A stretch of DNA of 64,000 bases from Candidatus Aenigmatarchaeota archaeon (GTDB lineage Archaea > Aenigmatarchaeota > Aenigmatarchaeia > GW2011-AR5). Where the stretch lies: contig JACPJW010000001.1 of the NCBI GenBank assembly GCA_016187335.1, forward strand, positions 404,170-468,169, written 5' to 3'. Under the pieces are notes generated by a model. The model was not told the origin of the DNA and searched no databases. It worked only from the letters and a program-made list of their open reading frames with translations. Each line of letters opens with the position of its first letter. Position 1 is the stretch's first letter. This document shows, piece by piece, positions 1 through 64,000 of this stretch. The translations under genes were made by a program, and so were the position numbers.

Positions 1-436
1 CGGCGGCTTTACTTTGTCCAGATCATGGATACCTATGGCTATTTTCTTTCTTTTCCTGCCGAAGGTCTCGTGTATCTTTTCCTGCAGCTGTATCAGCGAG
101 CCAATCACGTAATCGTTGAGCTTTGCATTGCGCACGACAGCGGCAACAACATAAGGCCTGGACTCAACATTTTTTGCAGCCAGCTTTATGCCGCTTGACT
201 TTGACTTGTATTTGGAAAGTCCCTTGCTCAACCCCAGAAACGTCCGCAAGGCACGCGCAAACCCCTCGGGGCTCAGCAAATCAGGCCTGTTAGGGAATAT
301 CTCGTAATAAATCTTGCCGTCTTCCAGCTTCTCAAAGGGGCATCCCATCATGGGTATCAGTTCCGTTAATTCCTTTTCTGATAACTTCTTGCCTACAAGA
401 TTTTCTAGGTCGCTCAGGAAAAATTCTACTACTGCC
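1..436 (-). CDS. pheT: Phenylalanyl-tRNA synthetase beta subunit, N-terminal fragment (gene runs off window start)
   Basis: Minus-strand ATG near 434; hand translation MAVVEFFLSDLENLVGKKL...IFPNRPDLLSPEGFARALRTFLGL resembles archaeal PheT N-terminus; starts a few nt before the pheS stop (operon-like overlap). Confidence 0.65.
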
Positions 437-1658
437 ATAACACCGCTTCCCTCAGCAATTTCAGGTCATTCTTGTAATAGAAATTCCTGATATCATTCAT
501 ACCCATCTTGAGCATTATCAGCCGCTCAAGTCCAAGCCCCCACGCAAGTACAGGAACGTCAATGCCTACGGCTTTGCACATTTCCGGCCTGAATATCCCG
601 GACCCGCCCATCTCAATCCACTCCCCCTTTTCTTCAAAATATATCTCCGGCTCCGTTGACATCTCCGTGTAAGGGAAGTAAGCCGGACGAAACCTTACTT
701 TGAAGCCCATCCTCTGGTAGAATTCCTTCAGGTAGCCCAGCAAATCGCGGAAACCTATGTTTTCATCAAGAACTATGCCTTCTATCTGGGTGAATTCTGC
801 CGTATGCTTGTAATCTATGCTTTCATTGCGAAATGTCTTGCCTATGCAGAAGACCTTTGCAGGCGGCGTAAGCTTGCTCATCTCGCGGATGGAAACTGCT
901 GTCGTGTGCGTCCTTAACACAGCTTGTTTTGCAATTTCCTCGCTCCATTTGTAGCGCCATCCCAGCGAGCCTGTGCCGCCTCCGTTTTCATGAGCAGCCT
1001 TGACCTGATTAACAAGATTTTTGTCAGGTAATTTACATTTTTTAGGGTTTTTCATGTAGAAAGTATCCTGCAATTCCCTGCCTGGATGATCCTGCGGCAC
1101 GAACAGCGCGTCAAAGTTCCAGAAAGAGCTTTCTATCAACGGACCCGACGCTTCCTTAAAACCGAGGTCAAAAAATATATCTCTTATTTTCTGGATATAG
1201 AAAGAAACGATATGCTTTTTGCCGGGCTGAATTTTCTGACCGGGAACTTCAACATTATACGGTCTGAATTTCCCTAGACGCCAGTCCCGGGTTTTTATCA
1301 TTTCTTCCGTAAGAAATATAATTTCCTTTTCAATTTTTCTCGATTTTTCCGCAAGCTTCCTCTGGATCAGGACAGAAAGGATGTTTTCGTCAACTTTCTC
1401 CCCTCTGGATATTTTCTCCAGCGCCAGCTGCTCGGGGAAGCTTTTCGGTTCTTTGGCAAGATGGATTTTGCCTCCCTTCACTTCCACCCAGCCCTTTTTC
1501 TTCGCCCATTGTATGGCTATGGAAAAATTCTTCATCCTCCCTTTCAGCAGGTCAAAGGAAACTGGACCCTCTATAAGCAGCTCAACAAGGTTTTTTTCAG
1601 GCAAGCCTTCTTCTAGGTATTCTTTGCCCTCCTCTGTCAGCGCATACATGATAATCAC
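429..1658 (-). CDS. pheS: Phenylalanyl-tRNA synthetase alpha subunit (archaeal/eukaryotic type)
   Basis: 409 aa ORF; class II aaRS core motifs (FRPAYFPYTEMSTEPE, GWGLGLERL) and archaeal PheS N-terminal domain. Confidence 0.9.
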   Translation of the reverse strand: MIIMYALTEEGKEYLEEGLPEKNLVELLIEGPVSFDLLKGRMKNFSIAIQWAKKKGWVEVKGGKIHLAKEPKSFPEQLALEKISRGEKVDENILSVLIQRKLAEKSRKIEKEIIFLTEEMIKTRDWRLGKFRPYNVEVPGQKIQPGKKHIVSFYIQKIRDIFFDLGFKEASGPLIESSFWNFDALFVPQDHPGRELQDTFYMKNPKKCKLPDKNLVNQVKAAHENGGGTGSLGWRYKWSEEIAKQAVLRTHTTAVSIREMSKLTPPAKVFCIGKTFRNESIDYKHTAEFTQIEGIVLDENIGFRDLLGYLKEFYQRMGFKVRFRPAYFPYTEMSTEPEIYFEEKGEWIEMGGSGIFRPEMCKAVGIDVPVLAWGLGLERLIMLKMGMNDIRNFYYKNDLKLLREAVLWQ

Positions 1659-1702
1659 TTGCTTTTCCGAGTCTTAAATATTGGATTCTGGTAAATTTTT
1701 TA

Positions 1703-2059
1703 TCAGCGGATAAATCCCCATCCACGTCTTCGAGGCATTTGATCTGGATTTTCTGCCTTTGGATAAGCAGCATGCAGGCACCCGCCTGTGCACTCATTAT
1801 CCAGTACAGGCCTTATACTTACCAGTTCATCTCCACGTACCAAACCAGCACGAATGACGGAACCATAAGGACATCCTTTATGGCATTTAATTCCTCTGAC
1901 AGTAGCGCCATCATATGTGACAGCTTCGCATTCATGCGTGCCCTCGGGTAGAGACGCTCCGGTCAATATAGTTGCCTTGTCTCTTCTACTTCCTGCTTGT
2001 TCTATTTGTTTTGCAATGTATCCGCTTATTCTTGGGATTCCGTTTCCATCTGAACTCAT
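1703..2059 (-). CDS. Small Cys-rich hypothetical protein
   Basis: 118 aa ORF upstream of pheS on the same strand; several Cys/His (HECE, CHKGCPYG, CTGGC) suggest metal binding; no family recognised. Confidence 0.4.
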   Translation of the reverse strand: MSSDGNGIPRISGYIAKQIEQAGSRRDKATILTGASLPEGTHECEAVTYDGATVRGIKCHKGCPYGSVIRAGLVRGDELVSIRPVLDNECTGGCLHAAYPKAENPDQMPRRRGWGFIR

Positions 2060-2317
2060 TTCTCAGCACCTCTTTTCTATTTTCCTGCCTAACTGCTTAT
2101 CGGGCACAGCAGAACGCTGTGCCTAGATGTAAAAGAAAAACTCAAAAAATTCCGTGCAGAAGTTAGACAAGAAATCAGTATAACAACTAATCAGAACATT
2201 CCGGTTTAGCGAAGAAATTGGTACGGCATCAGTCCACCCTTGTAACATAATAATGAAGCGCTCAAATATATAAATTTATCTGAGCCGCTTTTAAAAACAT
2301 CTTGGCAAAATAAGATT

Positions 2318-3778
2318 ATGTCAAATACAGCGGAGATAGAAAAGATAGCGCTGCGAAGAGGCTTTTTCTTCCCGTCATCAGAAATTTACGGGGGGCTGTC
2401 CGGCTTATATGATTACGGCCCTCTGGGAACGCTGATGAAAAGGAAATGGGAGGGACTGTGGAGAAGGTTCTTTCTCGGACTGGACGAGAATTTCTACGAG
2501 ATAGAAGCAGCTGACATAATGCATGAAGGAGTTTTCATTGCTTCCGGCCATCTTCAGAGCTTTGTTGACCCTGTCGTGAAATGCAAGAAATGCGGTTATG
2601 CGGAAAGAGCTGACCACATCCTCGAAGATGTCCTGCAGGAAAAGTTTGAAGGACTTTCGCCGCAGCAGCTTGACGAGATAATAAAGAAGCACAATATAAA
2701 ATGCCCGAAATGCGGCGGCGCGTTTCAGGAAGTTGGAATTCTGAATATGATGTTCCCGCTGAATGTCGGCGTGGACAAGCCAGCTCGTGCCTATCTAAGG
2801 CCCGAAACGGCGCAGGGTGCCTATGTAAACTTCCGTAGAGCCTTTGAGGTATTACGCAAAAAACTTCCGTTGGGCTTGGCAATTATAGGCAAAGCCTACC
2901 GCAACGAGATATCGCCGCGTAATCTGCTGATAAGGATGAGGGAATTCACGCAAGCAGAATTACAGATCTTTTTCAATCCGAAGAAAATAGACGAGCATCC
3001 TGATTTCAACGAAGTGAAGGATTACCCGTTGCGTATTTATTCCGAAGAAAAAAAGCTGAAGTTCACCGAAGAGCTGTCGTCCTCACAGGTTTGCAAGGAG
3101 CAGAATTTGCCGGAATTCTACGTTTATTACATGGCGAAAATCCAGCAGTTTTATCTTGACGTGCTCAAGATAGACCCCAAGAAATTCCGCTTTCGTGAAT
3201 TAAGCAAAGAAGAAAGGGCGTTTTACAACAAGTACCACTGGGATGTAGAGTTAGAGCTGAGCGATGGTTTCAGGGAAGTCGGCGGCATCCACTACAGGAC
3301 TGACCATGATTTATCAGGGCATCAGAAAGTGTCGAAGCAGGACATGTCTGTTTTTGCTGACGCCGAGAAGTTTGTTCCCCATGTCCTTGAACTGAGCTTC
3401 GGGGTGGACAGGAATATTTTTGCCCTGATGGATTTGTCTCTGAAGAAAGGAAAAGAAGGAATGATTTTCGCTTTCCCGAAGATAGCTGCGCCTTATGACG
3501 CTGCCGTGTTTCCGCTGGTAAGCAAGAACGGCCTTCCTGAAAAGGCCCGGGAAATATTCGGAATCCTCTCAGGCTTCACCATGCTGTACGACGAGTCAGG
3601 CAGCATCGGCCGCAGATACGCTCGGCAGGACGAGGCAGGAACGCCTTTCTGCATCACCGTGGACCATCAGACGCTTGAGGACAATACCGTCACGGTCCGC
3701 GACAGGGATACTACAAAGCAGGTAAGGGTGGGCATAAACGAGCTAGCAGAAAAAATATCAGAAATGCTTTCCGAATAG
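2318..3778 (+). CDS. glyS: Glycyl-tRNA synthetase (archaeal/eukaryotic-type class II)
   Basis: 486 aa; N-terminal GFFFPSSEIYGGLSGLYDYGPLG signature and class II motifs; TATA-like AAATATATAAATTTAT about 40 nt upstream. Confidence 0.9.
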   Translation: MSNTAEIEKIALRRGFFFPSSEIYGGLSGLYDYGPLGTLMKRKWEGLWRRFFLGLDENFYEIEAADIMHEGVFIASGHLQSFVDPVVKCKKCGYAERADHILEDVLQEKFEGLSPQQLDEIIKKHNIKCPKCGGAFQEVGILNMMFPLNVGVDKPARAYLRPETAQGAYVNFRRAFEVLRKKLPLGLAIIGKAYRNEISPRNLLIRMREFTQAELQIFFNPKKIDEHPDFNEVKDYPLRIYSEEKKLKFTEELSSSQVCKEQNLPEFYVYYMAKIQQFYLDVLKIDPKKFRFRELSKEERAFYNKYHWDVELELSDGFREVGGIHYRTDHDLSGHQKVSKQDMSVFADAEKFVPHVLELSFGVDRNIFALMDLSLKKGKEGMIFAFPKIAAPYDAAVFPLVSKNGLPEKAREIFGILSGFTMLYDESGSIGRRYARQDEAGTPFCITVDHQTLEDNTVTVRDRDTTKQVRVGINELAEKISEMLSE

Positions 3779-3804
3779 ATTTTTGATTAAACTTTTTAAA
3801 AAGT

Positions 3805-4947
3805 TCACCTGAACTTTCTCAGCTGCCCGCTTTTCTTGGCGGCTTCGTGCCTTTGTACCTTCCCGTATTTTTTCTTTATTTCCCGTTCCAGCTTGCCCAG
3901 AACATCCTGCGCAACGTCAAGAGGCTTCCAGCCCATTGAGTGAGACACGAAAAGCCCCAGCGGCGTGCCTATTCTCGCGCGCATCACATAGCGGATTTTC
4001 TTATCGCCACCGCCATGGTCGTTCTGCCTCTCTACATGAACAAAGAGATATTGTACGCTGTCCATCATCCTCCCGATTTTCTGGACAAATCTTGTTGTTG
4101 CCTCGTCCACGCCGGCAATCAGTTCGCTGCTTTCGCCGTGAAGCCCAGTGACTTGCACGTAAACCTGTTTTTTAGGGCCTGAAACGAGCAGTTCAAGGAT
4201 ATCCTTTGGGGTTATTATTCCCGGCTCGCCGTTCATGACGATAACTTCTTCGCTTTTCTGCAGTAAGTCCAAAGCCCTTTCCAGAGGAGAGTTTTCTTTC
4301 AGTATGGCAGCAGCATGCATGAAAGATTCCACGCCAGCACTTTCAGTGGACATCTTTTCGCTGGCGCCCCGCTCCTTTGTTTTTCCTCTCATCTCCATTT
4401 TTTCTTTTCCTTCGAGCAGCTTTATCATGTCCAGCGTCCCTACGACCCCGAGAACCTTTTGGCCGTCGATAACAGGGACGCGCGATACGTTTTTGTTGAA
4501 CATGATTTTTTTGACTTTCCCGGCATTGTCACCTTTCGACACGCACTCACACTTGACAGCAATATCCCCGCAGGTTTTCTTCGTGTTCATCAGTTTTGAT
4601 GCAACCTTGACAACATCATATTCGGAAACAATACCCACCAGATTCCCTTTGTCCACAACAGGAACAGCCCTTAATCCCGTGTTCAGTAGGAGTTCTATGA
4701 TTTTCTGCAAGTCATGCTCCGGCGAAGCAGTGGAAGTGCTCGTTACGTAGTTCTCAACCTTTGTTGACTGTATGTCTATGTCCTTTGTAACAATGTTTTT
4801 CAATTCAAGCAGCCCGAGAACATTCTTCCCTTCAACGACAGGAAGCCGGTGGATATTGTATTTTTTCATCTTGGCCAATGCCGTGTTCAATGTGTCGCCC
4901 CTTCCGCAGGTTATCACGTTTCTGGTCATGATTTCGCTTACTTTCAT
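3805..4947 (-). CDS. CBS-domain protein (tandem CBS pairs plus C-terminal domain)
   Basis: 380 aa; repeated CBS-like segments (RLPVV, RAVPVVD, RVPVID with hydrophobic cores). Confidence 0.7.
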   Translation of the reverse strand: MKVSEIMTRNVITCGRGDTLNTALAKMKKYNIHRLPVVEGKNVLGLLELKNIVTKDIDIQSTKVENYVTSTSTASPEHDLQKIIELLLNTGLRAVPVVDKGNLVGIVSEYDVVKVASKLMNTKKTCGDIAVKCECVSKGDNAGKVKKIMFNKNVSRVPVIDGQKVLGVVGTLDMIKLLEGKEKMEMRGKTKERGASEKMSTESAGVESFMHAAAILKENSPLERALDLLQKSEEVIVMNGEPGIITPKDILELLVSGPKKQVYVQVTGLHGESSELIAGVDEATTRFVQKIGRMMDSVQYLFVHVERQNDHGGGDKKIRYVMRARIGTPLGLFVSHSMGWKPLDVAQDVLGKLEREIKKKYGKVQRHEAAKKSGQLRKFR

Positions 4948-4970
4948 GAAAACACCTAGGGTTTATGCCT

Positions 4971-4989
4971 TACTCTATAGAATAGAGTA
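4971..4989. promoter_or_regulatory. Perfect inverted repeat TACTCTAT-AGA-ATAGAGTA in divergent promoter region
   Basis: Lies between divergently transcribed CBS gene and DAHP synthase gene, next to A/T-rich TATA-like AAATAAATTTATA. Confidence 0.4.
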
Positions 4990-5054
4990 AATAAATTTAT
5001 ACAGATGAAATCTGGGAAAAATTTCTTTTTAAGGTTAATTGTTGTCGTTTATTT

Positions 5055-6335
5055 ATGGCTAAAGACGGTAAATCCAAAAAAGAACATGTAAGAGTCATGG
5101 TAAGAAATTTTGAAGTAGGTAGTGACGAATTATTCATAATAGCAGGCCCTTGTTCTGTTGAAAGCCGAGACCATATCATAGAAATGGCTTATTTAGTTAG
5201 AGGTGCTGGTGCTGATGCCCTACGTGGCGGTGCTTTCAAACCACGCACAGAAGCTGGTAAATTTGATGGCTTGAAAGAAAATGGTTTAAGGTATCTGGTT
5301 GAAGCTAGAGAAAAGACAGGATTGCCGATAGTTACTGAGATAATGGCAATAGAAGATATCCCATTATTTCAACAATACGGTGTTGATGTATATCAAGTAG
5401 GAACAAGAAATGCCCAGAACTTCCCCCTATTACATGCACTCGGAGATCTTGGTGTAACTGTTTTGCTGAAGAGAGGAATGGGAAACAAAGTTGAGGAATG
5501 GCTAGGTGCTGCAAGTCATGTAGTTTCAAGAAGGAATAAAAATCTGATTTTGTGTGAACGAGGAGTGTCTACATTTGATTCTAAGTTATTCAGAAACATG
5601 GCGGATATTGCAGGAATGGCTTACGCAGAAATGGAAGATAAATATCCGGTTTTATTTGACCCAAGCCACGCAACCGGTATTAGAAAACTTGTTCGTCCAA
5701 TGTCTCGCGCTGCTGTTACAGCAGGCGCTGACGGGCTTTTAATAGAAGTTCATGATGATCCGAATTACGCAAAAACAGATGGTCAACAGAGCATATACCC
5801 ACGTGAGCTTGAATTTTTAATAAAGGAAGCTAGGCGACTTAGAGCAGAATATATTGATTCGACGGCAGGACATGAAAAATGGATGGAAAAGCTGCAACCT
5901 AACATGACAATATACTTTCAGAAGGAATATCTAGATGATGTATGCGCTTTATTGGGATCTGATGCAGAGAGATTGAGGGTCAGGTCATACGGAGAAGACA
6001 CAGGAATTCTTCAGGCAAGGGTAAAGACAGGTCATGTAGGAAAATTAAAACAAAAAGGCGGTTATGCTATCGGAAGACTTTCGATGTGGAGTTCAGGTCC
6101 TGGAGAACCAGCTACAATACCGATGGCGAGTGTTGAGGCAGGGGGTCAACCAAAAACAATTCTAACCCTTTACGACAAAGAATTATTAGAAGACGCAGGT
6201 AAAAAGACAATAGACCAACGATACACACATCTTAGAAGATTACAAGTGAGACAATCGCACCCGGGAGATTTAGAACTTATAGCAAAAGCCTTTACGACTT
6301 ATACGGATAGACCTCTTATTCTATATCAACCATAG
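5055..6335 (+). CDS. 3-deoxy-7-phosphoheptulonate (DAHP) synthase, KDO8P-synthase-like class, with ~165 aa C-terminal extension
   Basis: 426 aa; FIIAGPCSVES and DPSHATG motifs typical of class I-beta DAHP synthase; codon third positions visibly more A/T-rich than neighbours. Confidence 0.75.
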   Translation: MAKDGKSKKEHVRVMVRNFEVGSDELFIIAGPCSVESRDHIIEMAYLVRGAGADALRGGAFKPRTEAGKFDGLKENGLRYLVEAREKTGLPIVTEIMAIEDIPLFQQYGVDVYQVGTRNAQNFPLLHALGDLGVTVLLKRGMGNKVEEWLGAASHVVSRRNKNLILCERGVSTFDSKLFRNMADIAGMAYAEMEDKYPVLFDPSHATGIRKLVRPMSRAAVTAGADGLLIEVHDDPNYAKTDGQQSIYPRELEFLIKEARRLRAEYIDSTAGHEKWMEKLQPNMTIYFQKEYLDDVCALLGSDAERLRVRSYGEDTGILQARVKTGHVGKLKQKGGYAIGRLSMWSSGPGEPATIPMASVEAGGQPKTILTLYDKELLEDAGKKTIDQRYTHLRRLQVRQSHPGDLELIAKAFTTYTDRPLILYQP

Positions 6336-6944
6336 TCAAGGCTTATGTCTTGTAATAGCGTAGTAGGTCACGTCTCCTTCGTTATCCACAATCGCCCATA
6401 ACATCCTTGCTCGTATGTTGTGGGCAAGCCTGACAGAGCGCGAAAGTTCCTGGAACGACATGGTGAAATCCTCCGGCACCGAGAAAACTATCCATTTCGT
6501 GTGCTCTTTGGCGGATTTCGGCCCTTTCTTCAGCTGCACGCCCCTTTCATACACGCGGAAGTCGCAGCCGAACTTGAATCCTGTCCTGACAAGCAGCCCG
6601 CGCTCCCTGAGGTCTTCGTAAACGCGGTAGCGCTCCGTGAACCTTTTGTCCAGAGCAGAAGAATGCCTGAACAGCTCGTCGAATGTTATTTGTTTCTTGC
6701 TGCTGTCAAAGACCCTTATCCTGCCGCGCTTCAGCAGCAGGCACGCTTCTACCAGAGCCAGTTCAAGCCTGTCAGGAAGAATTTTGCCGTAATAGCCGGG
6801 CTCGTAAACGCTTTCAAAGTTTTTCCATGCAACTGCTTTGTTCTCTTCCAGCGTTGTATCCACAACTTCTTTGAAAGGCTCCGGCTCCACGTATTCCGGT
6901 CTATCCTCTTCAGAATCATGCTTTTTCTTGGACATTTTGAACAC
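6336..6944 (-). CDS. endA: tRNA-splicing endonuclease subunit
   Basis: 202 aa; GFKFGCDFRVYERG and EHTKW segments match the EndA catalytic-domain fold (Tyr/His/Lys region). Confidence 0.7.
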   Translation of the reverse strand: MFKMSKKKHDSEEDRPEYVEPEPFKEVVDTTLEENKAVAWKNFESVYEPGYYGKILPDRLELALVEACLLLKRGRIRVFDSSKKQITFDELFRHSSALDKRFTERYRVYEDLRERGLLVRTGFKFGCDFRVYERGVQLKKGPKSAKEHTKWIVFSVPEDFTMSFQELSRSVRLAHNIRARMLWAIVDNEGDVTYYAITRHKP

Positions 6945-7079
6945 CTGAGAGGATTATGGATTACCAAAGCCTAGAGTATTCCTTATCATCAATGAAAATT
7001 ATTTCCGTTTGACAGAAGCAAGGTATGGGTCTATGCCCCCTTACTTCATGTTTTTGTTTTTATGACAAAGCTTAAAAGA

Positions 7080-7643
7080 TTAAGCGTAGTTTGTCTCGCC
7101 CGTTGCGCAATTGACGGTCAGATTTCCGCTGCATATGATTTTGTCATTCTCGATGCGCCACTGCTTCACCGTTGCGCTGTCCACATCGGATATTGTGCAG
7201 CATATGGATTTCACTGAGTTTTTCACAAGGTTCTTGTAGCCTATTGCAGATGCAGACTGGTTGGATTTTATGCTGTTTAACTCATTTCTGCATTCGTTCA
7301 GGCTGCTTTCCGACGAAGTTCTCAGGCTTGACAAATCGCCCTCGCACTTGCCAAGGCTTGCCGAATTACTCTGCAGATTCCCGGAACACTCGTTATAAAG
7401 AGCCGTTTTGTCATTAAGGCTTTTTGCGCAATCCACGCGCGCAGTTGAAATAATCTTCAGGTCCTCTTTGGTGTTGTTGAGCTCCGATTCAAGCTTTGTG
7501 GTGTAGGTCGTGTAGCCTGTAAAAACAGTTCCTACGGAATAAAGCACAAAAACAACAAGCACGGCAATAAGCGCGATTCCTATTTTTTTAGTATCTATAT
7601 TCATCTTGCCCGGCGGCGCGTATTCGTAACCCATAATTACCAT
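7080..7643 (-). CDS. Membrane-anchored Cys-rich extracellular protein
   Basis: 187 aa; N-terminal TM helix (IGIALIAVLVVFVLYSVG) followed by Cys-containing repeats. Confidence 0.5.
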   Translation of the reverse strand: MVIMGYEYAPPGKMNIDTKKIGIALIAVLVVFVLYSVGTVFTGYTTYTTKLESELNNTKEDLKIISTARVDCAKSLNDKTALYNECSGNLQSNSASLGKCEGDLSSLRTSSESSLNECRNELNSIKSNQSASAIGYKNLVKNSVKSICCTISDVDSATVKQWRIENDKIICSGNLTVNCATGETNYA

Positions 7644-7743
7644 TTCGCCGGGGCGATATTAATAGGTTGCCTTTAGAAAGCAGCAAAGAAAGCGTAATGC
7701 GGGTGTGATTTAACCCTTTTAGAAAAAGCGTCACGGAAAAAGA

Positions 7744-7980
7744 TGGGAAGGGAGGGATTTCCAGAACTTTTCATCGTTTTCCTCGAAGAACATCAGTTCT
7801 TCGGTATCTCGGAGAACTATCGTTCTCCGCAGATGATCGAACTTTTCTGAAAAGTTCGTTTGGACCCTCGACATTCCCGGCGTAGCACCAATCAAGTGCT
7901 ATGCTCCACGGTCTTCAGCCGTGTGCTCTCCCAGGCTTTGCCAACCGAAAAAATCATTCTCGGTTTTGAGCTACCTTCCC
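7744..7980 (-). tRNA. tRNA-Phe (anticodon GAA) with three putative introns (D-loop, variable loop, T-loop)
   Basis: Minus-strand acceptor GGGAAGG/CCTTCCC with discriminator A; D-stem GCTC/GAGC with AGCCUGGGA loop; anticodon arm CACGG-CUGAAGA-CCGTG; exons sum to about 73 nt; T-loop junction uncertain. Confidence 0.5.
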
Positions 7981-8399
7981 ATGGATGGAAAATATACTTT
8001 TTTCGTTTTCAAAGCTTCCAACGCTATTTTTACCGGTTCGAAAAGCGGTTTAGGCAGATTTTTCAGGTCAAACCACTTAAGTTCGCTGATATTTTCTTTG
8101 TCGACAATCCTTGGCTTGCCGGATTTTATTTTCGCAGTAAATTCCACATCAACGTAGTGTTTTTTGCCGTATTTCATTATGTCGCTGATGCACAGCAGCC
8201 TTAGATTACCGACTTCAAGTCCGACCTCTTCCTTTACCTCTCTCTTGGCGCATTCTTCCAGCGTCTCGCCAAATTCAACATGGCCGCCGAACCCTGACCA
8301 TTCTCCTTCGCCGTGAGAGCCCTTTCTCCTGCCCAGCAAAATCTTGTTGCCCTGTATTATCTGGCATCCTACGCCTACCAGAGGCCTTTCCTTTCTCAT
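7971..8399 (-). CDS. NUDIX hydrolase
   Basis: Nudix box GGHVEFGETLEECAKREVKEEVG; start taken at the internal Met (MRKERPL) because the track ORF extends over an upstream tRNA. Confidence 0.75.
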   Translation of the reverse strand: MRKERPLVGVGCQIIQGNKILLGRRKGSHGEGEWSGFGGHVEFGETLEECAKREVKEEVGLEVGNLRLLCISDIMKYGKKHYVDVEFTAKIKSGKPRIVDKENISELKWFDLKNLPKPLFEPVKIALEALKTKKVYFPSMGR

Positions 8400-8402
8400 G
8401 AG

Positions 8403-8521
8403 CGCCCCGGGACGGACTCGAACCGTCGACCTTCTGCAATTAGTCAAGAAATCCAAAAACTTGCTTGACTGTTAACAGCCAGACGCTTTAGGCGTCTATC
8501 TACCTGCTGAGCTACCAGGGC
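8403..8521 (-). tRNA. tRNA, anticodon unresolved, with D-arm intron and a second 27-nt hairpin intron
   Basis: Minus-strand 5' GCCCTGG TAGCTCAGCAGGTAG and 3' GACGG-TTCGAGT-CCGTC-CCGGGGC-G; removing a 19-nt hairpin restores D-stem GAGC; two parses give 73-nt exons but neither yields a canonical anticodon loop. Confidence 0.5.
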
Positions 8522-8558
8522 ATGCGTAGAAATAATCTGAGAATTAATATTTAAAACG

Positions 8559-9407
8559 TTAGAAGAAAGGCCTTATTACAAGCGCGGTTCCTGCGATAAT
8601 GAACAATGCGCCAATGAGCCTTCTTATCAGGTCTCCTTCCTTGTGGAACAGGTATCCGCCGAGAACGCTTATGACAATGCTCATCTGAACTACTATGGCT
8701 ACGTTGCTCACGTCCGTCAAATTATACGCCGTTATCTGCGAGAAATACCCGGCGGCAGCCAGCAAAGAAACGGCTATCATAGGCATTTTCATCTTATGAA
8801 ATGAAGCCTTAACTCTGTCGGCCCTGCCAAGCGCGGCTGGGGTAAGTATCATTGTAGGAAAAAGAAATACGAGAAATCCGTAGAATGCCGGGGTGAAATA
8901 AGCCAGACCTGTTTTGTCGATTACCGCTACCAAGCCCATAAGAAATGCGTTAATCAAAGTCAGAATTATACCCTTCTTGGAAATCCTTTTCAGCGGGTCT
9001 TTGTGCCATGCAAGGATTACAGCGCCTATCAGCAGCAAAAAGACGCCGAGGAACTTGTTAATCGTTAGCGATTCCTTCAGAATCAGCATAGAAAATATCA
9101 GCGTGAATAAAACGCTGGTCTTGGACAGCGGATCCCTTACAGAAATATCAGTATGCTTGTAAGCTTCGAGGCCCGTCACGTTGGCCAAAACGTACAATGA
9201 ACTCGCAAGCAGGACAATCAGCCACGCAATGTAGCTGGGCGGGAAGCTGGCTTCCCTCACAAACAGGAGAAAAAAGAAAGCCGCTGAAAAGACGTTGAAG
9301 AACCATGCATACACTATGGTGTTTTCCGTCTTCATTATATGCTTCTGGACAAGATTCCCCGCGCCGTAGCAAAGAGCCGCGAAAAGCGCGAGCAGTTCCC
9401 ATGACAT
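8559..9407 (-). CDS. EamA/DMT-family membrane transporter
   Basis: 282 aa, about 10 predicted TM helices in two-repeat arrangement typical of drug/metabolite transporters. Confidence 0.75.
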   Translation of the reverse strand: MSWELLALFAALCYGAGNLVQKHIMKTENTIVYAWFFNVFSAAFFFLLFVREASFPPSYIAWLIVLLASSLYVLANVTGLEAYKHTDISVRDPLSKTSVLFTLIFSMLILKESLTINKFLGVFLLLIGAVILAWHKDPLKRISKKGIILTLINAFLMGLVAVIDKTGLAYFTPAFYGFLVFLFPTMILTPAALGRADRVKASFHKMKMPMIAVSLLAAAGYFSQITAYNLTDVSNVAIVVQMSIVISVLGGYLFHKEGDLIRRLIGALFIIAGTALVIRPFF

Positions 9408-9431
9408 TAGAATACCTTGAGAAACAGGCTT

Positions 9432-12146
9432 TTAATCCAGGAAATCGCCCTTCTTCAGCTTATTAGGAAGGTAGGTCTCGGACATGAACTTAAGGCCGCG
9501 GTGCGACAAAGCTTCTATCTCGGCTTTTATTCCTTTTTCTATCATCAGGTTGATTTCCTTCTTCCATCTCGGGTTCTTGCTAAACCACTCGTAGTTGAGT
9601 AGTTCCTTCGCGCGCTTTATGTCAACTTCCTTGCATTTTATTGTCGCTTTTTTCAGGTCATACTCAAATATATCCGATATAGTAAGACCTATGTATCTGG
9701 CTTCCGGTGTCGCAATCCGATCTGAGACGTGAGCTAGGCTTATGGATCCGGATTTGATAACTGAATAAATATAGAAGCCGTACGAATCACTGTCGCAGCA
9801 TACATATACAGGCAGCTTGTGATCTTGGTTCAGCCTTTGTATCAGCAGCCTTGTTCCGCGTGATGGCTGCCCGCCTGTGCCGATCAAAACGCACTTCTGT
9901 TTCTGCCAGAACTTGTCCTCATGAAGCCGCTCAAAGCCTGCGTTCTTCTCCACGACCAAGACAAAGTCCGCGTTGACTTTTTTGAAATCTATTTCATCCA
10001 CGGTGCTCGGTATGGACCATCCCCCGCTTCCGAGCTTTGACCAGTCTATGCTGTCGCCGCGGTCTTCAATAATAACGTTGCCGGCGACAATGCCCTTTCT
10101 GTCGGTGGTGAGGTGCAATTGCTCGCGCAGAACGTCTATAGCCACTTCTATGTCAACAATTATAGGGTCAGAATTATGTAGAATTATAAATCCATTACCA
10201 CCAATGAAATTCTCAGTAGGTTCGACTGAAAGATCAACTGTATATTCAGGAGTTGGAGCGTCATTTATTTCAACTATCTTGTCCCACATAATGTCACTAT
10301 TAGCTATGGTTTCAAGTTCGGATACCAGCTGTAAATCTGGAGAATACTTTTGTAACTGCATCAAGGCGTTATATAACACAGGTCTGCTTATCGATTCGTT
10401 TTTATTTTCTATATAACTCCATGAAAAGTGGTTCCATTCAACACGATCCTTACAGGACTTTCTGACTTTTTCTACCAATTTCCCTATGTTTGGTATCCTG
10501 TCAGAAGATACGTCGTGTTTCCGCGGCTTACTGAATCTTTTATCATTGATTATTTCAGCCATCAATTTTACATCTTCTCTATTACCTATTCTAATTTCAT
10601 ATGCGTTATGGTGATTAGGATTTTGGACGCTTCTTTTATAGCGATAAATTCTTGCAAAAATTCCAAGCCTAAGCAGTAAAAATACCAATCCGTTAGCCAG
10701 CTTTTCGCTAGTTGTGTGGTACCTTAATCTAAATTTTGGAAGAAAAGTACTACCGTCTCCAAGCATAAACGAGAAAAGAAACATCTGTATACAATTTTCA
10801 GGTGAATCAAGCAAAACACGCGGTATTTCTTTATTCCATGCTCTGCAAGGCTTATACCCAATAACATAAGTCAATATGTGACTCAAAGTATCGTAACCTA
10901 CATTTAGCTTATAAACTCCATCTTTACCTAAACGTATCTTTCCGCTTACACAGCTTTTACCAAATGATTTTTCAAAGCAAATCATAAACTGCTTGAGAAG
11001 CTCTGAAGATTTGTTAGAAATAGCTACATGGTATGATTTTCGTGGTTCAAAAAGTGAATGCGAGCCTTCGCTCAAAAGAAGCCCTAGTACAAATCCTAAA
11101 TTTTCATCTTTTTTTATTAAAGCGTTGTAATAGTTCTTTGCACCCCTTCTTCCAATTTTTATTTTAGGAAGCAGATCTGAAATATCAATTCCGGTCGTTT
11201 TTACGACTTTAATTGGAATTGTTTTCCAGTTAATCCAGTTGGCTTTAACGTCAGACCATACATTCTTGTATCCGAAGTCATTTGAAATATTTTTTAGCTT
11301 ATCATTACCTATAAGCCTGATTATTTCTTTTATCGTGTCTTTATCCGATTTTATGTAAAATTCTTTTAATACACTTTCAGGGCAATTTTCAATAAGCTTT
11401 TCTAAAATATTTATATGATCAGAATTAACACCGACTTCTATTTTTCTTGGGATGGCTATCCAGTCTCCTATCTTTAGTTCTGATGTTTTTATGGATACAG
11501 GTTTTCCTTCAGAATTTGTAAACAAGCTGTGAGATTTAGTTACTTTGACACGCCTGCCACTTGATGTGATTATTTCCTTTACAATGTTAGGCGGGTGTTT
11601 CATTACCATCAGAACTTTCTGCTCCTTAATCCTGTAATTTTCATCGAAAGCGCAAACCTTAATGTCGCCAACTAAAATCTTCTTTTTATTACCATCATCA
11701 TAAATAATTCTCCCAAATTTTTCAGCATGGTCTACGACTTCGCTTGCTTGAGCTATTCTGAGTTCATCGTTTATTCTTACCAACAAAGGTTCATCGGGGC
11801 ATACAGACTCGCTCTGCTCGTCAAAGGTATTCTCGTTGCTGTCCGGCAGTGTCCTTTTCAGGTTGTAGTACATGTCTCGGATGCTGGCATGGATTTTCTC
11901 ATCAATGAGCGATTTACAGAAAGCACCGACCATAAGCGTCTGCATGAACTTCTTGGAGTGCGCGACGTTGAAGTAATACCTTTTTGCTGTCTTGGTGCCA
12001 AGCCTGAGCTGGCCGGTTTTCCTGTCGTAAACTACGTTGGAAAGAGCGCGTATTGGTATCTCTATGTTCGGGTTCTCGCCTTTCTCTATGTCATGCACGA
12101 CTTTCTTGCCCAGAACATTCAGTTCCTTTCTTACGTCTTTTTCCAT
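9432..12146 (-). CDS. top6A: DNA topoisomerase VI subunit A (Spo11-like) interrupted by an intein
   Basis: 904 aa; extein N-part (IPIRALSNVVYD...RDMYY) and C-part (WSKLGSGGWSIPS, Toprim LIGTGGQPSRGTR) match Top6A; central 543 aa has intein/LAGLIDADG blocks. Confidence 0.85.
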   Translation of the reverse strand: MEKDVRKELNVLGKKVVHDIEKGENPNIEIPIRALSNVVYDRKTGQLRLGTKTAKRYYFNVAHSKKFMQTLMVGAFCKSLIDEKIHASIRDMYYNLKRTLPDSNENTFDEQSESVCPDEPLLVRINDELRIAQASEVVDHAEKFGRIIYDDGNKKKILVGDIKVCAFDENYRIKEQKVLMVMKHPPNIVKEIITSSGRRVKVTKSHSLFTNSEGKPVSIKTSELKIGDWIAIPRKIEVGVNSDHINILEKLIENCPESVLKEFYIKSDKDTIKEIIRLIGNDKLKNISNDFGYKNVWSDVKANWINWKTIPIKVVKTTGIDISDLLPKIKIGRRGAKNYYNALIKKDENLGFVLGLLLSEGSHSLFEPRKSYHVAISNKSSELLKQFMICFEKSFGKSCVSGKIRLGKDGVYKLNVGYDTLSHILTYVIGYKPCRAWNKEIPRVLLDSPENCIQMFLFSFMLGDGSTFLPKFRLRYHTTSEKLANGLVFLLLRLGIFARIYRYKRSVQNPNHHNAYEIRIGNREDVKLMAEIINDKRFSKPRKHDVSSDRIPNIGKLVEKVRKSCKDRVEWNHFSWSYIENKNESISRPVLYNALMQLQKYSPDLQLVSELETIANSDIMWDKIVEINDAPTPEYTVDLSVEPTENFIGGNGFIILHNSDPIIVDIEVAIDVLREQLHLTTDRKGIVAGNVIIEDRGDSIDWSKLGSGGWSIPSTVDEIDFKKVNADFVLVVEKNAGFERLHEDKFWQKQKCVLIGTGGQPSRGTRLLIQRLNQDHKLPVYVCCDSDSYGFYIYSVIKSGSISLAHVSDRIATPEARYIGLTISDIFEYDLKKATIKCKEVDIKRAKELLNYEWFSKNPRWKKEINLMIEKGIKAEIEALSHRGLKFMSETYLPNKLKKGDFLD
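10173..11801 (-). mobile_element. Intein with LAGLIDADG homing-endonuclease domain inside top6A
   Basis: Begins with Cys after ...DEQSESV, block B GRRVKVTKSHSLFT, LAGLIDADG-like LGFVLGLLLSEGS and FLFSFMLGDGS, ends GFIILHN followed by Ser; region is A/T-rich relative to exteins. Confidence 0.7.
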
Positions 12147-12184
12147 AGAATCACTTTCCCAAAATATGGTTCCATTCCGCTTTA

Positions 12185-13837
12185 CTATTCTTCTTCAGCT
12201 TCTTCAGGCTTTTCTTTTTTAGGGTTCGACTGCGCAGCCGCCAGCTGCGGCGGCTGGACCGTTTCCAGCTCTTCGAAATCTTTCATCTTGTTCTTGTTTT
12301 CTATTATGGACAGCAGCTTCTTTTCTATAACAGCATCCTTGTCGCCCGTGAGAACGGACAGCGACGAGGCAACCTCCTTTGCGTACCTTTCAAAAATCTG
12401 TATCCTGCGTTTCTGCTCGCCGGCGCGCCGCTTTCCCGAAAGGTAGCGGGACAGCTCACGTGCCGCGTCCTGTATTGCCAGCTTCATTTCCTTGACAATT
12501 TCCGGGTACGGCGCAATGGCTTCTTTGCTTTCCGAAACGAAGGGCACCCACACGGACGACATGTGTATTACGAGAATCATGGGGCCTGATGGCAGCGAGT
12601 TCTTCGGATGCTGCAAGCCATACCGCTTCCAGTCCACGTCCTTGGCAGCTTCCGTCGTTGCGCAAGCGCCTGCTTGGTAGAGAAGAGGCACCCTGTTTGC
12701 AATTCTTATCACGTCTATCTGCTCTTCCAAAGCGCCTACATTGCCGAAAACGATGCCGATTTCAATCTGGAAAGGCATGCCGCGATAAACTTCACTTTCC
12801 CTTCCAATCACGGTTATAAATTCAGCCTGCGGATATTCCTTTTTCAGGCTTTTCTCGAGCTCTGCTTTCCCTACAGGCGACAGGCAATCCAAAGGAGGCC
12901 TTTGTATCTTGACTTTCTGCATGGCGCTGAGCAGTTTTTCTATTCCCGCCCTGTCAAGCGCCTGGGGCTTTCCGTTCGGATCTATTTTTGCCGTTTTGCA
13001 TATTTCCTTTGCTGTCTGCGACCCCACGGAAGAGAACTCGTTTACAAGAAATGACTGCACGGTCTTTGAATTTGTTTTTGACAGGAACCGCTGCAGAATT
13101 CCGAACTCAACGCCGTAGGGGTGCATTCTCATTTCCTTCGGCGGCTTCGGGAGATCGTCAAAGCTCCTTGGAAATGCCATCTTTGTTCCGTCGGGGGCGT
13201 GATAATTTATCTTTGCGAAAGGGTTTGAGATGCTCGTCTGCTTGAGATAGTCGTCAACGCCCTGCGTTTTCCTGTAGCGCCCGACAACATCAATTTCAAC
13301 TTTAACGCCGCGCTCCAGCCCGTCTTCCAGCGTTTCTTCCTTCACGATTTCCGGCTCGTTCTTGCTTGTGTTGATAAAAAGCTCGTAGTAACTGACCTTT
13401 TTCTTTTCGTCGGTCCTGGACCATACCTTTGTGGGGGAGCCTGTTGTAAGCTGCGAATAGAGCACCACAGCGGAAATTCCTATGCCCTGCTGGCCTCTTG
13501 ACTGGCGAAGACGGTGGAACTTGCTGCCATAAAGCAGTTTTCCGAAAATTCTGGGCACTTGTTCTTTCACGATGCCCGGTCCGTTGTCCTGTACGGTCAC
13601 GCGGAAGCGGTCCTCCCCGGTCTGCTTTATTTTCACGTTGATGTCCGGCAGAATGCCTGCTTCCTCGCATGCGTCTAGGGAGTTGTCCACGGCTTCCTTT
13701 ACGGTCATCAGCAGCGCTTTTGTCGGGTTGTCAAAGCCCAAGAGATGCTTGTTTTTTTCAAAGAACTCGCTTATTGATATTTCCTTCTGCTCTTTAGCAA
13801 ACTCCTCAGCGGTTTTTTTCGGGGATTTGTCAGACAT
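12185..13837 (-). CDS. top6B: DNA topoisomerase VI subunit B (GHKL ATPase)
   Basis: 550 aa; Bergerat-fold motifs (EAVDNSLDA, DNGPGI, GQQGIG) and transducer domain; directly upstream of top6A. Confidence 0.9.
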   Translation of the reverse strand: MSDKSPKKTAEEFAKEQKEISISEFFEKNKHLLGFDNPTKALLMTVKEAVDNSLDACEEAGILPDINVKIKQTGEDRFRVTVQDNGPGIVKEQVPRIFGKLLYGSKFHRLRQSRGQQGIGISAVVLYSQLTTGSPTKVWSRTDEKKKVSYYELFINTSKNEPEIVKEETLEDGLERGVKVEIDVVGRYRKTQGVDDYLKQTSISNPFAKINYHAPDGTKMAFPRSFDDLPKPPKEMRMHPYGVEFGILQRFLSKTNSKTVQSFLVNEFSSVGSQTAKEICKTAKIDPNGKPQALDRAGIEKLLSAMQKVKIQRPPLDCLSPVGKAELEKSLKKEYPQAEFITVIGRESEVYRGMPFQIEIGIVFGNVGALEEQIDVIRIANRVPLLYQAGACATTEAAKDVDWKRYGLQHPKNSLPSGPMILVIHMSSVWVPFVSESKEAIAPYPEIVKEMKLAIQDAARELSRYLSGKRRAGEQKRRIQIFERYAKEVASSLSVLTGDKDAVIEKKLLSIIENKNKMKDFEELETVQPPQLAAAQSNPKKEKPEEAEEE

Positions 13838-13921
13838 TATTCCGGACTCCTAAGGTTTGAAAGTCGCCGAAACTTCTCTGAAGTTTCGTGCGAAATGCTT
13901 TTGCCTGCAATGCATTTTATT

Positions 13922-14416
13922 TTATACGAGGAGATGAATTCTTTTTATGCCAATGGATTTGTAAACACTTTTATGCGAGTGCCCTATAATTAATCTCTCA
14001 ACGGCGCCTCTGGCCTTTTCTGCATCCTCGTATCTGCCTATAATCGAGACAGTTCTGCCGTAAACGGATATGAACGTCTTCGTCATAATCTCTATGTTTT
14101 TTCTGGCCTTGCCTCTGGTTCCAATTATCCTTGAGCGAACCCTTTTTAATGCTTTTTCGTTTTTCGGAAGCGGTATCATGTCAAGGGTGTATTCCTCGTC
14201 CAGCAGGTACATGGACCTCTCAGGAGAAAACCCGCGCCCTATGGCCTTCACTATGTTTTCCGCGTTCATTACGCGGAGCGCATCGCCCTCTATTTCAACA
14301 TCTTCATTCACAGATATTTTTACTTCTGCAAGATTTTCTATCTCCTTTTTTACCAGGCCGCCTTTTCCTATCAGAACGGCAAGTCTCTCTTTTGGTATCT
14401 TGACAACCCTGAGCAT
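13922..14416 (-). CDS. KH-domain RNA-binding protein (Dim2/Pno1-like)
   Basis: 164 aa; two KH-like segments with GXXG loops (VLIGKGG, IIGTRG). Confidence 0.65.
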   Translation of the reverse strand: MLRVVKIPKERLAVLIGKGGLVKKEIENLAEVKISVNEDVEIEGDALRVMNAENIVKAIGRGFSPERSMYLLDEEYTLDMIPLPKNEKALKRVRSRIIGTRGKARKNIEIMTKTFISVYGRTVSIIGRYEDAEKARGAVERLIIGHSHKSVYKSIGIKRIHLLV

Positions 14417-14420
14417 AAAA

Positions 14421-14711
14421 TCACTCTACGAGAAGTATGCCTTTCCTTTTCAGCCACGAAGCCTCTGTGGGGTTGTATTTCCATATTATGTCGCCGCTTT
14501 TCTCTCCTTGCACGCTCCACGGCTCTACGAGGACGGCATCGTCCTTCCTTATCCATATCCTTTTTCTCAGCTTGCCCGGTATCCTGCATATCCGCATTCT
14601 GTTGTCCTGGCACCGGACCATGAGCTTGTTGGAGCCTAGCATGGATTCTACTATGCCCAAAACTTCCTTGCCCCTCGGGATCCTCACGCGGAATACAGGC
14701 TGCTCAACCAT
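14421..14711 (-). CDS. Translation initiation factor 1A (aIF-1A)
   Basis: 96 aa; S1-like OB fold signature (RCQDNRMRICRIPGKLRKRIWIRKDDAVLVEPW). Confidence 0.8.
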   Translation of the reverse strand: MVEQPVFRVRIPRGKEVLGIVESMLGSNKLMVRCQDNRMRICRIPGKLRKRIWIRKDDAVLVEPWSVQGEKSGDIIWKYNPTEASWLKRKGILLVE

Positions 14712-14715
14712 GAAA

Positions 14716-15336
14716 TCACCTTATGGAATAATAGTCCCTGTAAAGCTTCTTTCCTTTCTTCTCCGTTATAAGCTTGTAGCTTTTCTTTATCTGAAAATTT
14801 TTAAGCATGCCAGCAATCCTTGCCGCGGTTCTTTTGTCGATAAATTTAACGTTGCAGCCGTCTTTGTCGCTTTCCGAAAACGCTTCGCCTTCCCCGGTCA
14901 GGAGAGAAACCTTTCTGATTATTTTTTTCATTCTGTCGCCTCTTATCTGGAAGATTGCCTGGTAGTATCCGCTCAGCAATTTAATGCAGGAATCGCACTT
15001 TCCCCTTTCTATAAGGAGCGGCACTGTTTTTTTCTCTCCCTTTATTTTTTTGCTGGGTTTAACGTAACCGCTGCATGAAAATTCCGCCTTGCCGTTGCCA
15101 ACCCTGATATTCATGTCCGATATCCTGTTTCTGGAAGATACCTTGCTTTCCAGTATTTTTTCCAGAGTGTTTTTTACCCACCCTTTGTCGTAATAAGCGC
15201 CGCAGCTGGTGCAGTGCCTGAGGAGTATTTTCTCCGGCACTTCAAAAAGGCTCCTGCTTTTCAGGAAGCATTTTTCACAGTAGTTGCTGGAGAAAACAGG
15301 CGAGCCGCAAACTATGCATATCTGCTGCGTTTTCAT
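14716..15336 (-). CDS. Zinc-ribbon protein, possible NMD3-like factor
   Basis: Four CxxC pairs (CIVCG..CEKC, CTSCG, CDSC) near N-terminus; start taken at the second Met (MKTQQICIVCG); family assignment tentative. Confidence 0.4.
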   Translation of the reverse strand: MKTQQICIVCGSPVFSSNYCEKCFLKSRSLFEVPEKILLRHCTSCGAYYDKGWVKNTLEKILESKVSSRNRISDMNIRVGNGKAEFSCSGYVKPSKKIKGEKKTVPLLIERGKCDSCIKLLSGYYQAIFQIRGDRMKKIIRKVSLLTGEGEAFSESDKDGCNVKFIDKRTAARIAGMLKNFQIKKSYKLITEKKGKKLYRDYYSIR

Positions 15337-15392
15337 GCGATGAAATTTGCTGTAAAGTATAAGAACACATGACGGATACATTTTTTTGACAG

Positions 15393-15473
15393 AACTTTTT
15401 CCTAAAAAGTTCTTTTTGATTAAACTTTTTCCTAAAAAGTTCTTTTTGATTAAACTTTTTCCTAAAAAGTTTA
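15393..15473. repeat. Tandem array (about 2.7 copies) of 30-bp unit AACTTTTTCCTAAAAAGTTCTTTTTGATTA
   Basis: Direct repeats read from sequence; each unit contains the palindrome AACTTTTT-CCT-AAAAAGTT; lies immediately upstream of the zinc-ribbon gene start. Confidence 0.85.
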
Positions 15474-16526
15474 GAAGAAGACCTTCCAGAACAACAGGCT
15501 CAATTCAAACTGATCGCCGCCAATTGATGAAAGGAGAGAGCTTTCCGAAAAAGACGGCGCCGGTGTTTTCTTGAAATTGTCCATTTTGTAATGTTCACCG
15601 GAAGCCCACATAAGCGCCGCCTTCGTAAGGTTCTTCGTCTCCTGCGCGCCCTGAGTGTCTTTTGCATAGTCGTATCCCGAAAACCACACGGTTCGCCCAT
15701 GGTTGTTCACAATGAACTGGTTTATCTTCACATAGGATATCTGGTTTCCTGGCGATGTTATTATAACGGACTTGTCCGTTACTTCAATCTGGTTTACGCC
15801 GCCGCCTGAAAATTCGCTGAATGCCGCGCTGGCGGGGTCTTTGCCAGTTAAGCCTCTGTAATATTTCGCTATCTTGTAAGAAACCTTTGAAGGCGTTACG
15901 GTGCTGTAAAATATTCCTTCGCCCCCGCCGCTCCCGGTCCACCTCAAATCAAAGACGCTGTTCATGAATCCGTCGCTTACCTGGTTTTCCGTCAGGTGCC
16001 CGAGCATGAATATTGTCCCGCCGCCGTCAAGGAAGCTGTTCAGCGCTGACATGTACGGATTGAGATTCTCATACCCGATTATGAAGGCAACGTCGGTCCG
16101 GGGGTTTATGTTGTTCAGGTTGTCGAGCCTCTGGATCCTCACGTCTATTTCCCTGTCCTTGTAGCCGAAGCGAAGAGGTGCAAGGAGAGATTCAAGGTCA
16201 TCTTTCTCTGTTTCACTGCAGAAGCATTCGACGTAAATTATGTCGTTGGGAATATCCCTGACTTCCAGCGAGAATTCTATGTTAGGGGGAAGGGTTTTCC
16301 TAAGGTCGTTGTTCAGCGAAGCTGCGTCATTGTTCTTCACATAGCCGGCAAGTTTGCCGCTTTTTTCCAAAGCAATAAGCGATTCCTTTGTCCTGGTGCT
16401 CAGAACCACGTCGTCCCACGAAGTCTGCTGCGTTGTGGGCAGGAAAAAATAGGATACTGAGGCTATGAGGATTATGGAAGCTATGATGGCTTCAAGCACC
16501 CTTATGAAACCTTTCATTATACCCAC
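15471..16526 (-). CDS. Pilin-like protein with class III (type IV pilin-like) signal peptide
   Basis: 351 aa; N-terminus MGIMKG-FIRVLEAIIASIILIASV (basic residues, Gly, hydrophobic helix). Confidence 0.5.
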   Translation of the reverse strand: MGIMKGFIRVLEAIIASIILIASVSYFFLPTTQQTSWDDVVLSTRTKESLIALEKSGKLAGYVKNNDAASLNNDLRKTLPPNIEFSLEVRDIPNDIIYVECFCSETEKDDLESLLAPLRFGYKDREIDVRIQRLDNLNNINPRTDVAFIIGYENLNPYMSALNSFLDGGGTIFMLGHLTENQVSDGFMNSVFDLRWTGSGGGEGIFYSTVTPSKVSYKIAKYYRGLTGKDPASAAFSEFSGGGVNQIEVTDKSVIITSPGNQISYVKINQFIVNNHGRTVWFSGYDYAKDTQGAQETKNLTKAALMWASGEHYKMDNFKKTPAPSFSESSLLSSIGGDQFELSLLFWKVFF

Positions 16527-16560
16527 CTTCGTCCTTGCTGCGACCCCATTTCATTTTTCA

Positions 16561-17058
16561 TCATGCGACGCCTACTTCTATGCTCACCCTTTCTTTGCTT
16601 TCCAAGACCCCGTATCTTTTCACGAGCGACTGCGGCAAAACAAGCGTAGCGACGGGCGGGGCGCAGTAAACATAAACCTCGTTTGTTTCCACGTTGGTTA
16701 TGTTTATGACGACAGCGAAATTGGGGTCGCCAGTTACCAGGTCCCTCACATTGTTGTAGTTATCGCTGCACATCCCCTTCAGGGCGTTTATTTTCTGCAT
16801 TGATATGACATATTTTTCCGGGGTTGACAGCCCGATTCTCTTCACGTTGCCGCTGTTCCAGTTTTTTGGTGCTCCCTCGTCCAGAAGAAGCGCTTCGGAC
16901 ATGGAAAAGCTTCTTGACCTCAGGGAAGATACCAGGGAGCCCTCGTGAAACTGCGGCACGTTGTTGGCCACGCTTATAATCAGAAAAAAAACCGTGCCTA
17001 AAAACACAAGGACAGAAATGATAAACTCTATGTTCACTACTCCCTTCATTTTGAACAC
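16561..17058 (-). CDS. Small pilin-like protein with class III signal peptide
   Basis: 165 aa; MFKMKG-VVNIEFIISVLVFLGTVFFLII. Confidence 0.45.
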   Translation of the reverse strand: MFKMKGVVNIEFIISVLVFLGTVFFLIISVANNVPQFHEGSLVSSLRSRSFSMSEALLLDEGAPKNWNSGNVKRIGLSTPEKYVISMQKINALKGMCSDNYNNVRDLVTGDPNFAVVINITNVETNEVYVYCAPPVATLVLPQSLVKRYGVLESKERVSIEVGVA

Positions 17059-17076
17059 CGATACGATTCTCTGTCT

Positions 17077-18027
17077 TCACGCGAACCCGGCTTTTATGAC
17101 CAGTACGAATATGAAGAAGCCGCTCAGCGTCATTATCAGGCTGTGCTTTATTCCCGCGGAAACGGAATCGGACACTATCTGGCCAGCTATAAGCCCGGAA
17201 AAGAATCCCTGGATGATTATCATGACAAGGAACAGCGAGCGGTAGTAAGACTCCGGCGCCTTTGCCGGGCCGAAATCAAGCGAGGACGAAACGCCCATGA
17301 ACAATGAGCATCCCAGGCATTCCGGGCTGTTCGACGAGATGCATGGCGTGCACGGGTTCGGGTTGAATTCCTGGAATATGCCGGCGATGCTTCCGCCTGT
17401 GCCGCCCGGCTGCAGGAGCGGTATAAGGAATTTGAGCAGCGCTATGCTGATTCCCAGGAATATGAAGAATATTGCGTACATCATAAGCACCTGCTGGTTA
17501 AGCAGGGAGGATTTTTCTTCCTGGACTTCCTTTATCATTTCAATGTTTTTCGCAAGCGACTCCATCGTATCTTCTATGCTGCCGCCGGATTTGTTCGCCT
17601 CATGGATTATCATTATGGACCTGACGATTATCCTGCTGTGCCTCATCCTTTTCGCCCAGTCATTGAGCACCTTTTCCAGCGGGATGTTCCAGCTGAGCTG
17701 GTTGTCTATCCTTTTTATCTCGGCGGTGAGCGGCCCGTAATCGGATTTTGCCGCGGATTTTATTGCCTGCAATACAGTAAGGCCAGCCCTTTGCGATTCC
17801 GACAAATCCCTGAGGAAGTTCGGGAACTCTTTTTCGTACGCCCGCACTTTCTTGAATTCAAAGAACCTGTAAAGGCTGTAAGGTATTGTCAGGACTGCAA
17901 GACCGATAAATACAAGGTTCAGCGCAAGAACTATGTCGCCGGAAAGGATTCCCATGGCCAGCAGGGAAATAAAAATAGCCGATGAAACCAGGATAATCTT
18001 CCTGCCATGGCTTAGTTTTTTCAGCAT
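17077..18027 (-). CDS. Pilus/secretion platform membrane protein (TadC/FlaJ-like, T2SS-F domain)
   Basis: 316 aa polytopic membrane protein with cytoplasmic helical domain; adjacent to TadB-like gene and secretion ATPase. Confidence 0.6.
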   Translation of the reverse strand: MLKKLSHGRKIILVSSAIFISLLAMGILSGDIVLALNLVFIGLAVLTIPYSLYRFFEFKKVRAYEKEFPNFLRDLSESQRAGLTVLQAIKSAAKSDYGPLTAEIKRIDNQLSWNIPLEKVLNDWAKRMRHSRIIVRSIMIIHEANKSGGSIEDTMESLAKNIEMIKEVQEEKSSLLNQQVLMMYAIFFIFLGISIALLKFLIPLLQPGGTGGSIAGIFQEFNPNPCTPCISSNSPECLGCSLFMGVSSSLDFGPAKAPESYYRSLFLVMIIIQGFFSGLIAGQIVSDSVSAGIKHSLIMTLSGFFIFVLVIKAGFA

Positions 18028-18033
18028 GATGAT

Positions 18034-18906
18034 CTACTCTTCTATAGGCGATATTGACTTTATCAAAAGGATAAAGCCCACGGAGATAAGCGGTATCAGT
18101 ATGAACACTATGAATGTCTGTATTGCTATCGTACCGAGTCCGCCCGAAAGCGCCGCCACTATTGACGACAGTATTATAAAAAATATTGAGCCGGTTATTA
18201 TCAGCGTCAGGTATATCTCCATGAACAGCGAAAGGTCCTGAGAATATTTTCTTATTTTTCTTCTGTACTCGCCCATAAGCTCTTCGGATTTCTTTTCAAG
18301 GTATTCCGCAAGGTTTCCCCCGGAAGAAGTGACGTTGTCTATGCCCCAGAAAAGCTCTCTCAACTCCGAGGACGGCGTCCTTCTGGCCTGCCTCCTCATG
18401 GCGTTTGAAAAAGTCATTCCGAACACTTCAACATTCTGGACTATTTCCCTTGCTTCCCTGCTCACTTCGCCGTACTCTTCAAAGCCTGCCAGCGTCCTGA
18501 AAGAGTCTATAGGCGGCAGACGCGACGAAGACATTGTGGCAAGGTATGAAACGGCGAAAGGCAGGGCCTTGTTAATCTTGCTGCTCCGGTTTTTCGATGC
18601 GGTCACGGGGTAAGAATAAAACAGGAAAAAAAGAATTCCCGACAGCGTAAAGGAAAGAGTGAGGCCAAGAATGATTGATGTCACAACAGGGAATCCCAGA
18701 AGCCCGAAGATGAAAGCGGACAGGGCTGCCTCAACGAGAAAGGTTACGGAAACGGCAAACAGCGCTATGGAAATGTATTCTTCCAACGTGTACTTGATGC
18801 CCGCCTTCTGCAAGTCGTCCTGCAAATCGCTCAGGTAATTCTTCAAGGACTTGCTGAGGCTGCCGAATATTTTGTAGGCAATAGCAGCATAATTAGGCAT
18901 ATTCAA
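18034..18906 (-). CDS. Pilus/secretion platform membrane protein (TadB/FlaJ-like, T2SS-F domain)
   Basis: 290 aa; TM helices flanking a cytoplasmic domain; start overlaps the ATPase stop. Confidence 0.6.
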   Translation of the reverse strand: MNMPNYAAIAYKIFGSLSKSLKNYLSDLQDDLQKAGIKYTLEEYISIALFAVSVTFLVEAALSAFIFGLLGFPVVTSIILGLTLSFTLSGILFFLFYSYPVTASKNRSSKINKALPFAVSYLATMSSSRLPPIDSFRTLAGFEEYGEVSREAREIVQNVEVFGMTFSNAMRRQARRTPSSELRELFWGIDNVTSSGGNLAEYLEKKSEELMGEYRRKIRKYSQDLSLFMEIYLTLIITGSIFFIILSSIVAALSGGLGTIAIQTFIVFILIPLISVGFILLIKSISPIEE

Positions 18907-20740
18907 TCCTCTGCAGCAAGAACTCGGGAGCAGTATAGAACAAATTGAATACGGAACCTAATTTCTGGTAGTCGTTGAGGTTTTTTTCAGCAGACCACTT
19001 CAGGACATTTGATTTTCTTTTTATGTCCTCGTTTATTTCTTCTTCTGATGCTCCGGTTGTTTCGGAGATTTTCTTAAGCAGCGAACTCTTGTTAACTACA
19101 GTGTAGGAATCATTTTTGGGGTTCCACCTGAAAACCTCGTTGGATACCACGGAATTGCTTCTCCTGTCGTACCCGAGGATTTCTATTACAGAAGAAATCC
19201 TCCTCTTGTAGACGCGTCCGTACTTCACCCTTTTGACGAATATTATCACGTCCAGGTTCTGTATAAGCCCTATAGGAAGGCTTATCGGCGGCGTTGAAAG
19301 CCTGTCCATAAGCTTGTTGAAATTTTCCGCATGTATTGTCGACAGGCCGGCATGGCCCACGGCCATCTGCTGGAAAAGAACGTACGCTTCGCGCCCGCGG
19401 ACCTCGCCGACGATTATGTAGTCAGGCCTCTGCCTCAGTGATTCTCTGAGCAATTCAAACATGTCAACCTTGCCTTCTTCCGACAGCGGAGTTCTTGCCA
19501 CTTCCGATATCCAGTGGGAATGCGGCAGCCTCAGTTCCGGCGTGTCCTCTATGCTCACTATTTTCATCTGCGGCTTGATGAACAGGGAAAGCGCGTTGAG
19601 GAGCGACGTCTTTCCGGTAGCAGTTCCCCCGGATATGAGCAGGCTCTGGTTGTGCTCTATAAGGTACCAGAAATACGAGAGCATCTTCAGGTCGCACGTC
19701 CCGAACTTTACCATGTCCACGGGTGTTAGCGGCTTTTCCGTGAACATTCTTATGGTGAAATTGCTGCCGTGCATTGCAACGTCGCTGCTCAGGGTTGCCT
19801 GGACCCTTGAGCCGTCGGGCAGCGCCCCGTCAAGGAGCGGCTTCGCGACAGAGATAAGCTTTCCGCACCTTTCGGCAAGCTTGTTTGCAAAGGAATCAAG
19901 GGAGTCCTTGTCGGAGAACTTTATGTTAGTCCTCATTGAGCCGAGCCGCGGGTCCCTGTGGTAAATAAAAATAGGGATGTTCATGCCGTCGCAGGATATG
20001 TCCTCTATCTGCTTGTCCTTCAGGAGGGGCTCTATTTTTTCCAGCCCGACAAAATCCCTTATAACGTAATACATGAGGACGTCTACATCCACGTCAGGCC
20101 CGGCGCGGAAATAAGAGAGCGCACCCTCAAATATTTTTTTGATGTAGCTCGTGGCGTCGCCCCTTACTTCCCCGAAGTTCACGTCAATCTTTTCCTGTAC
20201 ATACTCCTTTATTTCCCTGAGCAGCGCAGAGCTTTTCTCGTCAAGCTGCGGCTCAACAATGTCGTAGACAATTTCATTTATTTTCGGATTGAAGTAAATA
20301 TGGGCGTAAGCGAAGACGCGCTCGCCCTTTTTCGGCTCCGAGGGTATTAGCGGATATGTGATGTTGATTCTTCTCATCTCAATTGTTTCTTCAGTCATGC
20401 CGACGCTTTCAATAGTCGGGGACTCGGCGGTTTCAGGTATTTTTATCCCGCCTTTTACGAATTCCTTCATATCGTAATCTTCCGTCAGTATAACAGGTAT
20501 GGGGCCTGCCGGAAGCGCTGCAGCAGGCGGCGTTGAATACCCGCGGAATTCTGAAGAAGAATCAGGCTGCGAAGAATGCGGGCTGATATCCTGGGAAATT
20601 ATACCGGGTTGTTCTTTGGCTGGCTGGGTTTTCACTTTTAGCCTTATTTTCTTCAGGCCGGTGGAAGTTTTCATGGAAATTAACACGGTCTTTTCCGGCC
20701 ATGCTTCCTTTTTAGCGAGTTTTATCTTCATTCCAAACAC
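18893..20740 (-). CDS. Type IV pilus/archaellum-family secretion ATPase (FlaI/TadA/VirB11-like)
   Basis: 615 aa; Walker A LLISGGTATGKTSLLNAL, Walker B and His box region; low-complexity N-terminal extension. Confidence 0.85.
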   Translation of the reverse strand: MFGMKIKLAKKEAWPEKTVLISMKTSTGLKKIRLKVKTQPAKEQPGIISQDISPHSSQPDSSSEFRGYSTPPAAALPAGPIPVILTEDYDMKEFVKGGIKIPETAESPTIESVGMTEETIEMRRINITYPLIPSEPKKGERVFAYAHIYFNPKINEIVYDIVEPQLDEKSSALLREIKEYVQEKIDVNFGEVRGDATSYIKKIFEGALSYFRAGPDVDVDVLMYYVIRDFVGLEKIEPLLKDKQIEDISCDGMNIPIFIYHRDPRLGSMRTNIKFSDKDSLDSFANKLAERCGKLISVAKPLLDGALPDGSRVQATLSSDVAMHGSNFTIRMFTEKPLTPVDMVKFGTCDLKMLSYFWYLIEHNQSLLISGGTATGKTSLLNALSLFIKPQMKIVSIEDTPELRLPHSHWISEVARTPLSEEGKVDMFELLRESLRQRPDYIIVGEVRGREAYVLFQQMAVGHAGLSTIHAENFNKLMDRLSTPPISLPIGLIQNLDVIIFVKRVKYGRVYKRRISSVIEILGYDRRSNSVVSNEVFRWNPKNDSYTVVNKSSLLKKISETTGASEEEINEDIKRKSNVLKWSAEKNLNDYQKLGSVFNLFYTAPEFLLQRIEYA

Positions 20741-20748
20741 CAGAACGC

Positions 20749-21219
20749 TTACCCGCGCCTTATTTTTATTGTCTTCCCGTCCAAGTATATTTCTGCCCTG
20801 CCGGCTGTACTCAGGACCTCACCGCTCAGGCAGAAAATACCTTCAATACTACAATCTGTCTGGGCTATGTTAAATAGTTTTTGAGATACTTTTGTTTCCG
20901 GATCGCTGAAATCGTAAACTATAACGGAATCATCCTTGAGGGACACGACATAAACCTTTCCCGATATTTTATCCGGCAAACTTATCACTGCAGAAGAATT
21001 CTGGGCTGCTGTCCTGACAACGCCTGCTGCCACGACATCCCCGATGTTGCGGAAATGGTCCTTTGTGGAGACGCTGTTAAGCGATGCCTGTATTGTGCTG
21101 AAGCTGAGAGCAACATGGGCGGTTATCAGGACTCCTATGGCAAACAGTAGAACTTCGTTGACGACGAGATGCTGGCCCTTCATTCCCTTATTAAGAATAT
21201 TATTTTTCCTTTTTTTCAT
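20749..21219 (-). CDS. Pilin with class III signal peptide
   Basis: 156 aa; KGMKGQ-HLVVNEVLLFAIGVLITAHVALS (KGQ motif before hydrophobic helix). Confidence 0.6.
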   Translation of the reverse strand: MKKRKNNILNKGMKGQHLVVNEVLLFAIGVLITAHVALSFSTIQASLNSVSTKDHFRNIGDVVAAGVVRTAAQNSSAVISLPDKISGKVYVVSLKDDSVIVYDFSDPETKVSQKLFNIAQTDCSIEGIFCLSGEVLSTAGRAEIYLDGKTIKIRRG

Positions 21220-21261
21220 AAATATTCTTTATTGAGGCCGATAATAAAGATGCGGAATAAA

Positions 21262-21981
21262 TCAGATTAAGTCCAGATTTATGACGGTTTTTGTTATGAT
21301 CTTGCCGTTTTCTTCCGTTTCCGACGTGCCTTTGCTTTCAATTATGATTGAGTGGTCAAGGCCGGCGCTTTTGACCTGGTCTGAAGTGAGCACAAGAGAA
21401 TAAACCCTTATAGTCTGCGTTTTCAGCGGCACATATCGCAGCGTATAAGATGTCAGGTACTTGTTTTCGTCAAGCTTCACGCTCTTGACGCACAGGATGC
21501 CTGCGTCGTCAGAGCCCCATGCCCCTTCCGAAGCCGTGCACGTGCTGTTCTTCAGCGGTATCTCCGCGCCCGTGGCGTATATCGTCCCTTGCGTATCTGC
21601 GTCGAGCTGGATTACCCAGCCGTTCGGGCTGCTGTCTATTTTCACGATGCCTGACGCCGTGATTTTCAGCTGGTCTCGTCCGCCGGTGTTTGCAACTGTC
21701 TTTATCTTGCTGTCCAGGGTTTTCATGAACTGCTCGCTGCTCTGCAGCAGCGAGACGTCCTTGTTTTTCTGTATAAGGGGTATTCCCCAAAGATAGACGG
21801 ATCCCACGATGCCGATCAGTATCCCGCTCAGGAGTATCGCCGTGACAGCCTGTTCCTGGCCTTTAGAGGAGAAAAACCAAGGTTTTTCTCCCTCTACCCT
21901 CTTTTCCTTATTATTTTTTGATAGAACTTTTTTGTAAAAAGTTCTTCTCATTCCCTTATTAGAAATATTATTTGACATCAA
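21262..21981 (-). CDS. Pilin-like protein with class III signal peptide
   Basis: 239 aa; SSKGQEQAVTAILLSGILIGIVGSV; true start uncertain, an AACTTTTTT-AAAAAGTT palindrome sits in the first codons. Confidence 0.5.
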   Translation of the reverse strand: MMSNNISNKGMRRTFYKKVLSKNNKEKRVEGEKPWFFSSKGQEQAVTAILLSGILIGIVGSVYLWGIPLIQKNKDVSLLQSSEQFMKTLDSKIKTVANTGGRDQLKITASGIVKIDSSPNGWVIQLDADTQGTIYATGAEIPLKNSTCTASEGAWGSDDAGILCVKSVKLDENKYLTSYTLRYVPLKTQTIRVYSLVLTSDQVKSAGLDHSIIIESKGTSETEENGKIITKTVINLDLI

Positions 21982-22083
21982 AACCTAATTGTTTTCAAGG
22001 GTAATTAAGCTTTTCCAGATTTGGTAAAGCAAAGCTTTCCAAATCTTCAAGATGAATCAAAGATTTATCTTAGAAGAAAAAGT

Positions 22084-22491
22084 TCACACTATGGGCGCGG
22101 CTGGCATTCTTGGTCTTGCCATTTTCTTGGACATCGCTGACATGAGGATGGCATTAACGCGCTTTTCTAATTTTGCCAGACGCTCGTCCATCTTCCTTTC
22201 AAGCTGTGGCGACTCTTCCTTTACTTCCTCGCCTTCTATCTCAACCCGTGCCATGAAATCATCCAGTCTTGCCGTCAGCGCGCTCACGGACTGAATAGTG
22301 CTGTTCACCCTGTCAACCATCTCCGAGTTGCTTTTCACTATTTCATCCACAATCTGCTGGTTTGTCTTGACTATTTCCATCAAATCCTTCATCAATTCCT
22401 CGGAACCGCCGGACCGCTCAATCTTGTCAACCCTTTTTTCCAGCCGCCTTACCGGATTCATAGGCACAAGCTCGTATTCGTCTTCTTCCAT
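22084..22491 (-). CDS. Coiled-coil hypothetical protein
   Basis: Start taken at MEEDEYELVP because the track N-terminus (ELFKKVLSK) is the translation of an upstream palindromic element. Confidence 0.45.
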   Translation of the reverse strand: MEEDEYELVPMNPVRRLEKRVDKIERSGGSEELMKDLMEIVKTNQQIVDEIVKSNSEMVDRVNSTIQSVSALTARLDDFMARVEIEGEEVKEESPQLERKMDERLAKLEKRVNAILMSAMSKKMARPRMPAAPIV

Positions 22492-22577
22492 GAACAATAC
22501 ACCACATATCCGTTTTGATAGAACTTTTTTGAAAAGTTCTCTTTTATTATATTTGCAAAAGCGGTATAAATAGGTTT

Positions 22578-22895
22578 TCACGATCTCAAAGAGCTTCGCT
22601 CTTTGAGAATGTCCCCGAAAGCCCGGCAGAAATATTCCTTTGCACGCATAACGGCTTTCTTGCCCTCAGGCGTCAGCGAGTACACAATTATTTTGCCCCT
22701 TTTATCCCCCTTTATGAGGCCCTTGCTTTTCATGTCCTTCAGCGCAGGGTATATCGTTCCTGCCTTGGGCTTCTCGCCCCGGCGCTTCCCTATCTCCCCG
22801 GCAAGCTGCTCGCCGTTCATCTCCTTCTTTGACAGAAGCCATAAAACCTGGAAGGACAGCATCCCCCGCATGTCGCAGCCGTGATCATGTTTCAT
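22578..22895 (-). CDS. PadR-family transcriptional regulator
   Basis: Winged-helix core GEKPKAGTIYPALKDMKSKGLI; start taken at an internal Met (MKHDHG or MRGMLSFQ). Confidence 0.65.
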   Translation of the reverse strand: MKHDHGCDMRGMLSFQVLWLLSKKEMNGEQLAGEIGKRRGEKPKAGTIYPALKDMKSKGLIKGDKRGKIIVYSLTPEGKKAVMRAKEYFCRAFGDILKERSSLRS

Positions 22896-22931
22896 AGCAA
22901 TTATAGGGCATCCTATATATTTAAATACATG

Positions 22932-22948
22932 ACCGATACATAATATCG
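22932..22948. promoter_or_regulatory. Inverted repeat CCGATA-CATAA-TATCGG, candidate PadR operator
   Basis: In the ~80 bp spacer between divergent PadR and LUD-domain genes, flanked by two ATCCTATAT copies. Confidence 0.35.
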
Positions 22949-22975
22949 GATATCCTATATGCAGGAAGTGATGAA

Positions 22976-23578
22976 ATGGCGTTTGACAAATTGGGAAGCG
23001 ATGAAAGCATTGAAAAGGCTGTGGCTTCCTTGAAAGCCAACGGCATAGAAGCCTTTGTGGTTGAGAACGGCGAGCAGGCAAAGCAGAAAGCCCTGGAAAT
23101 GATACCGGAGGGTGCGGAAGTGATGAACATGACCTCCGTCACGCTTGATGCAATCGGCTTGACGGAAGAAATAATGTCTGGAAGGAATTCCGTCCGCAAA
23201 AAACTTATGAGCATGGACAGGACCAAGCATGGCAGCGAGATGAAAAAACTGGGGATTGCGCCTGATTACGCTGTCGGAAGCGTCCACGCCATTACCGAAG
23301 ACGGCAAGGTGCTTATCGCTTCCGCTTCCGGGAGCCAGCTTCCCGCTTACGCTTACGGGGCAGGCAAGGTTATCTGGATAGCAGGCACCCAGAAGATTGT
23401 GAAAAATCTGGAGGAAGGCATGAAGCGGATTTATGAGTATACATTGCCGCTGGAGGACCAGAGGGCGAGGATAGCATACGGCGTCGGGAGCGGCGTCAAC
23501 AAACTGCTGGTTGTAAACAAAGAATTCGCGCCCGGAAGGATAACCCTGATACTAGTGAAAGAAAAGCTCGGTTTCTGA
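22976..23578 (+). CDS. LUD-domain (YkgG/LutC-like) protein
   Basis: 200 aa; overall pattern consistent with lactate-utilisation LutC-like DUF162 fold. Confidence 0.6.
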   Translation: MAFDKLGSDESIEKAVASLKANGIEAFVVENGEQAKQKALEMIPEGAEVMNMTSVTLDAIGLTEEIMSGRNSVRKKLMSMDRTKHGSEMKKLGIAPDYAVGSVHAITEDGKVLIASASGSQLPAYAYGAGKVIWIAGTQKIVKNLEEGMKRIYEYTLPLEDQRARIAYGVGSGVNKLLVVNKEFAPGRITLILVKEKLGF

Positions 23579-23617
23579 TGTCTGTTTTGATGCTTAAACA
23601 AAAAGGAGTTGGTTGAA

Positions 23618-23749
23618 ATGTGCGTTGGTGCAATGAGAGGCTTCCTTACAAAGGAGGAAAAAATAGAAATGCTCAAGGAATACAAGGACTCCCTGGAAAA
23701 GGAAGCCGACGGGGTTGAGGAAAGAATCAAGGAACTGGAAAAAGACTGA
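23618..23749 (+). CDS. Small 43-aa hypothetical protein (not in ORF track)
   Basis: ATG preceded by GGAG; MCVGAMRGFLTKEEKIEMLKEYKDSLEKEADGVEERIKELEKD; charged helical. Confidence 0.3.
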   Translation: MCVGAMRGFLTKEEKIEMLKEYKDSLEKEADGVEERIKELEKD

Positions 23750-23951
23750 TTTTTTCTTTGTTTTTTATAAATTTTTTCTGCTGCTCAGGCATGAAAGGGA
23801 GCTGGAAAAAAACCAGCAGCCTGTCGAGAAGCGCAGGAAGAAATGAAAAAAGAACTCTGAGAAGTTCTGCCCTTTTGGTTAAACTCCTTCGAAGAACAAA
23901 GTTCTTCGAGGTCTCAGAGAAACTTCGTTTCTCTGCAGATTTTGGAAAAGT

Positions 23952-25598
23952 TTACTCCATGTCCATGTCTTCGCCGCCGGGCATTCCGCCAGGGCCGCCT
24001 CTCGGCATGCCGCCGCCGGACTTTGACGTTATGACGTCGTCTATGCGCAGTATCATTTCCGCCGCTTCCGTTGCGGACTTGATGGCCTGCGTCTTTATCT
24101 TCAGCGGCTCGACGACGCCGTTCTTCTTCATATCCTCTACTTTTCCGTTGACAACATCTATGCCGTAAGCGGATTTTCCTTTGTCGTGCAGCGTCCTTAA
24201 CTCTACAAGAAGATCAATAGGATCGCGTCCAGTGCTTTCAGCCAGCGTTCTTGGAATTATTTCAACAGCCTCGGCAAACGAATTTATTGCCAGCTGTTCT
24301 CTTCCGCCGACGGATTCTGCGTATTCCCTGAGCTTGCGGGCGATCTCTATCTCTACGGCTCCGCCGCCGTAGACAACCTTGCCTACTTCCAGGGCAGAAA
24401 TAACACCCAGGACTGCGTCGTCCATTGCGCGCTTCGCCTCGTCAACAACATGCTCCGTTCCGCCGCGCACAAGAATGCTTACTGATTTAGGATCCTTGCA
24501 GTCGCGGACAAAGATCATCTCTTCGCCGGCAATCTTCTGCTCCTCAACTAATCCGGCATAGCCTAAATCATCCTTTGATATCTCTTCCAGGTTCGAAACG
24601 ATGTTGGCGCCCGTGGCTTTTGCCAGCTTTTCCATGTCGCTTTTCTTCACGCGCCTTGCAGCTATAGTGCCTTCCTTGGCAAGATAATGCTGCGCTAAAT
24701 CATCAATGCCTTTCTGGCAGAAAACAACATTGCATCCTGTCGCTGACACCTTCTTTACCATTTCCTTGAGCATCTTTGTTTCCTGCTCGAGAAACGCCTG
24801 AAGCTGGTCAGGTGATGTTATTCTTATTTCCGCGTTCGTTTCGGTTTCCTTTACCTCCAGAGCCACATCCAGCAGCACTATTTTCGCATCCTTGACGCGC
24901 TTTGGCATGTTAGGATGCACAACTTCCTTGTCAATGACAATTCCCTTTATCAGTTCCGTGTCGTCAATTGAGCCGCCCTGCTTCTTCTCTATTTTCACAT
25001 CGTCCTTGTCGATGACAACCTTGCCGTTGTCCTGTTCCGCGACCATCTTGACAGCTTCAACGGCTAATTTCGCCAGGGATTCCTTTGCCGCTTCGCCGCC
25101 CTTCCCTGTCATTGCTGTCATCGCTATTTTCTGCAGCATTTCCGTGTCATTAATGTCAATGTCTTCGCCTATTTCCTGCAAAACTTCCAGCGCTTTTGTC
25201 TTCGAAAGCCTGTAACCCCTTACGATCATCGTGGGATGTATTTCCTGCTCCAGAAGACCCTCTGCTTTCTTCAGCAATTCACCAGCAAGAATTACTGCCG
25301 TGGTCGTGCCGTCGCCGACCTCGTCTTCCTGCGTCTTCGCCACTTCAACAATCATCTTTGCGGCAGGATGCTCTATTTCCATGTCCTCCAGTATTGTCGC
25401 GCCGTCGTTGGTTATGGTGACGTCACCTATAGAATTAACAAGCATCTTGTCCATGCCGCGCGGGCCCAGCGTAGTCCTTACAGACTCAGCAACGGCTTTC
25501 GCTGCCATTATGTTGCGCGACTGCGCGTCCCTTCCAGTGTTCCTCAAAGTGCCTTCCGGCAGGATGAATATAGGCTGTCCGCCAAGCTGGTTCACCAT
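23952..25598 (-). CDS. ths: Thermosome subunit (group II chaperonin)
   Basis: 548 aa; [27 protein letters not shown] and C-terminal GGMPGG repeats. Confidence 0.95.
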
Positions 25599-25750
25599 TT
25601 CAAATACACCTCGTTAATAGAATTTCTTTCCATGCACGCTTTCATTTTTGACGCAACTTTTTCCTAAAAGTTGCCGTATACTTTCATGCACATACATAGA
25701 AGAAGCTAATCTTTAAAAGGGTTGCGGTGCGGCTTAGCGTGTCACACAAT

Positions 25751-26329
25751 TCACAGGAACGACAGGCCGTAGCTTCCCAGATGAAGCCTGTAGTGAGACC
25801 TTACGTTATCGCTTCCAAAATAGTTCAGCAGGCCGAGACTTCTTGCCGCTTTCAGCGCATGAGTCCATGCGAACCTCTCTGAAAATCTTTCGTATTCCTC
25901 ATCCCCGAACGCTTTTATGCAGAATTCATGCACGGCCGCCAGCTGCTCAGAGTAAGACCCTGACAGGCTGCCGTGGCATAGTAAGGCATGGAGCGAGTCG
26001 TAAGTTTTTGCATGTCCTATTTCATGAAAAGACGACAGGATCCTTATCTCCCTTTCCCGCAGTTTCGGAATGCTTATTTGTATCTCCGGCACTGGCCTTA
26101 TGACGCCGTTCTCCCTTATGCAAATTTTGAAATTGGACCTGACAGGAATGAAAGTCCATCTGCCATTTTCCAGCAGATCGTTGAGCCTTATTACGCTTCC
26201 ATTTACACGGTAGTCGAAGAAATAGTTGCCACCTTCATGGGATTTGTCTTTGTAGAATGAAACCCCGTTTCCATTTTGATATTCGATTGAGCCCTCTTCG
26301 TATATTCTTGATGTAGGATTAGTATTCAC
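25751..26329 (-). CDS. HExxH-motif protein, putative zinc metallopeptidase
   Basis: 192 aa; FHEIGHAKTY motif; directly downstream of HTH regulator on same strand. Confidence 0.45.
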   Translation of the reverse strand: MNTNPTSRIYEEGSIEYQNGNGVSFYKDKSHEGGNYFFDYRVNGSVIRLNDLLENGRWTFIPVRSNFKICIRENGVIRPVPEIQISIPKLREREIRILSSFHEIGHAKTYDSLHALLCHGSLSGSYSEQLAAVHEFCIKAFGDEEYERFSERFAWTHALKAARSLGLLNYFGSDNVRSHYRLHLGSYGLSFL

Positions 26330-26331
26330 GT

Positions 26332-27312
26332 TTAGCTTCCATCACCCTTCTTTGCTGCTCTGACAATGTCCCGCTTTGTCATCTCCTTCAGCTCATCGGC
26401 AGGAATAACCGGGATTTCCAGTTCCATTCTTTTCTTCGTGACAACAATGACGGGTTTTTCGGTTATTTCTGAAAACGCCAGCATATATCCCTCGTTCTTC
26501 TCCACTCTTTTCTCGTTTTCTTCAGCATCGGAGAATACCAGAAAACGCTCCTTGTCATGCGTTTTGGCAATGATGTTGAAAGGCGCCTGGTAAACAAAGG
26601 AAGTTCCAAAGCCCTTCCTTTTCAGCTCTTTTGATATTGCCCTTTCAAATGCAGTCCTCGGCTCTTTGCCTGCCTCTTCAAAAGAGAAAGAAGTGAAGTC
26701 AATGCTTCTCGTTACGGAGCCCAGCAGCCGCTCCATTTTCTTCGCTATAACATATTTTGATTTCATCATTTTCCTTTCATGTTCGTAGACGTTCTTCTTT
26801 GTCGTGCCCAGTTTTTCCGCCAGTTCGCTCTGAGAGAATCCCCTGCCCTCTCTGGCATCCCGCAGCAGTTCTGGATCCACTTCGGCAAAAAAGCCGCCCC
26901 TGAACCTGTAAATCAGCGGGTTTATGTTGTGCACAAGAATATTTTCAAGCGTCTTAGGCGTGAAGGTGGGTATATCAAACCTGTCGTATATCACATTGTC
27001 ATGGAGCTTCTCGCGCCTTGTCCAGATGCCTACCAGGGCGGGCGAGGCGTCCAGATTTGATGACAGCGTTTTCAGGTTGTCTGATTGCTCTTCCTGGAAA
27101 GAATCAACGTTCTCAAGAACCTTCAGCAGAATCACTTCCTGCTTCCTGGCTATTATGTCAAAGCACCCGCTGTATTCGCTGTAATCGTAGTCAGACCTTT
27201 CCAGGATACGCCCGATTTCCTCCCTTAGCATGCATAACGTTTTCGGGAAAACTTTAAAACAATAATATCCAAGCAGATATTCAAAGAGCCAATTCAAAAG
27301 AGCTTGAAGCAC
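26332..27312 (-). CDS. HTH (XRE-like) transcriptional regulator with extra domains
   Basis: 326 aa; helix-turn-helix GRGFSQSELAEKLGTTKKNVYEHERKM in the middle of the protein. Confidence 0.6.
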   Translation of the reverse strand: MLQALLNWLFEYLLGYYCFKVFPKTLCMLREEIGRILERSDYDYSEYSGCFDIIARKQEVILLKVLENVDSFQEEQSDNLKTLSSNLDASPALVGIWTRREKLHDNVIYDRFDIPTFTPKTLENILVHNINPLIYRFRGGFFAEVDPELLRDAREGRGFSQSELAEKLGTTKKNVYEHERKMMKSKYVIAKKMERLLGSVTRSIDFTSFSFEEAGKEPRTAFERAISKELKRKGFGTSFVYQAPFNIIAKTHDKERFLVFSDAEENEKRVEKNEGYMLAFSEITEKPVIVVTKKRMELEIPVIPADELKEMTKRDIVRAAKKGDGS

Positions 27313-27332
27313 TTTGTGCTTCGTTCGGCTAT

Positions 27333-27491
27333 GGGCCGGTAGCTCAGTGGTAGAGCACCTGTCTTATACGACGTGTTTTCTTAATTGGAAAAAGAAAACA
27401 TTGCTAAGCCAGCAGGGGGTCGAGAGTCCGATACAAACTTTTCCAAAAAGTTTGATCAAAAGGGAAAGTTGCGGAATCCTCTCCCGGCCCA
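27333..27491 (+). tRNA. tRNA-Ile (anticodon UAU) with anticodon-loop intron and T-loop intron
   Basis: GGGCCGG-TA-GCTC-AGTGGTA-GAGC-A-CCTGT-CTTATA then ~42-nt intron, A-GCAGG; 3' end CTCTC-CCGGCCC-A; exons sum to about 72 nt; T-loop junction ambiguous. Confidence 0.6.
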
Positions 27492-27534
27492 TTCGGCTCT
27501 TTCAGAAAATGGCGGAAAATGTAGCAGAATAAAT

Positions 27535-28008
27535 TTATCCCTGGTACGTTTGCCTTCTTTCCCTGAACTCCAGTTTTTGCCACGAATCAGAAAGCTTTTT
27601 AGAAACCTTCGACAGATCCGGTTCAAATTCTCCGTTCCAGAAGTCCCAGACCTTCTTGATCCATTCGGCTGTCGCGTTTTCATCCGGCTTGAGCGTCAGC
27701 ATGGTGTTTTCCCATTTCAGGACCTGTATTTTCTTGTACAGCCTGAAAAGCTGCGTTACTTCCCTTTCCGTGAGCATGTTCTGCTCGTAAATGCCGGAAA
27801 ACGAATCGTAACCGGAAATTATGGGCTCTATTATCTTTTCCGTGAACATGAACAGTTTGTCTGACATCTCCGTTCTTATCTCGTCAAACGTCACTTCCTC
27901 GTCCTCAAGCTCCAGCTTGAACGCGGCTTTAAGGTCCGTCAGCTGGGGGAGCCCGAAGCGCTCTTGGATATTTTTGTATTTCTGAAAAGTAGGCTGCATT
28001 TTAGGCAC
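27535..28008 (-). CDS. Hypothetical protein
   Basis: 157 aa ORF with coherent codon usage, no recognised motif. Confidence 0.45.
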   Translation of the reverse strand: MPKMQPTFQKYKNIQERFGLPQLTDLKAAFKLELEDEEVTFDEIRTEMSDKLFMFTEKIIEPIISGYDSFSGIYEQNMLTEREVTQLFRLYKKIQVLKWENTMLTLKPDENATAEWIKKVWDFWNGEFEPDLSKVSKKLSDSWQKLEFRERRQTYQG

Positions 28009-28295
28009 CTTCAGCGTTATTTTTTTCTAAATCCAGGCAAAAATAAAAAAAGACTGATTTAATTGATAACAAATAAAGTATTAAAGCCTATTTCTGAAAA
28101 AGCACGAAGAAAATTTTGGAAAATTTTTCAATGTTGCCGCATTTTCAGGAATCAAAAGGCTATTTCAAACCTCAGAAGGAAAAAAAGAAGCAGTAAGTAT
28201 ATGGCAATCATCCCGAGCACAACGTATTTTTCTTCTTTTGGCATAATTTTATTTCTTTGCCACGCTTAAAAAGATTTTTGCCTTATTTTTTCGGT

Positions 28296-28802
28296 ATGAC
28301 AGAATATTTTGATGTCGTGGACGAAGGAAACAGCGTAATAGGAAGGGCAGCAAGGGAAGAATGCCACTCCAAAGGCTTGTGGCACAGGGCTTCGCACGTA
28401 ATTATAGTTAATTCTAAGGGCGAGCTGTTATTGCAGAAAAGGAGCATGAAGAAGGATCTGTACAAGGGGTACTGGATTGACGCAGCAGCGGGCCATGTGG
28501 ACAGCGGAGAAGCCTATGAACACGCAGCAAAAAGGGAGCTGAAGGAAGAAATTGGAGTAACCGCTGCATTGATGCAGCTTTTTGATTTCAAGAAACAAAC
28601 GGGCAATGACAATGAAATAATTAGGGTATTTGCAGCGAGGCACGACGGGCCGTTTTTTCCCAACAAGGAAGAAGTCGATTTTGTCAAGTTTTTCACTCTT
28701 GAGGAAATAAACGAGATGCTGAAAAAAGACAAATTCACCCCGGCAACCCTGGATATTCTCAAGGAAATAAACAGGGACCCGTCAATACTAAGCAGGTTTT
28801 AA
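28296..28802 (+). CDS. NUDIX hydrolase
   Basis: Nudix box GHVDSGEAYEHAAKRELKEEIGV; start taken at MTEYFDVVDEG; lacks the Cys motif of type-1 IPP isomerase. Confidence 0.7.
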   Translation: MTEYFDVVDEGNSVIGRAAREECHSKGLWHRASHVIIVNSKGELLLQKRSMKKDLYKGYWIDAAAGHVDSGEAYEHAAKRELKEEIGVTAALMQLFDFKKQTGNDNEIIRVFAARHDGPFFPNKEEVDFVKFFTLEEINEMLKKDKFTPATLDILKEINRDPSILSRF

Positions 28803-28827
28803 TCCTATTCTTCCGTAATTTTAGAAA

Positions 28828-28940
28828 GGGCTTGTAGTCTAGAGACCCTTTAGAAAAAGCGTCTACGAAAAGGGTTGGAAAATGGTTATGACGTCGCCTT
28901 CACACGGCGAAGGTCGGCGGTTCGAATCCGCCCGAGCCCA
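28828..28940 (+). tRNA. tRNA-Val (anticodon CAC) with 40-nt D-loop intron
   Basis: GGGCTTG-TA-GTCT-AG [intron 28843-28882] TGGTTA-TGAC-G-TCGCC-TTCACAC-GGCGA-AGGTC-GGCGG-TTCGAAT-CCGCC-CGAGCCC-A; exons sum to 73 nt. Confidence 0.8.
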
Positions 28941-28993
28941 TAGCAACTTTCTGGAAAAAAGTTGCATTTAAGCATTACGATATTAGTGGAAAT

Positions 28994-29983
28994 ATGAAAT
29001 CAACAGCGGCAGCCAACGCGAATATTGCGCTGGTGAAATACTGGGGCAAAAGGGACAGCAGGCTCATTCTGCCACAGAACAGCAGCATATCCATGACCTG
29101 CGACGGTCTCACGACAAAGACAACTGTAGAATTTTCCGAAAAATACGGCAAAGATACTGTGCTGATAAACGACGAGGAGCTTGTGAAGGACGAGCGTGAC
29201 ATATTAGGCCACATAGAGCGTATCCGAAGCATGGCTGGAATAAAGGAAAAGGCAAAGGTGATTTCTGAATCTAATTTCCCTGTAGCTGCAGGGCTTGCCA
29301 GCAGCGCTAGTGGCTTTGCTGCCCTGACGCTTGCAGCAGCAACAGCTGCAGGTTTGAAGTTAAGTGAAAAAGAATTGACAATACTTTCAAGGCAGGGATC
29401 CGGTTCTTCATGCCGCTCAATTCCTGAAGGCTTTGTGGAATGGCACAAAGGAATCGCCGCGGACGGCAGCGACAGCTATGCGGAAAGCATTGCCGGCAAA
29501 AATCACTGGCATGATTTCAGTATGATAGCCTGCATTGTGTCAGAAGCGAAAAAGAAGGTCAGCAGCCGCGCAGGCATGGCGCAGACCGTTGCAACATCGC
29601 CTTATTATGACGGATGGCTGAGAACGGTTGATGAAGACCTGAGAAAAATCAGGGAAGGAATATTGAACAAAGACTTTTCTTTGGTCGGCATTACAGCAGA
29701 GCAGAACTGCCTGAAGATGCATGCGCTGATGATGACAACGAGGCCTTCCATAATCTACTGGATTCCTGCAACGCTTGAAATTATCCATCACGTTCAGGCG
29801 TGGAGAGAAGAAGGAATAGAGTGCTATTTCACGATAGACGGCGGACCGCAGGTGAAGGTCATGTGCCTAGAAAAAGACGAAAAAGAATTAAACAAGAGAT
29901 TGCTGGATCTGGAAGGCGTCAAAAAAACCGTGTTATGCAAGCCCGGTGATGGCGCCCAGCTTATAGGAGAACATTTGTTCTGA
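28994..29983 (+). CDS. Diphosphomevalonate decarboxylase-family GHMP enzyme (MVD/PMD)
   Basis: 329 aa; NIALVKYWGKRD N-terminal signature and GHMP Gly-rich loop (AAGLASSASGFAAL). Confidence 0.8.
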   Translation: MKSTAAANANIALVKYWGKRDSRLILPQNSSISMTCDGLTTKTTVEFSEKYGKDTVLINDEELVKDERDILGHIERIRSMAGIKEKAKVISESNFPVAAGLASSASGFAALTLAAATAAGLKLSEKELTILSRQGSGSSCRSIPEGFVEWHKGIAADGSDSYAESIAGKNHWHDFSMIACIVSEAKKKVSSRAGMAQTVATSPYYDGWLRTVDEDLRKIREGILNKDFSLVGITAEQNCLKMHALMMTTRPSIIYWIPATLEIIHHVQAWREEGIECYFTIDGGPQVKVMCLEKDEKELNKRLLDLEGVKKTVLCKPGDGAQLIGEHLF

Positions 29984-29988
29984 TTGGT

Positions 29989-30732
29989 ATGAAAGTAATC
30001 GCACTTGATTTTGACGGCGTCATTGTAGACAGCATCGGCGAGCACTATTACCTTGCTGTTTCAGCCTTTGAAGAGATGAGAAGGAACGCACAAAAATTCA
30101 GAAACCTCAGGAAGAACTTCGATTTTTTCCGCAGATTCGCAAAGGTAGCCGAGGATTTTTACGCATTTTTCGTCATGATGGAACGCGGCAAGATTCCAAA
30201 GGACGAAAAAAAGCTTGTCGCAATGCGCGATGAAATACTGAAAAAGGAAAAGAAAAACGCCGAAAGTTTTGCGAAAATTTATTTTGACATAAGAAAAAGA
30301 ACGAAAGGCAGCGAAAATTGGGCAAGGTTTTTCAAGCCAAATAAGAAGTTCGTGAGCATGGCAAGGAAGCTTTCTTTGGAACATCCCATATTCATAGCGA
30401 CAACAAGAGACGGAGAAACCGCTTACAGCATTCTCCAAAGACTCGGCGTTGAAATATCCATGGGAAATATTTTATCAAAGGATGACACTACAAACAAAGG
30501 AGAGCAGATGAGAATAATAGCCCAAAGAAGCGGCGCCAGTCTTGGCGACATAATCTTCATTGAGGATAACTTCGAGAATCTCGTGGAATCTTCCAAGACA
30601 GGCATAAAGCCCGTCCTTGTTGAATGGGGTTACAACACGCCTAGCCAGAGAAAAGAAGCCAGGAAACTCGGCATACCTGTCCTTAAGAAAAAAGGATTTG
30701 AGAAGCAGCTTATGGAAATAATTGGGAATTGA
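29989..30732 (+). CDS. HAD-superfamily hydrolase
   Basis: 247 aa; motif I ALDFDGVIVDS; embedded between decarboxylase and mevalonate kinase genes. Confidence 0.65.
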   Translation: MKVIALDFDGVIVDSIGEHYYLAVSAFEEMRRNAQKFRNLRKNFDFFRRFAKVAEDFYAFFVMMERGKIPKDEKKLVAMRDEILKKEKKNAESFAKIYFDIRKRTKGSENWARFFKPNKKFVSMARKLSLEHPIFIATTRDGETAYSILQRLGVEISMGNILSKDDTTNKGEQMRIIAQRSGASLGDIIFIEDNFENLVESSKTGIKPVLVEWGYNTPSQRKEARKLGIPVLKKKGFEKQLMEIIGN

Positions 30733-31765
30733 TAGAATGATTACCGTCTCCGCACCGGGAAAGGTTCACCTGATAGGCGAGCACGCTGTCGTATACGGCG
30801 AGCCTGCAATAATAGCTGCTATAGGTAAGAGAACTTTTGTAACACTGGAAAAATCCCCTTCATTTGTTTACAAAGACGGCAGGTTTGACGAAGCCACGGA
30901 ATTTTCCTTGGAAGAAGCCTTTGAGAAAGCCGGTGAGGCGAAAAAATTGTGGCAGGAATGTTTTGAAAAAAAGGACTTCTCGCAGCTTTTTGCTTTTGTA
31001 AAGAAGGATTACTACGGCAATTACAGAAAAGCCGCCGTCGGCTTGCTTGCGAAGAAATTCGGAATTGACCATGGACTGAAAATTCATATTCACTCAGAAA
31101 TCCCGGCAGGCTCCGGCCTGGGTTCTTCTGCCTCTCTTGCGGTTGCTTTAACAAAAGGGCTTGCAGAATTTGCCGGAAAGAGACTATCCTTGGAAGAAAT
31201 ATACAACACTGCCTTTGAGCTTGAGCATTTTATTCACGGCACTCCGTCAGGCGGCGACCATTCACCGCCATGTTATGGAGGCTTGATATGGTTCCAGAGA
31301 AGCCAGCCGAGAAACATAATAAAATCGCTGAAGCAGGAAATCCCATACCAGCTGGAAAACTTTGTTCTTGTTTACACAAAGGAGCCGGAAAAAAACACGG
31401 GCGAACTGGTGCAGGCAGTAAGAAACCTGCCTGAAGATTACAGAAACCCAAGAATTAAAGAAATAGGCTTGATGACGGAAGAAATGAAAGGCGCACTGAT
31501 CAGGAAAGATTTCTTTAAAGTGAAGGAACTGATGAATAAAACGCAAAGGATTCTGGCAGAGCTTGGCGTTTCCGTTCCGGAGATAGACGAGATTCACGAG
31601 GCTGTCAAAGCGATAGGCGGCGCGGCAAAGCTTTCGGGCGCAGGCGGAGGCGGCGTTATGATCTGCTATCACGAAGACAATGAAAAACTCAACGAAACAA
31701 TCCGCTCCCTGGGCTACGAGCCTTTGGAAACGGACTTGGGTGTGGAAGGAGTTAGGGTAGAATGA
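30722..31765 (+). CDS. mvk: Mevalonate kinase
   Basis: 347 aa; SAPGKVHLIGEHAVVYG and GHMP ATP loop PAGSGLGSSASLAVA. Confidence 0.85.
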   Translation: MGIDRMITVSAPGKVHLIGEHAVVYGEPAIIAAIGKRTFVTLEKSPSFVYKDGRFDEATEFSLEEAFEKAGEAKKLWQECFEKKDFSQLFAFVKKDYYGNYRKAAVGLLAKKFGIDHGLKIHIHSEIPAGSGLGSSASLAVALTKGLAEFAGKRLSLEEIYNTAFELEHFIHGTPSGGDHSPPCYGGLIWFQRSQPRNIIKSLKQEIPYQLENFVLVYTKEPEKNTGELVQAVRNLPEDYRNPRIKEIGLMTEEMKGALIRKDFFKVKELMNKTQRILAELGVSVPEIDEIHEAVKAIGGAAKLSGAGGGGVMICYHEDNEKLNETIRSLGYEPLETDLGVEGVRVE

Positions 31766-32865
31766 TTCATTATTCCGCTCCCGGCAAGCAGTTCATATCG
31801 GGCGAATGGTCTATCCTTGAAATGGGCAACGTAGGCGTCGTTGCGGCCGTGAACAAACGAGTGCACGCTGTTGTTCAGGCTGCTGAAAAAATTACAATAA
31901 GCATAGATGATTTTGCTATCAGCGGTCTGGAAGCGGATTGGAACGGGAAGGAGATTGTTATTTCAGGCGGCCATGAAAAAGAAAAGCTGCAGTTCATCAA
32001 GGAATCCATGGAGACAACGCTGCGTTTCCTGCAGGACAAAGGCATCAAAACAAAGCCGTTCAAAATCCGCAGCTGGGGCGAGCTTTCGCAAATAATTGTG
32101 AATGGCGAAGCCAAGAAAATCGGCTTCGGCTCGTCTGCTTCGGTTACAGTGGCTGTAACCGCGGTGCTTCTGGATTATCACGGGTATGAAGCAAGCAAGG
32201 AAGAAATATACAAATTAGCGACAATAGCTCATTACTTCGCGCAAGGAAAGGTCGGCTCTGCCTTTGATGTTGCCGCATCCACATATGGCGGCGTCTTTGC
32301 TTATTCCCGTTTTGATCCTGGCTGGCTGACAAGCAAAATAGAAAGAGTAGAAAGAATTGCAGACATAGTGAAGGAAAAGTGGCCCGGGTTCTTCGTGGAG
32401 CAGCTCGAAGTCCCTGCGGATTTTTACTTGCTTATTGCTTGGACAGGAGAATCCTTTTCCACGTCCGCAGCCATAAAAAAGATGAACGAGTTCAAGGCGG
32501 CAGATTCCGGGCAGTACCAGGAACTTATTGGAAGGGTTGCAAATACGGCCCGAAGCGTTGCTGATTACTGGAAAAGAAAAGAACGGTCTTCGGTGCTGGA
32601 ATTGCTGCGGAAGAACGAGGATTATTTGCGCGAGCTTGGGGAAAAATCCGGGGTTCCTATAGAAACGCCTGCGCTGAAGCTATTGGCAGATATTGCAAAC
32701 AAGTGCGGCGCTGCCGGGAAGCTCTCTGGCAGCGGCGGCGGAGACTGCGGCATCGGCGTATGCTTTGATGACAGGACGGCTGGAAAAGTTAAGGAAGAAT
32801 GGGAAAAAGCAGGTTTGTACTTTGTTGATGCCACAATAGACTATGAAGGCGTCAAGAAGCATTAG
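31762..32865 (+). CDS. Phosphomevalonate kinase (ERG8/bacterial type)
   Basis: 367 aa; SAPGKQFISGEWSILE, KIGFGSSASVTVAV, KLSGSGGGDCGIGV as in ERG8-type PMK. Confidence 0.8.
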   Translation: MIHYSAPGKQFISGEWSILEMGNVGVVAAVNKRVHAVVQAAEKITISIDDFAISGLEADWNGKEIVISGGHEKEKLQFIKESMETTLRFLQDKGIKTKPFKIRSWGELSQIIVNGEAKKIGFGSSASVTVAVTAVLLDYHGYEASKEEIYKLATIAHYFAQGKVGSAFDVAASTYGGVFAYSRFDPGWLTSKIERVERIADIVKEKWPGFFVEQLEVPADFYLLIAWTGESFSTSAAIKKMNEFKAADSGQYQELIGRVANTARSVADYWKRKERSSVLELLRKNEDYLRELGEKSGVPIETPALKLLADIANKCGAAGKLSGSGGGDCGIGVCFDDRTAGKVKEEWEKAGLYFVDATIDYEGVKKH

Positions 32866-33050
32866 GCCTTTCTTTTGGCTACCCGGGCGATGTAGCCGGC
32901 GACCTTGTTCCTTACTATCTTGCTTTCAAATAATTTCAGTTCCTCAAGGATTTTCTTGTTTGCTTCAAAATCCCTGGAAAATCTGTCAGGGAATTTTTCC
33001 AGCAGGTCGTTGCTTACGCCTTTGATGTCAGATGTCATTATATTGCCCAT
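32862..33050 (-). CDS. rps17e: Ribosomal protein S17e
   Basis: 62 aa; MGNIMTSDIKGVSNDLLEKFPDRFSRDFEANKKILEEL matches S17e; 3' end overlaps the PMK stop. Confidence 0.8.
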   Translation of the reverse strand: MGNIMTSDIKGVSNDLLEKFPDRFSRDFEANKKILEELKLFESKIVRNKVAGYIARVAKRKA

Positions 33051-33127
33051 TTTTTCACCGTGAACCTTCCATTTGGATTGCTTCTTTTCCCGAAGGTTTT
33101 AATAGTATATAAAAAACTTAAATATCC

Positions 33128-34102
33128 ATGAAAGCCTTTGTCGTAAAATCGCCAATAGGCGTCTTCGCCTTCAGCGAAAGCGGCGAACTGGTTTACTACA
33201 GGGTATTCAGCAGCGATCCGCCAAAGGCGCTGCAGGAGTTTGAAAGCGTTATCGACAAAGACTTCATAGACGACCTGAAGGACTATGAATTAGCAGAAGA
33301 CAAGGGCGCGCAAATGATTCTCAGAAAGCACTTCCGGGAATATGCATTGTCTCTGGGCTTTGCAAAAAGCAGCGAGGAACTGAATAAATTTCTTTCTTCT
33401 TTTGCTGCGCTGCTCTCGCGCAAGAGGATGAAGCAGCAGATGAGTCGCGACAGGCTCATTATACAGGCATCCAACGCTTTGGAGGACATAAAGAAGACAG
33501 AAAACCTGCTTTCAGAGCGGTTCAGGGAATGGTACACCCTTCATTATCCCGAGCTGAAGAGCGTTAAAGCAGAAGATGTCATCAAATACGGCCCGCGCGA
33601 AGCGTTCCCCGATTTTAGGGAAAGCGTCGGCGTTGATCTGGCGGAAAACGATTTAGAAATAATCCTGGAGCAGGCAAAGACCCTGAAATCCGTGCAAGAG
33701 CACAGGAAAAGCCTGGAAAGGTATATCCGGAATGCCGCAAGGGAAGTGATGCCGAATTTTTCATCTCTTATTGAACCCTTTTTGGCAGCGCGCTTTCTTT
33801 CACTGGCCGGCTCTCTGGAAAAGCTGGCCAAGATGCCTGCCTCGACGCTGCAGCTGCTTGGCGCAGAGAAGGCCTTGTTCAGGCATCTCCGTGAGAAAGG
33901 AAAGTCGCCGAAATACGGCATCCTGTTTTTGGACACCCGCATCCATACTGCGCCTGACGAGCAAAGGGGCAAAATAGCCCGCGCCATATCGTCAAAACTT
34001 ATGCAGGCCGCGCGCATAGATTTTTACTCAGGCAGGGAAGAGCCGCGCCTGAAAGCAGAGCTTGGTCAAGAAATAAAGAAAATCAATGAGGAAAGGAAAT
34101 GA
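33128..34102 (+). CDS. nop5: Nop5 (Nop56/58) box C/D snoRNP protein
   Basis: 324 aa; NOSIC/Nop domain; immediately upstream of and overlapping fibrillarin. Confidence 0.8.
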   Translation: MKAFVVKSPIGVFAFSESGELVYYRVFSSDPPKALQEFESVIDKDFIDDLKDYELAEDKGAQMILRKHFREYALSLGFAKSSEELNKFLSSFAALLSRKRMKQQMSRDRLIIQASNALEDIKKTENLLSERFREWYTLHYPELKSVKAEDVIKYGPREAFPDFRESVGVDLAENDLEIILEQAKTLKSVQEHRKSLERYIRNAAREVMPNFSSLIEPFLAARFLSLAGSLEKLAKMPASTLQLLGAEKALFRHLREKGKSPKYGILFLDTRIHTAPDEQRGKIARAISSKLMQAARIDFYSGREEPRLKAELGQEIKKINEERK

Positions 34103-34749
34103 AAGAGATTTTTCCCGGCGTGTTCAGGTCAGGCAAAGACTTGCTTACTGTTAATTTAGTTCCCGGAAAGAGGGTCTACGGCGAAAAGCTGCTTGCCAAA
34201 GGCAGGCAGGAATTCAGGGAATGGGTCCCCCAGAGGAGCAAGCTTGCCGCAGCGATAATGAACGGGCTACAGAACATGCCGATGAAGCAGGGCAGCAGGA
34301 TACTCTATCTAGGCGCAGCATCAGGGACAACGCCGTCGCACGTGAGCGATATTGTTGGCCATGACGGAATTGTCTATGCCCTGGAATTCTCTGAACGCCC
34401 GTTCAGGTCACTGATAGAGCTGGCGCGAACCCGCAAGAACATTGCCCCGCTGCTTGCTGACGCGCGGAAGACAGAGGATTATTACTGGGTCGAGGCGTGC
34501 GACATTCTATATTGCGACATCGCGGACCCCCAGCAGACTGAGATTGCTATCCGCAATTTTGAAGAATTCATTGCCGAAGGTTTTCTTTTACTTTCAATAA
34601 AATCACAGAGCATCGACGTTGTCAAGGAGCCGCTGCGCGTTTACGAAGAGGAAAAAAGGAAATTAGAGAAAGCGGGATTTGACGTTCTTGAACTGATCGA
34701 CCTAGAGCCATACGAGGAAAAGCACTGCTTCATCGTAGCGAAGAAATAA
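34099..34749 (+). CDS. flpA: Fibrillarin (rRNA/tRNA 2'-O-methyltransferase)
   Basis: 216 aa; SAM-binding VLYLGAASGTTPSHVSD and conserved fibrillarin N-terminus. Confidence 0.9.
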   Translation: MKEIFPGVFRSGKDLLTVNLVPGKRVYGEKLLAKGRQEFREWVPQRSKLAAAIMNGLQNMPMKQGSRILYLGAASGTTPSHVSDIVGHDGIVYALEFSERPFRSLIELARTRKNIAPLLADARKTEDYYWVEACDILYCDIADPQQTEIAIRNFEEFIAEGFLLLSIKSQSIDVVKEPLRVYEEEKRKLEKAGFDVLELIDLEPYEEKHCFIVAKK

Positions 34750-35802
34750 TCACTTGCACAGCTTCGCCAGGTGCTCCTTGAACTTTTCCCAGTCGCTGGT
34801 ATTCAGAGTCGCGCCGGCTGCGGCTTCGTGCCCGCCTGCCGATGCTTTCAGCCCACGAGCGGCTTTCTGCAGCAGCTTTGCCACATCCATGCCGCTGTGC
34901 GTTCTTGCGGACATCTTCGCTTTCGCGCCGCTTTTCTCGTAAACGACAATTATTTTGTTCTTGTGCTTTTCCGCCAGCTTTGTTGAAATTATGGAAGAAA
35001 TATTGTATCTTGATTTTATGCCGTACAAGACAAGTCTGCCTAAAATCTCCGAGTTAACTTCGGCATCGGCGAACGTCATGTCAATTTCCGACTGCAGTTC
35101 CCTGTAGGCTTCCGTCATCTTTTCCGCGTCTTTGCTTTCCAAGAATTCTTTGTAGTCTTCGTGCCTTGCCAGAACGTTCACGATTTCCTCGCACGTCATT
35201 TTTTTCGTTGCTCTTGACGACTCGATCATGAAAGAAATCATTGAAAAATCCCCCATCGCATCATGGCCGTATCTATTTTTCACTTCGTCAACAAGCTCCT
35301 TTGAGTGGGAAAGGTCGTAATCCGCAACCATGCCTATTGCGGCGACCCATAAATACTGCGAAATATCGTGGACCCTTGAGCAAATCTTGTAAGCTAAATA
35401 AGAAGTGGACTGGTAGATCTTTGGATTCCTGAATCGCGGGTTGTAATGCACGACGTTGCCGCTGTTTAAATTTTTGAAGACCTGGTGGTGGTCGATAATC
35501 AGGATGTCGCAGATGCCCTTCAGCTTTTTTACAACATCCTCTTTCTGGTCTATGGCCATGTCAAGAAATATCATCTTGTTGGGCAGAGAAGTCTGAACCC
35601 TTTTTATCAAATTTTTCTCGGGCGGCATAGGCTGCGCTATGATGAAAGGCTTCTTCACGCCGTTCTTTTCCAGGGTTTTCATGACGAGCAAACAGGAAGC
35701 AATGCCGTCGCTGTCGTTGTTGAATATGATGACTACGCCGTCTTTTGCCGTTGTGTTCTTCAGGAACTCTACGGTCTTGTCTGTTTCAGTCATGACAATC
35801 AA
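34750..35802 (-). CDS. DHH/DHHA1 phosphoesterase (RecJ/NrnA-like)
   Basis: 350 aa; DHH motifs (NNDSDGIASC, IIDHH) and DHHA1 GGHEAAAG. Confidence 0.75.
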   Translation of the reverse strand: MIVMTETDKTVEFLKNTTAKDGVVIIFNNDSDGIASCLLVMKTLEKNGVKKPFIIAQPMPPEKNLIKRVQTSLPNKMIFLDMAIDQKEDVVKKLKGICDILIIDHHQVFKNLNSGNVVHYNPRFRNPKIYQSTSYLAYKICSRVHDISQYLWVAAIGMVADYDLSHSKELVDEVKNRYGHDAMGDFSMISFMIESSRATKKMTCEEIVNVLARHEDYKEFLESKDAEKMTEAYRELQSEIDMTFADAEVNSEILGRLVLYGIKSRYNISSIISTKLAEKHKNKIIVVYEKSGAKAKMSARTHSGMDVAKLLQKAARGLKASAGGHEAAAGATLNTSDWEKFKEHLAKLCK

Positions 35803-35903
35803 CAGAATAATTGAAGGAAAGGCTTAAATGAAGTTCAGAATGTTGAGGCAGAAGTCCCGGGCAAAGCTCTGTTGGAGGCAGAAAACCAATCTCCCTTTTG
35901 TTC

Positions 35904-38900
35904 TTACTTTATTTTCTTTATCTCTATACCTATTTTCCTGCCTTCAAAGTCCAGTTTTTCCCCTTCCGCCTTCGCGAACACGACCTTCGCCGCCCCCACT
36001 TCGTTCTTTATTTCTTTTTCCCATTTCTTCAGTTCCCCGGCCCCTTCTATTTTCAAGGCAATTTTGTCCATGACAACAAGCCCTGATTTCTTGCGCATAT
36101 CCTGCACTTTTCTGACAACCTCGCGGAGCAGGGCCTCTTTTTTCAGCTCGTCGGTGAGCAGCGTGTCCAGTTCCAGCTTGCCGCCGTCAAAGGGAACGCC
36201 ATTGTTCGTGTTTGCAAAAACAGCGGCTTTGACATTGCACATATTCTTTATTATTTCTGCAAAAGGCTTGAGATTCTCTTTGCTGTCCACTGTAAGCTTT
36301 GCCAGGGGCCACCTTATTTTTATGTTGCTTTCATGCCTTTGCGAGTTGGATGCTTCGACAAGGTTTTTTACGATATTCATGGCTTTCTCCGCCTTTGCGC
36401 TGATGTATTTTGAATCGTACTTAGGCCAGTCCCTGGTATGCACGGATTCCTTTTCGCCGAGGATTTCGAGGTTTATCTGCTCGGCGAGATACGGCGTTAT
36501 AGGCGCTAAAAGCTGCGATGTTTTTTCTGCTATCTCGTATAAGGTGTAAAAGGCCGCTTCCTTGTCTTTCCCTGAATACGCCGGCCATACGCGGTCCCGG
36601 ATCAGCTTTATGTACCACCTTGAAAAGTCGTTTACTAGGAAATCATGCAGCTCTGTTACGGCCTTGTGGCCGTTGTAGCTGCAGAAATGCTGGGTGCAGT
36701 TCTTTATGGTGGTGTTCAGGCGCGAAAGAATCCATTTGTCCTCTATATTCAGTTTTTTTGGCATTGAACCGCTTGACGCGTCGGTCTGTTTCGGTTTTGT
36801 TGCGTAGGTCTTCACGAAATTAAAGCTGTTTTCTATCACAATAAGAGACCTCGCAATGGCTTCAACGTCCGGCCACTTGAAGTAGAAGTCATCCCACGGC
36901 GCGCTTGACAGCAGATAGAAGCGAAGCACGTCCCGGCCGTATTTTTTTATAATGTCCTCCGGCTCGACAATATTTCCTTTGCTCTTTGACATTTTCACGC
37001 CGTGAGCGTCAAGTATGAAGCCGTGGAAAAGTATGTTCGTGAAGGGCTTCTCATCAAATGTTATTACCGACGTTATCAGCTCGGCGTTCCACCAGCCTCT
37101 GATTTGATCCGGGCCTTCTGTCTGGAAGTCGCTTGGCCACAGTTTCTTGAACAACGCCTTGTTTTTCGGGTAGCCGAGGGATGCCCATCCGGCAAGGCCG
37201 GCGTCAAACCAGACATCAAGGACATCGGCTATCCGTTTCATCGCAGAGCCGCACCTGCATTTCAAAAAAACGTTATCAATGTAAGGCCTGTGCAAATCAC
37301 GGGGTATTTCCGGCAATTCGTCAGCGGAGCCGATGACCTTGACGCTTTCGCATTTCTCGCATATCCATATCGGCAGCGGTATGCCCCAGTAGCGCTGCCT
37401 TGATATAGGCCAGTCGCCGAGGTTTTCAAGCCAGTTGTTGAACCGTTGCTTTGCCCATTCAGGGTACCAGTTCACATTCTTGTTTTCCTTGATGAGCTTG
37501 TCCCTTATCTTCGTCACGCGGAAGAACCACTGCGACACGGATATCAGCAGCAGGGGAGTGCTGCAGCGCCAGCATTGCGGGTAGTCGTGCGTTATCGTTT
37601 CCTCCTTCAGCAGCAGGTCTTTTTCCTTCAGCAGTTCAATTATTTTTTTGTCGCTTGCCTTGACAGGATTTCCAGCAAAAGCACCGCATTTCTCGTCAAA
37701 AGTGCCGTTGATTTTCACCGGAGATATTATGGGCAATTTGTTTTCCAGACCGACTTTGTAGTCCTCCTGTCCGTGCCCGGGGGCGGTGTGGACAAGCCCG
37801 GTGCCGTCTTCCATGCTCACGTACTGCTCTGAAAGCACAACCTTGTGCGCGCCTTTGAGCTGCTGCTGGAATGTAAAAATGTCCCGGAGCGGATGCTCGT
37901 ATTCTGTCCCAGCCAGCTTTTTTCCGGGAAACGTTTCCACAATGCTGAATGGCAGTCCGGCTTTCTTCATAACAGCTTCAAGAAGCGGCTTTGCCAGGAT
38001 AAGAAATTCAGTTCCACCAGAACTTTCCACCATTACCTTGACATATTCGTGCTTCGGATGCGCCATGATGCCTGTATTAGCTGGTAACGTCCACGGCGTT
38101 GTCGTCCATATGACCAGGAACACGTTTTCTTGTCCTTTCACCGGAAACTTAACATAAATAGAAGGGTCCTTGGCTTTGCTGTATTCTATTTCGTTGTACG
38201 CAACGGCTGTTTCGCAATTATGTGTCAAGAAGCCGTTAGTTATAAAGTTGTGATGAGTTTCAACTGCTATATCACATACTTTCCGTTTCCCCTTATATTT
38301 TATAGAATTTATTTCATCCCAAATAAATCCGTCTCTGAGGTCTTTTGCAGCATTTTTTAACCATGCATCGAATGCAGGGGTATATTTGGCAGCACGAACT
38401 GACTTAGACTTGCCATAAACCACATGCCTTACATAAAGTTCAGGTAAGTTAAGCATAATTGCGATTTTGCTGCAAGGGATCTTAGAATGTCTTAGTGATA
38501 AGATCCTACCTTTCAATTTTCTGTATTGTTTCTCAAGTGATTTTTTGTACAGAAGATAGCCCAAAACATGCGAAGCCCTGATTTTTCTGTATTTACAGTA
38601 CTCGTATCCTAAATACCGTATGAATTTAATGAGGTTGTAATCGTTGCAATCTATACTGATAGTGGTCTTCGATTTTTCTATTTTATTAACAATATTTCTT
38701 TCTGTTTTTATTTCTCCTGTCGATACCCCAAACTTATTGATAAGCGCGCATATCTGTTTTGCAAATTCCATCCCGTTTTCTTCTAGATGTCTATTTTTTG
38801 TAAGGTAAAGCCTCAGGCATTCAAATCCCTTTCCATATTTTCTGGGGCTTATTATCTGGAGTTCGCTTCCGAAGTAAGATGCCAAAAATTCCCTTGTTAA

Positions 38901-40421
38901 TTTTTTATTGGACTTTATCCATTTTGGCACAAATGTCTTTGTTTCCGTCTTTTTTCCTATAGGACAGCCTAGCGTTATAAGCAAAACAGCCAAAGACAAA
39001 GAATAACATCTCATGGATGTTGTAAATCCCTTTATTGCTCTGCCATTTACGACAGATTTAGTTGGCACGGTTGAAATATCCGAATGGCTAAAGCCAAGAA
39101 TCTTTAGGTCTTTTTGGATTTCTTTTAAATCTTCCTCTTTTCCGCAGAAATCTATGCCAAATACCGGGAATTTTCTGTTTTTAGATGTACGTACAACAAT
39201 AGATCCATCACCAAAAATATGACCTGCCAATCTGGCTAAAATAAATGATTTTGTAGATTTACTGTGAAGAGGTATCAGTTCTTTATCTTTCAATTCATTT
39301 ATTATAGAATCGTAGCGCGTAAACGTATTTACTTTTAAAATTTTTGCTACCCATGATTTTGAAACTCTTATTTTGAAGGCGTTTTGTATTTCTTTAATAA
39401 TTTTAGTATATGAATAGTTATTTTTTCTAAGTTCGGCAACAAAGTTCTTAATTTTAATTTTCGAATGACTTGTAAGGTCGTTAAATTTATGCAGATCTCT
39501 GAAAACTATATTTTCTAAGTTCTGCAAAGTAAACATTACATTATTCTCATTTACAAGAGCTTTGCCTGTTTCCGTAATTTCCGGCAGTCTGCTTTCCACA
39601 TTATTATATACGGCCACTTTGGTTCCTATTCTGAGCTTAGAAAGAGTCATCCATCCATCTTGCGTCCAGAACGGATGATCACTCGAAGCGATTAGTTTCT
39701 TTCCTGTTAGCGTTTTTACAAGAAATACATTATCTTCCAATTCCACATAGCCCAGAGGTTTTGCCGTAGTTAGAAGTTTAGAATTAGTATCAACAGCTAC
39801 AACCGTGTTGTGTTTCCAGCAGCCTTTCAGTTCTCCTATTTTTCTTGTTCCCCCTTCAACAAGAATAGTAGAATTAGGATCAACGCATCTCGGGCATACA
39901 TGCACCGGATAAAGACCCTTGTAGAGCAGTCCCTTGTCGTAAGCGGTCTTGAACGTGTGCCACGCGCCCTCTATGTACTCGTTGTTGTACGTTATGTAAG
40001 GGTTGTCCCAGTCCATCCACACGCCAAGATTCAGGAACTGGTTATTCATGACAGAAATGAACTGGCTGACGAACGCCCTGCATTCCTTGTTGAATCTCTC
40101 GACGCCTAGCCTTTCTATATCAGCCTTTGATTTTATCTCCAGTTTTTGCTCGACCTTGTTTTCTATCGGCAGCCCGTGGGTGTCGTAGCCCGGCTGGTCC
40201 CATACGTCGAAGCCGGACATGCGCCAGAATCGGATGTAGCTATCCTTCAATATTTTGTTCCAGGCAGTGCCTATGTGTATGTAGCCCGTGGCGTAAGGCG
40301 GGCCGTCAAGGAAGTAGAATTTCTTCTTTCCTTTTCTTTTTGTCTTGGCCTTCTGGTAAATGCCGTCTTTTGCCCAGAACTCGGCGATTTCTTCTTCTTT
40401 TTTCTTGCGGCTTTCTATCAT
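35904..40421 (-). CDS. ileS: Isoleucyl-tRNA synthetase interrupted by an intein
   Basis: 1505 aa; HIGH (YIHIGT), KMSKS (KMSKSKGN), WPISRQRYWGIPLP; 557-aa insertion between CPR and CETA of the zinc-binding region. Confidence 0.9.
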   Translation of the reverse strand: MIESRKKKEEEIAEFWAKDGIYQKAKTKRKGKKKFYFLDGPPYATGYIHIGTAWNKILKDSYIRFWRMSGFDVWDQPGYDTHGLPIENKVEQKLEIKSKADIERLGVERFNKECRAFVSQFISVMNNQFLNLGVWMDWDNPYITYNNEYIEGAWHTFKTAYDKGLLYKGLYPVHVCPRCVDPNSTILVEGGTRKIGELKGCWKHNTVVAVDTNSKLLTTAKPLGYVELEDNVFLVKTLTGKKLIASSDHPFWTQDGWMTLSKLRIGTKVAVYNNVESRLPEITETGKALVNENNVMFTLQNLENIVFRDLHKFNDLTSHSKIKIKNFVAELRKNNYSYTKIIKEIQNAFKIRVSKSWVAKILKVNTFTRYDSIINELKDKELIPLHSKSTKSFILARLAGHIFGDGSIVVRTSKNRKFPVFGIDFCGKEEDLKEIQKDLKILGFSHSDISTVPTKSVVNGRAIKGFTTSMRCYSLSLAVLLITLGCPIGKKTETKTFVPKWIKSNKKLTREFLASYFGSELQIISPRKYGKGFECLRLYLTKNRHLEENGMEFAKQICALINKFGVSTGEIKTERNIVNKIEKSKTTISIDCNDYNLIKFIRYLGYEYCKYRKIRASHVLGYLLYKKSLEKQYRKLKGRILSLRHSKIPCSKIAIMLNLPELYVRHVVYGKSKSVRAAKYTPAFDAWLKNAAKDLRDGFIWDEINSIKYKGKRKVCDIAVETHHNFITNGFLTHNCETAVAYNEIEYSKAKDPSIYVKFPVKGQENVFLVIWTTTPWTLPANTGIMAHPKHEYVKVMVESSGGTEFLILAKPLLEAVMKKAGLPFSIVETFPGKKLAGTEYEHPLRDIFTFQQQLKGAHKVVLSEQYVSMEDGTGLVHTAPGHGQEDYKVGLENKLPIISPVKINGTFDEKCGAFAGNPVKASDKKIIELLKEKDLLLKEETITHDYPQCWRCSTPLLLISVSQWFFRVTKIRDKLIKENKNVNWYPEWAKQRFNNWLENLGDWPISRQRYWGIPLPIWICEKCESVKVIGSADELPEIPRDLHRPYIDNVFLKCRCGSAMKRIADVLDVWFDAGLAGWASLGYPKNKALFKKLWPSDFQTEGPDQIRGWWNAELITSVITFDEKPFTNILFHGFILDAHGVKMSKSKGNIVEPEDIIKKYGRDVLRFYLLSSAPWDDFYFKWPDVEAIARSLIVIENSFNFVKTYATKPKQTDASSGSMPKKLNIEDKWILSRLNTTIKNCTQHFCSYNGHKAVTELHDFLVNDFSRWYIKLIRDRVWPAYSGKDKEAAFYTLYEIAEKTSQLLAPITPYLAEQINLEILGEKESVHTRDWPKYDSKYISAKAEKAMNIVKNLVEASNSQRHESNIKIRWPLAKLTVDSKENLKPFAEIIKNMCNVKAAVFANTNNGVPFDGGKLELDTLLTDELKKEALLREVVRKVQDMRKKSGLVVMDKIALKIEGAGELKKWEKEIKNEVGAAKVVFAKAEGEKLDFEGRKIGIEIKKIK
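38217..39887 (-). mobile_element. Intein with LAGLIDADG homing-endonuclease domain inside ileS
   Basis: Starts CVDPNSTILVEGG, contains ILARLAGHIFGDGSI, ends FLTHN followed by Cys; A/T-rich relative to exteins. Confidence 0.7.
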
Positions 40422-40600
40422 CGTTGAACACCGGAAAATACCATAACGGAAAGAAAAGGGAAATCCCAGGCATAACCTTTCTTTTCCGCCTTAATTACCC
40501 TTTTAAACCTAACTCTGTTGCTTAATTTTTTAAGCATTGAATGGTACTCTTATTAATCAAAGCCAGTGAGGTCATGTAGTCAGTTCTCGATGGTGCTTTC

Positions 40601-41038
40601 ATGACAGAATGCGAAATGTGCGGCTGGAACGGCGATTTGGTCAGGGCCAACGTCGAGGGCACGATCCTGAGGGTCTGCAAAAAATGCTCCGTCCTGGGCG
40701 CAAAAATGGAAGAAGCGAAAACGGAGCAGAAGCCGCTGAGTTTAGCCAGAAAGATGGAAATCTCCGAATTCGTGCCGGATTTTGCCGAGAAAATAAGGCA
40801 CGCCAGGGAGTCAGCAGGAATGAACAAAAGCGACCTGGCGCGCAGGATTGGCGTGAGCCCGTCATTGCTGTCGCGCATCGAGAAGGGCATGCGCCCTACC
40901 GATGCTTTGGCAAGAAAGCTGGAAAAAGAGCTGAAGATAGGCTTGTTCTACACGGACACATTGACCACGGTAAAGGCGGAAAGAACGCCTGAAGTAACCC
41001 TAGGCGACGTCGTTGAGCTGAGGATAAGGAAGAAGTAG
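40601..41038 (+). CDS. mbf1: Archaeal multiprotein bridging factor 1 (zinc ribbon plus HTH)
   Basis: 145 aa; N-terminal CEMCG...CKKC ribbon and HTH MNKSDLARRIGVSPSLLSRIEKG. Confidence 0.75.
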   Translation: MTECEMCGWNGDLVRANVEGTILRVCKKCSVLGAKMEEAKTEQKPLSLARKMEISEFVPDFAEKIRHARESAGMNKSDLARRIGVSPSLLSRIEKGMRPTDALARKLEKELKIGLFYTDTLTTVKAERTPEVTLGDVVELRIRKK

Positions 41039-41195
41039 TTTTTTCTAAAGCGGACATTCCATTTCCGATGGTTATCCCACGTTTTCTTATTTAAGTCTTG
41101 GCAAATTATTAGCAAAAGCAAACTGACTGATACACTTTGTACGTCAGTCAGGAATGGCCATTAAGAATCGGCATTGCTGGTAATGACTTAATCAT

Positions 41196-41330
41196 GGCCG
41201 CCATGGTGTAGAAAGCCCTTTTTGACGCTTCGCTTATCAAAAAGCGCTTGCGGAAATAATTAGGGTTTGCAAATTGGTAGCATCGGAGCCTGTGGAGCTC
41301 CTTGGCTGGGTTCGAATCCCAGTGGCGGCC
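41196..41330 (+). tRNA. tRNA-His (anticodon GUG) with encoded G-1 and 63-nt D-loop intron
   Basis: G-1 plus GCCGCCA, D-stem GTGT/GCAT, D-loop AG [intron 41212-41274] TGGTA, anticodon arm GGAGC-CTGTGGA-GCTCC, T-arm CTGGG-TTCGAAT-CCCAG, acceptor TGGCGGC, discriminator C. Confidence 0.8.
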
Positions 41331-41360
41331 CTAAATTATTGTTATGATTAAGAAAATAAT

Positions 41361-42248
41361 TCAATAACATAAATTCAAGCCAAGATGTCTGTCCAACTGT
41401 TCTTTTGCCATTCTTTGTTCTCTGTTGTTAAGATGCCAATATCGAAATGATTCTCTACGACAAAGATCCGTTCCTTCGTAGCATTCCAATAAATGCGGAT
41501 ACCCTGCGCCTATTATTCTCGGCTTCCCACCGTATTGGGAAGCCACGATTATTGGCGTGTCAAGGCTGTTTGGCGACAAGTTTGCAGGATAGAAAGTGAT
41601 GTGCATTTTTGCCGGGTCAAATTCGAAATAGGGCACTATGGTAAATCCATTTCTCTTGTAATCAAGCTCTACAGGCCTTTGTTGTGCTCTTTTCCCCCGT
41701 CGCCTCAATCCTTCGACAAGATTTCTGTAAAACTTGGAAGTTTTTACAGGCGATGCCAACAGTGGCATGTTTGCACTCTTAACATATCCGCTTGGTGTAT
41801 CATAATTTGGTTCGATTTCACCAAAGCGGAAGGAATACCAGAAGAAGTGCTTACCGGTAGTTTCTACTGCAATGCCTCTTATGTGAGGAGTTTCATAAGA
41901 TGATGGCGGAAAGCCAAATTCATCCCTTCCTGAAATATCTAGTCGGGGCCAATGAGATGCCGGCTTAACAGAAATAAAACATGGGACATTCAATCCATCT
42001 ATATTGACGTCTCTGACCAATATAGGAACATCATTTCTTGTCCACAGGCGAAATTCCTTCTCATCTTTATCCCCACGTCTGTTAATGAATACATGCCACT
42101 TAACTGTTGTCAGGCCTGCGCTGAATTCATCTTCTGTAAAAATTCGCCTTCCTTCAAAACCAAGCTGCCACCAGAATAAGTACCTTTTGTCTATTATCTT
42201 TTCCCCATCTAGTTTGTCAACTAGGCTTCTGTCAATCATATATAACAA
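41361..42248 (-). CDS. Hypothetical protein (A/T-rich gene beside tRNA-His)
   Basis: 295 aa; no recognised motif; no tyrosine-recombinase signature seen. Confidence 0.45.
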   Translation of the reverse strand: MLYMIDRSLVDKLDGEKIIDKRYLFWWQLGFEGRRIFTEDEFSAGLTTVKWHVFINRRGDKDEKEFRLWTRNDVPILVRDVNIDGLNVPCFISVKPASHWPRLDISGRDEFGFPPSSYETPHIRGIAVETTGKHFFWYSFRFGEIEPNYDTPSGYVKSANMPLLASPVKTSKFYRNLVEGLRRRGKRAQQRPVELDYKRNGFTIVPYFEFDPAKMHITFYPANLSPNSLDTPIIVASQYGGKPRIIGAGYPHLLECYEGTDLCRRESFRYWHLNNREQRMAKEQLDRHLGLNLCY

Positions 42249-42300
42249 GAATCAGGAAAATATTTAGCTGTAAAATAAACCACAGAAAATAAAATCAGCC

Positions 42301-42576
42301 CTATCCAGTCCTCTTTATCACGTGCCAGCCGAACTCGGTTTTCACGGGCTGGGAAATCTGGTCCTTTTCCAGAGCGAATGCAGCCATCTCGAACGTCCTG
42401 ACCATCATGCCCCTTCCAAAAGAACCAAGGTCTCCGCCATGCTTTCTTGACGGGCATAAAGAATGCTGCTGCGCAAGCTCCGCGAAGCTCTCGCCTTTCT
42501 TGATCTTGTCAAGGATAAGCTTTACTTCCTGCTCAGTTTTCACAAGGATGTGCGAGCATCGCACTTGGGATGGCAT
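42301..42576 (-). CDS. Parvulin-type peptidyl-prolyl cis-trans isomerase
   Basis: 91 aa; CSHILVKT, GGDLGSFGRGMMV, TEFGWHVIKR. Confidence 0.8.
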   Translation of the reverse strand: MPSQVRCSHILVKTEQEVKLILDKIKKGESFAELAQQHSLCPSRKHGGDLGSFGRGMMVRTFEMAAFALEKDQISQPVKTEFGWHVIKRTG

Positions 42577-42696
42577 CGTTCAATTTACCCACAAAAACTT
42601 TATATATTTCTTAGTAGGTTAATACAGACGGTGACAGAATGACCGGCTCAAGAAGGGATCTACTTCACTCGGCGCAGGAAGCGCGGTTCAGTTAGT

Positions 42697-42870
42697 TTAC
42701 TTAATTCTCAAAACAGGTTTTCTGTCACCATTGATGACCGCGGAAGGATATTCATCCCGGCAGAGATACGAAGGTCTTTCGGAATGACCGCAGGCGAGAC
42801 GCTGTTCCTTTACCCGATTACTTCTGAGAATGCTGTTTTGATTAAGAGAGGTGTTGGAAATGCTAAATGA
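42697..42870 (+). CDS. AbrB/SpoVT (MazE-like) swapped-hairpin small protein, start codon unclear
   Basis: Hand translation ...SVTIDDRGRIFIPAEIRRSFGMTAGETLFLYPITSENAVLIKRG...; no in-frame ATG/GTG/TTG upstream of the domain before a TGA at about 42640. Confidence 0.35.
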   Translation, partial: LLNSQNRFSVTIDDRGRIFIPAEIRRSFGMTAGETLFLYPITSENAVLIKRGVGNAK

Positions 42871-43495
42871 TTGTCTACTTTTCATATTCGATCTTGATGG
42901 AACGCTGTATTCTAAGGATAGGGAAAAAAATTACTACAGAGAGCTTCAAAAATTGAGGAAAAGATTCATTGCTAAAACATTAGGCGTACCATTGAAAGAA
43001 GCGGATAGAATTCTTGCAGGTCTAATCAGCAATTATGGTGAAAATATAGATATCACCTTAGAAACCGAATATGGTGTACCAAAGCCGAGATACTATGCAG
43101 AAACTGCAGGTTCTGTTCCTGTTGAAGACATAATTTCTTATGACCCAAAACTACGTTGCATCTTATGTCAAATAGACTCTACGAAATCTGTTTTGACAAA
43201 TGCACCTAGTGTCTGGGCAGAAAAAGCGATAGGACAGCTAGGAATTGCAGACCAGTTTGGCTTGGTAATGACATGTGATGACGGCATCGTAAAGCCGCAG
43301 GAAGAAGCCTTTCTAAGGGTATGCAGAGGCGCCGCTGTGGAACCAAAAAGAGCCATTGCCGTAGGAGATAACCCTCAACGGGACTTATACGTTCCAAGAA
43401 AGCTCGGGATGAAAACTGTTTCTGTGGGTGTTTTTGACACAAATGCAGATTTCTTCATAGATTCCATTTACGGGTTGCCAGAAATTTTGAGGTGA
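42851..43495 (+). CDS. HAD-superfamily hydrolase
   Basis: 214 aa; motif I FIFDLDGTLYS, motif IV AVGDNPQRD; A/T-rich codons. Confidence 0.7.
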   Translation: MLEMLNDCLLFIFDLDGTLYSKDREKNYYRELQKLRKRFIAKTLGVPLKEADRILAGLISNYGENIDITLETEYGVPKPRYYAETAGSVPVEDIISYDPKLRCILCQIDSTKSVLTNAPSVWAEKAIGQLGIADQFGLVMTCDDGIVKPQEEAFLRVCRGAAVEPKRAIAVGDNPQRDLYVPRKLGMKTVSVGVFDTNADFFIDSIYGLPEILR

Positions 43496-43504
43496 TAGTC
43501 ATGG

Positions 43505-44254
43505 GTGAATTACTTCATCGGCGAGAAAGTTGAAGGCAGTATCTTTGTGCTAGATGACGCAAAGCCTTTTGGGATAAAGTTTCCAGATGATTACGAAAAA
43601 CTGCTCAGAAAAAATAACGGCACTCTGAGAGTCATTGATGCAGAAGAGCTTACTTTTTACTTGATGTATTTTATGGAAACATCAACTGGGCAGAAGCCTG
43701 TTACCCTTATAGGAAAGGGCGGTGCATTGACAGGAGTTCTTCTGAGGCGCAGAGGATTCTCAAAACAAATGAGTTTTGCGGATGTTGAAAGGACTTACAG
43801 CAGCGATGGAAATGGTACGAAGATAAACTACCGTATTATTTCCTGCGATGATGAACTATACCCTCGCATAGCTGACGATGTAATTGCAAGCGGGACGACT
43901 TTGAATTTTCTGATGAGAGAACTTGGCCTGAGGGAGTCTGATGTATATACATTGGTCCTGAGCGGAGATACGAACAGCGGCTGGAGAGATGCAACAGGCA
44001 GTACACTGGCGAATTCAAGGAATGTTTACGCAGCTGCTGTTGCACTACGTCCTAACGCAAAGCCTGCAATATTTTCTACACGATATCTTTTGTACGGCGT
44101 CAAAAACAATCCAAGATACAGGGATTATTTGGCAAAATACGTCGGCGGGGAGCAGAATGTTCGTAGTATTCTGCCAATGCTCAGGGAAATTGATTTGTCA
44201 CCTTTTGATTTGCTGTACAAAGAACCGCGAGAATTTCTCCGGAAATATGGATAG
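43505..44254 (+). CDS. Phosphoribosyltransferase-like protein
   Basis: 249 aa; PRPP-binding-like motif IADDVIASGTTL preceded by acidic residues; N-terminal domain unassigned. Confidence 0.5.
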   Translation: MNYFIGEKVEGSIFVLDDAKPFGIKFPDDYEKLLRKNNGTLRVIDAEELTFYLMYFMETSTGQKPVTLIGKGGALTGVLLRRRGFSKQMSFADVERTYSSDGNGTKINYRIISCDDELYPRIADDVIASGTTLNFLMRELGLRESDVYTLVLSGDTNSGWRDATGSTLANSRNVYAAAVALRPNAKPAIFSTRYLLYGVKNNPRYRDYLAKYVGGEQNVRSILPMLREIDLSPFDLLYKEPREFLRKYG

Positions 44255-44261
44255 TGATTCT

Positions 44262-44798
44262 ATGAAGATTCAGGTTGGAGTTATAGGTCCTGCGGAAGAA
44301 GAGTATTCTTCTGACAAAAAAATGCGCGAAAAAATTGAGATAACGGCAGAGAGATTAGGCGAACTTGTCGCAGAAAGCGGCGCTGTTTTGTTTACAGGCG
44401 GCATGAGCGGCGTAATGGAAGCTGCATCGCGGGGTGCAAAAAAGAAAGGAGGTTTGACCATCGGCACGCCCGGACGAGACAGAGGAATTTCAAACAAATA
44501 CGTGGATGTGGAAATATGCACGCCTATAGACATAGGCGACTTTTTGTTTGCCGGGACGTGGAGCTGTGACGCAATTATTGTTGTTCCCGGAAGCGCAGGA
44601 ACACTGGCGGAAATGTGCCTGGCTTACAGGGCTAAAAAACCTATAATCGTATTGAGAGGATTTGATGAAATATACGAAAAATGGATAGATAACTACATTG
44701 ACGAAGGAAAGTTCGTAAAAATCTTAGGGACAGAAACTCCAGAAGAAGCAGTTGAAATGGCTATTAAAATCGCCAAATTAAATCTAAATAAAAAGTGA
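44262..44798 (+). CDS. LOG/SLOG-family (TIGR00725-like) Rossmann protein
   Basis: Start taken at MKIQVGVIG; GGMSGVMEAASRGAKKKGGLTIG and PGSAGTLAE motifs typical of LOG-like proteins. Confidence 0.65.
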   Translation: MKIQVGVIGPAEEEYSSDKKMREKIEITAERLGELVAESGAVLFTGGMSGVMEAASRGAKKKGGLTIGTPGRDRGISNKYVDVEICTPIDIGDFLFAGTWSCDAIIVVPGSAGTLAEMCLAYRAKKPIIVLRGFDEIYEKWIDNYIDEGKFVKILGTETPEEAVEMAIKIAKLNLNKK

Positions 44799-46069
44799 TT
44801 ATCATGCCCAAATTCCAGACGCCACGAGGCACCAGGGACTTTTTGCCTGAGAAGATGCTCAGAAGGCAGTTCGTTCTGGATACGCTGCGCGCTGTCTTTG
44901 AGAAATGGGGCTACGAGCCTTTGGAAACGCCTGCATTCGAGGACTGGGCCTTGCTGTCGGCGAAGCAGGGCGGCGGAGAAGAGATCAAGAAAGAGATATT
45001 TTATTTCAAGGACAAGGGCGACAGAGAAGTTGGCTTGCGTTTTGACCTGACCGTGCCGCTTGCCCGCGTTGTTGCAGGCAATCCCCAGCTGCCTAAGCCT
45101 TTCAAAAGATACGCCATCGGCAGGGTGTGGCGCTACGACGAGCCGCAGGCCGGCAGGTACAGGGAATTCTGGCAGGCTGACGTTGATATTATAGGCTCGC
45201 CCGAGAGCGACGCTGACGCCGAAATAATTGCTATAGCCTGCGAAGCCCTGCTGGTTCTAGGTTTCAAGGAATTCCAGATACGGCTGAACAACAGGAAGAT
45301 TCTGGAATCCTTTGTGAAGTCTCTGGGCATCAAGGACCCTATGGCTGTTTTCCGCGCCGTTGACAAGCTGGAAAAGACAGGAGAGGAGCAGGTCAGAAAA
45401 GAGCTGAAAAAAACAGTCAGCAGCGCCCAGGCAGACGAAATAATGAAATTCCTGAAGATTAGGGAAACGGAAGAATTGCGTTCCTTGGCAAAAAGCGACG
45501 AGATGAGGGAAGCCATAGCGGAATTGGAATCGGTCCTTAACTCAATGAAGGGCTACGGCTATTCTGCTTTTGTTCGCAGCGACATGTCCCTGGTCCGCGG
45601 CCTTGAATATTATACAGGGCCGGTTTTCGAAATAAAGGTGGGCAAAGCCAGGCTAAGCATAGGCGGCGGCGGCAGGTATGACAAGCTCATAGAATTGTTC
45701 GGCGGCAAGCCAACGCCTGCCACGGGCATTTCCTTCGGCGTTGAAAGGCTTGTGGATATCATGGAAGCGGAGAAAATGCTGGACACGCCGAAAACCATTG
45801 CAAGGGTGTTTATTGCGAGCGCCGGCGACGTCCGTCCGGCTGTCCTGAAAGCCGCCAAGGAGCTGAGAAGGCTTGGCATCAATTGCGAATACGACGTCAT
45901 GCAGCGCGACTTGGGCAAGCAGCTGCAGTACGTCAACGCCAGAAGCGTTCCTTTCGTGCTGATTATCGGCGAGAAAGAGGTTAAGGAAGGCGTTTATCGG
46001 CTAAGGGACATGAAAAGCGGCGAAGAGCAGTTGTTGAAAAGCTTGGAAGACGTGAAAAAGTGGGGTTAA
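44795..46069 (+). CDS. hisS: Histidyl-tRNA synthetase
   Basis: 424 aa; class II motifs and HisRS signatures (GLRFDLTVPLARV, RYDEPQAGRYREFWQ, GGGGRYD). Confidence 0.9.
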   Translation: MIIMPKFQTPRGTRDFLPEKMLRRQFVLDTLRAVFEKWGYEPLETPAFEDWALLSAKQGGGEEIKKEIFYFKDKGDREVGLRFDLTVPLARVVAGNPQLPKPFKRYAIGRVWRYDEPQAGRYREFWQADVDIIGSPESDADAEIIAIACEALLVLGFKEFQIRLNNRKILESFVKSLGIKDPMAVFRAVDKLEKTGEEQVRKELKKTVSSAQADEIMKFLKIRETEELRSLAKSDEMREAIAELESVLNSMKGYGYSAFVRSDMSLVRGLEYYTGPVFEIKVGKARLSIGGGGRYDKLIELFGGKPTPATGISFGVERLVDIMEAEKMLDTPKTIARVFIASAGDVRPAVLKAAKELRRLGINCEYDVMQRDLGKQLQYVNARSVPFVLIIGEKEVKEGVYRLRDMKSGEEQLLKSLEDVKKWG

Positions 46070-46129
46070 AGGAAAAAATTTGCAGGCCAGAAAGAGTCTC
46101 TCCTGTATCAAAGCCCTGTATCGCTGTTT

Positions 46130-46261
46130 TTATGACTTAACCAAGATGTACGAGCACGCCATGCAGATGAATTCTTCATCCGCGCTGTAAGTCCTGTACG
46201 AGCCGCATCTCGGGCAGCCTTTTCTTGTTTTTGCTTCTGCAAGTCTTGTCTTTGCTTTCAT
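46130..46261 (-). CDS. Small zinc-ribbon protein (43 aa, not in ORF track)
   Basis: Hand translation MKAKTRLAEAKTRKGCPRCGSYRTYSADEEFICMACSYILVKS with CPRC...CMAC pairs. Confidence 0.3.
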   Translation of the reverse strand: MKAKTRLAEAKTRKGCPRCGSYRTYSADEEFICMACSYILVKS

Positions 46262-46533
46262 TTTCGTCAGCCCACCTGTTCCCACAATATCGGCATCAGA
46301 ATATAAAGCTTCTAGCGGCGGAAACTATCTTTTACCCTACAATAATGCTTTTATGCGTAGTCTCTGGCAAGGGGTGAAAGCTTTAAAAAGGTTCCAGCCA
46401 AGTATAAAATGCTCTTACTTCTACGGTGTTTTAGCCAATGACAGTAAGGTTAGACAAAAATATGCAAAGCGGAAGAGCAGAACCGATTTCCGGCTTTTGG
46501 TGAGCTTCCGCCTTAGAAAAAGGTGAAAATATT

Positions 46534-48327
46534 ATGGCAAAGGAAAAAATAGTGCCTGATACGTCAGTGATTATTTCAGGCATCTTAACGGATCTGATAG
46601 CCAAAGGCGAGCTGTCGGACGCGGAAATAATCATGCCGGAGTTCGTTGTGGAAGAGCTTCGCGCCCAGTCGTCAAAAGGCAGGGAAATAGGCTTCAAGGG
46701 CCTGGAAGAACTGAAGAAATTGCGGGAGCTCAGCGGCGAGAAAATCAAGCTTGTCAAAATAGGCCGCAGGCAGACGATGGAGGAAATACAATTGGCAAAA
46801 TACGGCAGGATAGACGCTCTAATCATTGATATTGCCAGGGAATACGATGCCGTTCTTTACACTGCTGACTATGTCCAGTTCCTCGTGTGCGATGCCGAGG
46901 GCATCAAGACGCGCTACTTCAAGCCTTACGAAAAAAAAATAGAAACAAAGCTTTCCTCGATGCTGACCAAGGATACAATGTCCCTGCATCTGAAGGAAGG
47001 GACGGTGCCGATGGCGAAGCGAGGCCTGCCCGGTAAGTTTTCTTTAGTCAAGCTGAGGGAGGAGCTGCTGACAGAGGACGAACTGGAAGAGATTATCAAG
47101 GAGGTCATGGACGCGGCCAGGTATGAAGAGGACACGTTCATAGAAGTGGGCGGCCACGTGGCTTCTGTCGTGCAGATGGGCGACATGAGGATAGCGATAG
47201 CACGTCCTCCTTTCTCCGACGGCGTAGAGATTACAGTGGTCAGGCCAATAATCAAGCTGACGCTGGAAGACTACAAGCTTTCTGAAAAGCTCAAAGAGCG
47301 CCTTGCAAAGCGCGCTGACGGAATTCTCATAGCCGGCCCGCCCGGCTCAGGAAAAAGCACTTTTGCCGCCTCCCTTGCGGAGTTTTATGAAAGACAGGGC
47401 AAGATTGTGAAGACAATGGAATCACCAAGGGACTTGCAGGTAGGCCCGGAGATAACGCAGTACAGCAAATTGAAGGGCTCTTTCGAGAATACAGCGGACA
47501 TGCTCCTGCTTGTGAGACCGGACTACACTGTTTTCGACGAGGTGCGGAAAACCGAGGACTTTCTTATATTCAGCGACATGCGCCTTGCGGGAATAGGCAT
47601 GATCGGCGTTGTCCATGCCACGGAGCCCGTTGACGCCGTGCAGCGCTTCATCGGCAGGATTGAACTGGGCATGGTGCCTCACATCATTGACACAATCATA
47701 TACATCAAGGACGGCGTCATCAAAAATGTTTACGTATTGTCTTTGGTCGTGAGGACGCCGACAGGCATGACAGAAGCTGACCTGGCAAGGCCTGTTGTTG
47801 AAGTCAGGGATTTTGAAACAGGAACAATGGAATACGAAATATACACCTACGGCGAGGAGAACGTAATCATACCGGTGAAAGAGAAAAAAGAATCAGCGCT
47901 GCAAAGGCTTGCCAAAAAACACATATTCGAGGAAATCAAGCGCTTCGACAGGGACGCGCAGGTGGAATTCATGAGCGACGAGAAGATCCTCGTCAAGGTG
48001 GACAACGAAATTATCCCAAGAATCATCGGCAAGGAAGGCGTGACTATAAAGCATCTGGAAGAAAAGCTGGGATTGCACATTGACATCCTGCCGAAGGTGG
48101 AAACATTCGGAAAGGAGACGAAGTTTGACCAGGAAGAGAGCGGCGCGTACATGCAGTTCGTTTTCAGCGAGAAGCAGGGCAGGATTGTCAACTTCTACGC
48201 AGGAAAGGATTATTTGTTCTCGGCAACAATAGGCAAGAACGGCCGCATCAAGGTCAGCAAGGATTCCGATATAGGCAAGGAAGCCATGAAGGCGCTGGCC
48301 AAAGGGACCCTGAAGACGTTTGTATAA
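46534..48327 (+). CDS. PIN-domain/PilT-family ATPase with C-terminal KH domain
   Basis: 597 aa; N-terminal PIN-like region, Walker A GPPGSGKST, KH motif IIGKEGVTIKHLEEKLG. Confidence 0.8.
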   Translation: MAKEKIVPDTSVIISGILTDLIAKGELSDAEIIMPEFVVEELRAQSSKGREIGFKGLEELKKLRELSGEKIKLVKIGRRQTMEEIQLAKYGRIDALIIDIAREYDAVLYTADYVQFLVCDAEGIKTRYFKPYEKKIETKLSSMLTKDTMSLHLKEGTVPMAKRGLPGKFSLVKLREELLTEDELEEIIKEVMDAARYEEDTFIEVGGHVASVVQMGDMRIAIARPPFSDGVEITVVRPIIKLTLEDYKLSEKLKERLAKRADGILIAGPPGSGKSTFAASLAEFYERQGKIVKTMESPRDLQVGPEITQYSKLKGSFENTADMLLLVRPDYTVFDEVRKTEDFLIFSDMRLAGIGMIGVVHATEPVDAVQRFIGRIELGMVPHIIDTIIYIKDGVIKNVYVLSLVVRTPTGMTEADLARPVVEVRDFETGTMEYEIYTYGEENVIIPVKEKKESALQRLAKKHIFEEIKRFDRDAQVEFMSDEKILVKVDNEIIPRIIGKEGVTIKHLEEKLGLHIDILPKVETFGKETKFDQEESGAYMQFVFSEKQGRIVNFYAGKDYLFSATIGKNGRIKVSKDSDIGKEAMKALAKGTLKTFV

Positions 48328-48374
48328 CGGGTTGATTCTACAAGTTTTAATACTTTAAAGTAGTAACGAGTCGT

Positions 48375-48962
48375 GTGGTTAGAATGCCCAATGAAGGTTC
48401 AGGTCTAATCGTATTTCTTAATGGCACAAGCAGTTCTGGAAAAACCAGTATAGCTGCTGAGCTGACCAGAACACTGTTTGGCTACGAGTACATGGGGGTA
48501 GATGAATATTTAACGCGTGACAGAAATTTAGACGAACAACTTCAAAGACAGGATGAGCAAGGCATAGTTAAAGCGGCTACAGATGCCATTTATAATTTCC
48601 ACAACTCAATTGCGGCCAGGGCTGCTGCAGGACGGAACGTTGTCGCGGATCATGTTCTTTGGGATTCCGAACTGACAGAGCACGCCGCGAGAACCCTAGG
48701 GCCTTACCATGTCCTTCTCGTGGGCGTATATTGCCCTCTTGATATCGCAAAGGAGAGGGAAAAGAAACGTGGTGACAGAATTCTAGGGATTGTGCAATGT
48801 CAATTTCCGGTTGTTCATGAAGGCAAGCTATATGATGTGACGGTCGATACTTCTGTTTTGAGACCCGAGCAGTGCGCAACAGAAATTATAGACGCAATTA
48901 ATAGTAGGCAGTATATTTCTCGGCCTACTCGTGAAAAATTTGTTGTACCAACTGAATTATAA
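48375..48962 (+). CDS. P-loop kinase of the chloramphenicol-phosphotransferase-like family
   Basis: 195 aa; Walker A FLNGTSSSGKTSIA; overall CPT-like layout; A/T-rich codons. Confidence 0.5.
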   Translation: MVRMPNEGSGLIVFLNGTSSSGKTSIAAELTRTLFGYEYMGVDEYLTRDRNLDEQLQRQDEQGIVKAATDAIYNFHNSIAARAAAGRNVVADHVLWDSELTEHAARTLGPYHVLLVGVYCPLDIAKEREKKRGDRILGIVQCQFPVVHEGKLYDVTVDTSVLRPEQCATEIIDAINSRQYISRPTREKFVVPTEL

Positions 48963-49000
48963 ATAATAAGAGAAAGAAATCAAGGAAAACAAAGGAGAGG

Positions 49001-49321
49001 TTGGTCTTGTCTATGGACATAGAGTTTTGTGGTTGCGGCGGCATGCTTGCGCCTGCCGGAAAGGGATTGCTAAGGTGCAGGTCCTGCGGCAAGGAACTGG
49101 AAAAAAAATTTCATGGCAAAATAACGGCAAAGTCCGAGAAAAAGGAAATCGTCGTGATAGAAGACAACGCTCCTGATCTGCCGACAACTGACAAGGAATG
49201 CCCGAAGTGCAAGCATGGAAAGGCTTACTGGTGGCTCATCCAGACAAGGAGCGCGGACGAGCCGCCCACGCAGTTCTTCCGATGCATAAAGTGCAGGCAC
49301 GTGTGGCGGGAGTACAAGTGA
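49001..49321 (+). CDS. tfs: Transcription factor S / RNA polymerase subunit M (TFIIS-type zinc ribbon)
   Basis: 106 aa; N-terminal CxxC ribbon and C-terminal CPKC...QTRSADEPPTQFFRCIKCRHVWRE with acidic hairpin. Confidence 0.75.
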   Translation: MVLSMDIEFCGCGGMLAPAGKGLLRCRSCGKELEKKFHGKITAKSEKKEIVVIEDNAPDLPTTDKECPKCKHGKAYWWLIQTRSADEPPTQFFRCIKCRHVWREYK

Positions 49322-49394
49322 TTTTTTCGCAGTCTTCACGTGATTAATTAAAGTTTTCAATTTCCTTTAAGAAAATTGTTTCCAAAGGAAATTC

Positions 49395-50465
49395 ATGAAT
49401 TCTTCAGATGCACTTCTCAGGGAGCTTTCTCCTTATTTCATACCGCCTGAAAAGACCCGTGCAAGGCAGCGTTTCGGCGGCTTTGATGCGGCGAAAACAA
49501 CATTCAGGGATGCGAAGGTCATCGTATACGGCGTGCCGTTTGAAGGCACACAGACATATCATGCGGGCAGTCACCTCGGGCCGTGGGCAATCAGGGACGT
49601 AACGGGCAACCAGCTTGAACCCTTTGTAATCGACCAGGGAATCGATCCTTATGCCGCAGTCGGAGTTTTTGATATCGGCGACTTCAAACTTCGCGTTTAT
49701 AGAAACGATAGAAAACTGATTTATGATGTAATGCATCCTTCTGTCAGGGCAACCAAAAGGCAGATAGAAGCAGCCAAAGCCAGAGTAAACAGGGCTGTTG
49801 AAAAGCTAGGTAGCCTGGAAAGAATTACCGAAATGCTGAGGAATGAAGGCAAAGTTCCGCTCATGCTTGGAGGCGAGCATCTGGTTTCTTTGTGGCCTAT
49901 CAGGGGCGTTTCCAGAGAAAATCCTGTAGTTCTTCATTTTGACGCTCATATGGACATGAAAAGACAGTATTTAGGCGTCGTTTATTCTCATACAACACCG
50001 ATGTATCATGTGATTTACGGCGACAAGCCTGTTGAGGGCAGGGATTTTGTCCAGATAGGAATAAGGCAGGCGTCACCTGATGAGATTGGTAACGCCAAGG
50101 AAAAAGGCGTAAATGTTTTTTATTCGCTGAAACACACATGGAGAGGAATAGAATCGCAGTTTTCGGATGAAATGATAGCTGATGTGAAAACCTTTGTAAG
50201 GGAAATCACGCATGGCAGGCGGGTTTACGTGACATTTGATATGGACGTTTTGGATTGCCCTTACGTCCCATTCAGTGGAACTCCCGAGCCTTTTGGAATA
50301 ACTCCGCTACAGGCTTACAAAATATTTCAGTCAATAGATGACGGTGCCGAAATAATAGGCATGGATTTTGTTGAAACAAGTTCTGATGGCAAAAGCACAA
50401 TAGAAGGAGCTGTTGCCTCGCATCTGATTCTAAGAATGCTCTGCCACCCTTCACTGAGGCGCTAA
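49395..50465 (+). CDS. Arginase/agmatinase-family ureohydrolase
   Basis: 356 aa; manganese-binding motifs GGEHLVS, HFDAHMD, TFDMDVLD. Confidence 0.8.
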   Translation: MNSSDALLRELSPYFIPPEKTRARQRFGGFDAAKTTFRDAKVIVYGVPFEGTQTYHAGSHLGPWAIRDVTGNQLEPFVIDQGIDPYAAVGVFDIGDFKLRVYRNDRKLIYDVMHPSVRATKRQIEAAKARVNRAVEKLGSLERITEMLRNEGKVPLMLGGEHLVSLWPIRGVSRENPVVLHFDAHMDMKRQYLGVVYSHTTPMYHVIYGDKPVEGRDFVQIGIRQASPDEIGNAKEKGVNVFYSLKHTWRGIESQFSDEMIADVKTFVREITHGRRVYVTFDMDVLDCPYVPFSGTPEPFGITPLQAYKIFQSIDDGAEIIGMDFVETSSDGKSTIEGAVASHLILRMLCHPSLRR

Positions 50466-51163
50466 ACCCAAACCCCCAGCAATGAGCCGATAAGGAAGCC
50501 TGTCAATGCCGCTGCCATCCCGACCAAGGACATCTCTATTCCGCTCTTCCACCATGTGCCCAGAGTCATCTTCGCCTTGACGGAGCCGGCGATGAACAAA
50601 GTGATAGTTGAAATTATTACGGAAACAATTATAGCATCCTTTATCGGTATGAAGAAGAAAGGCAGCAGCGGTATCAGCGAGCCGATGATAGCTGAGAATC
50701 CTACGACGAATGCGCTTTTTGTCGGGTTCTCAGAGTCCTCAGGCGATACGTGAAGTTCCTCTGTCATCATCGTGTCCAGCCACACCTTCTTGTCGGACGT
50801 GATTTTGTCCACTATTTTTTTCAGCGGGGCGCCGCGGAATCCTTTCCTGTAATAAATGTCGCGAATTTCCTTCCTTTCGACATGCGGCAGTTCCCTTATC
50901 TCCTTCATCTCCCTTTCCTTTTCGCTTTTGTAGAAATCCCTGCTTGCCTTGAAGGACGTGTAAGCGACAGCTGCCATGGAAATGCTCTCCGCAAAGGTGG
51001 CGGCAATGCCGGCAATAATGACTATTCTGGCGTCCTGCACGGCTGTCGCGACACCGAGAATGATTCCCAGAACATTGACGAGGCCGTCCTGCCCGCCGAG
51101 GATGAAGTCGCGCAGCGTAGAGCCGCTCTTGTGCATTTCCCTGTGAACGTCTGCTGACGACAT
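50462..51163 (-). CDS. VIT1/CCC1-family membrane protein (iron/manganese transporter-like)
   Basis: 233 aa; GGQDGLVNVLGIILG N-terminal helix, central cytoplasmic segment, C-terminal TM helices. Confidence 0.7.
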   Translation of the reverse strand: MSSADVHREMHKSGSTLRDFILGGQDGLVNVLGIILGVATAVQDARIVIIAGIAATFAESISMAAVAYTSFKASRDFYKSEKEREMKEIRELPHVERKEIRDIYYRKGFRGAPLKKIVDKITSDKKVWLDTMMTEELHVSPEDSENPTKSAFVVGFSAIIGSLIPLLPFFFIPIKDAIIVSVIISTITLFIAGSVKAKMTLGTWWKSGIEMSLVGMAAALTGFLIGSLLGVWV

Positions 51164-51228
51164 GGTTTTCTCTTGGCGAAAACGTGATTTAAAGATTTTA
51201 GTTGAGTTTTAGTGTAGCATTAGTTCAT

Positions 51229-51492
51229 GCGCCCGTAGCTCAGCTTGGCAAACTTTGCTACTCCAAAGTTTGATCAAAAGAGGTCTGTGACGAAGTTTGA
51301 GCAAATAGAGCACTTCTCTCCTAGAGGTGAATTGAGCGCAACGGAAGACTGAAGTTTCTGAAGAAACTTCAGCCGGTTTTGTGCGATGATAATTTCCTGA
51401 AGTGAGGAAGGGGCCGCGCGTTCGAATGCACCCTTTCTTGGAAAGAAAGCGTGCACGGAAAGAAAAGGGTGCCGAATATCGCGCCGGGCGCG
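51229..51492 (+). tRNA. tRNA-Arg (anticodon CCU) with three introns
   Basis: Exons GCGCCCG-TA-GCTC-AGCTTGG / TAGAGC-A-CTTCT-CTCCTA / A-GGAAG-GGGCC-GCGCG-TTCGAAT / CGCGC-CGGGCGC-G; introns about 51249-51305, 51324-51404, 51428-51479; exons sum to 74 nt. Confidence 0.8.
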
Positions 51493-51495
51493 CTT

Positions 51496-51798
51496 ATGTT
51501 CCATTACAGAGATCCGATAAGGGAAATAGCGGAAGAAGACGGATATTTCCTCACCGAGACAGCCGAAGGTATGAATCTTGCCTTGAAGACAATCTTAGGC
51601 TTTGCAAGCATAATACTCAGGGAACTGGAAGGGGGGAAATGTTATGTAAAAATAGTACTTGAGCCTCCTAGAGGTTTATCAAGGACAGCCGAAGAAATTT
51701 TTGAAAGTCCTTATTCCGCGGCCGGATATGTTGCAAAATGGATGTGCGGACCTATCTATACGGATCTGGTTCAAGAAGTTGAGGCGTTAATTCTCTAA
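51496..51798 (+). CDS. Hypothetical protein
   Basis: Start taken at MFHYRDPIRE because the track ORF overlaps the tRNA-Arg 3' exon. Confidence 0.4.
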   Translation: MFHYRDPIREIAEEDGYFLTETAEGMNLALKTILGFASIILRELEGGKCYVKIVLEPPRGLSRTAEEIFESPYSAAGYVAKWMCGPIYTDLVQEVEALIL

Positions 51799-51832
51799 TC
51801 TTTATATTCCGCCTTCGCACAAAAGATTCATT

Positions 51833-53170
51833 ATGAGGAAATATCTGTTATCAATAGTCCTGCTGCTGCTTTCGTCTGTACCTGTTTTTGCAGTGGGCAA
51901 CCTCACGGTTTTCAGCGTTCCTTTATCACAGCCGGCTGTCTACGCAAACACCAACCAGTCCGTTAACGTCCTTAACCTGACCCTGAACGTGACGGCGGGC
52001 AGCGGCGCGGACGGCGTCATCAACATAACTGTCATCAATATTACGGTGACCAACAGCAGCGAAGGCAACCTGTCAGCGGGCAATATATCAGCGGTTGAGG
52101 TCAGGAACAGCACGGGGTTCCCGATAGCAAGGAACACAACAGTCAATCCTGCAAACAACATGACGTTCACGATTTCAATCCCGGGAGGGCTGACCATAAA
52201 CACATCTAATGCGACCATATGGATTGCCATCAACATATCAAGGTCGGCGGCGCGCTTCCTGAACATATCAGTGAACATAACGGGTCCCGGGGAAATAGGC
52301 ACGAACAGCTCTGTGAACAATATCACGATATCAGGCGTTTCAATAAAGTCAAACGGCGTGCAGATACAGAATTTACATTCAAACTCAACAATATCGCCGC
52401 GCTTTGTGGACACGGGCGTTGAGAACCAGTCGTTCACTTACACCTTGGTTCCGCCGACTGGAACGGATGCAATAAAGAACGTCAGTATTTCGTTCCCGGC
52501 CAATTACACCTTGTCCAAGCTCATTTCAATAATGGTTGGCGGCGGCGTCCCGGACGGCGCGACAAACAATACAGCCGTCAACGGCATAAACATTTCCCTG
52601 AGCACGGCCACGACCCAGACAATACAGGTAAACTTCACCGCCAACACTTCCGTCAATCCTATCCAGAACAGGGCGTTCTCATCAACCCTGGACGGAGGAA
52701 ACCTCTCTGCCGTGTCAACTGATCCCACGCTGGAAGGGGTGAATGTAAGCACACAGCCCATACTGAACCTTACGAACGTCACCCTGGTAAAAAGCACTGC
52801 AATAATCAACGGCACCGATTACTGGGAATTCAATTTCACTTTGAATTACACTGCCAACATATCAACAGGAGGCCTGATTCAGTTCAGGCTCACGGACTGG
52901 AACACTTCTTCCGGCAGCACGCTTGCATTGAACAATTCATTGTGCGATGGCAGCAGGTGCGCGTCCCTGAGGAACGAGACAACCATGAACACCACAGGGA
53001 AATTCAACATAACGAATGATTACGAATCTTTCACAAAGGGAATCACCATATCGTCCATAACACAGGGCACCCTGACAATACTGGTCTTGAGAATGGTAAT
53101 ACCTTCAAATGCCCCGACATCATCCAACTGGCAGGCTGCTTACGGATTTTTGTTCAGGTCAAGCCCTTGA
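51833..53170 (+). CDS. Secreted surface protein, extremely N-glycosylation-sequon rich
   Basis: 445 aa; signal peptide MRKYLLSIVLLLLSSVPVFA; about 40 N-x-S/T sequons counted by hand. Confidence 0.6.
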   Translation: MRKYLLSIVLLLLSSVPVFAVGNLTVFSVPLSQPAVYANTNQSVNVLNLTLNVTAGSGADGVINITVINITVTNSSEGNLSAGNISAVEVRNSTGFPIARNTTVNPANNMTFTISIPGGLTINTSNATIWIAINISRSAARFLNISVNITGPGEIGTNSSVNNITISGVSIKSNGVQIQNLHSNSTISPRFVDTGVENQSFTYTLVPPTGTDAIKNVSISFPANYTLSKLISIMVGGGVPDGATNNTAVNGINISLSTATTQTIQVNFTANTSVNPIQNRAFSSTLDGGNLSAVSTDPTLEGVNVSTQPILNLTNVTLVKSTAIINGTDYWEFNFTLNYTANISTGGLIQFRLTDWNTSSGSTLALNNSLCDGSRCASLRNETTMNTTGKFNITNDYESFTKGITISSITQGTLTILVLRMVIPSNAPTSSNWQAAYGFLFRSSP

Positions 53171-53191
53171 CGTTTTTAATAGTGATGCTGA

Positions 53192-54403
53192 ATGGATTAT
53201 CGCCTTTCAATACTTTTAGCTGCGGCATGCCTGCTTCTGCTGTCCTTCGTTTCCAGAGGAGAAACAACCGGCAATGTAAGCATCTCAACGCAGGGAAATA
53301 TTTCCCCGTCAACAGGGGTTTACGGATATGTAGCTCCCGGCGGATGCAACAGCAACGCGGAGTGCTACGACTATAAATGCTTCCAGGATTTTTTGGTGCC
53401 ATCCGGAAACAAGACCGGCAGGTGCGACGTCCCGGCAACCACAAAATGCTTTCACAGCGGGACAGGCTATTCAACCGGCACTTATTATTGCTCGGCTAAC
53501 ACATCGTATTACCGGTGCGATACAGGCGGCAACGGAAGCTGGACAGGCGCGTTTTCGTGCTCGTCAGGCCAGACGTGTTCTGTTGATAGTACGTCGTCTT
53601 CAGCCCCTTGCTCAACATCGTCGCCTTCAAGCAGCTCAAGCAGCAGCGGAGGCGGAGGCACAGCAATAAAGAAAGCCTCTGTCCAGCTTGTCTCGGGCAT
53701 AGCCGGCTTTGAAATTTATCAGGAGGAAGATGTCAACAAAACGGTTATCGTGAAAAACAACGGCGATTATGTCCTTGGCAATGTCTACCTTGACATACAG
53801 GGAATTCCTTTTGCTTCCGTCCTTACGGGCAGCAGCGAGATCAATTTGTCAAAAAATTACAACTTCACCGTGTCTTTCATGCCCAAAAACTCTACTGAAA
53901 TCAGGACGTACCCCGCCAATGCAACGGTTTATACCAACTTCACCAATACGACGGCAAACTTTTCCTTCACAGTCAAAGTACTCCCAAGCAACAGGACCGT
54001 TTCAGAGTCAATCATTCCCGCGTACGCAGAATATATCAACCTTTCTCTGGAATACGAAAAGAACGTAACGGCCCTGGAAAAGGAAGGGCATAACCTCACG
54101 GATGCGAGGGCGATTCTTACGACAATAAAGGCAAAGATGCAGGACATCAACCAGTCGATATCCAAGAAGGACTACTTTTCTGCTGCATCCCAGATCAGCG
54201 AGGTGAAGGTTCTTTTTGATGAGCTCCAGAAAACCATTTCAAAATCCGAAAAGCCGAAAGGAACGGATATAATAATTTATCTGGCCGTCGCCGCTGCCAT
54301 TCTGGTGGCAGTTATTCTGGCCTACCTTCTGTGGCCGTCAAAGCAGCAAAGAAGAGTTTTTCAGGGCCAGCAGTATTCGCAAGCAGCAGTAATTAAGCAA
54401 TAG
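53192..54403 (+). CDS. Surface protein with Cys-rich N-domain, Ser-rich linker and C-terminal TM anchor
   Basis: 403 aa; signal peptide, Cys-rich segment, poly-Ser stretch, many sequons, C-terminal hydrophobic helix IIIYLAVAAAILVAVILAYLLW. Confidence 0.6.
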   Translation: MDYRLSILLAAACLLLLSFVSRGETTGNVSISTQGNISPSTGVYGYVAPGGCNSNAECYDYKCFQDFLVPSGNKTGRCDVPATTKCFHSGTGYSTGTYYCSANTSYYRCDTGGNGSWTGAFSCSSGQTCSVDSTSSSAPCSTSSPSSSSSSSGGGGTAIKKASVQLVSGIAGFEIYQEEDVNKTVIVKNNGDYVLGNVYLDIQGIPFASVLTGSSEINLSKNYNFTVSFMPKNSTEIRTYPANATVYTNFTNTTANFSFTVKVLPSNRTVSESIIPAYAEYINLSLEYEKNVTALEKEGHNLTDARAILTTIKAKMQDINQSISKKDYFSAASQISEVKVLFDELQKTISKSEKPKGTDIIIYLAVAAAILVAVILAYLLWPSKQQRRVFQGQQYSQAAVIKQ

Positions 54404-54758
54404 AGATCCGGCCGGCGTCAGCGGCTGGTGGTTTCTTTCCCTGAACCGACCTTTCTGCGGCAAACTTGCAGAGGATGACAAATCTGCTGTTCAGTTCGCC
54501 GCGGTCAAGCTTGTTTTCAAAAATCACGGAAGCCAGTTTTCTCGCCTCTGAAATTATTTCGTCGTTGGAAAAAACCCTGTCGTTTTTCCCCCTTATCCTG
54601 CGCAGGTATTGCGATATTGCCGGCTGCGATATTCCCATCAGCCTTGCGGCCTCGCTCTGGTTAAGATTGTAGCCCTCAATAAGCTCTCTGGCTATCAATG
54701 ATCTCAGAGACGGAACTATTTCGCTGGCAATCAGTTCCCATTCAATTTTCATTTTCAA
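54393..54758 (-). CDS. HTH transcriptional regulator
   Basis: 121 aa; helix-turn-helix NQSEAARLMGISQPAISQYL. Confidence 0.55.
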   Translation of the reverse strand: MKMKIEWELIASEIVPSLRSLIARELIEGYNLNQSEAARLMGISQPAISQYLRRIRGKNDRVFSNDEIISEARKLASVIFENKLDRGELNSRFVILCKFAAERSVQGKKPPAADAGRISIA

Positions 54759-54993
54759 TCACCGATGCAAGGAGAAGCAAAGCTTCTATGATAAGAGATT
54801 GAAACAAACGTTTTTAAGCCTGATAAGTTTCTAGAATTTTATTATACCGAGGGCTATGAGGCCTGTCACCAGAACGATGGCCGTTATGAGTATCCAGAAA
54901 TAAGTGTAAACGTAATCATGCGTCGACTTTTCTTTCATAATCAGAACCCATCATGTTAATTAATTTTATTTAGTCGGTTCCGGTACCTCCGAC

Positions 54994-55518
54994 TTATTTC
55001 TTCATCATCAGGGGCTCCCCTTTTTCAGGGTAATGCACGTCAATCAGCTCGTAATCCTGCAGTACGCGGGCCCACTGCTCTACAAGGCCTTCATGGACGC
55101 CGAATTTCTTCGCGGCGTCTTTCAGTTTCACCTTTTTGTTTTTCATCACCAGGTCAAACAGCTCGTCCAGAGGCGCCTTGTAATCCTTCTTCAAATCAGC
55201 AATAACCTTTTCATTGCTCACGATGCCTTCCTTGGCGACTCTTTCAAAGAACTTTGCATTATCAATGATTATCTGCTTTGCAGGCTTGACAATGCTTTCT
55301 TTTACCGGCTCTGAAATGCTTGGCAGCTTTCTCAGAATATCCTTGTATCTTTCAAGAAGAAAATCCCTGTCGCTTTTCAGCTCGATGTTTTCTTTTTTCA
55401 GCTTGATTATAGTATCCTTCATGATGGAGAAGGATTCCTCCATGCGCTGCATCCTCCTGTTCATTTCCCTTTCAAGTCTGGCAATTTTTTTTTCGGCGTC
55501 GTCAGCGAATAGAGGCAT
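54994..55518 (-). CDS. Coiled-coil hypothetical protein
   Basis: 174 aa; heptad-like charged N-terminal half. Confidence 0.45.
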   Translation of the reverse strand: MPLFADDAEKKIARLEREMNRRMQRMEESFSIMKDTIIKLKKENIELKSDRDFLLERYKDILRKLPSISEPVKESIVKPAKQIIIDNAKFFERVAKEGIVSNEKVIADLKKDYKAPLDELFDLVMKNKKVKLKDAAKKFGVHEGLVEQWARVLQDYELIDVHYPEKGEPLMMKK

Positions 55519-55578
55519 AAGAAAAAATTCTTTTGATATTTTTTAAAGCTTATAACGAACGGGAGCGAACACATATGC

Positions 55579-56379
55579 ATGTACGTTGTCAAGGCCGACG
55601 GCCGGCGCGAGACTTTCAGCAAAGAGAAAATAATAAATACATGCCTCAAGGCCGGAACCGACAGGAAGAAGGCTGAGGAAATATCAGGAAAAGTTTTTTC
55701 GTCCGTCAAAGACGGGATTGCCACGAAGGAAATATACAGAATGATTCTGAATCTTCTTGAAAAAGCGAGCCATAGGTCATCTTTCTTTTTCCGCCTCAGG
55801 GACGCAATAGCAAAGCTCGATTCTGAAAGCTATGAACTCTATGTAAAAGAGCTTTTGGAATCCATGGGCTACAAATGCTCGTGGAATAAAATCATTGCCG
55901 GAAAATCCGTGGAGCATCAGGTTGATATTGTTGCAAAAAACGCGAAAGGCAGAATGTTTCTTGTTGAATGCAAAAGGCACGTGAACCCCCACAGGTTCTG
56001 CGGCCTGGGCGTCATTTTGCAGGTCCAGGCGCGCCTTGAGGACATAGATGACGGCTTCGAATCAGGGAAAAATAATTGCAGGTTTGACCAGGCGTGGATA
56101 TTCAACAACACGAAATTCTCGGAGCACGCAAAGCAGTACGCTGCGGCAAAAAATATCCTCCTGAGCGGATGGGGGTACAAAGGAAGCATTTCTATAGAAA
56201 AGCTTGCTGGCAGGAACAGGATATATCCCGTGACGCTGCTGAAAGCAGACAATTCAACAATACAGCAGCTGCTCCGTCAGAAAATAATCACGGTGGAGGA
56301 TGTCCTGAAAGAAAAGATAAGCATGCCGAAGAGCGTTGCCGATGAGCTCAGGAAGCAGGCACGTATCATTCTTTCTTAA
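55579..56379 (+). CDS. ATP-cone domain fused to Mrr-like restriction-endonuclease domain
   Basis: 266 aa; ATP-cone start MYVVKADGRRETFSKEKI; nuclease-like core YELYVKELLESMGYK...QVDIVAKNAKGRMFLVECKRH. Confidence 0.6.
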   Translation: MYVVKADGRRETFSKEKIINTCLKAGTDRKKAEEISGKVFSSVKDGIATKEIYRMILNLLEKASHRSSFFFRLRDAIAKLDSESYELYVKELLESMGYKCSWNKIIAGKSVEHQVDIVAKNAKGRMFLVECKRHVNPHRFCGLGVILQVQARLEDIDDGFESGKNNCRFDQAWIFNNTKFSEHAKQYAAAKNILLSGWGYKGSISIEKLAGRNRIYPVTLLKADNSTIQQLLRQKIITVEDVLKEKISMPKSVADELRKQARIILS

Positions 56380-56404
56380 AAATTATCTGTGCAGTTATTA
56401 GCAG

Positions 56405-56509
56405 GCCGGCGTCGCATAATCTGGTGGTGCACTGATTGCATGCGAAGCAAGTGTATGTCTCGAAAACCAGCGGGCTCTGCCCATGCAGGTTCAAATCCTG
56501 CCGCCGGCG
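56405..56509 (+). tRNA. tRNA, anticodon unresolved, probably intron-containing
   Basis: Acceptor GCCGGCG/CGCCGGC with discriminator G; T-arm GCAGG-TTCAAAT-CCTGC; internal 73 nt could not be folded into a unique cloverleaf. Confidence 0.5.
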
Positions 56510-56513
56510 CTTT

Positions 56514-56981
56514 ATGATAGAAATAAAACTAGCTGCTGAAAAGGATAGGCAAGGCTTTGAAAATCTGGCTGCAGAAAGAGACAAAGAAATAAGGCAGCGC
56601 AGGGCAAAAAATTACTGGGGCAAAAAATTCACGAAGCTTGTCATGGAAAAGAGGCTGGTAATTAGCCTTGACAAAGGCAAGCCATCAGGATTTCTTTATT
56701 TTACATTCGAATTTATCGACTATCCTGCGGCGTACGTTGAGCTTATTTTTGTTTCAAAGAAGAGCCGGAGAAAGGGTTCAGCCTTGTATTTGTTGAATAG
56801 ATTCGAGCGGCTCGCGTCAGAAAACGGTTTTGTCAATGTATTTTCCAGCACAAATCCAAGCAACAGGATCTCGCTGAAATTGCACAAGAAGCTCGGCTAC
56901 AAAGAATGCGGCTTTATCTACGGCATAGAAAACAGGCGCAGCAAGGAGATTTTTCTCTCAAAAGAACTGAAAAAAACCTAA
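56514..56981 (+). CDS. GNAT-family N-acetyltransferase
   Basis: Start taken at MIEIKLAAEK; acetyl-CoA motif region VSKKSRRKGSALYLLNRFERLA. Confidence 0.6.
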   Translation: MIEIKLAAEKDRQGFENLAAERDKEIRQRRAKNYWGKKFTKLVMEKRLVISLDKGKPSGFLYFTFEFIDYPAAYVELIFVSKKSRRKGSALYLLNRFERLASENGFVNVFSSTNPSNRISLKLHKKLGYKECGFIYGIENRRSKEIFLSKELKKT

Positions 56982-57022
56982 ACTTCCTTTTTAAGTTTTG
57001 AAACAAGTTCTTAGTATTTCAT

Positions 57023-57282
57023 GCCGGGATACCGAAATCAGGTCTCTCAAGATAAGAGTGAAGAAATTCACGATGATTGCCTTTCATTGGTAAACGGGCC
57101 AGTGCAGTTCCGCTTCAAAGAAGCGGTGCGGCCAACCTTGAGAGCTGGTGCGCCTTCGGCGCGTGGGGGTTCAAAGCACCCTTTCTTTTTGCAAAAGAAA
57201 GCGTGCGCGGAAAGAAAAGCAACTTTTCAGAAAAGTTGCATCAAAAATAAAGGAAAGGGCTGTGAAATTCCCTCTCCCGGCG
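57023..57282 (+). tRNA. Class II tRNA, tentatively tRNA-Ser (UGA), with three putative introns
   Basis: Acceptor GCCGGGA/TCCCGGC, discriminator G; anticodon arm CCAGT [intron] CTTGAGA-GCTGG; variable arm GCGCC-TTC-GGCGC; T-arm GGGGG-TTCAAA [~93-nt intron] T-CCCTC; exons sum to about 87 nt. Confidence 0.5.
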
Positions 57283-57336
57283 CTTTTTTCTTGAAGATGC
57301 AAGAAGCTTTTAAAATAACCATTTCTAATTATAAAC

Positions 57337-57861
57337 ATGGCAAGCGATTTTTACCGCCAGCTGGGGTCAGGCGTTGCCAGCCTGACGTTCGGCGTTGCGC
57401 TTTCCGTATTCATTTACGCTGCCGCTTCTGGTGCGGCAAGCAGCCTGCAGTCATGGCTGCTCTTTGCGGCATCGTTCCTGCTGATGCTCAGGTTCTGGTG
57501 GCGGTACAGCGAACTTTTCGTGCAGTTCCTGCCGTCCCGCACGTTTTCGCATTTCCTGTTTGACTTTGCGATTTCATTCTTCGGCATTCTGGCAGTGCTT
57601 TTTGTAAGCGCTATGCAGACATGGGCAGCCTTGGGGGCACTGGCTATGCTTTCAAGCGCGATACGATGCAGGCTTTCGTGGAACGAAGCATCCAAGGATG
57701 TAAAGGCAAAGCTGAAAAGAACTTTTGCAGGAGCATTGGCGATGCTTTTTGTCTTCGCTGCGATATACGCCCTTGCACCGGTCTTTGATCAGATTTTGCT
57801 TGCTGCATTAGTATTTCTCATAGTTCTGCTGTTCGTTGTTTACGCCTCAAGAAAGCCGTGA
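57337..57861 (+). CDS. Integral membrane protein (four predicted TM helices)
   Basis: 174 aa; hydrophobic segments separated by short loops. Confidence 0.55.
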   Translation: MASDFYRQLGSGVASLTFGVALSVFIYAAASGAASSLQSWLLFAASFLLMLRFWWRYSELFVQFLPSRTFSHFLFDFAISFFGILAVLFVSAMQTWAALGALAMLSSAIRCRLSWNEASKDVKAKLKRTFAGALAMLFVFAAIYALAPVFDQILLAALVFLIVLLFVVYASRKP

Positions 57862-57966
57862 TTTTGAAATCTCCCGGCGCTTTTTATATTCTGAAGAATA
57901 TATGTCAGCCAAGACAAAAGTATTTAAATCTTTAATCACTAATAAGTAGTATCAAAATTATGAGGT

Positions 57967-58230
57967 GTGGATATGGTAGAACATTTCATTGGAAAGATAT
58001 CAACTCAAGTTCTTACGGATTTAAATAGAGGCAGGGATACGTGGGAAGTTCCATATGAAGCCGTGATTTATGTAAAGGAAGGTCCAGAAGCATGTGGACA
58101 GGTTCTTGGAATAGTTCCGGGACTTAGCCCTGATATGAGAATGCGTACAATGAGCGTTTATGCAGGCAGAAAATTCGTGTCAAAGCCTTCAGAACACGGC
58201 TACAAAGATATTTTCGAAATCGTGGAATAG
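57967..58230 (+). CDS. Small hypothetical protein
   Basis: 87 aa; A/T-rich codons; no motif recognised. Confidence 0.4.
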   Translation: MDMVEHFIGKISTQVLTDLNRGRDTWEVPYEAVIYVKEGPEACGQVLGIVPGLSPDMRMRTMSVYAGRKFVSKPSEHGYKDIFEIVE

Positions 58231-58431
58231 AAATTTTCTAACGTAAAACAAAAACGTTGATTATTTTACAATTCTCTTTTTTATTTCACTATTTATCTTT
58301 CTTTTATTTCAAATTATAAAATTCTTTGATTAATTCTTCAAAATCCCGTGCTTCTCTCGTGCTTTCTGCGTAATTTGCGCCTTGGAAAATCTTTATTAAT
58401 GGGTTTTTACAAGAACTATAAAGGTGAAGAA

Positions 58432-59067
58432 ATGGTATCCCAGATAGTAGATGTATTATCTCAGTTTACCGTTGGTACAGTGTCTTTCCTGCCAAGCCTG
58501 GTTGCTGCCGTCATTCTTCTGGTCATCGGCTTGGTTGTTGGAAAAATAGTGGGAAGGGTAGTCAAGGAAGCCTTGGAAAAGCTGAAGGTTGACTACTACG
58601 TTTCGGAAACCAAGAAGCCCGTTGTGATGCTGAGCGATTTGTTCGCCCTCATAGCAAGATGGTGGATATACCTTGCGTTCGTAACGGCGGCTTTGTCCAC
58701 GAACGTTCTTGGCATACCGTCATTGGCGTTGTGGGTTTCTGAAATCAATGCATTCATCCCGCGAATCATCGGCGCAGCCGTGATTCTGATTTCGGGCTAC
58801 ATCCTGGCTGAGTACATCAGGGGTCACTTGGTGTCATTGAAGAAACTCTATGCAGAGGTTGTCGGCAAGATGCTATTCTTCTTCGTCATGTACGTGGCGC
58901 TTGCGCTTGCCCTGCCTATTCTAGGGGTTTCAGCAATCCTGGTGAACAACATCCTGATAGTAATCATAGCCTCGATAGGGCTTGCAATGGCAATAGCCCT
59001 GGGCCTGGGATTGAAGGACGCTGTTTCTGACGTTTCCAAGAGATATGTCAAAAAGCTGAAAGTTTGA
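58432..59067 (+). CDS. Integral membrane protein
   Basis: Start taken at MVSQIVDVL; multiple TM helices. Confidence 0.55.
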   Translation: MVSQIVDVLSQFTVGTVSFLPSLVAAVILLVIGLVVGKIVGRVVKEALEKLKVDYYVSETKKPVVMLSDLFALIARWWIYLAFVTAALSTNVLGIPSLALWVSEINAFIPRIIGAAVILISGYILAEYIRGHLVSLKKLYAEVVGKMLFFFVMYVALALALPILGVSAILVNNILIVIIASIGLAMAIALGLGLKDAVSDVSKRYVKKLKV

Positions 59068-59097
59068 TTTTTTTGCTTTCATTTCAATTTTTCATTT

Positions 59098-59442
59098 CTA
59101 ATGACTAGGCCGCCAAGCAATGGGATTGAGGCCTGATATTTCCCACCATGAAAAATCCTTGCCGGTTAAAATTTCCCTCGGGTCGTGTATTCCCGCTTTT
59201 CCGGAATGAACCGGCAGTTCTACCCCTTCCAGTTCCTGCTCACTTACAACACAGTAGTGTTCGTCGGATCTGGCGTGGCTGAATACAAGCCTGATTGAAG
59301 CAATCCCCGGAGCGATATACCCTTTATCCCATAATTGCTGGTACGGCTCAAGCCCTCTGAAAGCAAAGGGAAGGTTCGTCTCCCTGCGGTTTTTCAGATA
59401 ATTTTCAATAGTTCCGTCCCTTTCAGGTTTATAAAATGGCAT
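59098..59442 (-). CDS. Hypothetical protein
   Basis: 114 aa ORF, no motif recognised. Confidence 0.4.
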   Translation of the reverse strand: MPFYKPERDGTIENYLKNRRETNLPFAFRGLEPYQQLWDKGYIAPGIASIRLVFSHARSDEHYCVVSEQELEGVELPVHSGKAGIHDPREILTGKDFSWWEISGLNPIAWRPSH

Positions 59443-59484
59443 ACCCTTAGTTCTTAAGAATTAAGCATAAATAGAAATCTTGAC

Positions 59485-59665
59485 GCGATGGTAGTCTAGG
59501 AACCCTTTTTCTCGTTGCGCTCGAAAAAGCGTTCACGGAAAATGGGTTGGAAGATGGTAGGATACAACCTTGCCAACGGCCCTTTTCAAAAAGCGCCGGC
59601 GGAAAATGCAAACAGGTTGAGAGGCGAAAGCCCGACAAACCCGGGTTCAAATCCCGGCCGTCGCA
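59485..59665 (+). tRNA. tRNA-Gly (anticodon GCC) with D-loop, anticodon-loop and variable-region introns
   Basis: GCGATGG-TA-GTCT-AG [intron] TGGTA-GGAT-A-CAACC-TTGCCA [intron] A-GGTTG ... CCGGG-TTCAAAT-CCCGG-CCGTCGC-A; exons sum to about 72 nt. Confidence 0.6.
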
Positions 59666-59759
59666 TAAACAAGAAAAAAATAGCCGGAAACAAGGGTCCC
59701 AGTCAGGCAACGCATCTCAATTATTTATATAGCCCCCTGACAAATATTGTATTGATATC

Positions 59760-60242
59760 ATGTTCTTCAAAAAGAAAGACAATTACGAGGAAATAAAGCG
59801 CGCCGTTGAAGAGCCTGTTTCTTCCGAGCCGACATTGCAGGACCTGGAAATAGAGGACCTGCCGCCGGAAATGCGCTACGACAAGAATTATGCGGAGCCC
59901 CGGGACAGCGCGCCTCTTTTCGTCAAGGTGGAGAAGTACAAGGAACTGATAGGCCTCATACAGGAAATGCGGGCATTTACAAACGGATTGAAGCAGACGT
60001 TTTCTGTGATACACGAGTCTGATGCGCTGCGCAACGATGCCGTTAAAATCATGCGCACGACGGTCCAGCGGCTGGACAAGACCTTGGCAGAAATTGACAG
60101 CGAGCTGGTAAGGCCGCGCGGCATTGACATGGAAAAGCCGCCTTACGCCGGCAGCGAAATGAAATACATTGAAGGATCGCTGTCAGAATTGCAGCGCCAT
60201 TTGGCTGTTTTGCGCAAGGATCTGCAGGAAATGAAGGAATGA
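59760..60242 (+). CDS. Coiled-coil hypothetical protein
   Basis: 160 aa; charged helical segments. Confidence 0.45.
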   Translation: MFFKKKDNYEEIKRAVEEPVSSEPTLQDLEIEDLPPEMRYDKNYAEPRDSAPLFVKVEKYKELIGLIQEMRAFTNGLKQTFSVIHESDALRNDAVKIMRTTVQRLDKTLAEIDSELVRPRGIDMEKPPYAGSEMKYIEGSLSELQRHLAVLRKDLQEMKE

Positions 60243-60291
60243 TCAGGTTATCTGGTTCTTAAATATTTCATCAAAAATTACTACATTCAGT

Positions 60292-60563
60292 GCGGCCGTC
60301 GCCAAGAGGCCCTTTTTAGAAAAAAGCGTCTACGGAAAAACTAAAAAGCGTCTGGAAATCTGGTCAAAGGCGCGGGTTTCACTTGAGTGTTGATGCGCAA
60401 GCAGGTGAAAGCGTAACTCAAGGCAGCTGACGAGGCTGACGCACTTCGTGCGTCATGCTGTTTGATATCCCGTCGGTTAGTCCGTTCGGCGGTTCGAATG
60501 CACCCTTTCTTAGAAAGAAAGCGTGCACGGAAAGAAATGGTGCCGAAAATCCGCCCGGCCGCA
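60292..60563 (+). tRNA. Class II tRNA, probably tRNA-Leu, with three introns (anticodon unresolved)
   Basis: GCGGCCG-TC-GCC-AAG [53-nt intron] CTGGTCAAA-GGC matches the tRNA-Leu D-arm; T-arm GGCGG-TTCGAAT [51-nt intron] CCGCC-CGGCCGC-A; a third ~83-nt intron in the anticodon region gives 85-nt exons. Confidence 0.55.
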
Positions 60564-60621
60564 TTTATTCAATTTTCGCTTCACCAAAACCCTTAAAACC
60601 GCTCACTTTAAAGTAGCAACC

Positions 60622-61395
60622 ATGGATGAGTACCTGCTGACAGTGGGCATCGGCGTATTGATTCTTGCGCTCCTGCTGCTGATAACGAATGCCCAGTTCA
60701 TAACCGGCGCCGCCCCTTCAAGGCAGCTTGTCCCGGCTACGAGCGTTTTTGACCTTGGCAGTTTCAGCTCAACCTTCGTCAAGGAAACGAAAACTTATGA
60801 TTTGGGCAGCAAGGAAGTGTCTAATGGTGTTTTGTTTGGCGAAAACAAGCTGGAGTTCCACGCAGAAGCGCCTGAGATCGAATCAGCACTGGTAAAATTC
60901 CGTGTCGCGCGCATGAATGACCTGGGACCTCTTTTCGTGAAGTACAACGGCGACGTCGTTGAAAAAAAGCGCTACGCTGCGGGGGATTATGCCGTAAGAG
61001 TGCCAAAAGAAATGCTTAACGAATCAAGCACCATTGAAATGTCTGCTTCATCATCGCTTTGGCAGTTCTGGGCGCCCAATATCTACAGCCTCAGGAATAT
61101 AAATCTTATAGTGAAATCCTTTGATTTCAGCCCCGCGGAGCTTAACTTCACGCTTGGCGAGGAATACACAACGCTGAAGCAGGGAAGGATTGAGTTCAGC
61201 TTAGAAGAAAACACTGGAAGAATGGCTGTTGTTCTCAACGGGAAAGAAATCATGAATGATTTTGCGCGCAACGAGCAGTCCGTGCCATTCAGCAAAGAGG
61301 AAGCGAGAGCAGGGGAAAACAAAATAAGGATTGTGCCGCTGCAGGGCTCGCGCTTCAGCGGAACTGCGCATGTTGTCGTGTTTTGGGAGAAATAG
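60622..61395 (+). CDS. Membrane-anchored extracellular protein
   Basis: Start taken at MDEYLLTVGIGVLILALLLLI because the track ORF overlaps the tRNA-Leu 3' exon. Confidence 0.5.
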   Translation: MDEYLLTVGIGVLILALLLLITNAQFITGAAPSRQLVPATSVFDLGSFSSTFVKETKTYDLGSKEVSNGVLFGENKLEFHAEAPEIESALVKFRVARMNDLGPLFVKYNGDVVEKKRYAAGDYAVRVPKEMLNESSTIEMSASSSLWQFWAPNIYSLRNINLIVKSFDFSPAELNFTLGEEYTTLKQGRIEFSLEENTGRMAVVLNGKEIMNDFARNEQSVPFSKEEARAGENKIRIVPLQGSRFSGTAHVVVFWEK

Positions 61396-61547
61396 AAATT
61401 CGTTTTCTGTGTAATGTTTTTGCCTTACTAGTTTTCTGGAAACCTATATATTGCGCTTCTCACAAATCTATTGCAGAACAAAGTTTCTGCAATTTGTGAA
61501 ACTATGGTTCCACAGTATTGCAGTTAGTCGTAACTATCTGTGGTAAA

Positions 61548-64000
61548 GATGACGCTTATACTAAGAATAAACGGGCATAACGTTGCAATAGCCCCGGGCG
61601 CTCCTTATCCGACAGGGGCGTTTCCGCCCGCAGGAGTTGTTTTGCCTGCCGGCGAGCAGGAGCTGGATTTTTATTGCGAAGTCCAGACTGGCGGTCCAGG
61701 TGCTATTCCTGCCGGCTACGGTGGAAACTGGTTCTTTAATTTCTTTTCAGTGGACGACGGGATTTCCATAAATCCCAATCCCGAAACTCCAAGGCCGACA
61801 AACGCTGTGAAATTCAAGGCAAAACTGAAGCCCGGGGCTCACCAGATACTTGTAAGGGTTCAGGGAAGCCTGAGATTGCCGGCAGGGTACCCTCCTGTTG
61901 AATACGTCATGTTAACAATAACAATCCCGCCGCCGATAACGACATTGACAGTCAAAATAAAAAGCCCTGAAAACAATTCCAACGTAGTCCTAAAAAGAAC
62001 TCCTGCAGGACTGCCTTATCACGACCCCCTGAATTTTCAGTGCGAAATAAAAGGCGGAAGGTCTCCTTACATTGTCAGATGGTTTTCATATTCTGAATCA
62101 AATTTTAATGTATACACCGTGTCCAAAATACTCGTACACGAGGAAACGACAAAAAGCGGTTCTGTATCTTTTTCGCGCGGAGGAGAAGAATACCCGGTTC
62201 CTGCAAAGACGCTTCCACCTCCTCCAGCGCTACCTCCACCGTTTCCACCGCCTCCGGATCCAAAAATTCCGTTCAGCCTGCTTGAAGGCAGGCATACAAT
62301 TAGTGTAAACGTAGTAGATTCAACTGCGCCTGCGCCAATAACAGTCGGTGATATGGTCAATATCACGGTGAGCACGGAGCCTAAAAAAGCAGGAGACATA
62401 CTTCCGGGCGGCGACGAAAGCCTGGGAGGCGCTGCCCGCGGCAGGGAAGGCATGGGGCTTGCGGGCCTTCCCGGAATCAGGAAAAGGCTCGGCAAAGAAG
62501 TGGGAAGGCTTGACTGGTCAAAGCGTGCGGCAAATCCTGCATTGCGCTCAGCTATCAACAGAGGCAAGAAACTGCTTGACCAGGCGACCAATGCCGCTTA
62601 CTACAGGCTCTTTGATGGCCCCGGCGGCGTCCAGCAAAGGCAGCAAAGAAGAATACGGGAGCTTGAGGACGCGAGAAAGGATTACGAAGCATCGATGAAC
62701 TCACTGAGAAAATATTTCCGGAAATACAAGATAAAGGCAGGCGTTCCGTTGCTCGTGACGGCAAGGATGGCATCCGCTCAGGACCTGACGAACATTGCAA
62801 ACACGATTGCGCAGGAGCAGCCCGCGCTTCAGGCGCAGATGCAGGAGCACCAGAACGCAATAAAAAGATACCTTGAGCTGCGGGACAAATTCGACGAGAC
62901 TTCCGAAAACGAAATTGATAAAGCAGGCAAGGAGCTTCAGGAATATGCAAAGCAAAGGGCAGGAACCTTTGCAACAAGGCTCGGATACCAGTACGGATTC
63001 CCTGCTAACCCTCCCGATGAAAGAAACGCCCTGAAAACCGAGCTTGAACAATACGCTGTTGATATTGCAGAAGAATTCCTGAGGCGCGGAAGGTCAAAAT
63101 TTTTTGCAGCGGCGAGGTTCATGCGCCGCGTCGGACTGGGAACGGAAACAATCGCAGAAAGTTATTATAACGTTATCCGCAGCCTGTGGGACCTGATAAC
63201 CGGTCCTTGGACAATCGCGTGGCTTTTCGTGGTTGCGCAGTTTTACTTCTCCTTGAGCTACATAGGCTACCAGCCTACCCTGTTGTTCACCATGCCGGCC
63301 GGCGGCGCCGTGATGATGTTCCTCATGAACTTTTCGCAGATAAAACGGCCTCTTGACGGCGTCACGCACGCGGGCGTCGGAGCGCTCTTAGGTCAGGGCA
63401 TCATAATCTTCATGTTCGCCCTGGGCATCACGCCGAACCTCTGGGGATGGGGATGGTTCGTTGGAATATGGTTCATCTTCGGCACCATAGGCGCGTTTGA
63501 GTTCTATCCCGTCGGCGGACCGCAGATAATGTTCCAGACAGCCGTGCTTGTCATCATTTTCGGCTACATAGCACTCGGCCCTTACAAGGGCTACTGGGAA
63601 CTTGTAAAAGACCAGCTGAGGGCGCCTTTGTACACCATGTACGTATCTATGAAAAACGCCGTCAATGACGTCTGGCTGCTGGCTACAAACCCCACTGCCT
63701 GGTACGCGAAGCAGCAGGTTATCAATGTCCGGCCCGAGCAGCCCATATCGTTCCCCGTGGAGATAGAAACGCCTGTTTTTGAAGGCCTGCCGCCGTCAGC
63801 GCCGGCAGGCACAGCTTTCTCCGTATCAATAGTTACGAAAAACAGCGGCAAGCTTGACGCGAAGAACATTGTCATAGAGCACGCATGCAACGAGTGGTGC
63901 GAGAACAGGGGCGCAATCGTGCCTGATGCATATCCGCTGCTGCATCCCGGAGAAAGCCAGGCGTTCTTCATGCAGAAGTTCGCAGCAAAGAAAGCCACGG
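61548..64000 (+). CDS. Large membrane protein, partial (runs off window end)
   Basis: Hand-translated open frame from ATG near 61548 with no stop to window end: N-terminal domain, proline-rich PPPPALPPPFPPPPDP segment, coiled-coil region, then several TM helices. Confidence 0.45.

Follow-up and report, generated by a model that had tools for sequence, protein, structure and literature searches.

A predicted type Ibeta DAHP synthase with a rare, undescribed C-terminal domain in Aenigmarchaeota

DAHP synthase (DAHPS, also DAH7PS) is a textbook case of allostery evolving through domain recruitment. Among solved structures, those nearest to the protein described here are type Ibeta enzymes from Thermotoga maritima, Pyrococcus furiosus and Aeropyrum pernix. 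Those of P. furiosus (1ZCO/4C1K) and A. pernix (1VS1) are archaeal and metal-dependent, and end at a barrel of about 260 residues. The T. maritima type (1RZM/3PG9; PF18152 + PF00793) carries in addition an N-terminal ferredoxin-like (FL), ACT-like domain of 75-80 residues, which also occurs among the DAHPS homologues that we found. Other described type Ibeta add-ons are AroQ chorismate mutases, placed N- or C-terminally (PMC8408635). In the enzymes of Prevotella nigrescens and Porphyromonas gingivalis (PF00793 + PF01817), this AroQ three-helix bundle follows barrel helix alpha8 and controls DAH7PS activity through interdomain contacts (PMC8408635).

The protein analyzed here, encoded in a 64-kb stretch of archaeal DNA (the window), shares features with each of these types. 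Its barrel resembles those of P. furiosus and A. pernix, whose structures align over query residues 5-260 (E 1e-58 to 1e-59), but the chain runs 163 residues further. With the T. maritima type it has in common the barrel, the Cys/His/Glu/Asp site, the KPRT motif and the plan of one discrete extra domain on an otherwise minimal barrel. However, the extra domain is C-terminal and spans 160 residues. Its first ~65 residues are predicted to form a beta-alpha-beta-beta-alpha-beta unit, an ACT-like order that is also that of the T. maritima FL domain. A relocated FL domain was nevertheless rejected: there is no profile-profile similarity (0.3% probability in hhalign against 27 FL domains) and no PF18152 match. 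As in the P. nigrescens and P. gingivalis enzymes, the add-on comes after alpha8, but it is predicted to be alpha/beta with eight strands rather than a helical bundle. An AroQ chorismate mutase was rejected on this ground, together with the lack of a match to PF01817 or to any solved chorismate mutase. What is known at this locus is the enzyme; what is new is a rare, uncharacterized add-on domain of single origin.

The gene and its two domains

The window holds genes for tRNA synthetases, topoisomerase VI, thermosome, fibrillarin/Nop5, eIF1A and NMD3, along with a type IV pilus-like cluster and mevalonate-pathway kinases, and is typical DPANN-archaeal sequence from an Aenigmarchaeota MAG. A database protein 100% identical to the DAHPS is named '3-deoxy-7-phosphoheptulonate synthase [Candidatus Aenigmarchaeota archaeon]'. 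The gene was recovered with the same flanks in independent assemblies from several sequencing runs, which rules out an assembly chimera or artefact. The features of the locus are as follows.

3805-4947, minus strand: CBS-domain gene, left flank of the DAHPS gene
4948-5054, plus strand: upstream intergenic region, with an AT-rich, TATA-like stretch TAAATTTATA at 4992-5001
5055-6335, plus strand: complete open reading frame of the predicted two-domain DAHPS, 426 aa plus stop
5070-5843, plus strand: type Ibeta DAHPS TIM-barrel domain, residues 6-263, from profiles and the alignment to T. maritima 1RZM
5799-5891, plus strand: predicted long helix, residues 249-279, from AlphaFold2 secondary structure
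5844-6332, plus strand: C-terminal domain of an undescribed family, residues 264-426, from the family alignment and predicted structure
6336-6944, minus strand: tRNA-splicing endonuclease (EndA) gene, right flank, convergent with the DAHPS gene

The stop codons of the DAHPS and EndA genes directly abut. The TATA-like stretch TAAATTTATA is a putative promoter; the relatives discussed below share a conserved element, TTAAAT-N-CTTTAATTT, upstream of DAHPS, to which the upstream region in the window is dissimilar. Amino-acid biosynthesis is generally thought to be absent from DPANN archaea, and we found no other shikimate-pathway gene in the window or in any gene context retrieved from a relative.

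Rfam detected three tRNAs in the window that ARAGORN missed, at 8403-8521 (minus strand), 28872-28940 (plus strand) and 56405-56509 (plus strand). Two of these measure 105-119 nt, a length that makes introns probable. One of the three, situated some 1.5 kb from the EndA gene, overlaps the 5' end of a called NUDIX open reading frame (7971-8456), whose true start is probably further downstream.

A sequence-only reading of this DNA had called the gene a DAHP synthase, and profile searches confirm the assignment. The protein matches NCBIfam TIGR01361 (DAHP synthase, B. subtilis type) over residues 6-260 with 287.8 bits, against a cutoff of 267.75, and Pfam DAHP_synth_1 (PF00793) over residues 20-253 with an E-value of 4.6e-54 and 183.6 bits, against a cutoff of 25.5. 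Models of KDO8P synthase (KDO8PS) score far under their cutoffs. The best PDB match of the barrel is the T. maritima type Ibeta enzyme (E 1e-62), in which Cys102 of 1RZM aligns with C33. This cysteine and the other predicted metal ligands, H205, E231 and D242, are present, as is the KPRT motif (K62-P63-R64-T65), and all are invariant in a six-member family alignment. We take the roles of these residues, in the metal site and, for KPRT, in separating DAHPS from KDO8PS, to be those of the published structures. Judged by sequence, the protein carries at residues 6-263 a type Ibeta DAHP synthase that is metal-dependent and intact, and this barrel should make DAHP from PEP and erythrose-4-phosphate.

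The alignment to every solved DAHP synthase ends between query residues 250 and 273. Beyond this point, the earlier reading had reported about 165 residues with no recognized motif, and our searches agree. Residues ~264-426 (163 aa) matched no Pfam or NCBIfam family at E<=10, nor did those of the 17 family members; the domain profile matched no PDB sequence, and no structural match was returned among solved folds or viral folds. The AlphaFold2 model of the domain, built from six sequences, is of moderate confidence (pLDDT 78, pTM 0.73; pLDDT 81 for the full-length model). In the predicted structure, the helix at residues 249-279 would be barrel helix alpha8, extended as a linker to the C-terminal domain. 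Residues G326, A338, G340, R395, A412 and L421 of the domain are conserved. Only three columns are invariant across the 17 members, R395 being the sole polar one, while within the close family one Arg is invariant and Tyr, Thr and Asp positions are conserved. Sequence change is faster in the extension than in the barrel. By these comparisons the C-terminal domain is an undescribed family that matches nothing known.

Family distribution, gene position and trees

Five full-length homologues were found, of 408-414 aa and 49-55% identity, all of them covering the C-terminal domain; no homologue among 5.8 billion clusters exceeded 55% identity over the full length. With the C-terminal domain profile, HMMER was run exhaustively against 1.84 billion cluster representatives and returned 14 proteins. 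They are DAHPS fusions, whole (P0122, P0125, P0130) or fragmentary, standalone versions of 176-199 aa, and P0121, whose barrel is degenerate; a further search extended the standalones to 202 aa. Most of the family members found are DAHPS fusions. From this search, the domain is conserved and rare. A neighbor-joining (NJ) tree of 122 catalytic domains, computed without the C-terminal extension, unites every fusion protein in a single clade at 200/200 bootstraps; the link of this clade to sequences of Micrarchaeota and Nanoarchaeota is weak. It follows that the fusion has a single origin and that its two parts have evolved together.

P0121, a metagenomic protein of 385 aa, keeps the C-terminal domain. 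From its barrel the catalytic Cys, KPRT, Lys, Arg, His, Glu and Asp are all gone, and by its sequence it may be a pseudoenzyme. The standalone proteins have as neighbors Orc1/Cdc6, a winged-helix-like protein, LeuRS or a large surface protein, not metabolic or aromatic-pathway genes. Some are very basic, such as P0127 with its tail ...HPPRRRPR. Around the distant fusions (L046-L048) and the standalones (L009, L044, L045, L049/L050) we found no aromatic-pathway gene and no conserved partner gene, with the exception of a secreted, C-terminally anchored protein of ~735 aa directly upstream of the standalone in L044 (6911-9675) and L009 (451-3223). This surface protein has faint Ig-like (CARDB) matches, both contigs are higher-GC archaeal, and the two genes may form a conserved pair. 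A 332-aa gene upstream of the standalone P0131 was tested as a split-off barrel and rejected.

Among related Aenigmarchaeota a common synteny can be recognized, GlyRS-CBS-EndA...TopoVI-KH-eIF1A-NMD3-w351, where w351 is the window's 351-aa gene. The window's gene order is kept from GlyRS to the pilus cluster in L001 and in L010, the GTDB representative Candidatus Aenigmatarchaeota archaeon RIFCSPLOWO2_01_FULL_48_10. The window genome does not itself belong to the GTDB representatives, since searching those genomes with the single protein gave no hit. The position of DAHPS varies within this frame. In four relatives (L001, L007, L008 and L010) the fusion gene sits between NMD3 and the orthologue of w351, and in L001 and L010 the CBS-domain gene directly abuts EndA. 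In the window NMD3 and w351 are adjacent, and DAHPS lies about 9 kb away, between the CBS-domain gene and EndA. L012, the organism of P0002, shows a third gene context. The corresponding site in the window is:

15382-15470, no strand: 'empty site' at the NMD3/w351 junction, where four relatives carry DAHPS

This junction is filled, at 15393-15471, by a perfect tandem repeat (30 bp x 2.6), AACTTTTTCCTAAAAAGTTCTTTTTGATTA; each unit contains a near-palindrome, AACTTTTTCCTAAAAAGTT, and no other strong tandem repeat occurs in the window. The repeat could be a scar left by excision or relocation, or else a terminator or promoter that was duplicated. At DAHPS itself, we found no flanking direct or inverted repeats in the window, and no adjoining tRNA, integrase or mobile-element gene.

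By pairwise identity, the window genome is the outgroup whichever gene is compared, DAHPS or a flank gene. For DAHPS they are 49-52% between the window and the four relatives and 61-74% among those four; for eIF1A, 58-61% and 71-93%; for NMD3, 32-34% and 58-74%. DAHPS is therefore an old resident of the clade. Within the four-genome clade, the DAHPS tree joins L010 with L007 (98%), whereas the flank trees (eIF1A+NMD3; w351) join L010 with L001 (99-100%), all by NJ with few taxa. This conflict suggests in-place replacement of DAHPS among related lineages. Given the variable position and the supported conflict, DAHPS is not strictly vertical: it has moved or been replaced within the clade, as seen from its other site here and from the disagreement between its tree and those of the flanks among the relatives.

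Third-position composition and the case for recent import

The sequence-only reading had also described codon third positions as A/T-rich relative to the flanking genes, and the calculation bears this out. The GC3 of DAHPS is 0.275, against 0.582 expected for its amino acids at the codon usage of the other window genes. The deficit amounts to -13.5 binomial SD and to -3.4 SD of the between-gene spread. Of the 54 coding units of the window DAHPS is the lowest, below even the homing intein in the TopoVIA gene (0.301). Low GC3 runs uniformly through the catalytic part (0.264) and the C-terminal part (0.292), while GC1 (0.548) and GC2 (0.40) are ordinary. A strand effect was rejected as the cause because G+C content is strand-symmetric, and amino-acid composition because the value predicted from it is 0.58.

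In all eight genomes examined, three distant fusions among them, the GC3 of DAHPS is below that of its neighbors:

W (the window): DAHPS 0.275, neighbors 0.56
L001: DAHPS 0.341, neighbors about 0.53
L010: DAHPS 0.372, neighbors about 0.60
L007: DAHPS 0.265, neighbors about 0.43
L012: DAHPS 0.321, neighbors about 0.43
L048: DAHPS 0.444, neighbors about 0.57
L046: DAHPS 0.376, neighbors 0.484
L047: DAHPS 0.238, neighbors 0.287

Low GC3 is therefore a trait of the family; it cannot be a leftover of recent import that has yet to ameliorate. Synonymous sites are presumably saturated once proteins share only about 50% identity, so that a deficit that persists is a property of the gene and not an import residue. 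The most likely cause would be either that codon selection is weak in a poorly expressed accessory gene exposed to AT-biased mutation, or that the gene circulates within a lower-GC gene pool of related lineages. Other window genes with low GC3 (0.35-0.45), at 41361-43495 and 48375-50465, encode a 295-aa protein of no assigned family, a HAD hydrolase, a chloramphenicol-phosphotransferase-like kinase, an SLOG-family protein and an arginase-family protein. It seems that genes with low GC3 in this genome are, in general, accessory or metabolic ones.

The competing explanation is that DAHPS was recently imported from an AT-rich donor and inserted between the CBS-domain gene and EndA, its low GC3 being un-ameliorated donor codon usage. 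Having the lowest GC3 in the window, comparable to that of a mobile intein, fits such an event, as do the adjoining CBS and EndA genes in L001 and L010, where DAHPS lies elsewhere, the lack in the window of the promoter-like element conserved in relatives, and the conflict between the DAHPS and flank trees within the clade. Over the barrel, moreover, the nearest sequence is P0002/L012 (66-67% identity), from an archaeon of lower GC in which the gene has a third context. However, no homologue above 55% full-length identity appeared among the 5.8 billion clusters, the divergence of DAHPS from its relatives matches that of the flanks with the window genome as outgroup throughout, the GC3 deficit recurs in every host genome, and neither repeats nor a tRNA or integrase lie beside the gene. 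We consider recent import improbable.

Horizontal acquisition, as proposed from the letters alone, is thus upheld in one sense and not in another. The different site and the tree conflict speak for mobility within the clade; homologues in related Aenigmarchaeota speak against a recent foreign origin. GC3 does lie outside the local distribution, and the nearest homologues are in closely related archaea. We see no evidence of recent import from outside the clade, and regard the gene as a long-standing accessory gene of one Aenigmarchaeota clade. An extreme GC3 outlier need not imply recent foreign origin.

The TopoVIA gene (9432-12146, minus strand) contains an AT-rich intein with a LAGLIDADG homing endonuclease at approximately 10173-11777 (GC3 0.30), and its orthologues in L001 and L010 are without an intein. 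A low-GC stretch at 38-40 kb arises because a 1505-aa class I aminoacyl-tRNA synthetase (IleRS-like; 35904-40421, minus strand) carries an intein splicing domain. In L001, a 374-aa open reading frame beside the TopoVIA gene (4061-5185; GC 0.29, GC3 0.21) is absent from the window and is probably a lineage-specific insertion.

Possible roles of the C-terminal domain

The explanation that we favor overall, and consider on balance probable, is that of a two-domain enzyme, encoded by an old accessory gene of one Aenigmarchaeota (DPANN) clade and carrying a bolt-on module. By analogy, the C-terminal domain would be a ligand-sensing, regulatory or oligomerization module that modulates access to the barrel active site, like the ferredoxin-like and chorismate-mutase add-ons elsewhere. 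We propose a sensory or regulatory role only tentatively. It is suggested because the described type Ibeta elaborations are discrete domains that gate or tune the barrel (PMC8408635), and because the extension evolves faster than the barrel, has few invariant columns with a single polar residue, and begins with a predicted ACT-like unit. Counted against it are the lack of a supporting ligand, interface or structural analogue and of nearby shikimate genes. The standalones in non-aromatic neighborhoods and the dead barrel of P0121 also suggest a function that is not tied to DAHP synthase control.

The same observations bear on a reading in which the domain is an autonomous interaction module, binding protein or nucleic acid, that has no part in feedback control; its fusion would then tether or localize the enzyme, or the protein as a whole would moonlight. 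Standalones of 176-202 aa do exist, some very basic, next to genes such as Orc1/Cdc6, the winged-helix-like protein, LeuRS or the surface protein, and P0121 has kept the domain through the loss of every catalytic barrel residue. This reading is at odds with the preponderance of DAHPS fusions and the co-evolution of barrel and domain as one clade. The window's domain, furthermore, is not notably basic, and it has no similarity to known binding folds. We judge an interaction module to be quite unlikely.

A further alternative is that the domain is a second enzyme, a non-orthologous replacement in aromatic biosynthesis, for example a new chorismate mutase in the manner of the AroQ fusions. To our knowledge, many archaeal pathway steps lack recognized enzymes, which we count in its favor. 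C-terminal fusions of catalytic chorismate mutase to DAH7PS are known (PMC8408635), and the invariant Arg and the conserved Tyr, Thr and Asp positions of the close family could suit a catalytic domain. However, neither sequence nor fold resembles AroQ, AroH or any solved enzyme, and the model predicts an alpha/beta fold instead of a helical bundle. R395 is alone among the three invariant columns in being polar, and the standalone homologues lie in non-metabolic neighborhoods. A second enzyme likewise seems to us quite unlikely.

A more far-reaching view is conceivable, if rather doubtful: the domain would be a new, fourth kind of type Ibeta control or partner module, with a fold absent from the PDB and a single origin in DPANN-like archaea, and could work as a standalone or on a dead barrel too. 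If so, it could sense some effector that is not one of the usual aromatic end products, or be a non-orthologous pathway enzyme. In either case it would inform how archaea with reduced genomes regulate or employ a shikimate entry step that is apparently an orphan. Our literature search returned nothing specific on DAHP synthase in DPANN archaea or Aenigmarchaeota. A further, unrelated add-on that lacks a structural analogue would give enzymologists a new system to investigate, and would put a name to a domain family so far without annotation. For the organisms themselves, a lone conserved DAHP synthase in a DPANN lineage, with no pathway gene nearby, raises the question of how it is used there.

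Follow-up and report, generated by a model that had tools for sequence, protein, structure and literature searches.

A predicted single-subunit, L3-bearing splicing endonuclease with alanine in place of the catalytic lysine, from an Aenigmatarchaeota genome with many non-canonical tRNA introns

The splicing endonuclease (EndA) encoded in the 64-kb stretch of Aenigmatarchaeota DNA analysed here (the window) is probably a self-sufficient homotetramer of the α4 type that bears an L3 loop, as judged from its sequence; where the canonical catalytic lysine would be, it has alanine. Textbook accounts make the cutting of non-canonical tRNA introns a property of heteromeric or fused endonucleases, and they describe the Tyr-His-Lys triad as indispensable. 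The family to which the window EndA belongs appears to work as a single subunit and would be a phylum-wide counter-example to both points, in a genome whose tRNA genes nearly all have introns at unusual positions.

Identity of the EndA gene

The coding sequence was placed by Pfam, TIGR00324 and PDB matches and by the starts of its homologues, and the domains within it by Pfam.

6336..6935, minus strand: EndA (tRNA-intron lyase) coding sequence, 199 aa plus stop
6669..6860, minus strand: EndA N-terminal domain (PF02778), residues 26-89 of the 199-aa protein (29-92 of the 202-aa ORF)
6363..6641, minus strand: EndA C-terminal catalytic domain (PF01974), residues 99-191

The 202-codon ORF at 6336..6944 on the minus strand opens with a GTG at 6944. 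Since the identical protein P0001 and the other homologues begin at the position of the ATG at 6935 (MSKKK...), this ATG is probably the start, and the GTG is an in-frame upstream alternative that homologues do not use. P0001, a 199-aa protein from a Candidatus Aenigmarchaeota MAG (918,042-bp contig), is 100% identical to the window EndA and is annotated as a tRNA-intron lyase. Both EndA domains were matched well above their cut-offs, tRNA_int_endo_N (PF02778) with E 1.2e-12 (47.6 bits against a cut-off of 21) and the catalytic tRNA_int_endo (PF01974) with E 1.5e-27 (95.9 bits against 27), and the ORF scored 109 bits with TIGR00324 endA (cut-off 59.6). We set aside a sub-threshold Pfam match to Sen15 (E 0.013), on the ground that it lies over the C-terminal domain of EndA. 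Among solved structures the top relative by sequence was M. jannaschii EndA (1a79, E 6e-33), followed by N. equitans NEQ205 (3iey_A, E 4e-31).

An AF2 model built on a diverse 52-sequence alignment reached a pLDDT of 90.8; the use of 29 close homologues instead gave an unusable model with a pLDDT of 55. The top Foldseek matches of the model were all EndA/TSEN chains, the closest PDB fold being 1a79_A (TM 0.89, rmsd 2.3 Å). The family profiles, the solved relatives and the fold thus agree with the original prediction of a splicing endonuclease, and assign the gene to the tRNA/RNA splicing endonucleases made of a single unit, with an N domain and a catalytic C domain. The same prediction held that no other EndA-like gene lies in the window, and a six-frame hmmsearch of the 64 kb with the family profile indeed returned 6336..6935 and no second EndA-like ORF.

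Active site and loops

Alignment to solved enzymes located the catalytic residues and the two loops that bear on architecture and specificity.

6549..6551, minus strand: catalytic Tyr129 (MJ Y115, NEQ Y86, ARMAN-2 Y236), placed by alignment, invariant in 119 of 119 family members
6504..6542, minus strand: L3 loop, G132-E144, GVQLKKGPKSAKE, a basic insertion between the catalytic Tyr and His
6501..6503, minus strand: catalytic His145 (MJ H125, NEQ H102, ARMAN-2 H251), placed by alignment, invariant in 119 of 119 family members
6408..6410, minus strand: Ala176 at the canonical catalytic Lys position, by gapless alignment to three solved enzymes
6372..6389, minus strand: acidic L10 loop, V183-D188, VDNEGD, aligned to MJ VDADGD, through which two dimers dock to give the tetramer

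Tyr129, His145, Arg169 and the acidic L10 are located on one chain and are invariant in 29 to 119 homologues. Arg169, in the motif VRLAH, corresponds to the trans-acting cation-π arginine (AFU R280, ARMAN-2 R275), lies seven residues N-terminal of the canonical Lys position and is invariant among homologues, as are D184, N185, E186 and D188 of L10. In a heterotetramer, the structural subunit provides the acidic L10 that docks into its catalytic partner, whose L10 is degenerate (PMC2761253). The window EndA has the signature of α4 enzymes, in which a single chain of about 180 aa bears the catalytic Tyr and His as well as a conserved acidic L10, and its L10 is intact and invariant rather than degenerate as in the catalytic subunit of an (αβ)2 enzyme. 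Directly upstream of the gene lies that of an unrelated 187-aa protein.

These features speak against the heteromeric architecture implied by the original prediction, in that Tyr, His and acidic L10 share one chain and no β gene adjoins it upstream. The reasoning behind that architecture, that broad specificity needs a non-homotetrameric enzyme, has itself been superseded. Yoshinari 2009 (PMC2724299) found that specificity does not depend chiefly on subunit architecture, the main text of Kaneta 2018 (PMC5829648) includes an (αβ)2 enzyme with narrow specificity, and both attribute specificity to lineage-specific loops.

One such loop is L3, defined in PMC3488258 and in the main text of PMC5829648, where the specificity loops are renamed L1 to L3. 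The window EndA carries the basic insert typical of L3-loop EndAs (the Nanoarchaea/ARMAN-2 specific loop), which is invariant within the family and sets the Tyr-His spacing at 15 residues, a distance that is 7 in most EndAs (68 of the 134 canonical units). It matches the N. equitans-specific loop at residues 90-98 (K93, K94, K96 and R97): the window sequence GVQLKKGPKSAKEH aligns to NEQ205 GVIPKKGKRSEREH, and the 3iey_A alignment segment facing the window L3 reads GVIPKKGKRSERE. According to the main text of Kaneta 2018 (PMC5829648), L3-bearing α4-type EndAs occur in several DPANN lineages and are associated with increased tRNA gene disruption, the tie of L3 to relaxed-BHB cleavage being correlative. 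Substitutions K241A and K244A in the L3-equivalent loop of ARMAN-2 had no effect (PMC3488258), and a role of L3 in specificity is therefore unproven anywhere.

While Tyr and His of the catalytic triad are kept in the window EndA, Lys is not. Gapless alignments, held in register by VRLAH... before the site and ...AIVD after it, set Ala176 in the motif HNIRARMLW against MJ K156 (HSVRKK), NEQ K133 (HSTRKK) and ARMAN-2 K282 (HSVRKT), the AFU counterpart being K287. The residue is Ala in 119 of 119 family members, with the family motif HNIRA[R/K]MLW. Of 146 catalytic units among representatives at 50% identity, 134 have Lys at this position, the other 12 carrying Ala, Ser, Thr or Val; the Lys-less group takes in Nanohaloarchaea (P0127) and other Aenigmarchaeota. 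Of 22 Lys-less units, 19 have a Tyr-His spacing of 14 or more, a length reached by about 5 of 134 units with Lys, and the loss of Lys was probably coupled with the L3 insert through one evolutionary origin rather than through independent events. The searchable literature yielded no report of a Lys-less EndA, and the main text of Kaneta 2018 (PMC5829648) makes no mention of a replaced catalytic Lys.

Since substitution of the catalytic Lys by Ala abolishes cleavage by the A. fulgidus and ARMAN-2 enzymes (PMC12397907), another residue would have to compensate in the window EndA. The occurrence of basic residues at candidate positions was compared between 13 non-redundant Lys-less and 120 Lys-bearing units.

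R131 position: basic in 100% of Lys-less and 38% of Lys-bearing units
R175 position: basic in 100% of Lys-less and 83% of Lys-bearing units
K147 (H+2) position: basic in 85% of Lys-less and 46% of Lys-bearing units
K140 (in L3) position: basic in 77% of Lys-less and 15% of Lys-bearing units

The residue following the catalytic His is Thr in Lys-less units, as opposed to Ala or Ser otherwise. In the EndA model, K147 directly precedes strand 148-154 and A176 directly precedes strand 177-183, and helix 161-173 joins the two strands. If these strands are adjacent, which we infer from the order of secondary-structure elements in the model, the cation may plausibly have moved to the neighbouring strand.

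Interrupted tRNA genes in the window

Default ARAGORN found zero tRNAs in the 64-kb window. Rfam identified three, all with large insertions, and scans for T-arms and repeated intron motifs brought the count to at least eight tRNA genes, every one of them interrupted. The two calls that ARAGORN made in intron mode, for Tyr (intron of 477 nt) and Glu (intron of 104 nt), were rejected as spurious. Introns were resolved by a BHB rule that specifies a 4-bp central H helix, a 3-nt bulge 3′ on each strand and a cut after the second bulged base.

8403..8521, minus strand: tRNA-Asn(GUU) gene, with introns of 12 nt at 22/23 (8488-8499, bulge-helix-loop) and 34 nt at 39/40 (8437-8470)
28828..28940, plus strand: tRNA-Val(CAC) gene, whose D-loop holds a 38-nt intron at 16/17 (28844-28881); the Rfam match covers the 3′ part alone
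41196..41331, plus strand: tRNA-His(GUG) gene with G-1, with a 61-nt D-loop intron at 16/17 (41213-41273); below the Rfam gathering threshold
51229..51492, plus strand: 264-nt tRNA gene, with a strict hBHBh′ T-loop intron at 59/60 (51427-51478); the MFE fold gives a 3-4-3 BHB
56405..56509, plus strand: tRNA-Ser(CGA) gene, with a 22-nt anticodon-stem intron at 29/30 (56435-56456)
57023..57282, plus strand: 260-nt tRNA gene, whose T-loop is interrupted at 59/60 by an intron of 93 nt (57176-57268)
59485..59665, plus strand: tRNA-Gly(GCC) gene, with introns at 16/17 (59501-59553), the canonical 37/38 (59576-59613) and 45/46 (59622-59638)
60292..60563, plus strand: 272-nt tRNA gene, interrupted in the T-loop at 59/60 (60499-60549) and, by an intron with the conserved core, in the D-loop

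The BHB rule resolved 11 introns, 10 of which are at non-canonical positions. Splicing in silico produced five clean ARAGORN cloverleaves, namely Asn GUU, Val CAC, His GUG with G-1, Ser CGA and Gly GCC. The three genes of 260-272 nt (51229-51492, 57023-57282 and 60292-60563) must hold further introns beyond those in the T-loop; BHB-guided combinatorial splicing gave dozens of equally acceptable solutions for them and, because these solutions were not unique, only their T-loop introns were counted.

All 11 introns form an H helix of 4 bp without mismatch, together with bulges of 3 nt. Strict hBHBh′ motifs were found in just the three T-loop introns, for which the unconstrained MFE fold gives a 3-4-3 BHB. 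The remaining 8 of the 11 are without h (the exon-exon helix) or h′ (the intron helix) and take the form HBh′, hBH or bulge-helix-loop, a count that may overstate how relaxed the motifs are, as h and h′ were scored only as runs of at least three contiguous pairs. The premise from which the analysis set out, a genome with many non-canonical introns, holds within the window, and most of its BHB motifs are relaxed.

A promoter or terminator reading of the conserved intron core, CCCTTTT and then AAAAAGCG, was considered. Readings of the core as a C/D-box guide or a K-turn were rejected, no supporting motif for either being found.

Among 80 related Aenigmatarchaeota loci, 37 of 92 T-arm candidates lay in an uninterrupted tRNA, and disruption of tRNA genes is therefore a trait of the phylum, extreme in the window genome. 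A literature search on tRNA introns of Aenigmatarchaeota found nothing. Standard tRNA finders miss most tRNA genes of genomes of this kind, so that estimates of MAG completeness and decoding capacity are distorted.

EndA genes across the Aenigmatarchaeota

A scan with a broad EndA HMM covered 80 Aenigmatarchaeota loci (1.2 Mb), each reaching 10 kb to either side of the gene. About 76-77 of the 80 hold a single EndA ORF within these limits, with L10 reading VDNE[GSNAD]D, and at locus L050 the EndA gene is split by an apparent frameshift. Three loci (L070, L079 and L084) have a tandem β-α arrangement, with β directly upstream of α, and a further tandem lineage (L001-L003) was found apart from the 80. 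The β proteins of the tandem pairs lack His and keep L10 as VDNDxD. In three of the four tandem lineages the L10 of α is degenerate (VSKDEK, VSESKE, VDKNNN); that of L070 is still acidic, and retention of L10 alone is therefore no proof of independence from a β subunit. The α subunits have the Lys-less motifs HTIRAQ and HNIRAN. Because the His-bearing subunit of the pairs, the sole one, is also Lys-less, a Lys-less site would be catalytically competent.

The same division of labour between His and L10 is seen in P0121, a fused two-unit relative of 360 aa. His-less EndA-like proteins occur among distant relatives (P0142, P0161 and P0231). Immediately downstream of the P0231 gene comes a second EndA gene, whose α product has L3, Tyr and His and an L10 that reads VVSKDEKVKYF. 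Searches with two β-type queries, which match through shared 5-residue words, recovered at least 79 His-less proteins, several of them from named Aenigmatarchaeota; among the matches listed, the top 120, none was a β-type protein from the 918,042-bp contig. Since both single-gene and tandem loci are present, the phylum holds both states, and the clade of the window has the undivided α4 signature. By the distribution of their motifs the tandem β-α pairs represent classic subfunctionalisation, which is absent from the window's clade.

Discussion

From these features we infer the oligomeric state of the window EndA, its broad specificity and its compensation for the missing Lys. Four identical copies would assemble as an α4 homotetramer through C-terminal β-strand pairing and the acidic L10, and this homotetramer would excise introns with BHB and relaxed-BHB motifs without a separate structural subunit, handling positions 16/17, 22/23, 29/30, 37/38, 39/40, 45/46 and 59/60. 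Cleavage would take the usual RNase-A-like course, Tyr129 serving as the base and His145 as the acid. Lys being Ala176, the positive charge would be supplied by another residue, for which R175, K147, R131 and the L3 residue K140 are candidates. That relaxed motifs are tolerated would probably be owed to the basic L3 (KKGPKSAK), placed between Tyr and His beside the active site.

Heterotetramers are found both in DPANN (N. equitans, PMC2761253) and inside the Aenigmatarchaeota, and NEQ205, the second-best solved match and an L3 bearer like the window EndA, is an α subunit. The window protein might thus be the catalytic α of an (αβ)2 heterotetramer whose β is encoded elsewhere in the genome, the ORF search for a second subunit having spanned 64 kb of about 918 kb. 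We regard this as unlikely, however, given that β adjoins α upstream in every β-bearing relative found, a place taken here by the unrelated 187-aa gene, that L10 is intact and invariant in the window's clade, and that the matches listed for the two β queries included no β-type protein from the 918,042-bp contig. Specificity, too, could be explained differently, by an ordinary α4 EndA of narrow specificity to which strict hBHBh′ motifs are presented through refolding or ordered processing of pre-tRNAs. The perfect H helix and 3-nt bulges of 11 of 11 introns and the strict motifs of the three T-loop introns would suit such an enzyme, and position in the tRNA is irrelevant to BHB recognition. Yet the 12-nt Asn intron, a bulge-helix-loop, is unable to form h′, a flanking helix of at least three contiguous bp is missing in 8 of 11 introns, and L3, invariant and beside the active site here, accompanies disrupted tRNA genes across DPANN according to the main text of PMC5829648, which together make a narrow enzyme quite unlikely.

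The absence of the catalytic Lys raises the possibility that the window EndA chain alone is a poor catalyst. Taken further, the Lys-less chain would be impaired and serve mainly in structure or RNA positioning, with cleavage left to another nuclease or to a divergent catalytic paralogue. This would fit the presence of Ala at the very Lys whose change to Ala abolishes the activity of the A. fulgidus and ARMAN-2 enzymes (PMC12397907), but it is highly improbable in view of the strict purifying selection on Tyr, His, the cation-π Arg and the surrounding pocket. The organism is also clearly dependent on splicing, and in the tandem lineages the sole His-bearing subunit is Lys-less and its partner has no His, so a Lys-less site must be active there. 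The self-sufficient, L3-bearing homotetramer is accordingly the reading that we prefer.

More tentatively, the EndAs of Aenigmatarchaeota, Nanohaloarchaeota and some unnamed relatives might form a 'with-no-lysine' clade, in which the cation has been relocated to or near L3 and the pocket has become roomier. Candidates for the transition-state cation would then be K147 (HTK motif), K140 (GPK), R131 and R175. L3 would be part of a rebuilt active site, more than a specificity loop, and the rebuilt, roomier pocket would let a plain homotetramer cut relaxed BHB motifs.

The annotation of the gene as a tRNA-intron lyase is already known, and the category of L3-bearing α4 EndAs in intron-rich DPANN genomes has been described. 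New relative to the literature found are the extension of this category to the Aenigmatarchaeota, the presence in one phylum of α4 and tandem β-α states with a clean L10/His signature of subfunctionalisation, and the clade-wide replacement of an 'indispensable' catalytic Lys. The interest of the window EndA rests mostly on its Lys-less active site, which is easily tested by expression and mutagenesis. Being small and easily expressed, the enzyme offers a test case for the specificity of L3, for compensation of the lost Lys and for the subfunctionalisation that leads from α4 to α-β.

Comparison with known systems

M. jannaschii EndA (α4, 1a79) is, like the window EndA, a single N+C unit of similar size, and both have Tyr, His, the cation-π Arg and an acidic L10 (VDADGD and VDNEGD, respectively) on one chain. 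They differ in that the Tyr-His spacing is 9 in M. jannaschii and 15, with the L3 insert, in the window EndA, which has Ala in place of MJ K156 and adds a conserved Lys-rich, acidic N-terminal extension of about 24 residues. M. jannaschii EndA is reported to require strict hBHBh′ motifs, whereas the substrates in the window are mostly non-canonical or relaxed introns.

NEQ205, the α of an (αβ)2 enzyme (3iey_A) and likewise from DPANN, has a basic L3 whose motifs closely follow those of the window EndA (KKGKRSEREH and KKGPKSAKEH, respectively). Its K133 is kept where the window EndA has Ala, the alignment of the two ends before L10 and β9, and NEQ205 depends on the structural subunit NEQ261 for tetramer formation. 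The ε2 EndA of ARMAN-2 (4fz2, 9w2k), also from DPANN, has an insert at the same position between Tyr and His (ARMAN-2 residues 240-247). Its broad specificity has been mapped to another loop (ASL Y160, K161); it is a three-unit chain that forms a dimer, and its K282 is present and essential.

The tandem pairs (L001, L070, L079 and L084) and P0121 have the clade signatures in common with the window EndA, namely L3, HTK and, at the site of the catalytic Lys, NIR[A/S/T]; they comprise two genes or two units per chain, as opposed to the single unit of the window EndA. To our knowledge, no member of the category of L3-bearing α4 EndAs has been characterised biochemically. The survey of Kaneta 2018 (PMC5829648), going by its main text, did not analyse Aenigmatarchaeota. 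The L3-bearing α4 EndAs of DPANN and Hadesarchaea that its main text describes have the same predicted single-gene architecture, the same L3 and similarly disrupted tRNA genes, and it is to this category that the window gene is assigned by its motifs.

A conserved core shared by tRNA introns

The conserved core AAAGCG-N4-CG(G/A)AAA, usually preceded on its 5′ side by CCCTTT(T/C), occurs 10 times in the window, compared with 0.59 occurrences expected. Copies were placed as follows.

28855, 41240, 51445, 57197, 59525, 59589, 60322 and 60517 (+), core copies
7724 (+), additional core copy

Eight of the copies lie within tRNA introns and fall into a D-loop and a T-loop type (GCACCCTTTCTT.GAAAGAAAGCGTGCRCGGAAAGAAA). 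Minimum free energy folds place the core in the apical loop that caps the h′ helix, the helix of the intron; this loop is unpaired and about 20 nt long. Across 80 related loci the motif is far less frequent than in the window, with 14 copies in 1.19 Mb. The core-bearing introns appear to be paralogues of one another, forming a family that is possibly mobile.

The core (CCCTTTTAGAAAAAGCGTCACGGAAAAAGATGGG) also stands free in an intergenic region, at 7690-7760 (+), upstream of a gene for a 187-aa protein which in turn precedes the tRNA-splicing endonuclease gene (EndA), and a second, degenerate copy lies just upstream of it. No recognisable tRNA surrounds this free-standing copy, Rfam returned no match for the region, and its fold was no better than that of shuffled sequence (z +0.88). 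The copy could be a decayed intron or an unrecognised RNA gene, or the motif could simply not be specific to introns.

Intron-bearing tRNA genes

Three tRNA genes in the window are 260-272 nt long.

51229-51492 (+), tRNA gene with long intervening sequence
57023-57282 (+), tRNA gene with long intervening sequence
60292-60563 (+), tRNA gene with long intervening sequence

Each runs between perfectly complementary acceptor halves, and its length points to about 180 nt of sequence intervening in the tRNA. The introns placed in these genes are the T-loop intron at 59/60 only, together with a D-loop intron in 60292-60563; the remaining introns are possibly nested or of a non-BHB type.

Across 80 Aenigmatarchaeota species (loci L006-L085), only 37 of 92 T-arm candidates fell within a tRNA that ARAGORN recognised without introns; most tRNA genes across the phylum therefore probably escape standard tRNA finders. 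One of these loci, L082, is labelled Planctomycetota; it carries an Aenigmatarchaeota-type EndA, and the contig is therefore probably mis-binned.

Organisation of EndA genes

Single-gene loci form the majority, and tandem pairs of structural (beta) and catalytic (alpha) EndA genes occur in some Aenigmatarchaeota lineages.

L001 331-1396, tandem beta-alpha pair
L070 9451-10537, tandem beta-alpha pair
L079 9396-10534, tandem beta-alpha pair
L084 5882-6968, tandem beta-alpha pair

In these pairs the beta subunit is His-less with VDNDxD as its acidic tetramerisation loop (L10), and the alpha subunit has the basic Tyr-His insert (L3) and, in 3 of the 4 lineages, a decayed L10. Both units are fused in the 360-aa chain of one relative (P0121). 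Taken with the single-gene majority, the tandem pairs and the fused chain show subfunctionalisation and fusion captured within a single phylum.

The window EndA is convergent with a neighbouring gene.

5055-6335 (+), DAHP-synthase/NeuB-family gene, 426 aa

Their stop codons lie back to back (6335/6336), leaving no spacer between the genes, an arrangement also found in L004 and L005, other assemblies of the same organism. Genes for a CBS-domain protein, a class II aminoacyl-tRNA synthetase and PheRS alpha and beta lie nearby.

The DNA coding for the EndA LAHNIRARMLWA motif (6394-6425) is an imperfect inverted repeat (GCCCACAACAT...ATGTTATGGGC), so that the antisense ORF 6367-6618 (+) encodes a near-identical peptide (IAHNILARMLWA); the hmmsearch match of this ORF to EndA (E 0.005) is spurious. 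Residues 1-24 of EndA (6864-6935, minus strand) form a conserved N-terminal extension comprising M-x-KKK, an acidic run and EYVEPE, in which M1, K3, K4, Y15, E19 and K22 are nearly invariant and model confidence is lower (pLDDT about 65). Unlike the window protein, M. jannaschii EndA lacks this extension.

Follow-up and report, generated by a model that had tools for sequence, protein, structure and literature searches.

Densely interrupted tRNA gene sets are already known from Thermoproteales, from Asgard archaea and from other DPANN archaea. About 70% of tRNA genes are reported as interrupted in Thermoproteales and 92-95% in the Asgard Atabeyarchaeia and Freyarchaeia (PMC11291895), the published record for a single gene is "a maximum of three introns" (PMC4033280), and DPANN alpha4-type endonucleases with an "L3" insert have been tied to increased tRNA disruption (PMC5829648). 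We analysed a stretch of 64,000 nucleotides (the window) from a tiny DPANN archaeon (Candidatus Aenigmatarchaeota) from groundwater. Its open reading frames include topoisomerase VI, thermosome and Nop5/fibrillarin genes, and a Ca. Aenigmarchaeota MAG encodes a protein 100% identical to its EndA. All ten tRNA genes of the window, out of the roughly 40-46 of the genome, are interrupted; together they carry 23 introns of 12-101 nt (2.3 introns per gene).

A sequence-only reading had counted ten tRNA genes between 7744 and 60563, four of them within 56.4-60.6 kb. The four genes are there, and the limits coincide exactly with the 3' end of the first gene and the end of the last. It had found introns in "nearly all" genes, which was right about the richness and understated its extent, and the two genes it had left without identity are tRNA-Asn(GUU) and a second tRNA-Ser. 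Its observation is hence confirmed, if slightly understated, and its interpretation is supported.

Genes, introns and their detection

We consider it very probable that these are ten genuine cis-encoded DPANN tRNA genes with 23 short protein-spliced introns of the bulge-helix-bulge type. Each pre-tRNA would be transcribed whole; the central helix would form between four nucleotides of the exon, just before the 5' splice site, and four of the intron, just before the 3' splice site, and both cuts would fall two nucleotides 3' of this helix, as in the canonical motif. Cutting would be performed by the endonuclease encoded at 6336-6944, and the exons would be joined by an RtcB-type ligase, probably encoded outside the window. 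The features are given below (central helix as pairs out of four; M1, M2 and M3 are hairpin modules treated further on); ARAGORN recognises every gene in its spliced form, and additional support is named where it exists.

6336-6944, minus: tRNA-intron endonuclease (EndA), 199-202 aa, single-subunit layout, Lys-rich insert LKKGPKSA; Pfam PF02778 and PF01974
7744-7980, minus: tRNA-Phe(GAA), 237 nt, mature 74 nt, 3 introns, T-loop UCCAAAU (C55); orthologs
7937-7966, minus: Phe intron 1, D-loop 14/15, 30 nt; central 3/4, intron-side 9 bp
7875-7906, minus: Phe intron 2, variable region 43/44, 32 nt; weak motif, central only 2/4
7758-7858, minus: Phe intron 3, T-loop 59/60, 101 nt, with M2 (7840-7856) and M3 (7785-7802); perfect motif, central UCCA/UGGA 4/4, exon-side 5 bp, intron-side 10 bp
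8403-8521, minus: tRNA-Asn(GUU), 119 nt, mature 73 nt, 2 introns; Rfam tRNA 39.3 bits
8488-8499, minus: Asn intron 1, D-arm 22/23, 12 nt mini-intron; central AGGU/GCCU 4/4
8437-8470, minus: Asn intron 2, 39/40, 34 nt; central GUUA/UAAU 4/4, intron-side 6 bp
27333-27491, plus: tRNA-Ile(UAU), 159 nt, mature 72 nt, 2 introns, T-loop UCCGAUC (C55)
27369-27410, plus: Ile intron 1, canonical 37/38, 42 nt; central CUUA/UAAG 4/4, exon-side 5 bp
27433-27477, plus: Ile intron 2, T-loop 59/60, 45 nt, M2 hairpin and GAUCAAAAG; central UCCG/CGGA 4/4, exon-side 5 bp
28828-28940, plus: tRNA-Val(CAC), 113 nt, mature ~75 nt, 1 intron
28844-28881, plus: Val intron, D-loop 16/17 (±2 nt), 38 nt, M1 core variant CGAAAA; central UCUA/UGGA 4/4, intron-side 7 bp
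41196-41330, plus: tRNA-His(GUG), encoded G-1 (read from sequence), C73, mature 73 nt (+G-1), 1 intron
41213-41273, plus: His intron, D-loop 16/17 (±2 nt), 61 nt, M1 core; central 4/4, intron-side 6 bp
51229-51492, plus: tRNA-Arg(CCU), 264 nt, mature 75 nt, 3 introns
51249-51304, plus: Arg intron 1, D-loop 19/20, 56 nt, M2-like hairpin and GAUCAAAAG; central 4/4, intron-side 8 bp
51324-51404, plus: Arg intron 2, canonical 37/38, 81 nt; central 3/4, exon-side 5 bp, intron-side 3 bp
51427-51478, plus: Arg intron 3, T-loop 59/60, 52 nt, M1 core; perfect, central UUCG/CGAA, exon-side 5 bp, intron-side 9 bp
56405-56509, plus: tRNA-Ser(CGA), class II, 105 nt, mature 83 nt, 1 intron; Rfam 36.8 bits
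56435-56456, plus: Ser(CGA) intron, anticodon stem 29/30, 22 nt; central GCAC/GUGU 4/4, intron-side 4 bp
57023-57282, plus: tRNA-Ser(UGA), class II, 260 nt, mature 86 nt, 3 introns
57040-57087, plus: Ser(UGA) intron 1, D-loop ~17/18, 48 nt; central GAAA/UUUC 4/4, exon-side 4 bp, intron-side 3 bp
57103-57135, plus: Ser(UGA) intron 2, anticodon stem 30/31, 33 nt; central GGCC/GGCC 4/4; removal gives the perfect stem CCAGC/GCUGG
57176-57268, plus: Ser(UGA) intron 3, T-loop 59/60, 93 nt, M1 core then M2 hairpin; central UUCA/UGAA 4/4, exon-side 5 bp
59485-59665, plus: tRNA-Gly(GCC), 181 nt, mature 73 nt, 3 introns; L099 ortholog
59501-59553, plus: Gly intron 1, D-loop 16/17, 53 nt, M1 core; central UCUA/UGGA 4/4
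59576-59613, plus: Gly intron 2, canonical 37/38, 38 nt, M1 core; central UUGC/GCAA 4/4, exon-side 5 bp
59622-59638, plus: Gly intron 3, variable loop 45/46, 17 nt; central GUUG/CGAC 4/4
60292-60563, plus: tRNA-Leu(CAA), class II, 272 nt, mature 86 nt, 4 introns; L099 and L060 orthologs
60307-60358, plus: Leu intron 1, D-loop 15/16, 52 nt, M1 core, partial duplication; central 3/4
60377-60415, plus: Leu intron 2, anticodon stem 30/31, 39 nt, register uncertain by 1 nt; central 3/4, intron-side 8 bp
60424-60467, plus: Leu intron 3, 38/39, 44 nt; central UCAA/UUGA 4/4
60499-60549, plus: Leu intron 4, T-loop 59/60, 51 nt, M1 core; perfect, central UUCG/CGAA, exon-side 5 bp, intron-side 5 bp

Only three of the 23 introns occupy the canonical position 37/38. 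Eight lie in the D-loop or D-arm, five in the T-loop at 59/60, three in the anticodon stem (29/30-30/31), two at 38/39-39/40 and two in the variable region. The abundance of non-canonical positions had been foreseen, as had the D-loop, 37/38, variable-loop and T-loop sites, but the site proposed at 31/32 lies in fact in the anticodon stem, at 29/30-30/31, and the proposed maximum of three introns per gene is exceeded by tRNA-Leu, which has four and one exon (60416-60423) of only 8 nt. In all ten spliced tRNAs the acceptor stem (7/7 pairs), the anticodon stem (5/5) and the T stem (5/5) are complete; G-1 and C73 are found in tRNA-His, and long variable arms in tRNA-Ser and tRNA-Leu. Exon sums of 72-74 nt had been given for Val, His and Arg, which suits His (73 nt) while Val and Arg both reach 75 nt; the 85-87 nt given for its two class II genes agrees with two of the three (83, 86 and 86 nt). 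The C55 of the tRNA-Phe and tRNA-Ile T-loops is unusual.

The sequence-only reading had proposed a check with ARAGORN. With default settings this program calls none of the ten genes in the unspliced window and, once the proposed introns are removed, calls all ten with the expected anticodons. Rfam at its gathering score matches three of the genes, each with large insertions, and its match to tRNA-Val (28872-28940) took a false acceptor within the intron. As a control we made random deletions equal in size to the introns, with 100 trials per gene. The genes with three or four introns Phe, Arg, Ser(UGA) and Leu were rescued in only 1-3 trials, Ile in 7, Gly in 10 and Asn in 31, only 5 of these with the right anticodon; the genes with one intron, intact apart from it, were rescued in 36-65.

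Splice motif, endonuclease and the M1 hairpin

The central helix has all four pairs in 18 introns, three in four and two in one, the Phe 43/44 intron, whose motif is the poorest. The exon-side helix reaches its full 5 bp in all five T-loop and all three canonical introns. The boundaries of D-loop introns can slide by 1-2 nt, and the best-paired register of the Leu 30/31 intron leaves a stem 2 nt too short. Runs of five T, which could terminate archaeal transcription, occur within three introns (the D-loop introns of His, Gly and Leu).

The gene at 6336-6944, already read as a splicing endonuclease, matches both Pfam families. The best solved relatives of its product are the M. jannaschii alpha4 enzyme (1A79) and the alpha subunit of N. 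equitans (3IEY_A), with whose catalytic subunit it shares the Lys-rich insert. This insert and the Tyr/His are invariant in 12 relatives, while in the alignment the whole clade has Ala where M. jannaschii has the catalytic Lys K156. The enzyme is probably alpha4-like and its substrate range probably wide enough for these sites. The Pfam scan, which covered part of the ORFs and not the one of 1505 aa, showed neither a ligase nor a second endonuclease subunit.

Eight of the window introns, in D-loops, at 37/38 and in T-loops, share a core which we call M1: a hairpin starting 1-2 nt past the 5' splice site, an invariant RCGGAAA and an A-rich linker. At their 3' end these introns have a short tail that is specific to the site and provides the four nucleotides complementary to the exon. 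The core is found across the phylum, and its T-loop form in at least 120 metagenome stretches. Its three variable closing pairs all form in 98 of 104 unique copies (shuffled mean 26, maximum 41); 90.6% of the cells of the hairpin are paired, and covariation is 0.395 versus 0.119 after shuffling (0/500 shuffles reach 0.395) and at most 0.108 in slid controls. This covariation indicates that the hairpin is real and fits selection on an RNA hairpin. Of 82 T-loop copies, 52 have a canonical intron-side helix of only 0-2 bp, and in the window copies this helix competes with the hairpin for one 5' strand. The hairpin lies in the place of the intron-side helix of the splice motif, which may explain how one core works in D-loops, anticodon loops and T-loops alike.

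Orthologous genes in relatives

The gene order tRNA-Asn, tRNA-Phe, EndA is kept in 71 loci of relatives (L numbers). Orthologs in relatives have identical or nearly identical exons, and introns that are missing or placed elsewhere. For Phe, Asn, Gly and Leu the indels coincide with the predicted intron boundaries. The exons of the L001 tRNA-Phe are 100% identical to ours, and so is its 32-nt variable-region intron, while the D-loop and T-loop introns are missing exactly at the predicted boundaries. Phe intron 1 has a homolog in L003, and intron 2 has homologs with a covarying hairpin in L007 and L002; the latter is missing in about 19 intron-less orthologs, where the variable loop has 5 nt. 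Intron-less tRNA-Phe genes close to our spliced form are found in L011, L015, L027 and L036, and intron-less tRNA-Asn genes matching our spliced tRNA-Asn in L027 and L036. Removing Asn intron 1 yields the D-stem GCUC/GAGC of the orthologs, and removing intron 2 the anticodon stem UCUGG/CCAGA, identical to L027. In the L099 tRNA-Gly the D-loop, as long as our spliced one, and the anticodon loop are intact (introns 1 and 2 missing), and the sole intron, of 29 nt, is a homolog of intron 3 at the same variable-loop site. Once spliced, the Leu D-arm reads GCCAAGUCUGGUCAAAGGC, as it does uninterrupted in L060 and after splicing in L099; the latter is also interrupted at the site of Leu intron 2, and lacks intron 3, ACUCAAGA continuing directly into the stem, and intron 4. 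At the level of sequence, these comparative indels demonstrate the predicted exon/intron partition, and gain and loss of introns are rapid between close relatives.

Origin of the introns and rival readings

M2 is the hairpin AACUUUU-NNN-AAAAGUU followed by NNAUCAAAA, with 12 copies in the window versus 0.19 expected, four in introns and eight intergenic. M3 is found both in Phe intron 3, in the T-loop, and between genes, at 23891. The copies outside genes are the following.

7711-7747, plus: extragenic M1 copy, antisense to tRNA-Phe and abutting its 3' end
~7665-7705: second, degenerate extragenic M1 copy
15393-15471, no strand assigned: intergenic M2 tandem triple, 30-nt period, palindromic AACUUUUU-CCU-AAAAAGUU
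3790, 21925, 22522, 25655 and 28945: other intergenic M2 copies

It is possible, though we hold it to be rather unlikely, that the introns come from small non-autonomous hairpin mobile DNA elements (M1, M2 and M3, REP- or MITE-like), whose insertions in tRNA genes survive since a permissive endonuclease excises them once a 4-nt exon complement exists; such an origin would complement the splicing explanation and does not exclude it. The copies of all three modules outside genes and the M2 triple speak for it, as do antisense M1 copies inside an L019 tRNA-Asn intron and in L156/L180, tandem M1 copies in L124 and L114, and the fast turnover between the window and L001. However, the ORFs scanned contain no transposase, and there are no target-site duplications: the flanks of T-loop introns, as read for UUCA/UGAA and UCCA/UGGA, are complements and not direct repeats. 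By eye, moreover, nearly all M1 copies are in sense and in a tRNA context (an automatic tRNA-span detector placed 94 in sense and 3 in antisense, and failed on about 109, including the Leu gene of the window). The M1 covariation fits RNA-level selection, and reverse splicing of RNA, as proposed for Thermoproteales, is equally possible.

That the genes are dead pseudogenes broken by repeats, with functional intron-less copies elsewhere in the genome, would account for the blindness of default tRNA finders, the C55 of two genes and the repeat modules, yet we find it very improbable. All ten genes in 64 kb are affected and each exon set still forms a flawless cloverleaf; the Phe exons are fully conserved with L001 though the introns differ; the Asn and Phe loci correspond by orthology and synteny to intact genes of relatives; exon-complementary 4-nt helices are present at 18 of 23 junctions; and C55 recurs in two Phe genes of relatives, that of L001, which lacks a T-loop intron, and that of L050, which lacks introns altogether. 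Duplicate tRNA sets, besides, are rare in genomes as small as about 0.9 Mb. Equally hard to credit is that the introns are terminator-plus-promoter spacers, the exons being transcribed apart and joined in trans like the adjacent split tRNA genes of Nanoarchaeum. The T5 runs and the resemblance of M2 hairpins to between-gene elements point that way, and Nanoarchaeum, whose catalytic subunit has the same insert, does use split tRNAs (PMC4033280); but the exons are colinear and close together, the 8-nt Leu exon and introns of 12-22 nt leave no space for a promoter, and intronic M2 copies have only T3-T4 where intergenic ones have T5-T6. Self-splicing group I or II introns and assembly artefacts, for which nothing specific speaks, have a negligible chance and are refuted by size and recurrence: 12-101 nt is far under ribozyme size, no Rfam intron matches the window even at E<=10, and dozens of independent MAGs and metagenome contigs show this architecture too.

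Splicing of cis-encoded introns by the endonuclease is the reading that we retain. In the literature we found no description of this for the Aenigmatarchaeota lineage, of a four-intron gene or of a structured portable core. As the sequence-only reading had suggested, the density is like that of the most intron-rich lineages: ten of ten genes are interrupted, at 2.3 introns per gene, versus about 70% in Thermoproteales and 92-95% in the Asgard Atabeyarchaeia and Freyarchaeia (PMC11291895), and tRNA-Leu has four introns versus the published maximum of three (PMC4033280). The tRNA set of this window is among the most intron-dense known.

Ten interrupted tRNA genes and their introns

Ten tRNA genes are present in the window. 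Their exons are colinear in every gene, within 105-272 nt, and none of the ten genes is free of introns.

tRNA genes of the window (coordinates, strand, gene)
7744-7980, minus strand, tRNA-Phe(GAA)
8403-8521, minus strand, tRNA-Asn(GUU)
27333-27491, plus strand, tRNA-Ile(UAU)
28828-28940, plus strand, tRNA-Val(CAC)
41197-41330, plus strand, tRNA-His(GUG), with G-1 at 41196 and C73
51229-51492, plus strand, tRNA-Arg(CCU)
56405-56509, plus strand, tRNA-Ser(CGA)
57023-57282, plus strand, tRNA-Ser(UGA)
59485-59665, plus strand, tRNA-Gly(GCC)
60292-60563, plus strand, tRNA-Leu(CAA)

The sequence-only reading had claimed a span whose outer ends, 7744 and 60563, are indeed the ends of this set. Its identification of the loci as tRNA genes held when they were submitted to ARAGORN with default settings: none of the ten loci is called unspliced (nor is any tRNA in the whole 64-kb window), while all ten are called after intron removal, with or without an added CCA. 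No pair is missing from the acceptor, anticodon and T stems of the ten spliced tRNAs. Rfam at the gathering score gives three tRNA matches in the window, every one with a long insertion, and a permissive Rfam scan of the window brought nothing useful beyond these three.

The genes were found in three ways: by locating a T arm with its 3' acceptor strand and then seeking the matching 5' acceptor strand upstream; by searching for T arms interrupted by an intron after position 59; and by reading the intergenic DNA directly. A scan for D-arm-like 5' ends revealed no eleventh tRNA gene in the window. Two other finders were rejected: ARAGORN in relaxed mode with introns misassigned most isotypes and called false loci at 22056, 42261, 58561 and 61646, and a strict bulge-helix-bulge scan of the whole window, used as sole gene finder, returned about 1200 matches, which is far too noisy. 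Split or permuted tRNA genes were ruled out, as no exon lies at a separate locus or in permuted order.

The ten genes contain 23 introns of 12-101 nt, that is 2.3 introns per gene (ten genes, one genome), and seven of the ten genes carry at least two. The tRNA-Leu gene has four, and one of its exons is only 8 nt long (60416-60423).

Introns of the ten genes by tRNA position
D loop or D arm, eight introns
29/30 to 30/31, three introns
37/38 (canonical), three introns
38/39 to 39/40, two introns
Variable region, two introns
T loop 59/60, five introns

Introns were predicted with the standard archaeal splice geometry, as given by introns at the canonical 37/38 site: 4 nt of exon form a helix with 4 nt of intron, each strand is cut 2 nt 3' of this helix, and further helices flank it on either side; the 2|1 rule for the cuts was verified on the Gly intron at 37/38. 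Candidate introns were enumerated and the sets restoring a cloverleaf retained, except that the Asn and Phe introns, for both of which the automatic solver was wrong, were solved by hand and confirmed by orthologs. The central helix is complete (4/4) in 18 introns, has three of four pairs in 4 introns and two of four in 1. A 5-bp exon-side helix is found at eight junctions; several junctions are of a relaxed form, their flanking helices having 0-2 bp. The boundaries of the D-loop introns may be off by 1-2 nt, the splice motif at Phe 43/44 is poor, and at Leu 30/31 the register with the best pairing would leave the anticodon stem 2 nt short.

As a control, random deletions matched in size to the introns were made in 100 trials per gene and scored by ARAGORN. 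A tRNA is then called in 1-3 trials of 100 for Phe, Arg, Ser(UGA) and Leu, in 7 for Ile, in 10 for Gly, and in 31 for Asn, in this last case mostly with wrong anticodons. Rescue of the single-intron genes reaches 36-65%; these are often rescued because only the tolerant D loop or one stem is hit in a gene which is otherwise intact.

Several neighboring observations may be recorded here. The G+C content of the window is 37-53%. With genes for topoisomerase VI A (with an intein) and B, thermosome, Nop5 and fibrillarin, together with mevalonate-pathway enzymes and several aminoacyl-tRNA synthetases, the window fits an archaeal, DPANN-type genome. The intein, which has a LAGLIDADG homing-endonuclease domain, interrupts the topoisomerase VI A gene at 9432-12146 (minus strand), and an ORF of 1505 aa occupies 35904-40421 (minus strand), where G+C is low (about 37% at 38-40 kb). 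Mechanically called ORFs enter or cross tRNA genes at 7971-8456, 27385-27864, 56436-56981, 57021-57563 and 60523-61395; the ATG at 57021 opens a frame which runs through tRNA-Ser(UGA). In such genomes, automatic annotation probably places false or over-extended proteins at interrupted tRNA genes. Since ARAGORN calls none of the ten genes and Rfam three, published Aenigmatarchaeota genomes likely look poor in tRNAs, with false ORFs lying over them.

The tRNA-Ile at 27333-27491 has a UAU anticodon. Archaea usually read AUA by means of an agmatidine-modified CAU tRNA, and UAU tRNA-Ile is known from Nanoarchaeum and Korarchaeum, both of which lack TiaS. U at T-loop position 55 is near-universal in tRNAs; C55 is found in two tRNAs of the window, Phe (UCCAAAU, 7752-7869) and Ile (UCCGAUC, 27428-27484), and in both the pairing intron nucleotide is changed to G, with the splice helix intact. 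The UCCAAAU T loop also occurs in Phe genes of relatives which have no T-loop intron (loci L001, L016 and L050).

Dispensability of introns in four genes, and the endonuclease of the window

A search of reference genomes with the tRNA-intron endonuclease of the window gave 71 loci, nearly all from Aenigmatarchaeota, among which the order tRNA-Asn, tRNA-Phe, endonuclease is conserved. In these loci a crude scan found about 112 tRNA-like genes, 65 of them longer than 92 nt. This means that interruption of tRNA genes is phylum-wide. We compared the presence and absence of introns in orthologs of Phe, Asn, Gly and Leu. Intron-less orthologs (L011, L015, L027, L036 and others) match the spliced Asn and Phe of the window, and in other relatives the same genes are interrupted at other sites; all three Phe introns are missing in many relatives.

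The closest relative, L001, has an endonuclease 90% identical to that of the window. Its Phe exons are 100% identical to those of the window and both genes contain one and the same 32-nt variable-region intron; the D-loop and T-loop introns of the window Phe are absent from it exactly at the predicted boundaries, and it carries instead a 21-nt intron at 28/29 which the window Phe lacks. The Asn gene of L001 has three introns, at positions which differ from those of the window. BLAST detected no synteny immediately upstream of the L001 endonuclease; a tRNA scan located the Asn and Phe genes about 5.3-6 kb upstream of it. In another relative, L099, tRNA-Gly(GCC) has a variable-loop intron only, its D loop and anticodon loop being intact, and tRNA-Leu(CAA) is uninterrupted at the 38/39 junction and in the T loop. 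The Leu D arm of L060 is uninterrupted, just as the splicing of the window Leu predicts. Beyond Phe, dispensability is hence seen for both Asn introns, for the D-loop and 37/38 introns of Gly, and for the D-loop, 38/39 and T-loop introns of Leu.

The endonuclease is encoded by an ORF at 6336-6944 on the minus strand (PF01974, 1.5e-27; PF02778, 1.2e-12). A Candidatus Aenigmarchaeota MAG encodes a 100% identical protein on a contig of 918 kb. With 199-202 aa, an N-terminal domain and a catalytic C-terminal domain, it has the layout of a single-subunit alpha4 enzyme. Its top solved match is 1A79, the subunit of the M. jannaschii alpha4 homotetramer (E 6e-33); its other best solved relative is the catalytic subunit of N. 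equitans, 3IEY_A. Six residues are inserted between its catalytic Tyr and His with respect to the M. jannaschii enzyme. This Lys-rich insert (LKKGPKSA) aligns with PKKGKRSE of the N. equitans alpha subunit and probably corresponds to the 'L3' insert of DPANN alpha4-type enzymes (PMC5829648). Tyr (RVYERG), His (KEH) and the insert are invariant in the 12 clade members aligned, all of which have, at the position of M. jannaschii K156, an Ala followed by Arg or Lys (IRA[R/K]ML). Since the Tyr-His-Lys triad of alpha4 enzymes is incomplete in the window enzyme, with Ala in place of Lys, we do not file it as an ordinary alpha4 member. It most likely works like an alpha4 enzyme all the same, and its activity may use the neighboring basic residue or the insert. 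No ligase was found among the window ORFs scanned.

On the sequence evidence, the inserts of the window appear as bulge-helix-bulge tRNA introns by their cloverleaf, by their central helix, by their dispensability in Phe, Asn, Gly and Leu, and by the endonuclease that accompanies them.

Modules shared by introns and intergenic DNA

Eight introns of the window have a common core, M1, with the consensus CCCUUU-(variable)-AAAGCG-N4-CGGAAA: the D-loop introns of Val, His, Gly and Leu, the 37/38 intron of Gly, and the T-loop introns of Arg, Ser(UGA) and Leu. Immediately beside tRNA-Phe, outside the gene, the other strand has a further copy. Among relatives, M1 occurs in tRNA-Asn, tRNA-Phe and others, a few introns having it in antisense, and its T-loop form occurs in at least 120 metagenome stretches. 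Similar intron sequence is found in different tRNA species and at different positions, which is what has been called 'intron transposition'.

The 3 nt before CCC covary with the 3 nt after AAAGCG, the triplets including GCA/UGC, AGA/UCU, AAG/CUU, GAA/UUC, CGG/CCG and UAA/UUA. The hairpin statistics were drawn from the T-loop copies among the metagenome matches listed. All three pairs form in 98 of the 104 unique copies among these matches, with more than 15 different triplets, as against a mean of 26 and a maximum of 41 after shuffling. In an alignment of 89 sequences, 90.6% of the cells are paired (73.7% when shuffled), and the covariation score is 0.395, as compared to 0.119 when shuffled (none of 500 shuffles reaches the observed value) and at most 0.108 with slid partners. 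The mean z-score of folding is about -3, and the two ends are mutually paired in 88% of the copies. From pairing, covariation and folding taken together, we concluded that M1 is a real hairpin. It consists of four closing pairs, a C.C mismatch, a C-G pair, a helix between a U run and an A run, and a variable apical stem, and is followed by an invariant RCGGAAA. Even at E<=10, the intron cores match no Rfam 15 family. We rejected a kink-turn, a C/D box, an H/ACA box and a GNRA loop, as inspection showed that the G.A pairs or boxes they need are missing: M1 has neither C/D boxes nor an ACA box, nor the tandem G.A pairs of a kink-turn. That CGGAAA should be an alternative partner of the T loop is unlikely, as copies in D loops and anticodon loops have retained it as well.

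In T-loop copies the hairpin starts 1 nt past the 5' cut, and the canonical intron-side helix has only 0-2 bp in 52 of the 82 metagenomic closed-T-arm copies among the matches listed. We infer that M1 may act in splicing as the helix beside the 5' bulge. With the hairpin in place, only the last six nucleotides of the intron would need site specificity, and this would explain how a single core can be used at three kinds of site.

Two or three M1 cores in tandem can be noticed in some metagenome contigs (L124 22-156, L114 11858-12023, L144 4491-4554), within single introns or at contig ends. In four stretches (L110, L113, L130 and L153) the core AAAAGCGUU[C/A]ACGGAAAA occurs without CCCUUU, preceded by GGCAG[A/U]UAAC...ACG[A/G]...; these elements may form another family with a common core.

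A second module, M2, is a palindromic hairpin, AACUUUU-NNN-AAAAGUU, followed by NNAUCAAAA. The window has 12 copies, against 0.19 expected. Four are in introns (T loop of Phe, Ile and Ser(UGA), D loop of Arg) and eight are intergenic: a tandem triple at 15393-15471 and copies at 3790, 21925, 22522, 25655 and 28945, the last directly 3' of tRNA-Val. Runs of T5-T6 are present on at least one strand at five of the six intergenic sites, 28945 having only T3, and the intron copies have runs of T3-T4. These dispersed, over-represented and partly tandem intergenic palindromes are REP/MITE-like. A third hairpin, M3, is common to the Phe T-loop intron and to intergenic DNA at 23891. Since the same elements are also found outside genes, the introns can be described as mosaics.

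The intergenic M2 copies lie between co-directional or convergent genes and have a terminator- or REP-like look. L001 carries M2 directly after tRNA-Phe. Upstream of the thermosome gene (25600-25672, minus strand), an M1-like core (AAAGCGUGCAUGGAAAG) comes after an M2 hairpin, which is the reverse of the order of M1 and M2 in the Ser(UGA) T-loop intron.

That the introns originated through mobility of such elements, at the DNA or RNA level, is suggested by this mosaic make-up, though we regard it as rather doubtful. The polymorphism in intron presence between the window and L001 does not tell apart the mechanisms compatible with it. No transposase was found in the scanned window ORFs and no target-site duplications at the introns. 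Reading the intron flanks as such duplications would fit the palindromic UUCGAA only and was rejected, because UUCA/UGAA and UCCA/UGGA are complements and not repeats.

Only tentatively do we put forward a joint reading of these modules, in which M1 would be an undescribed, phylum-wide portable intron cassette. The pre-folded hairpin would provide the helix next to the 5' splice site; the invariant RCGGAAA, possibly a protein-binding site, would follow with a linker; and a 4-nt exon complement at the 3' end would suffice for splicing anywhere in a tRNA. Together with the dispersed M2 and M3, M1 would actively drive the gain of tRNA introns in Aenigmatarchaeota, the introns being processed by the endonuclease clade in which the canonical catalytic lysine is replaced. 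If this were true, the cassette would be a tractable natural system for the origin and spread of protein-spliced introns.

Comparison with known systems

Multiple non-canonical tRNA introns with shared sequences are known in Thermoproteales (Sugahara 2008; Fujishima 2010; review PMC4033280). As there, the introns of the window are short and predicted to be protein-spliced, lie at many non-canonical sites with several per gene, and recur in similar form across tRNAs and positions ('intron transposition'). In contrast to Thermoproteales, which belong to TACK, the host is a DPANN archaeon of moderate G+C; its endonuclease appears as a single alpha-like subunit with an insert in the C-terminal domain, and not as the (alpha-beta)2 type that has the crenarchaeal loop; one of its genes has four introns, whereas the reported maximum in Thermoproteales is three per tRNA gene (PMC4033280); and its shared core is a covarying hairpin, conserved in the phylum and also present outside genes. 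For the Asgard Atabeyarchaeia and Freyarchaeia, the share of interrupted tRNA genes is 92-95%, with multiple introns in more than half and many introns at non-canonical sites (PMC11291895); these are an unrelated lineage, for which no conserved structured core is reported (PMC11291895), and their figure compares with 100%, and 2.3 introns per gene, in our sample of ten genes.

Within DPANN, endonucleases with specific loops are represented by ARMAN-2 epsilon2, Nanoarchaeum (alpha-beta)2 and alpha4 with 'L3' (PMC3239211, PMC3488258, PMC5829648). Inserts of the 'L3' type in alpha4 enzymes have been linked to more tRNA disruption, and disrupted tRNA sets with insert-bearing endonucleases were noted in DPANN other than Aenigmatarchaeota (PMC5829648). 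The window endonuclease is akin to these enzymes, being nearest to M. jannaschii alpha4 and N. equitans alpha; it differs in belonging to an Aenigmatarchaeota clade outside the analysis of that paper and in the Ala at the catalytic-Lys position. Since the enzyme here appears to be single-subunit, the intron load would not depend on heterotetrameric or three-unit enzymes. Split and tri-split tRNAs (Nanoarchaeum equitans, Caldivirga) have the same splice motif, and their breakpoints overlap known intron positions, but the pieces in the window are all colinear inside one gene. M2 resembles REP/BIME or MITE repeats in being a short palindrome with a conserved flank, dispersed between genes and sometimes tandem; unlike them it is also found in tRNA introns. 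No transposase associated with it was seen, and it is a candidate for mobility only.

Our literature search turned up nothing on tRNA introns of Aenigmatarchaeota and no report of an archaeal tRNA gene with four introns. A DPANN phylum joins the few archaeal lineages with tRNA introns near saturation. The field has yet to settle how protein-spliced introns are gained, and clean gains and losses among close relatives, together with a shared portable core, are unusually direct material on it. The multi-intron tRNA system itself is of an established type, known in Thermoproteales, Asgard and other DPANN; the four-intron gene, the interruption of ten genes out of ten, the phylum-wide covarying portable core and the endonuclease clade without the canonical lysine appear to be undescribed.
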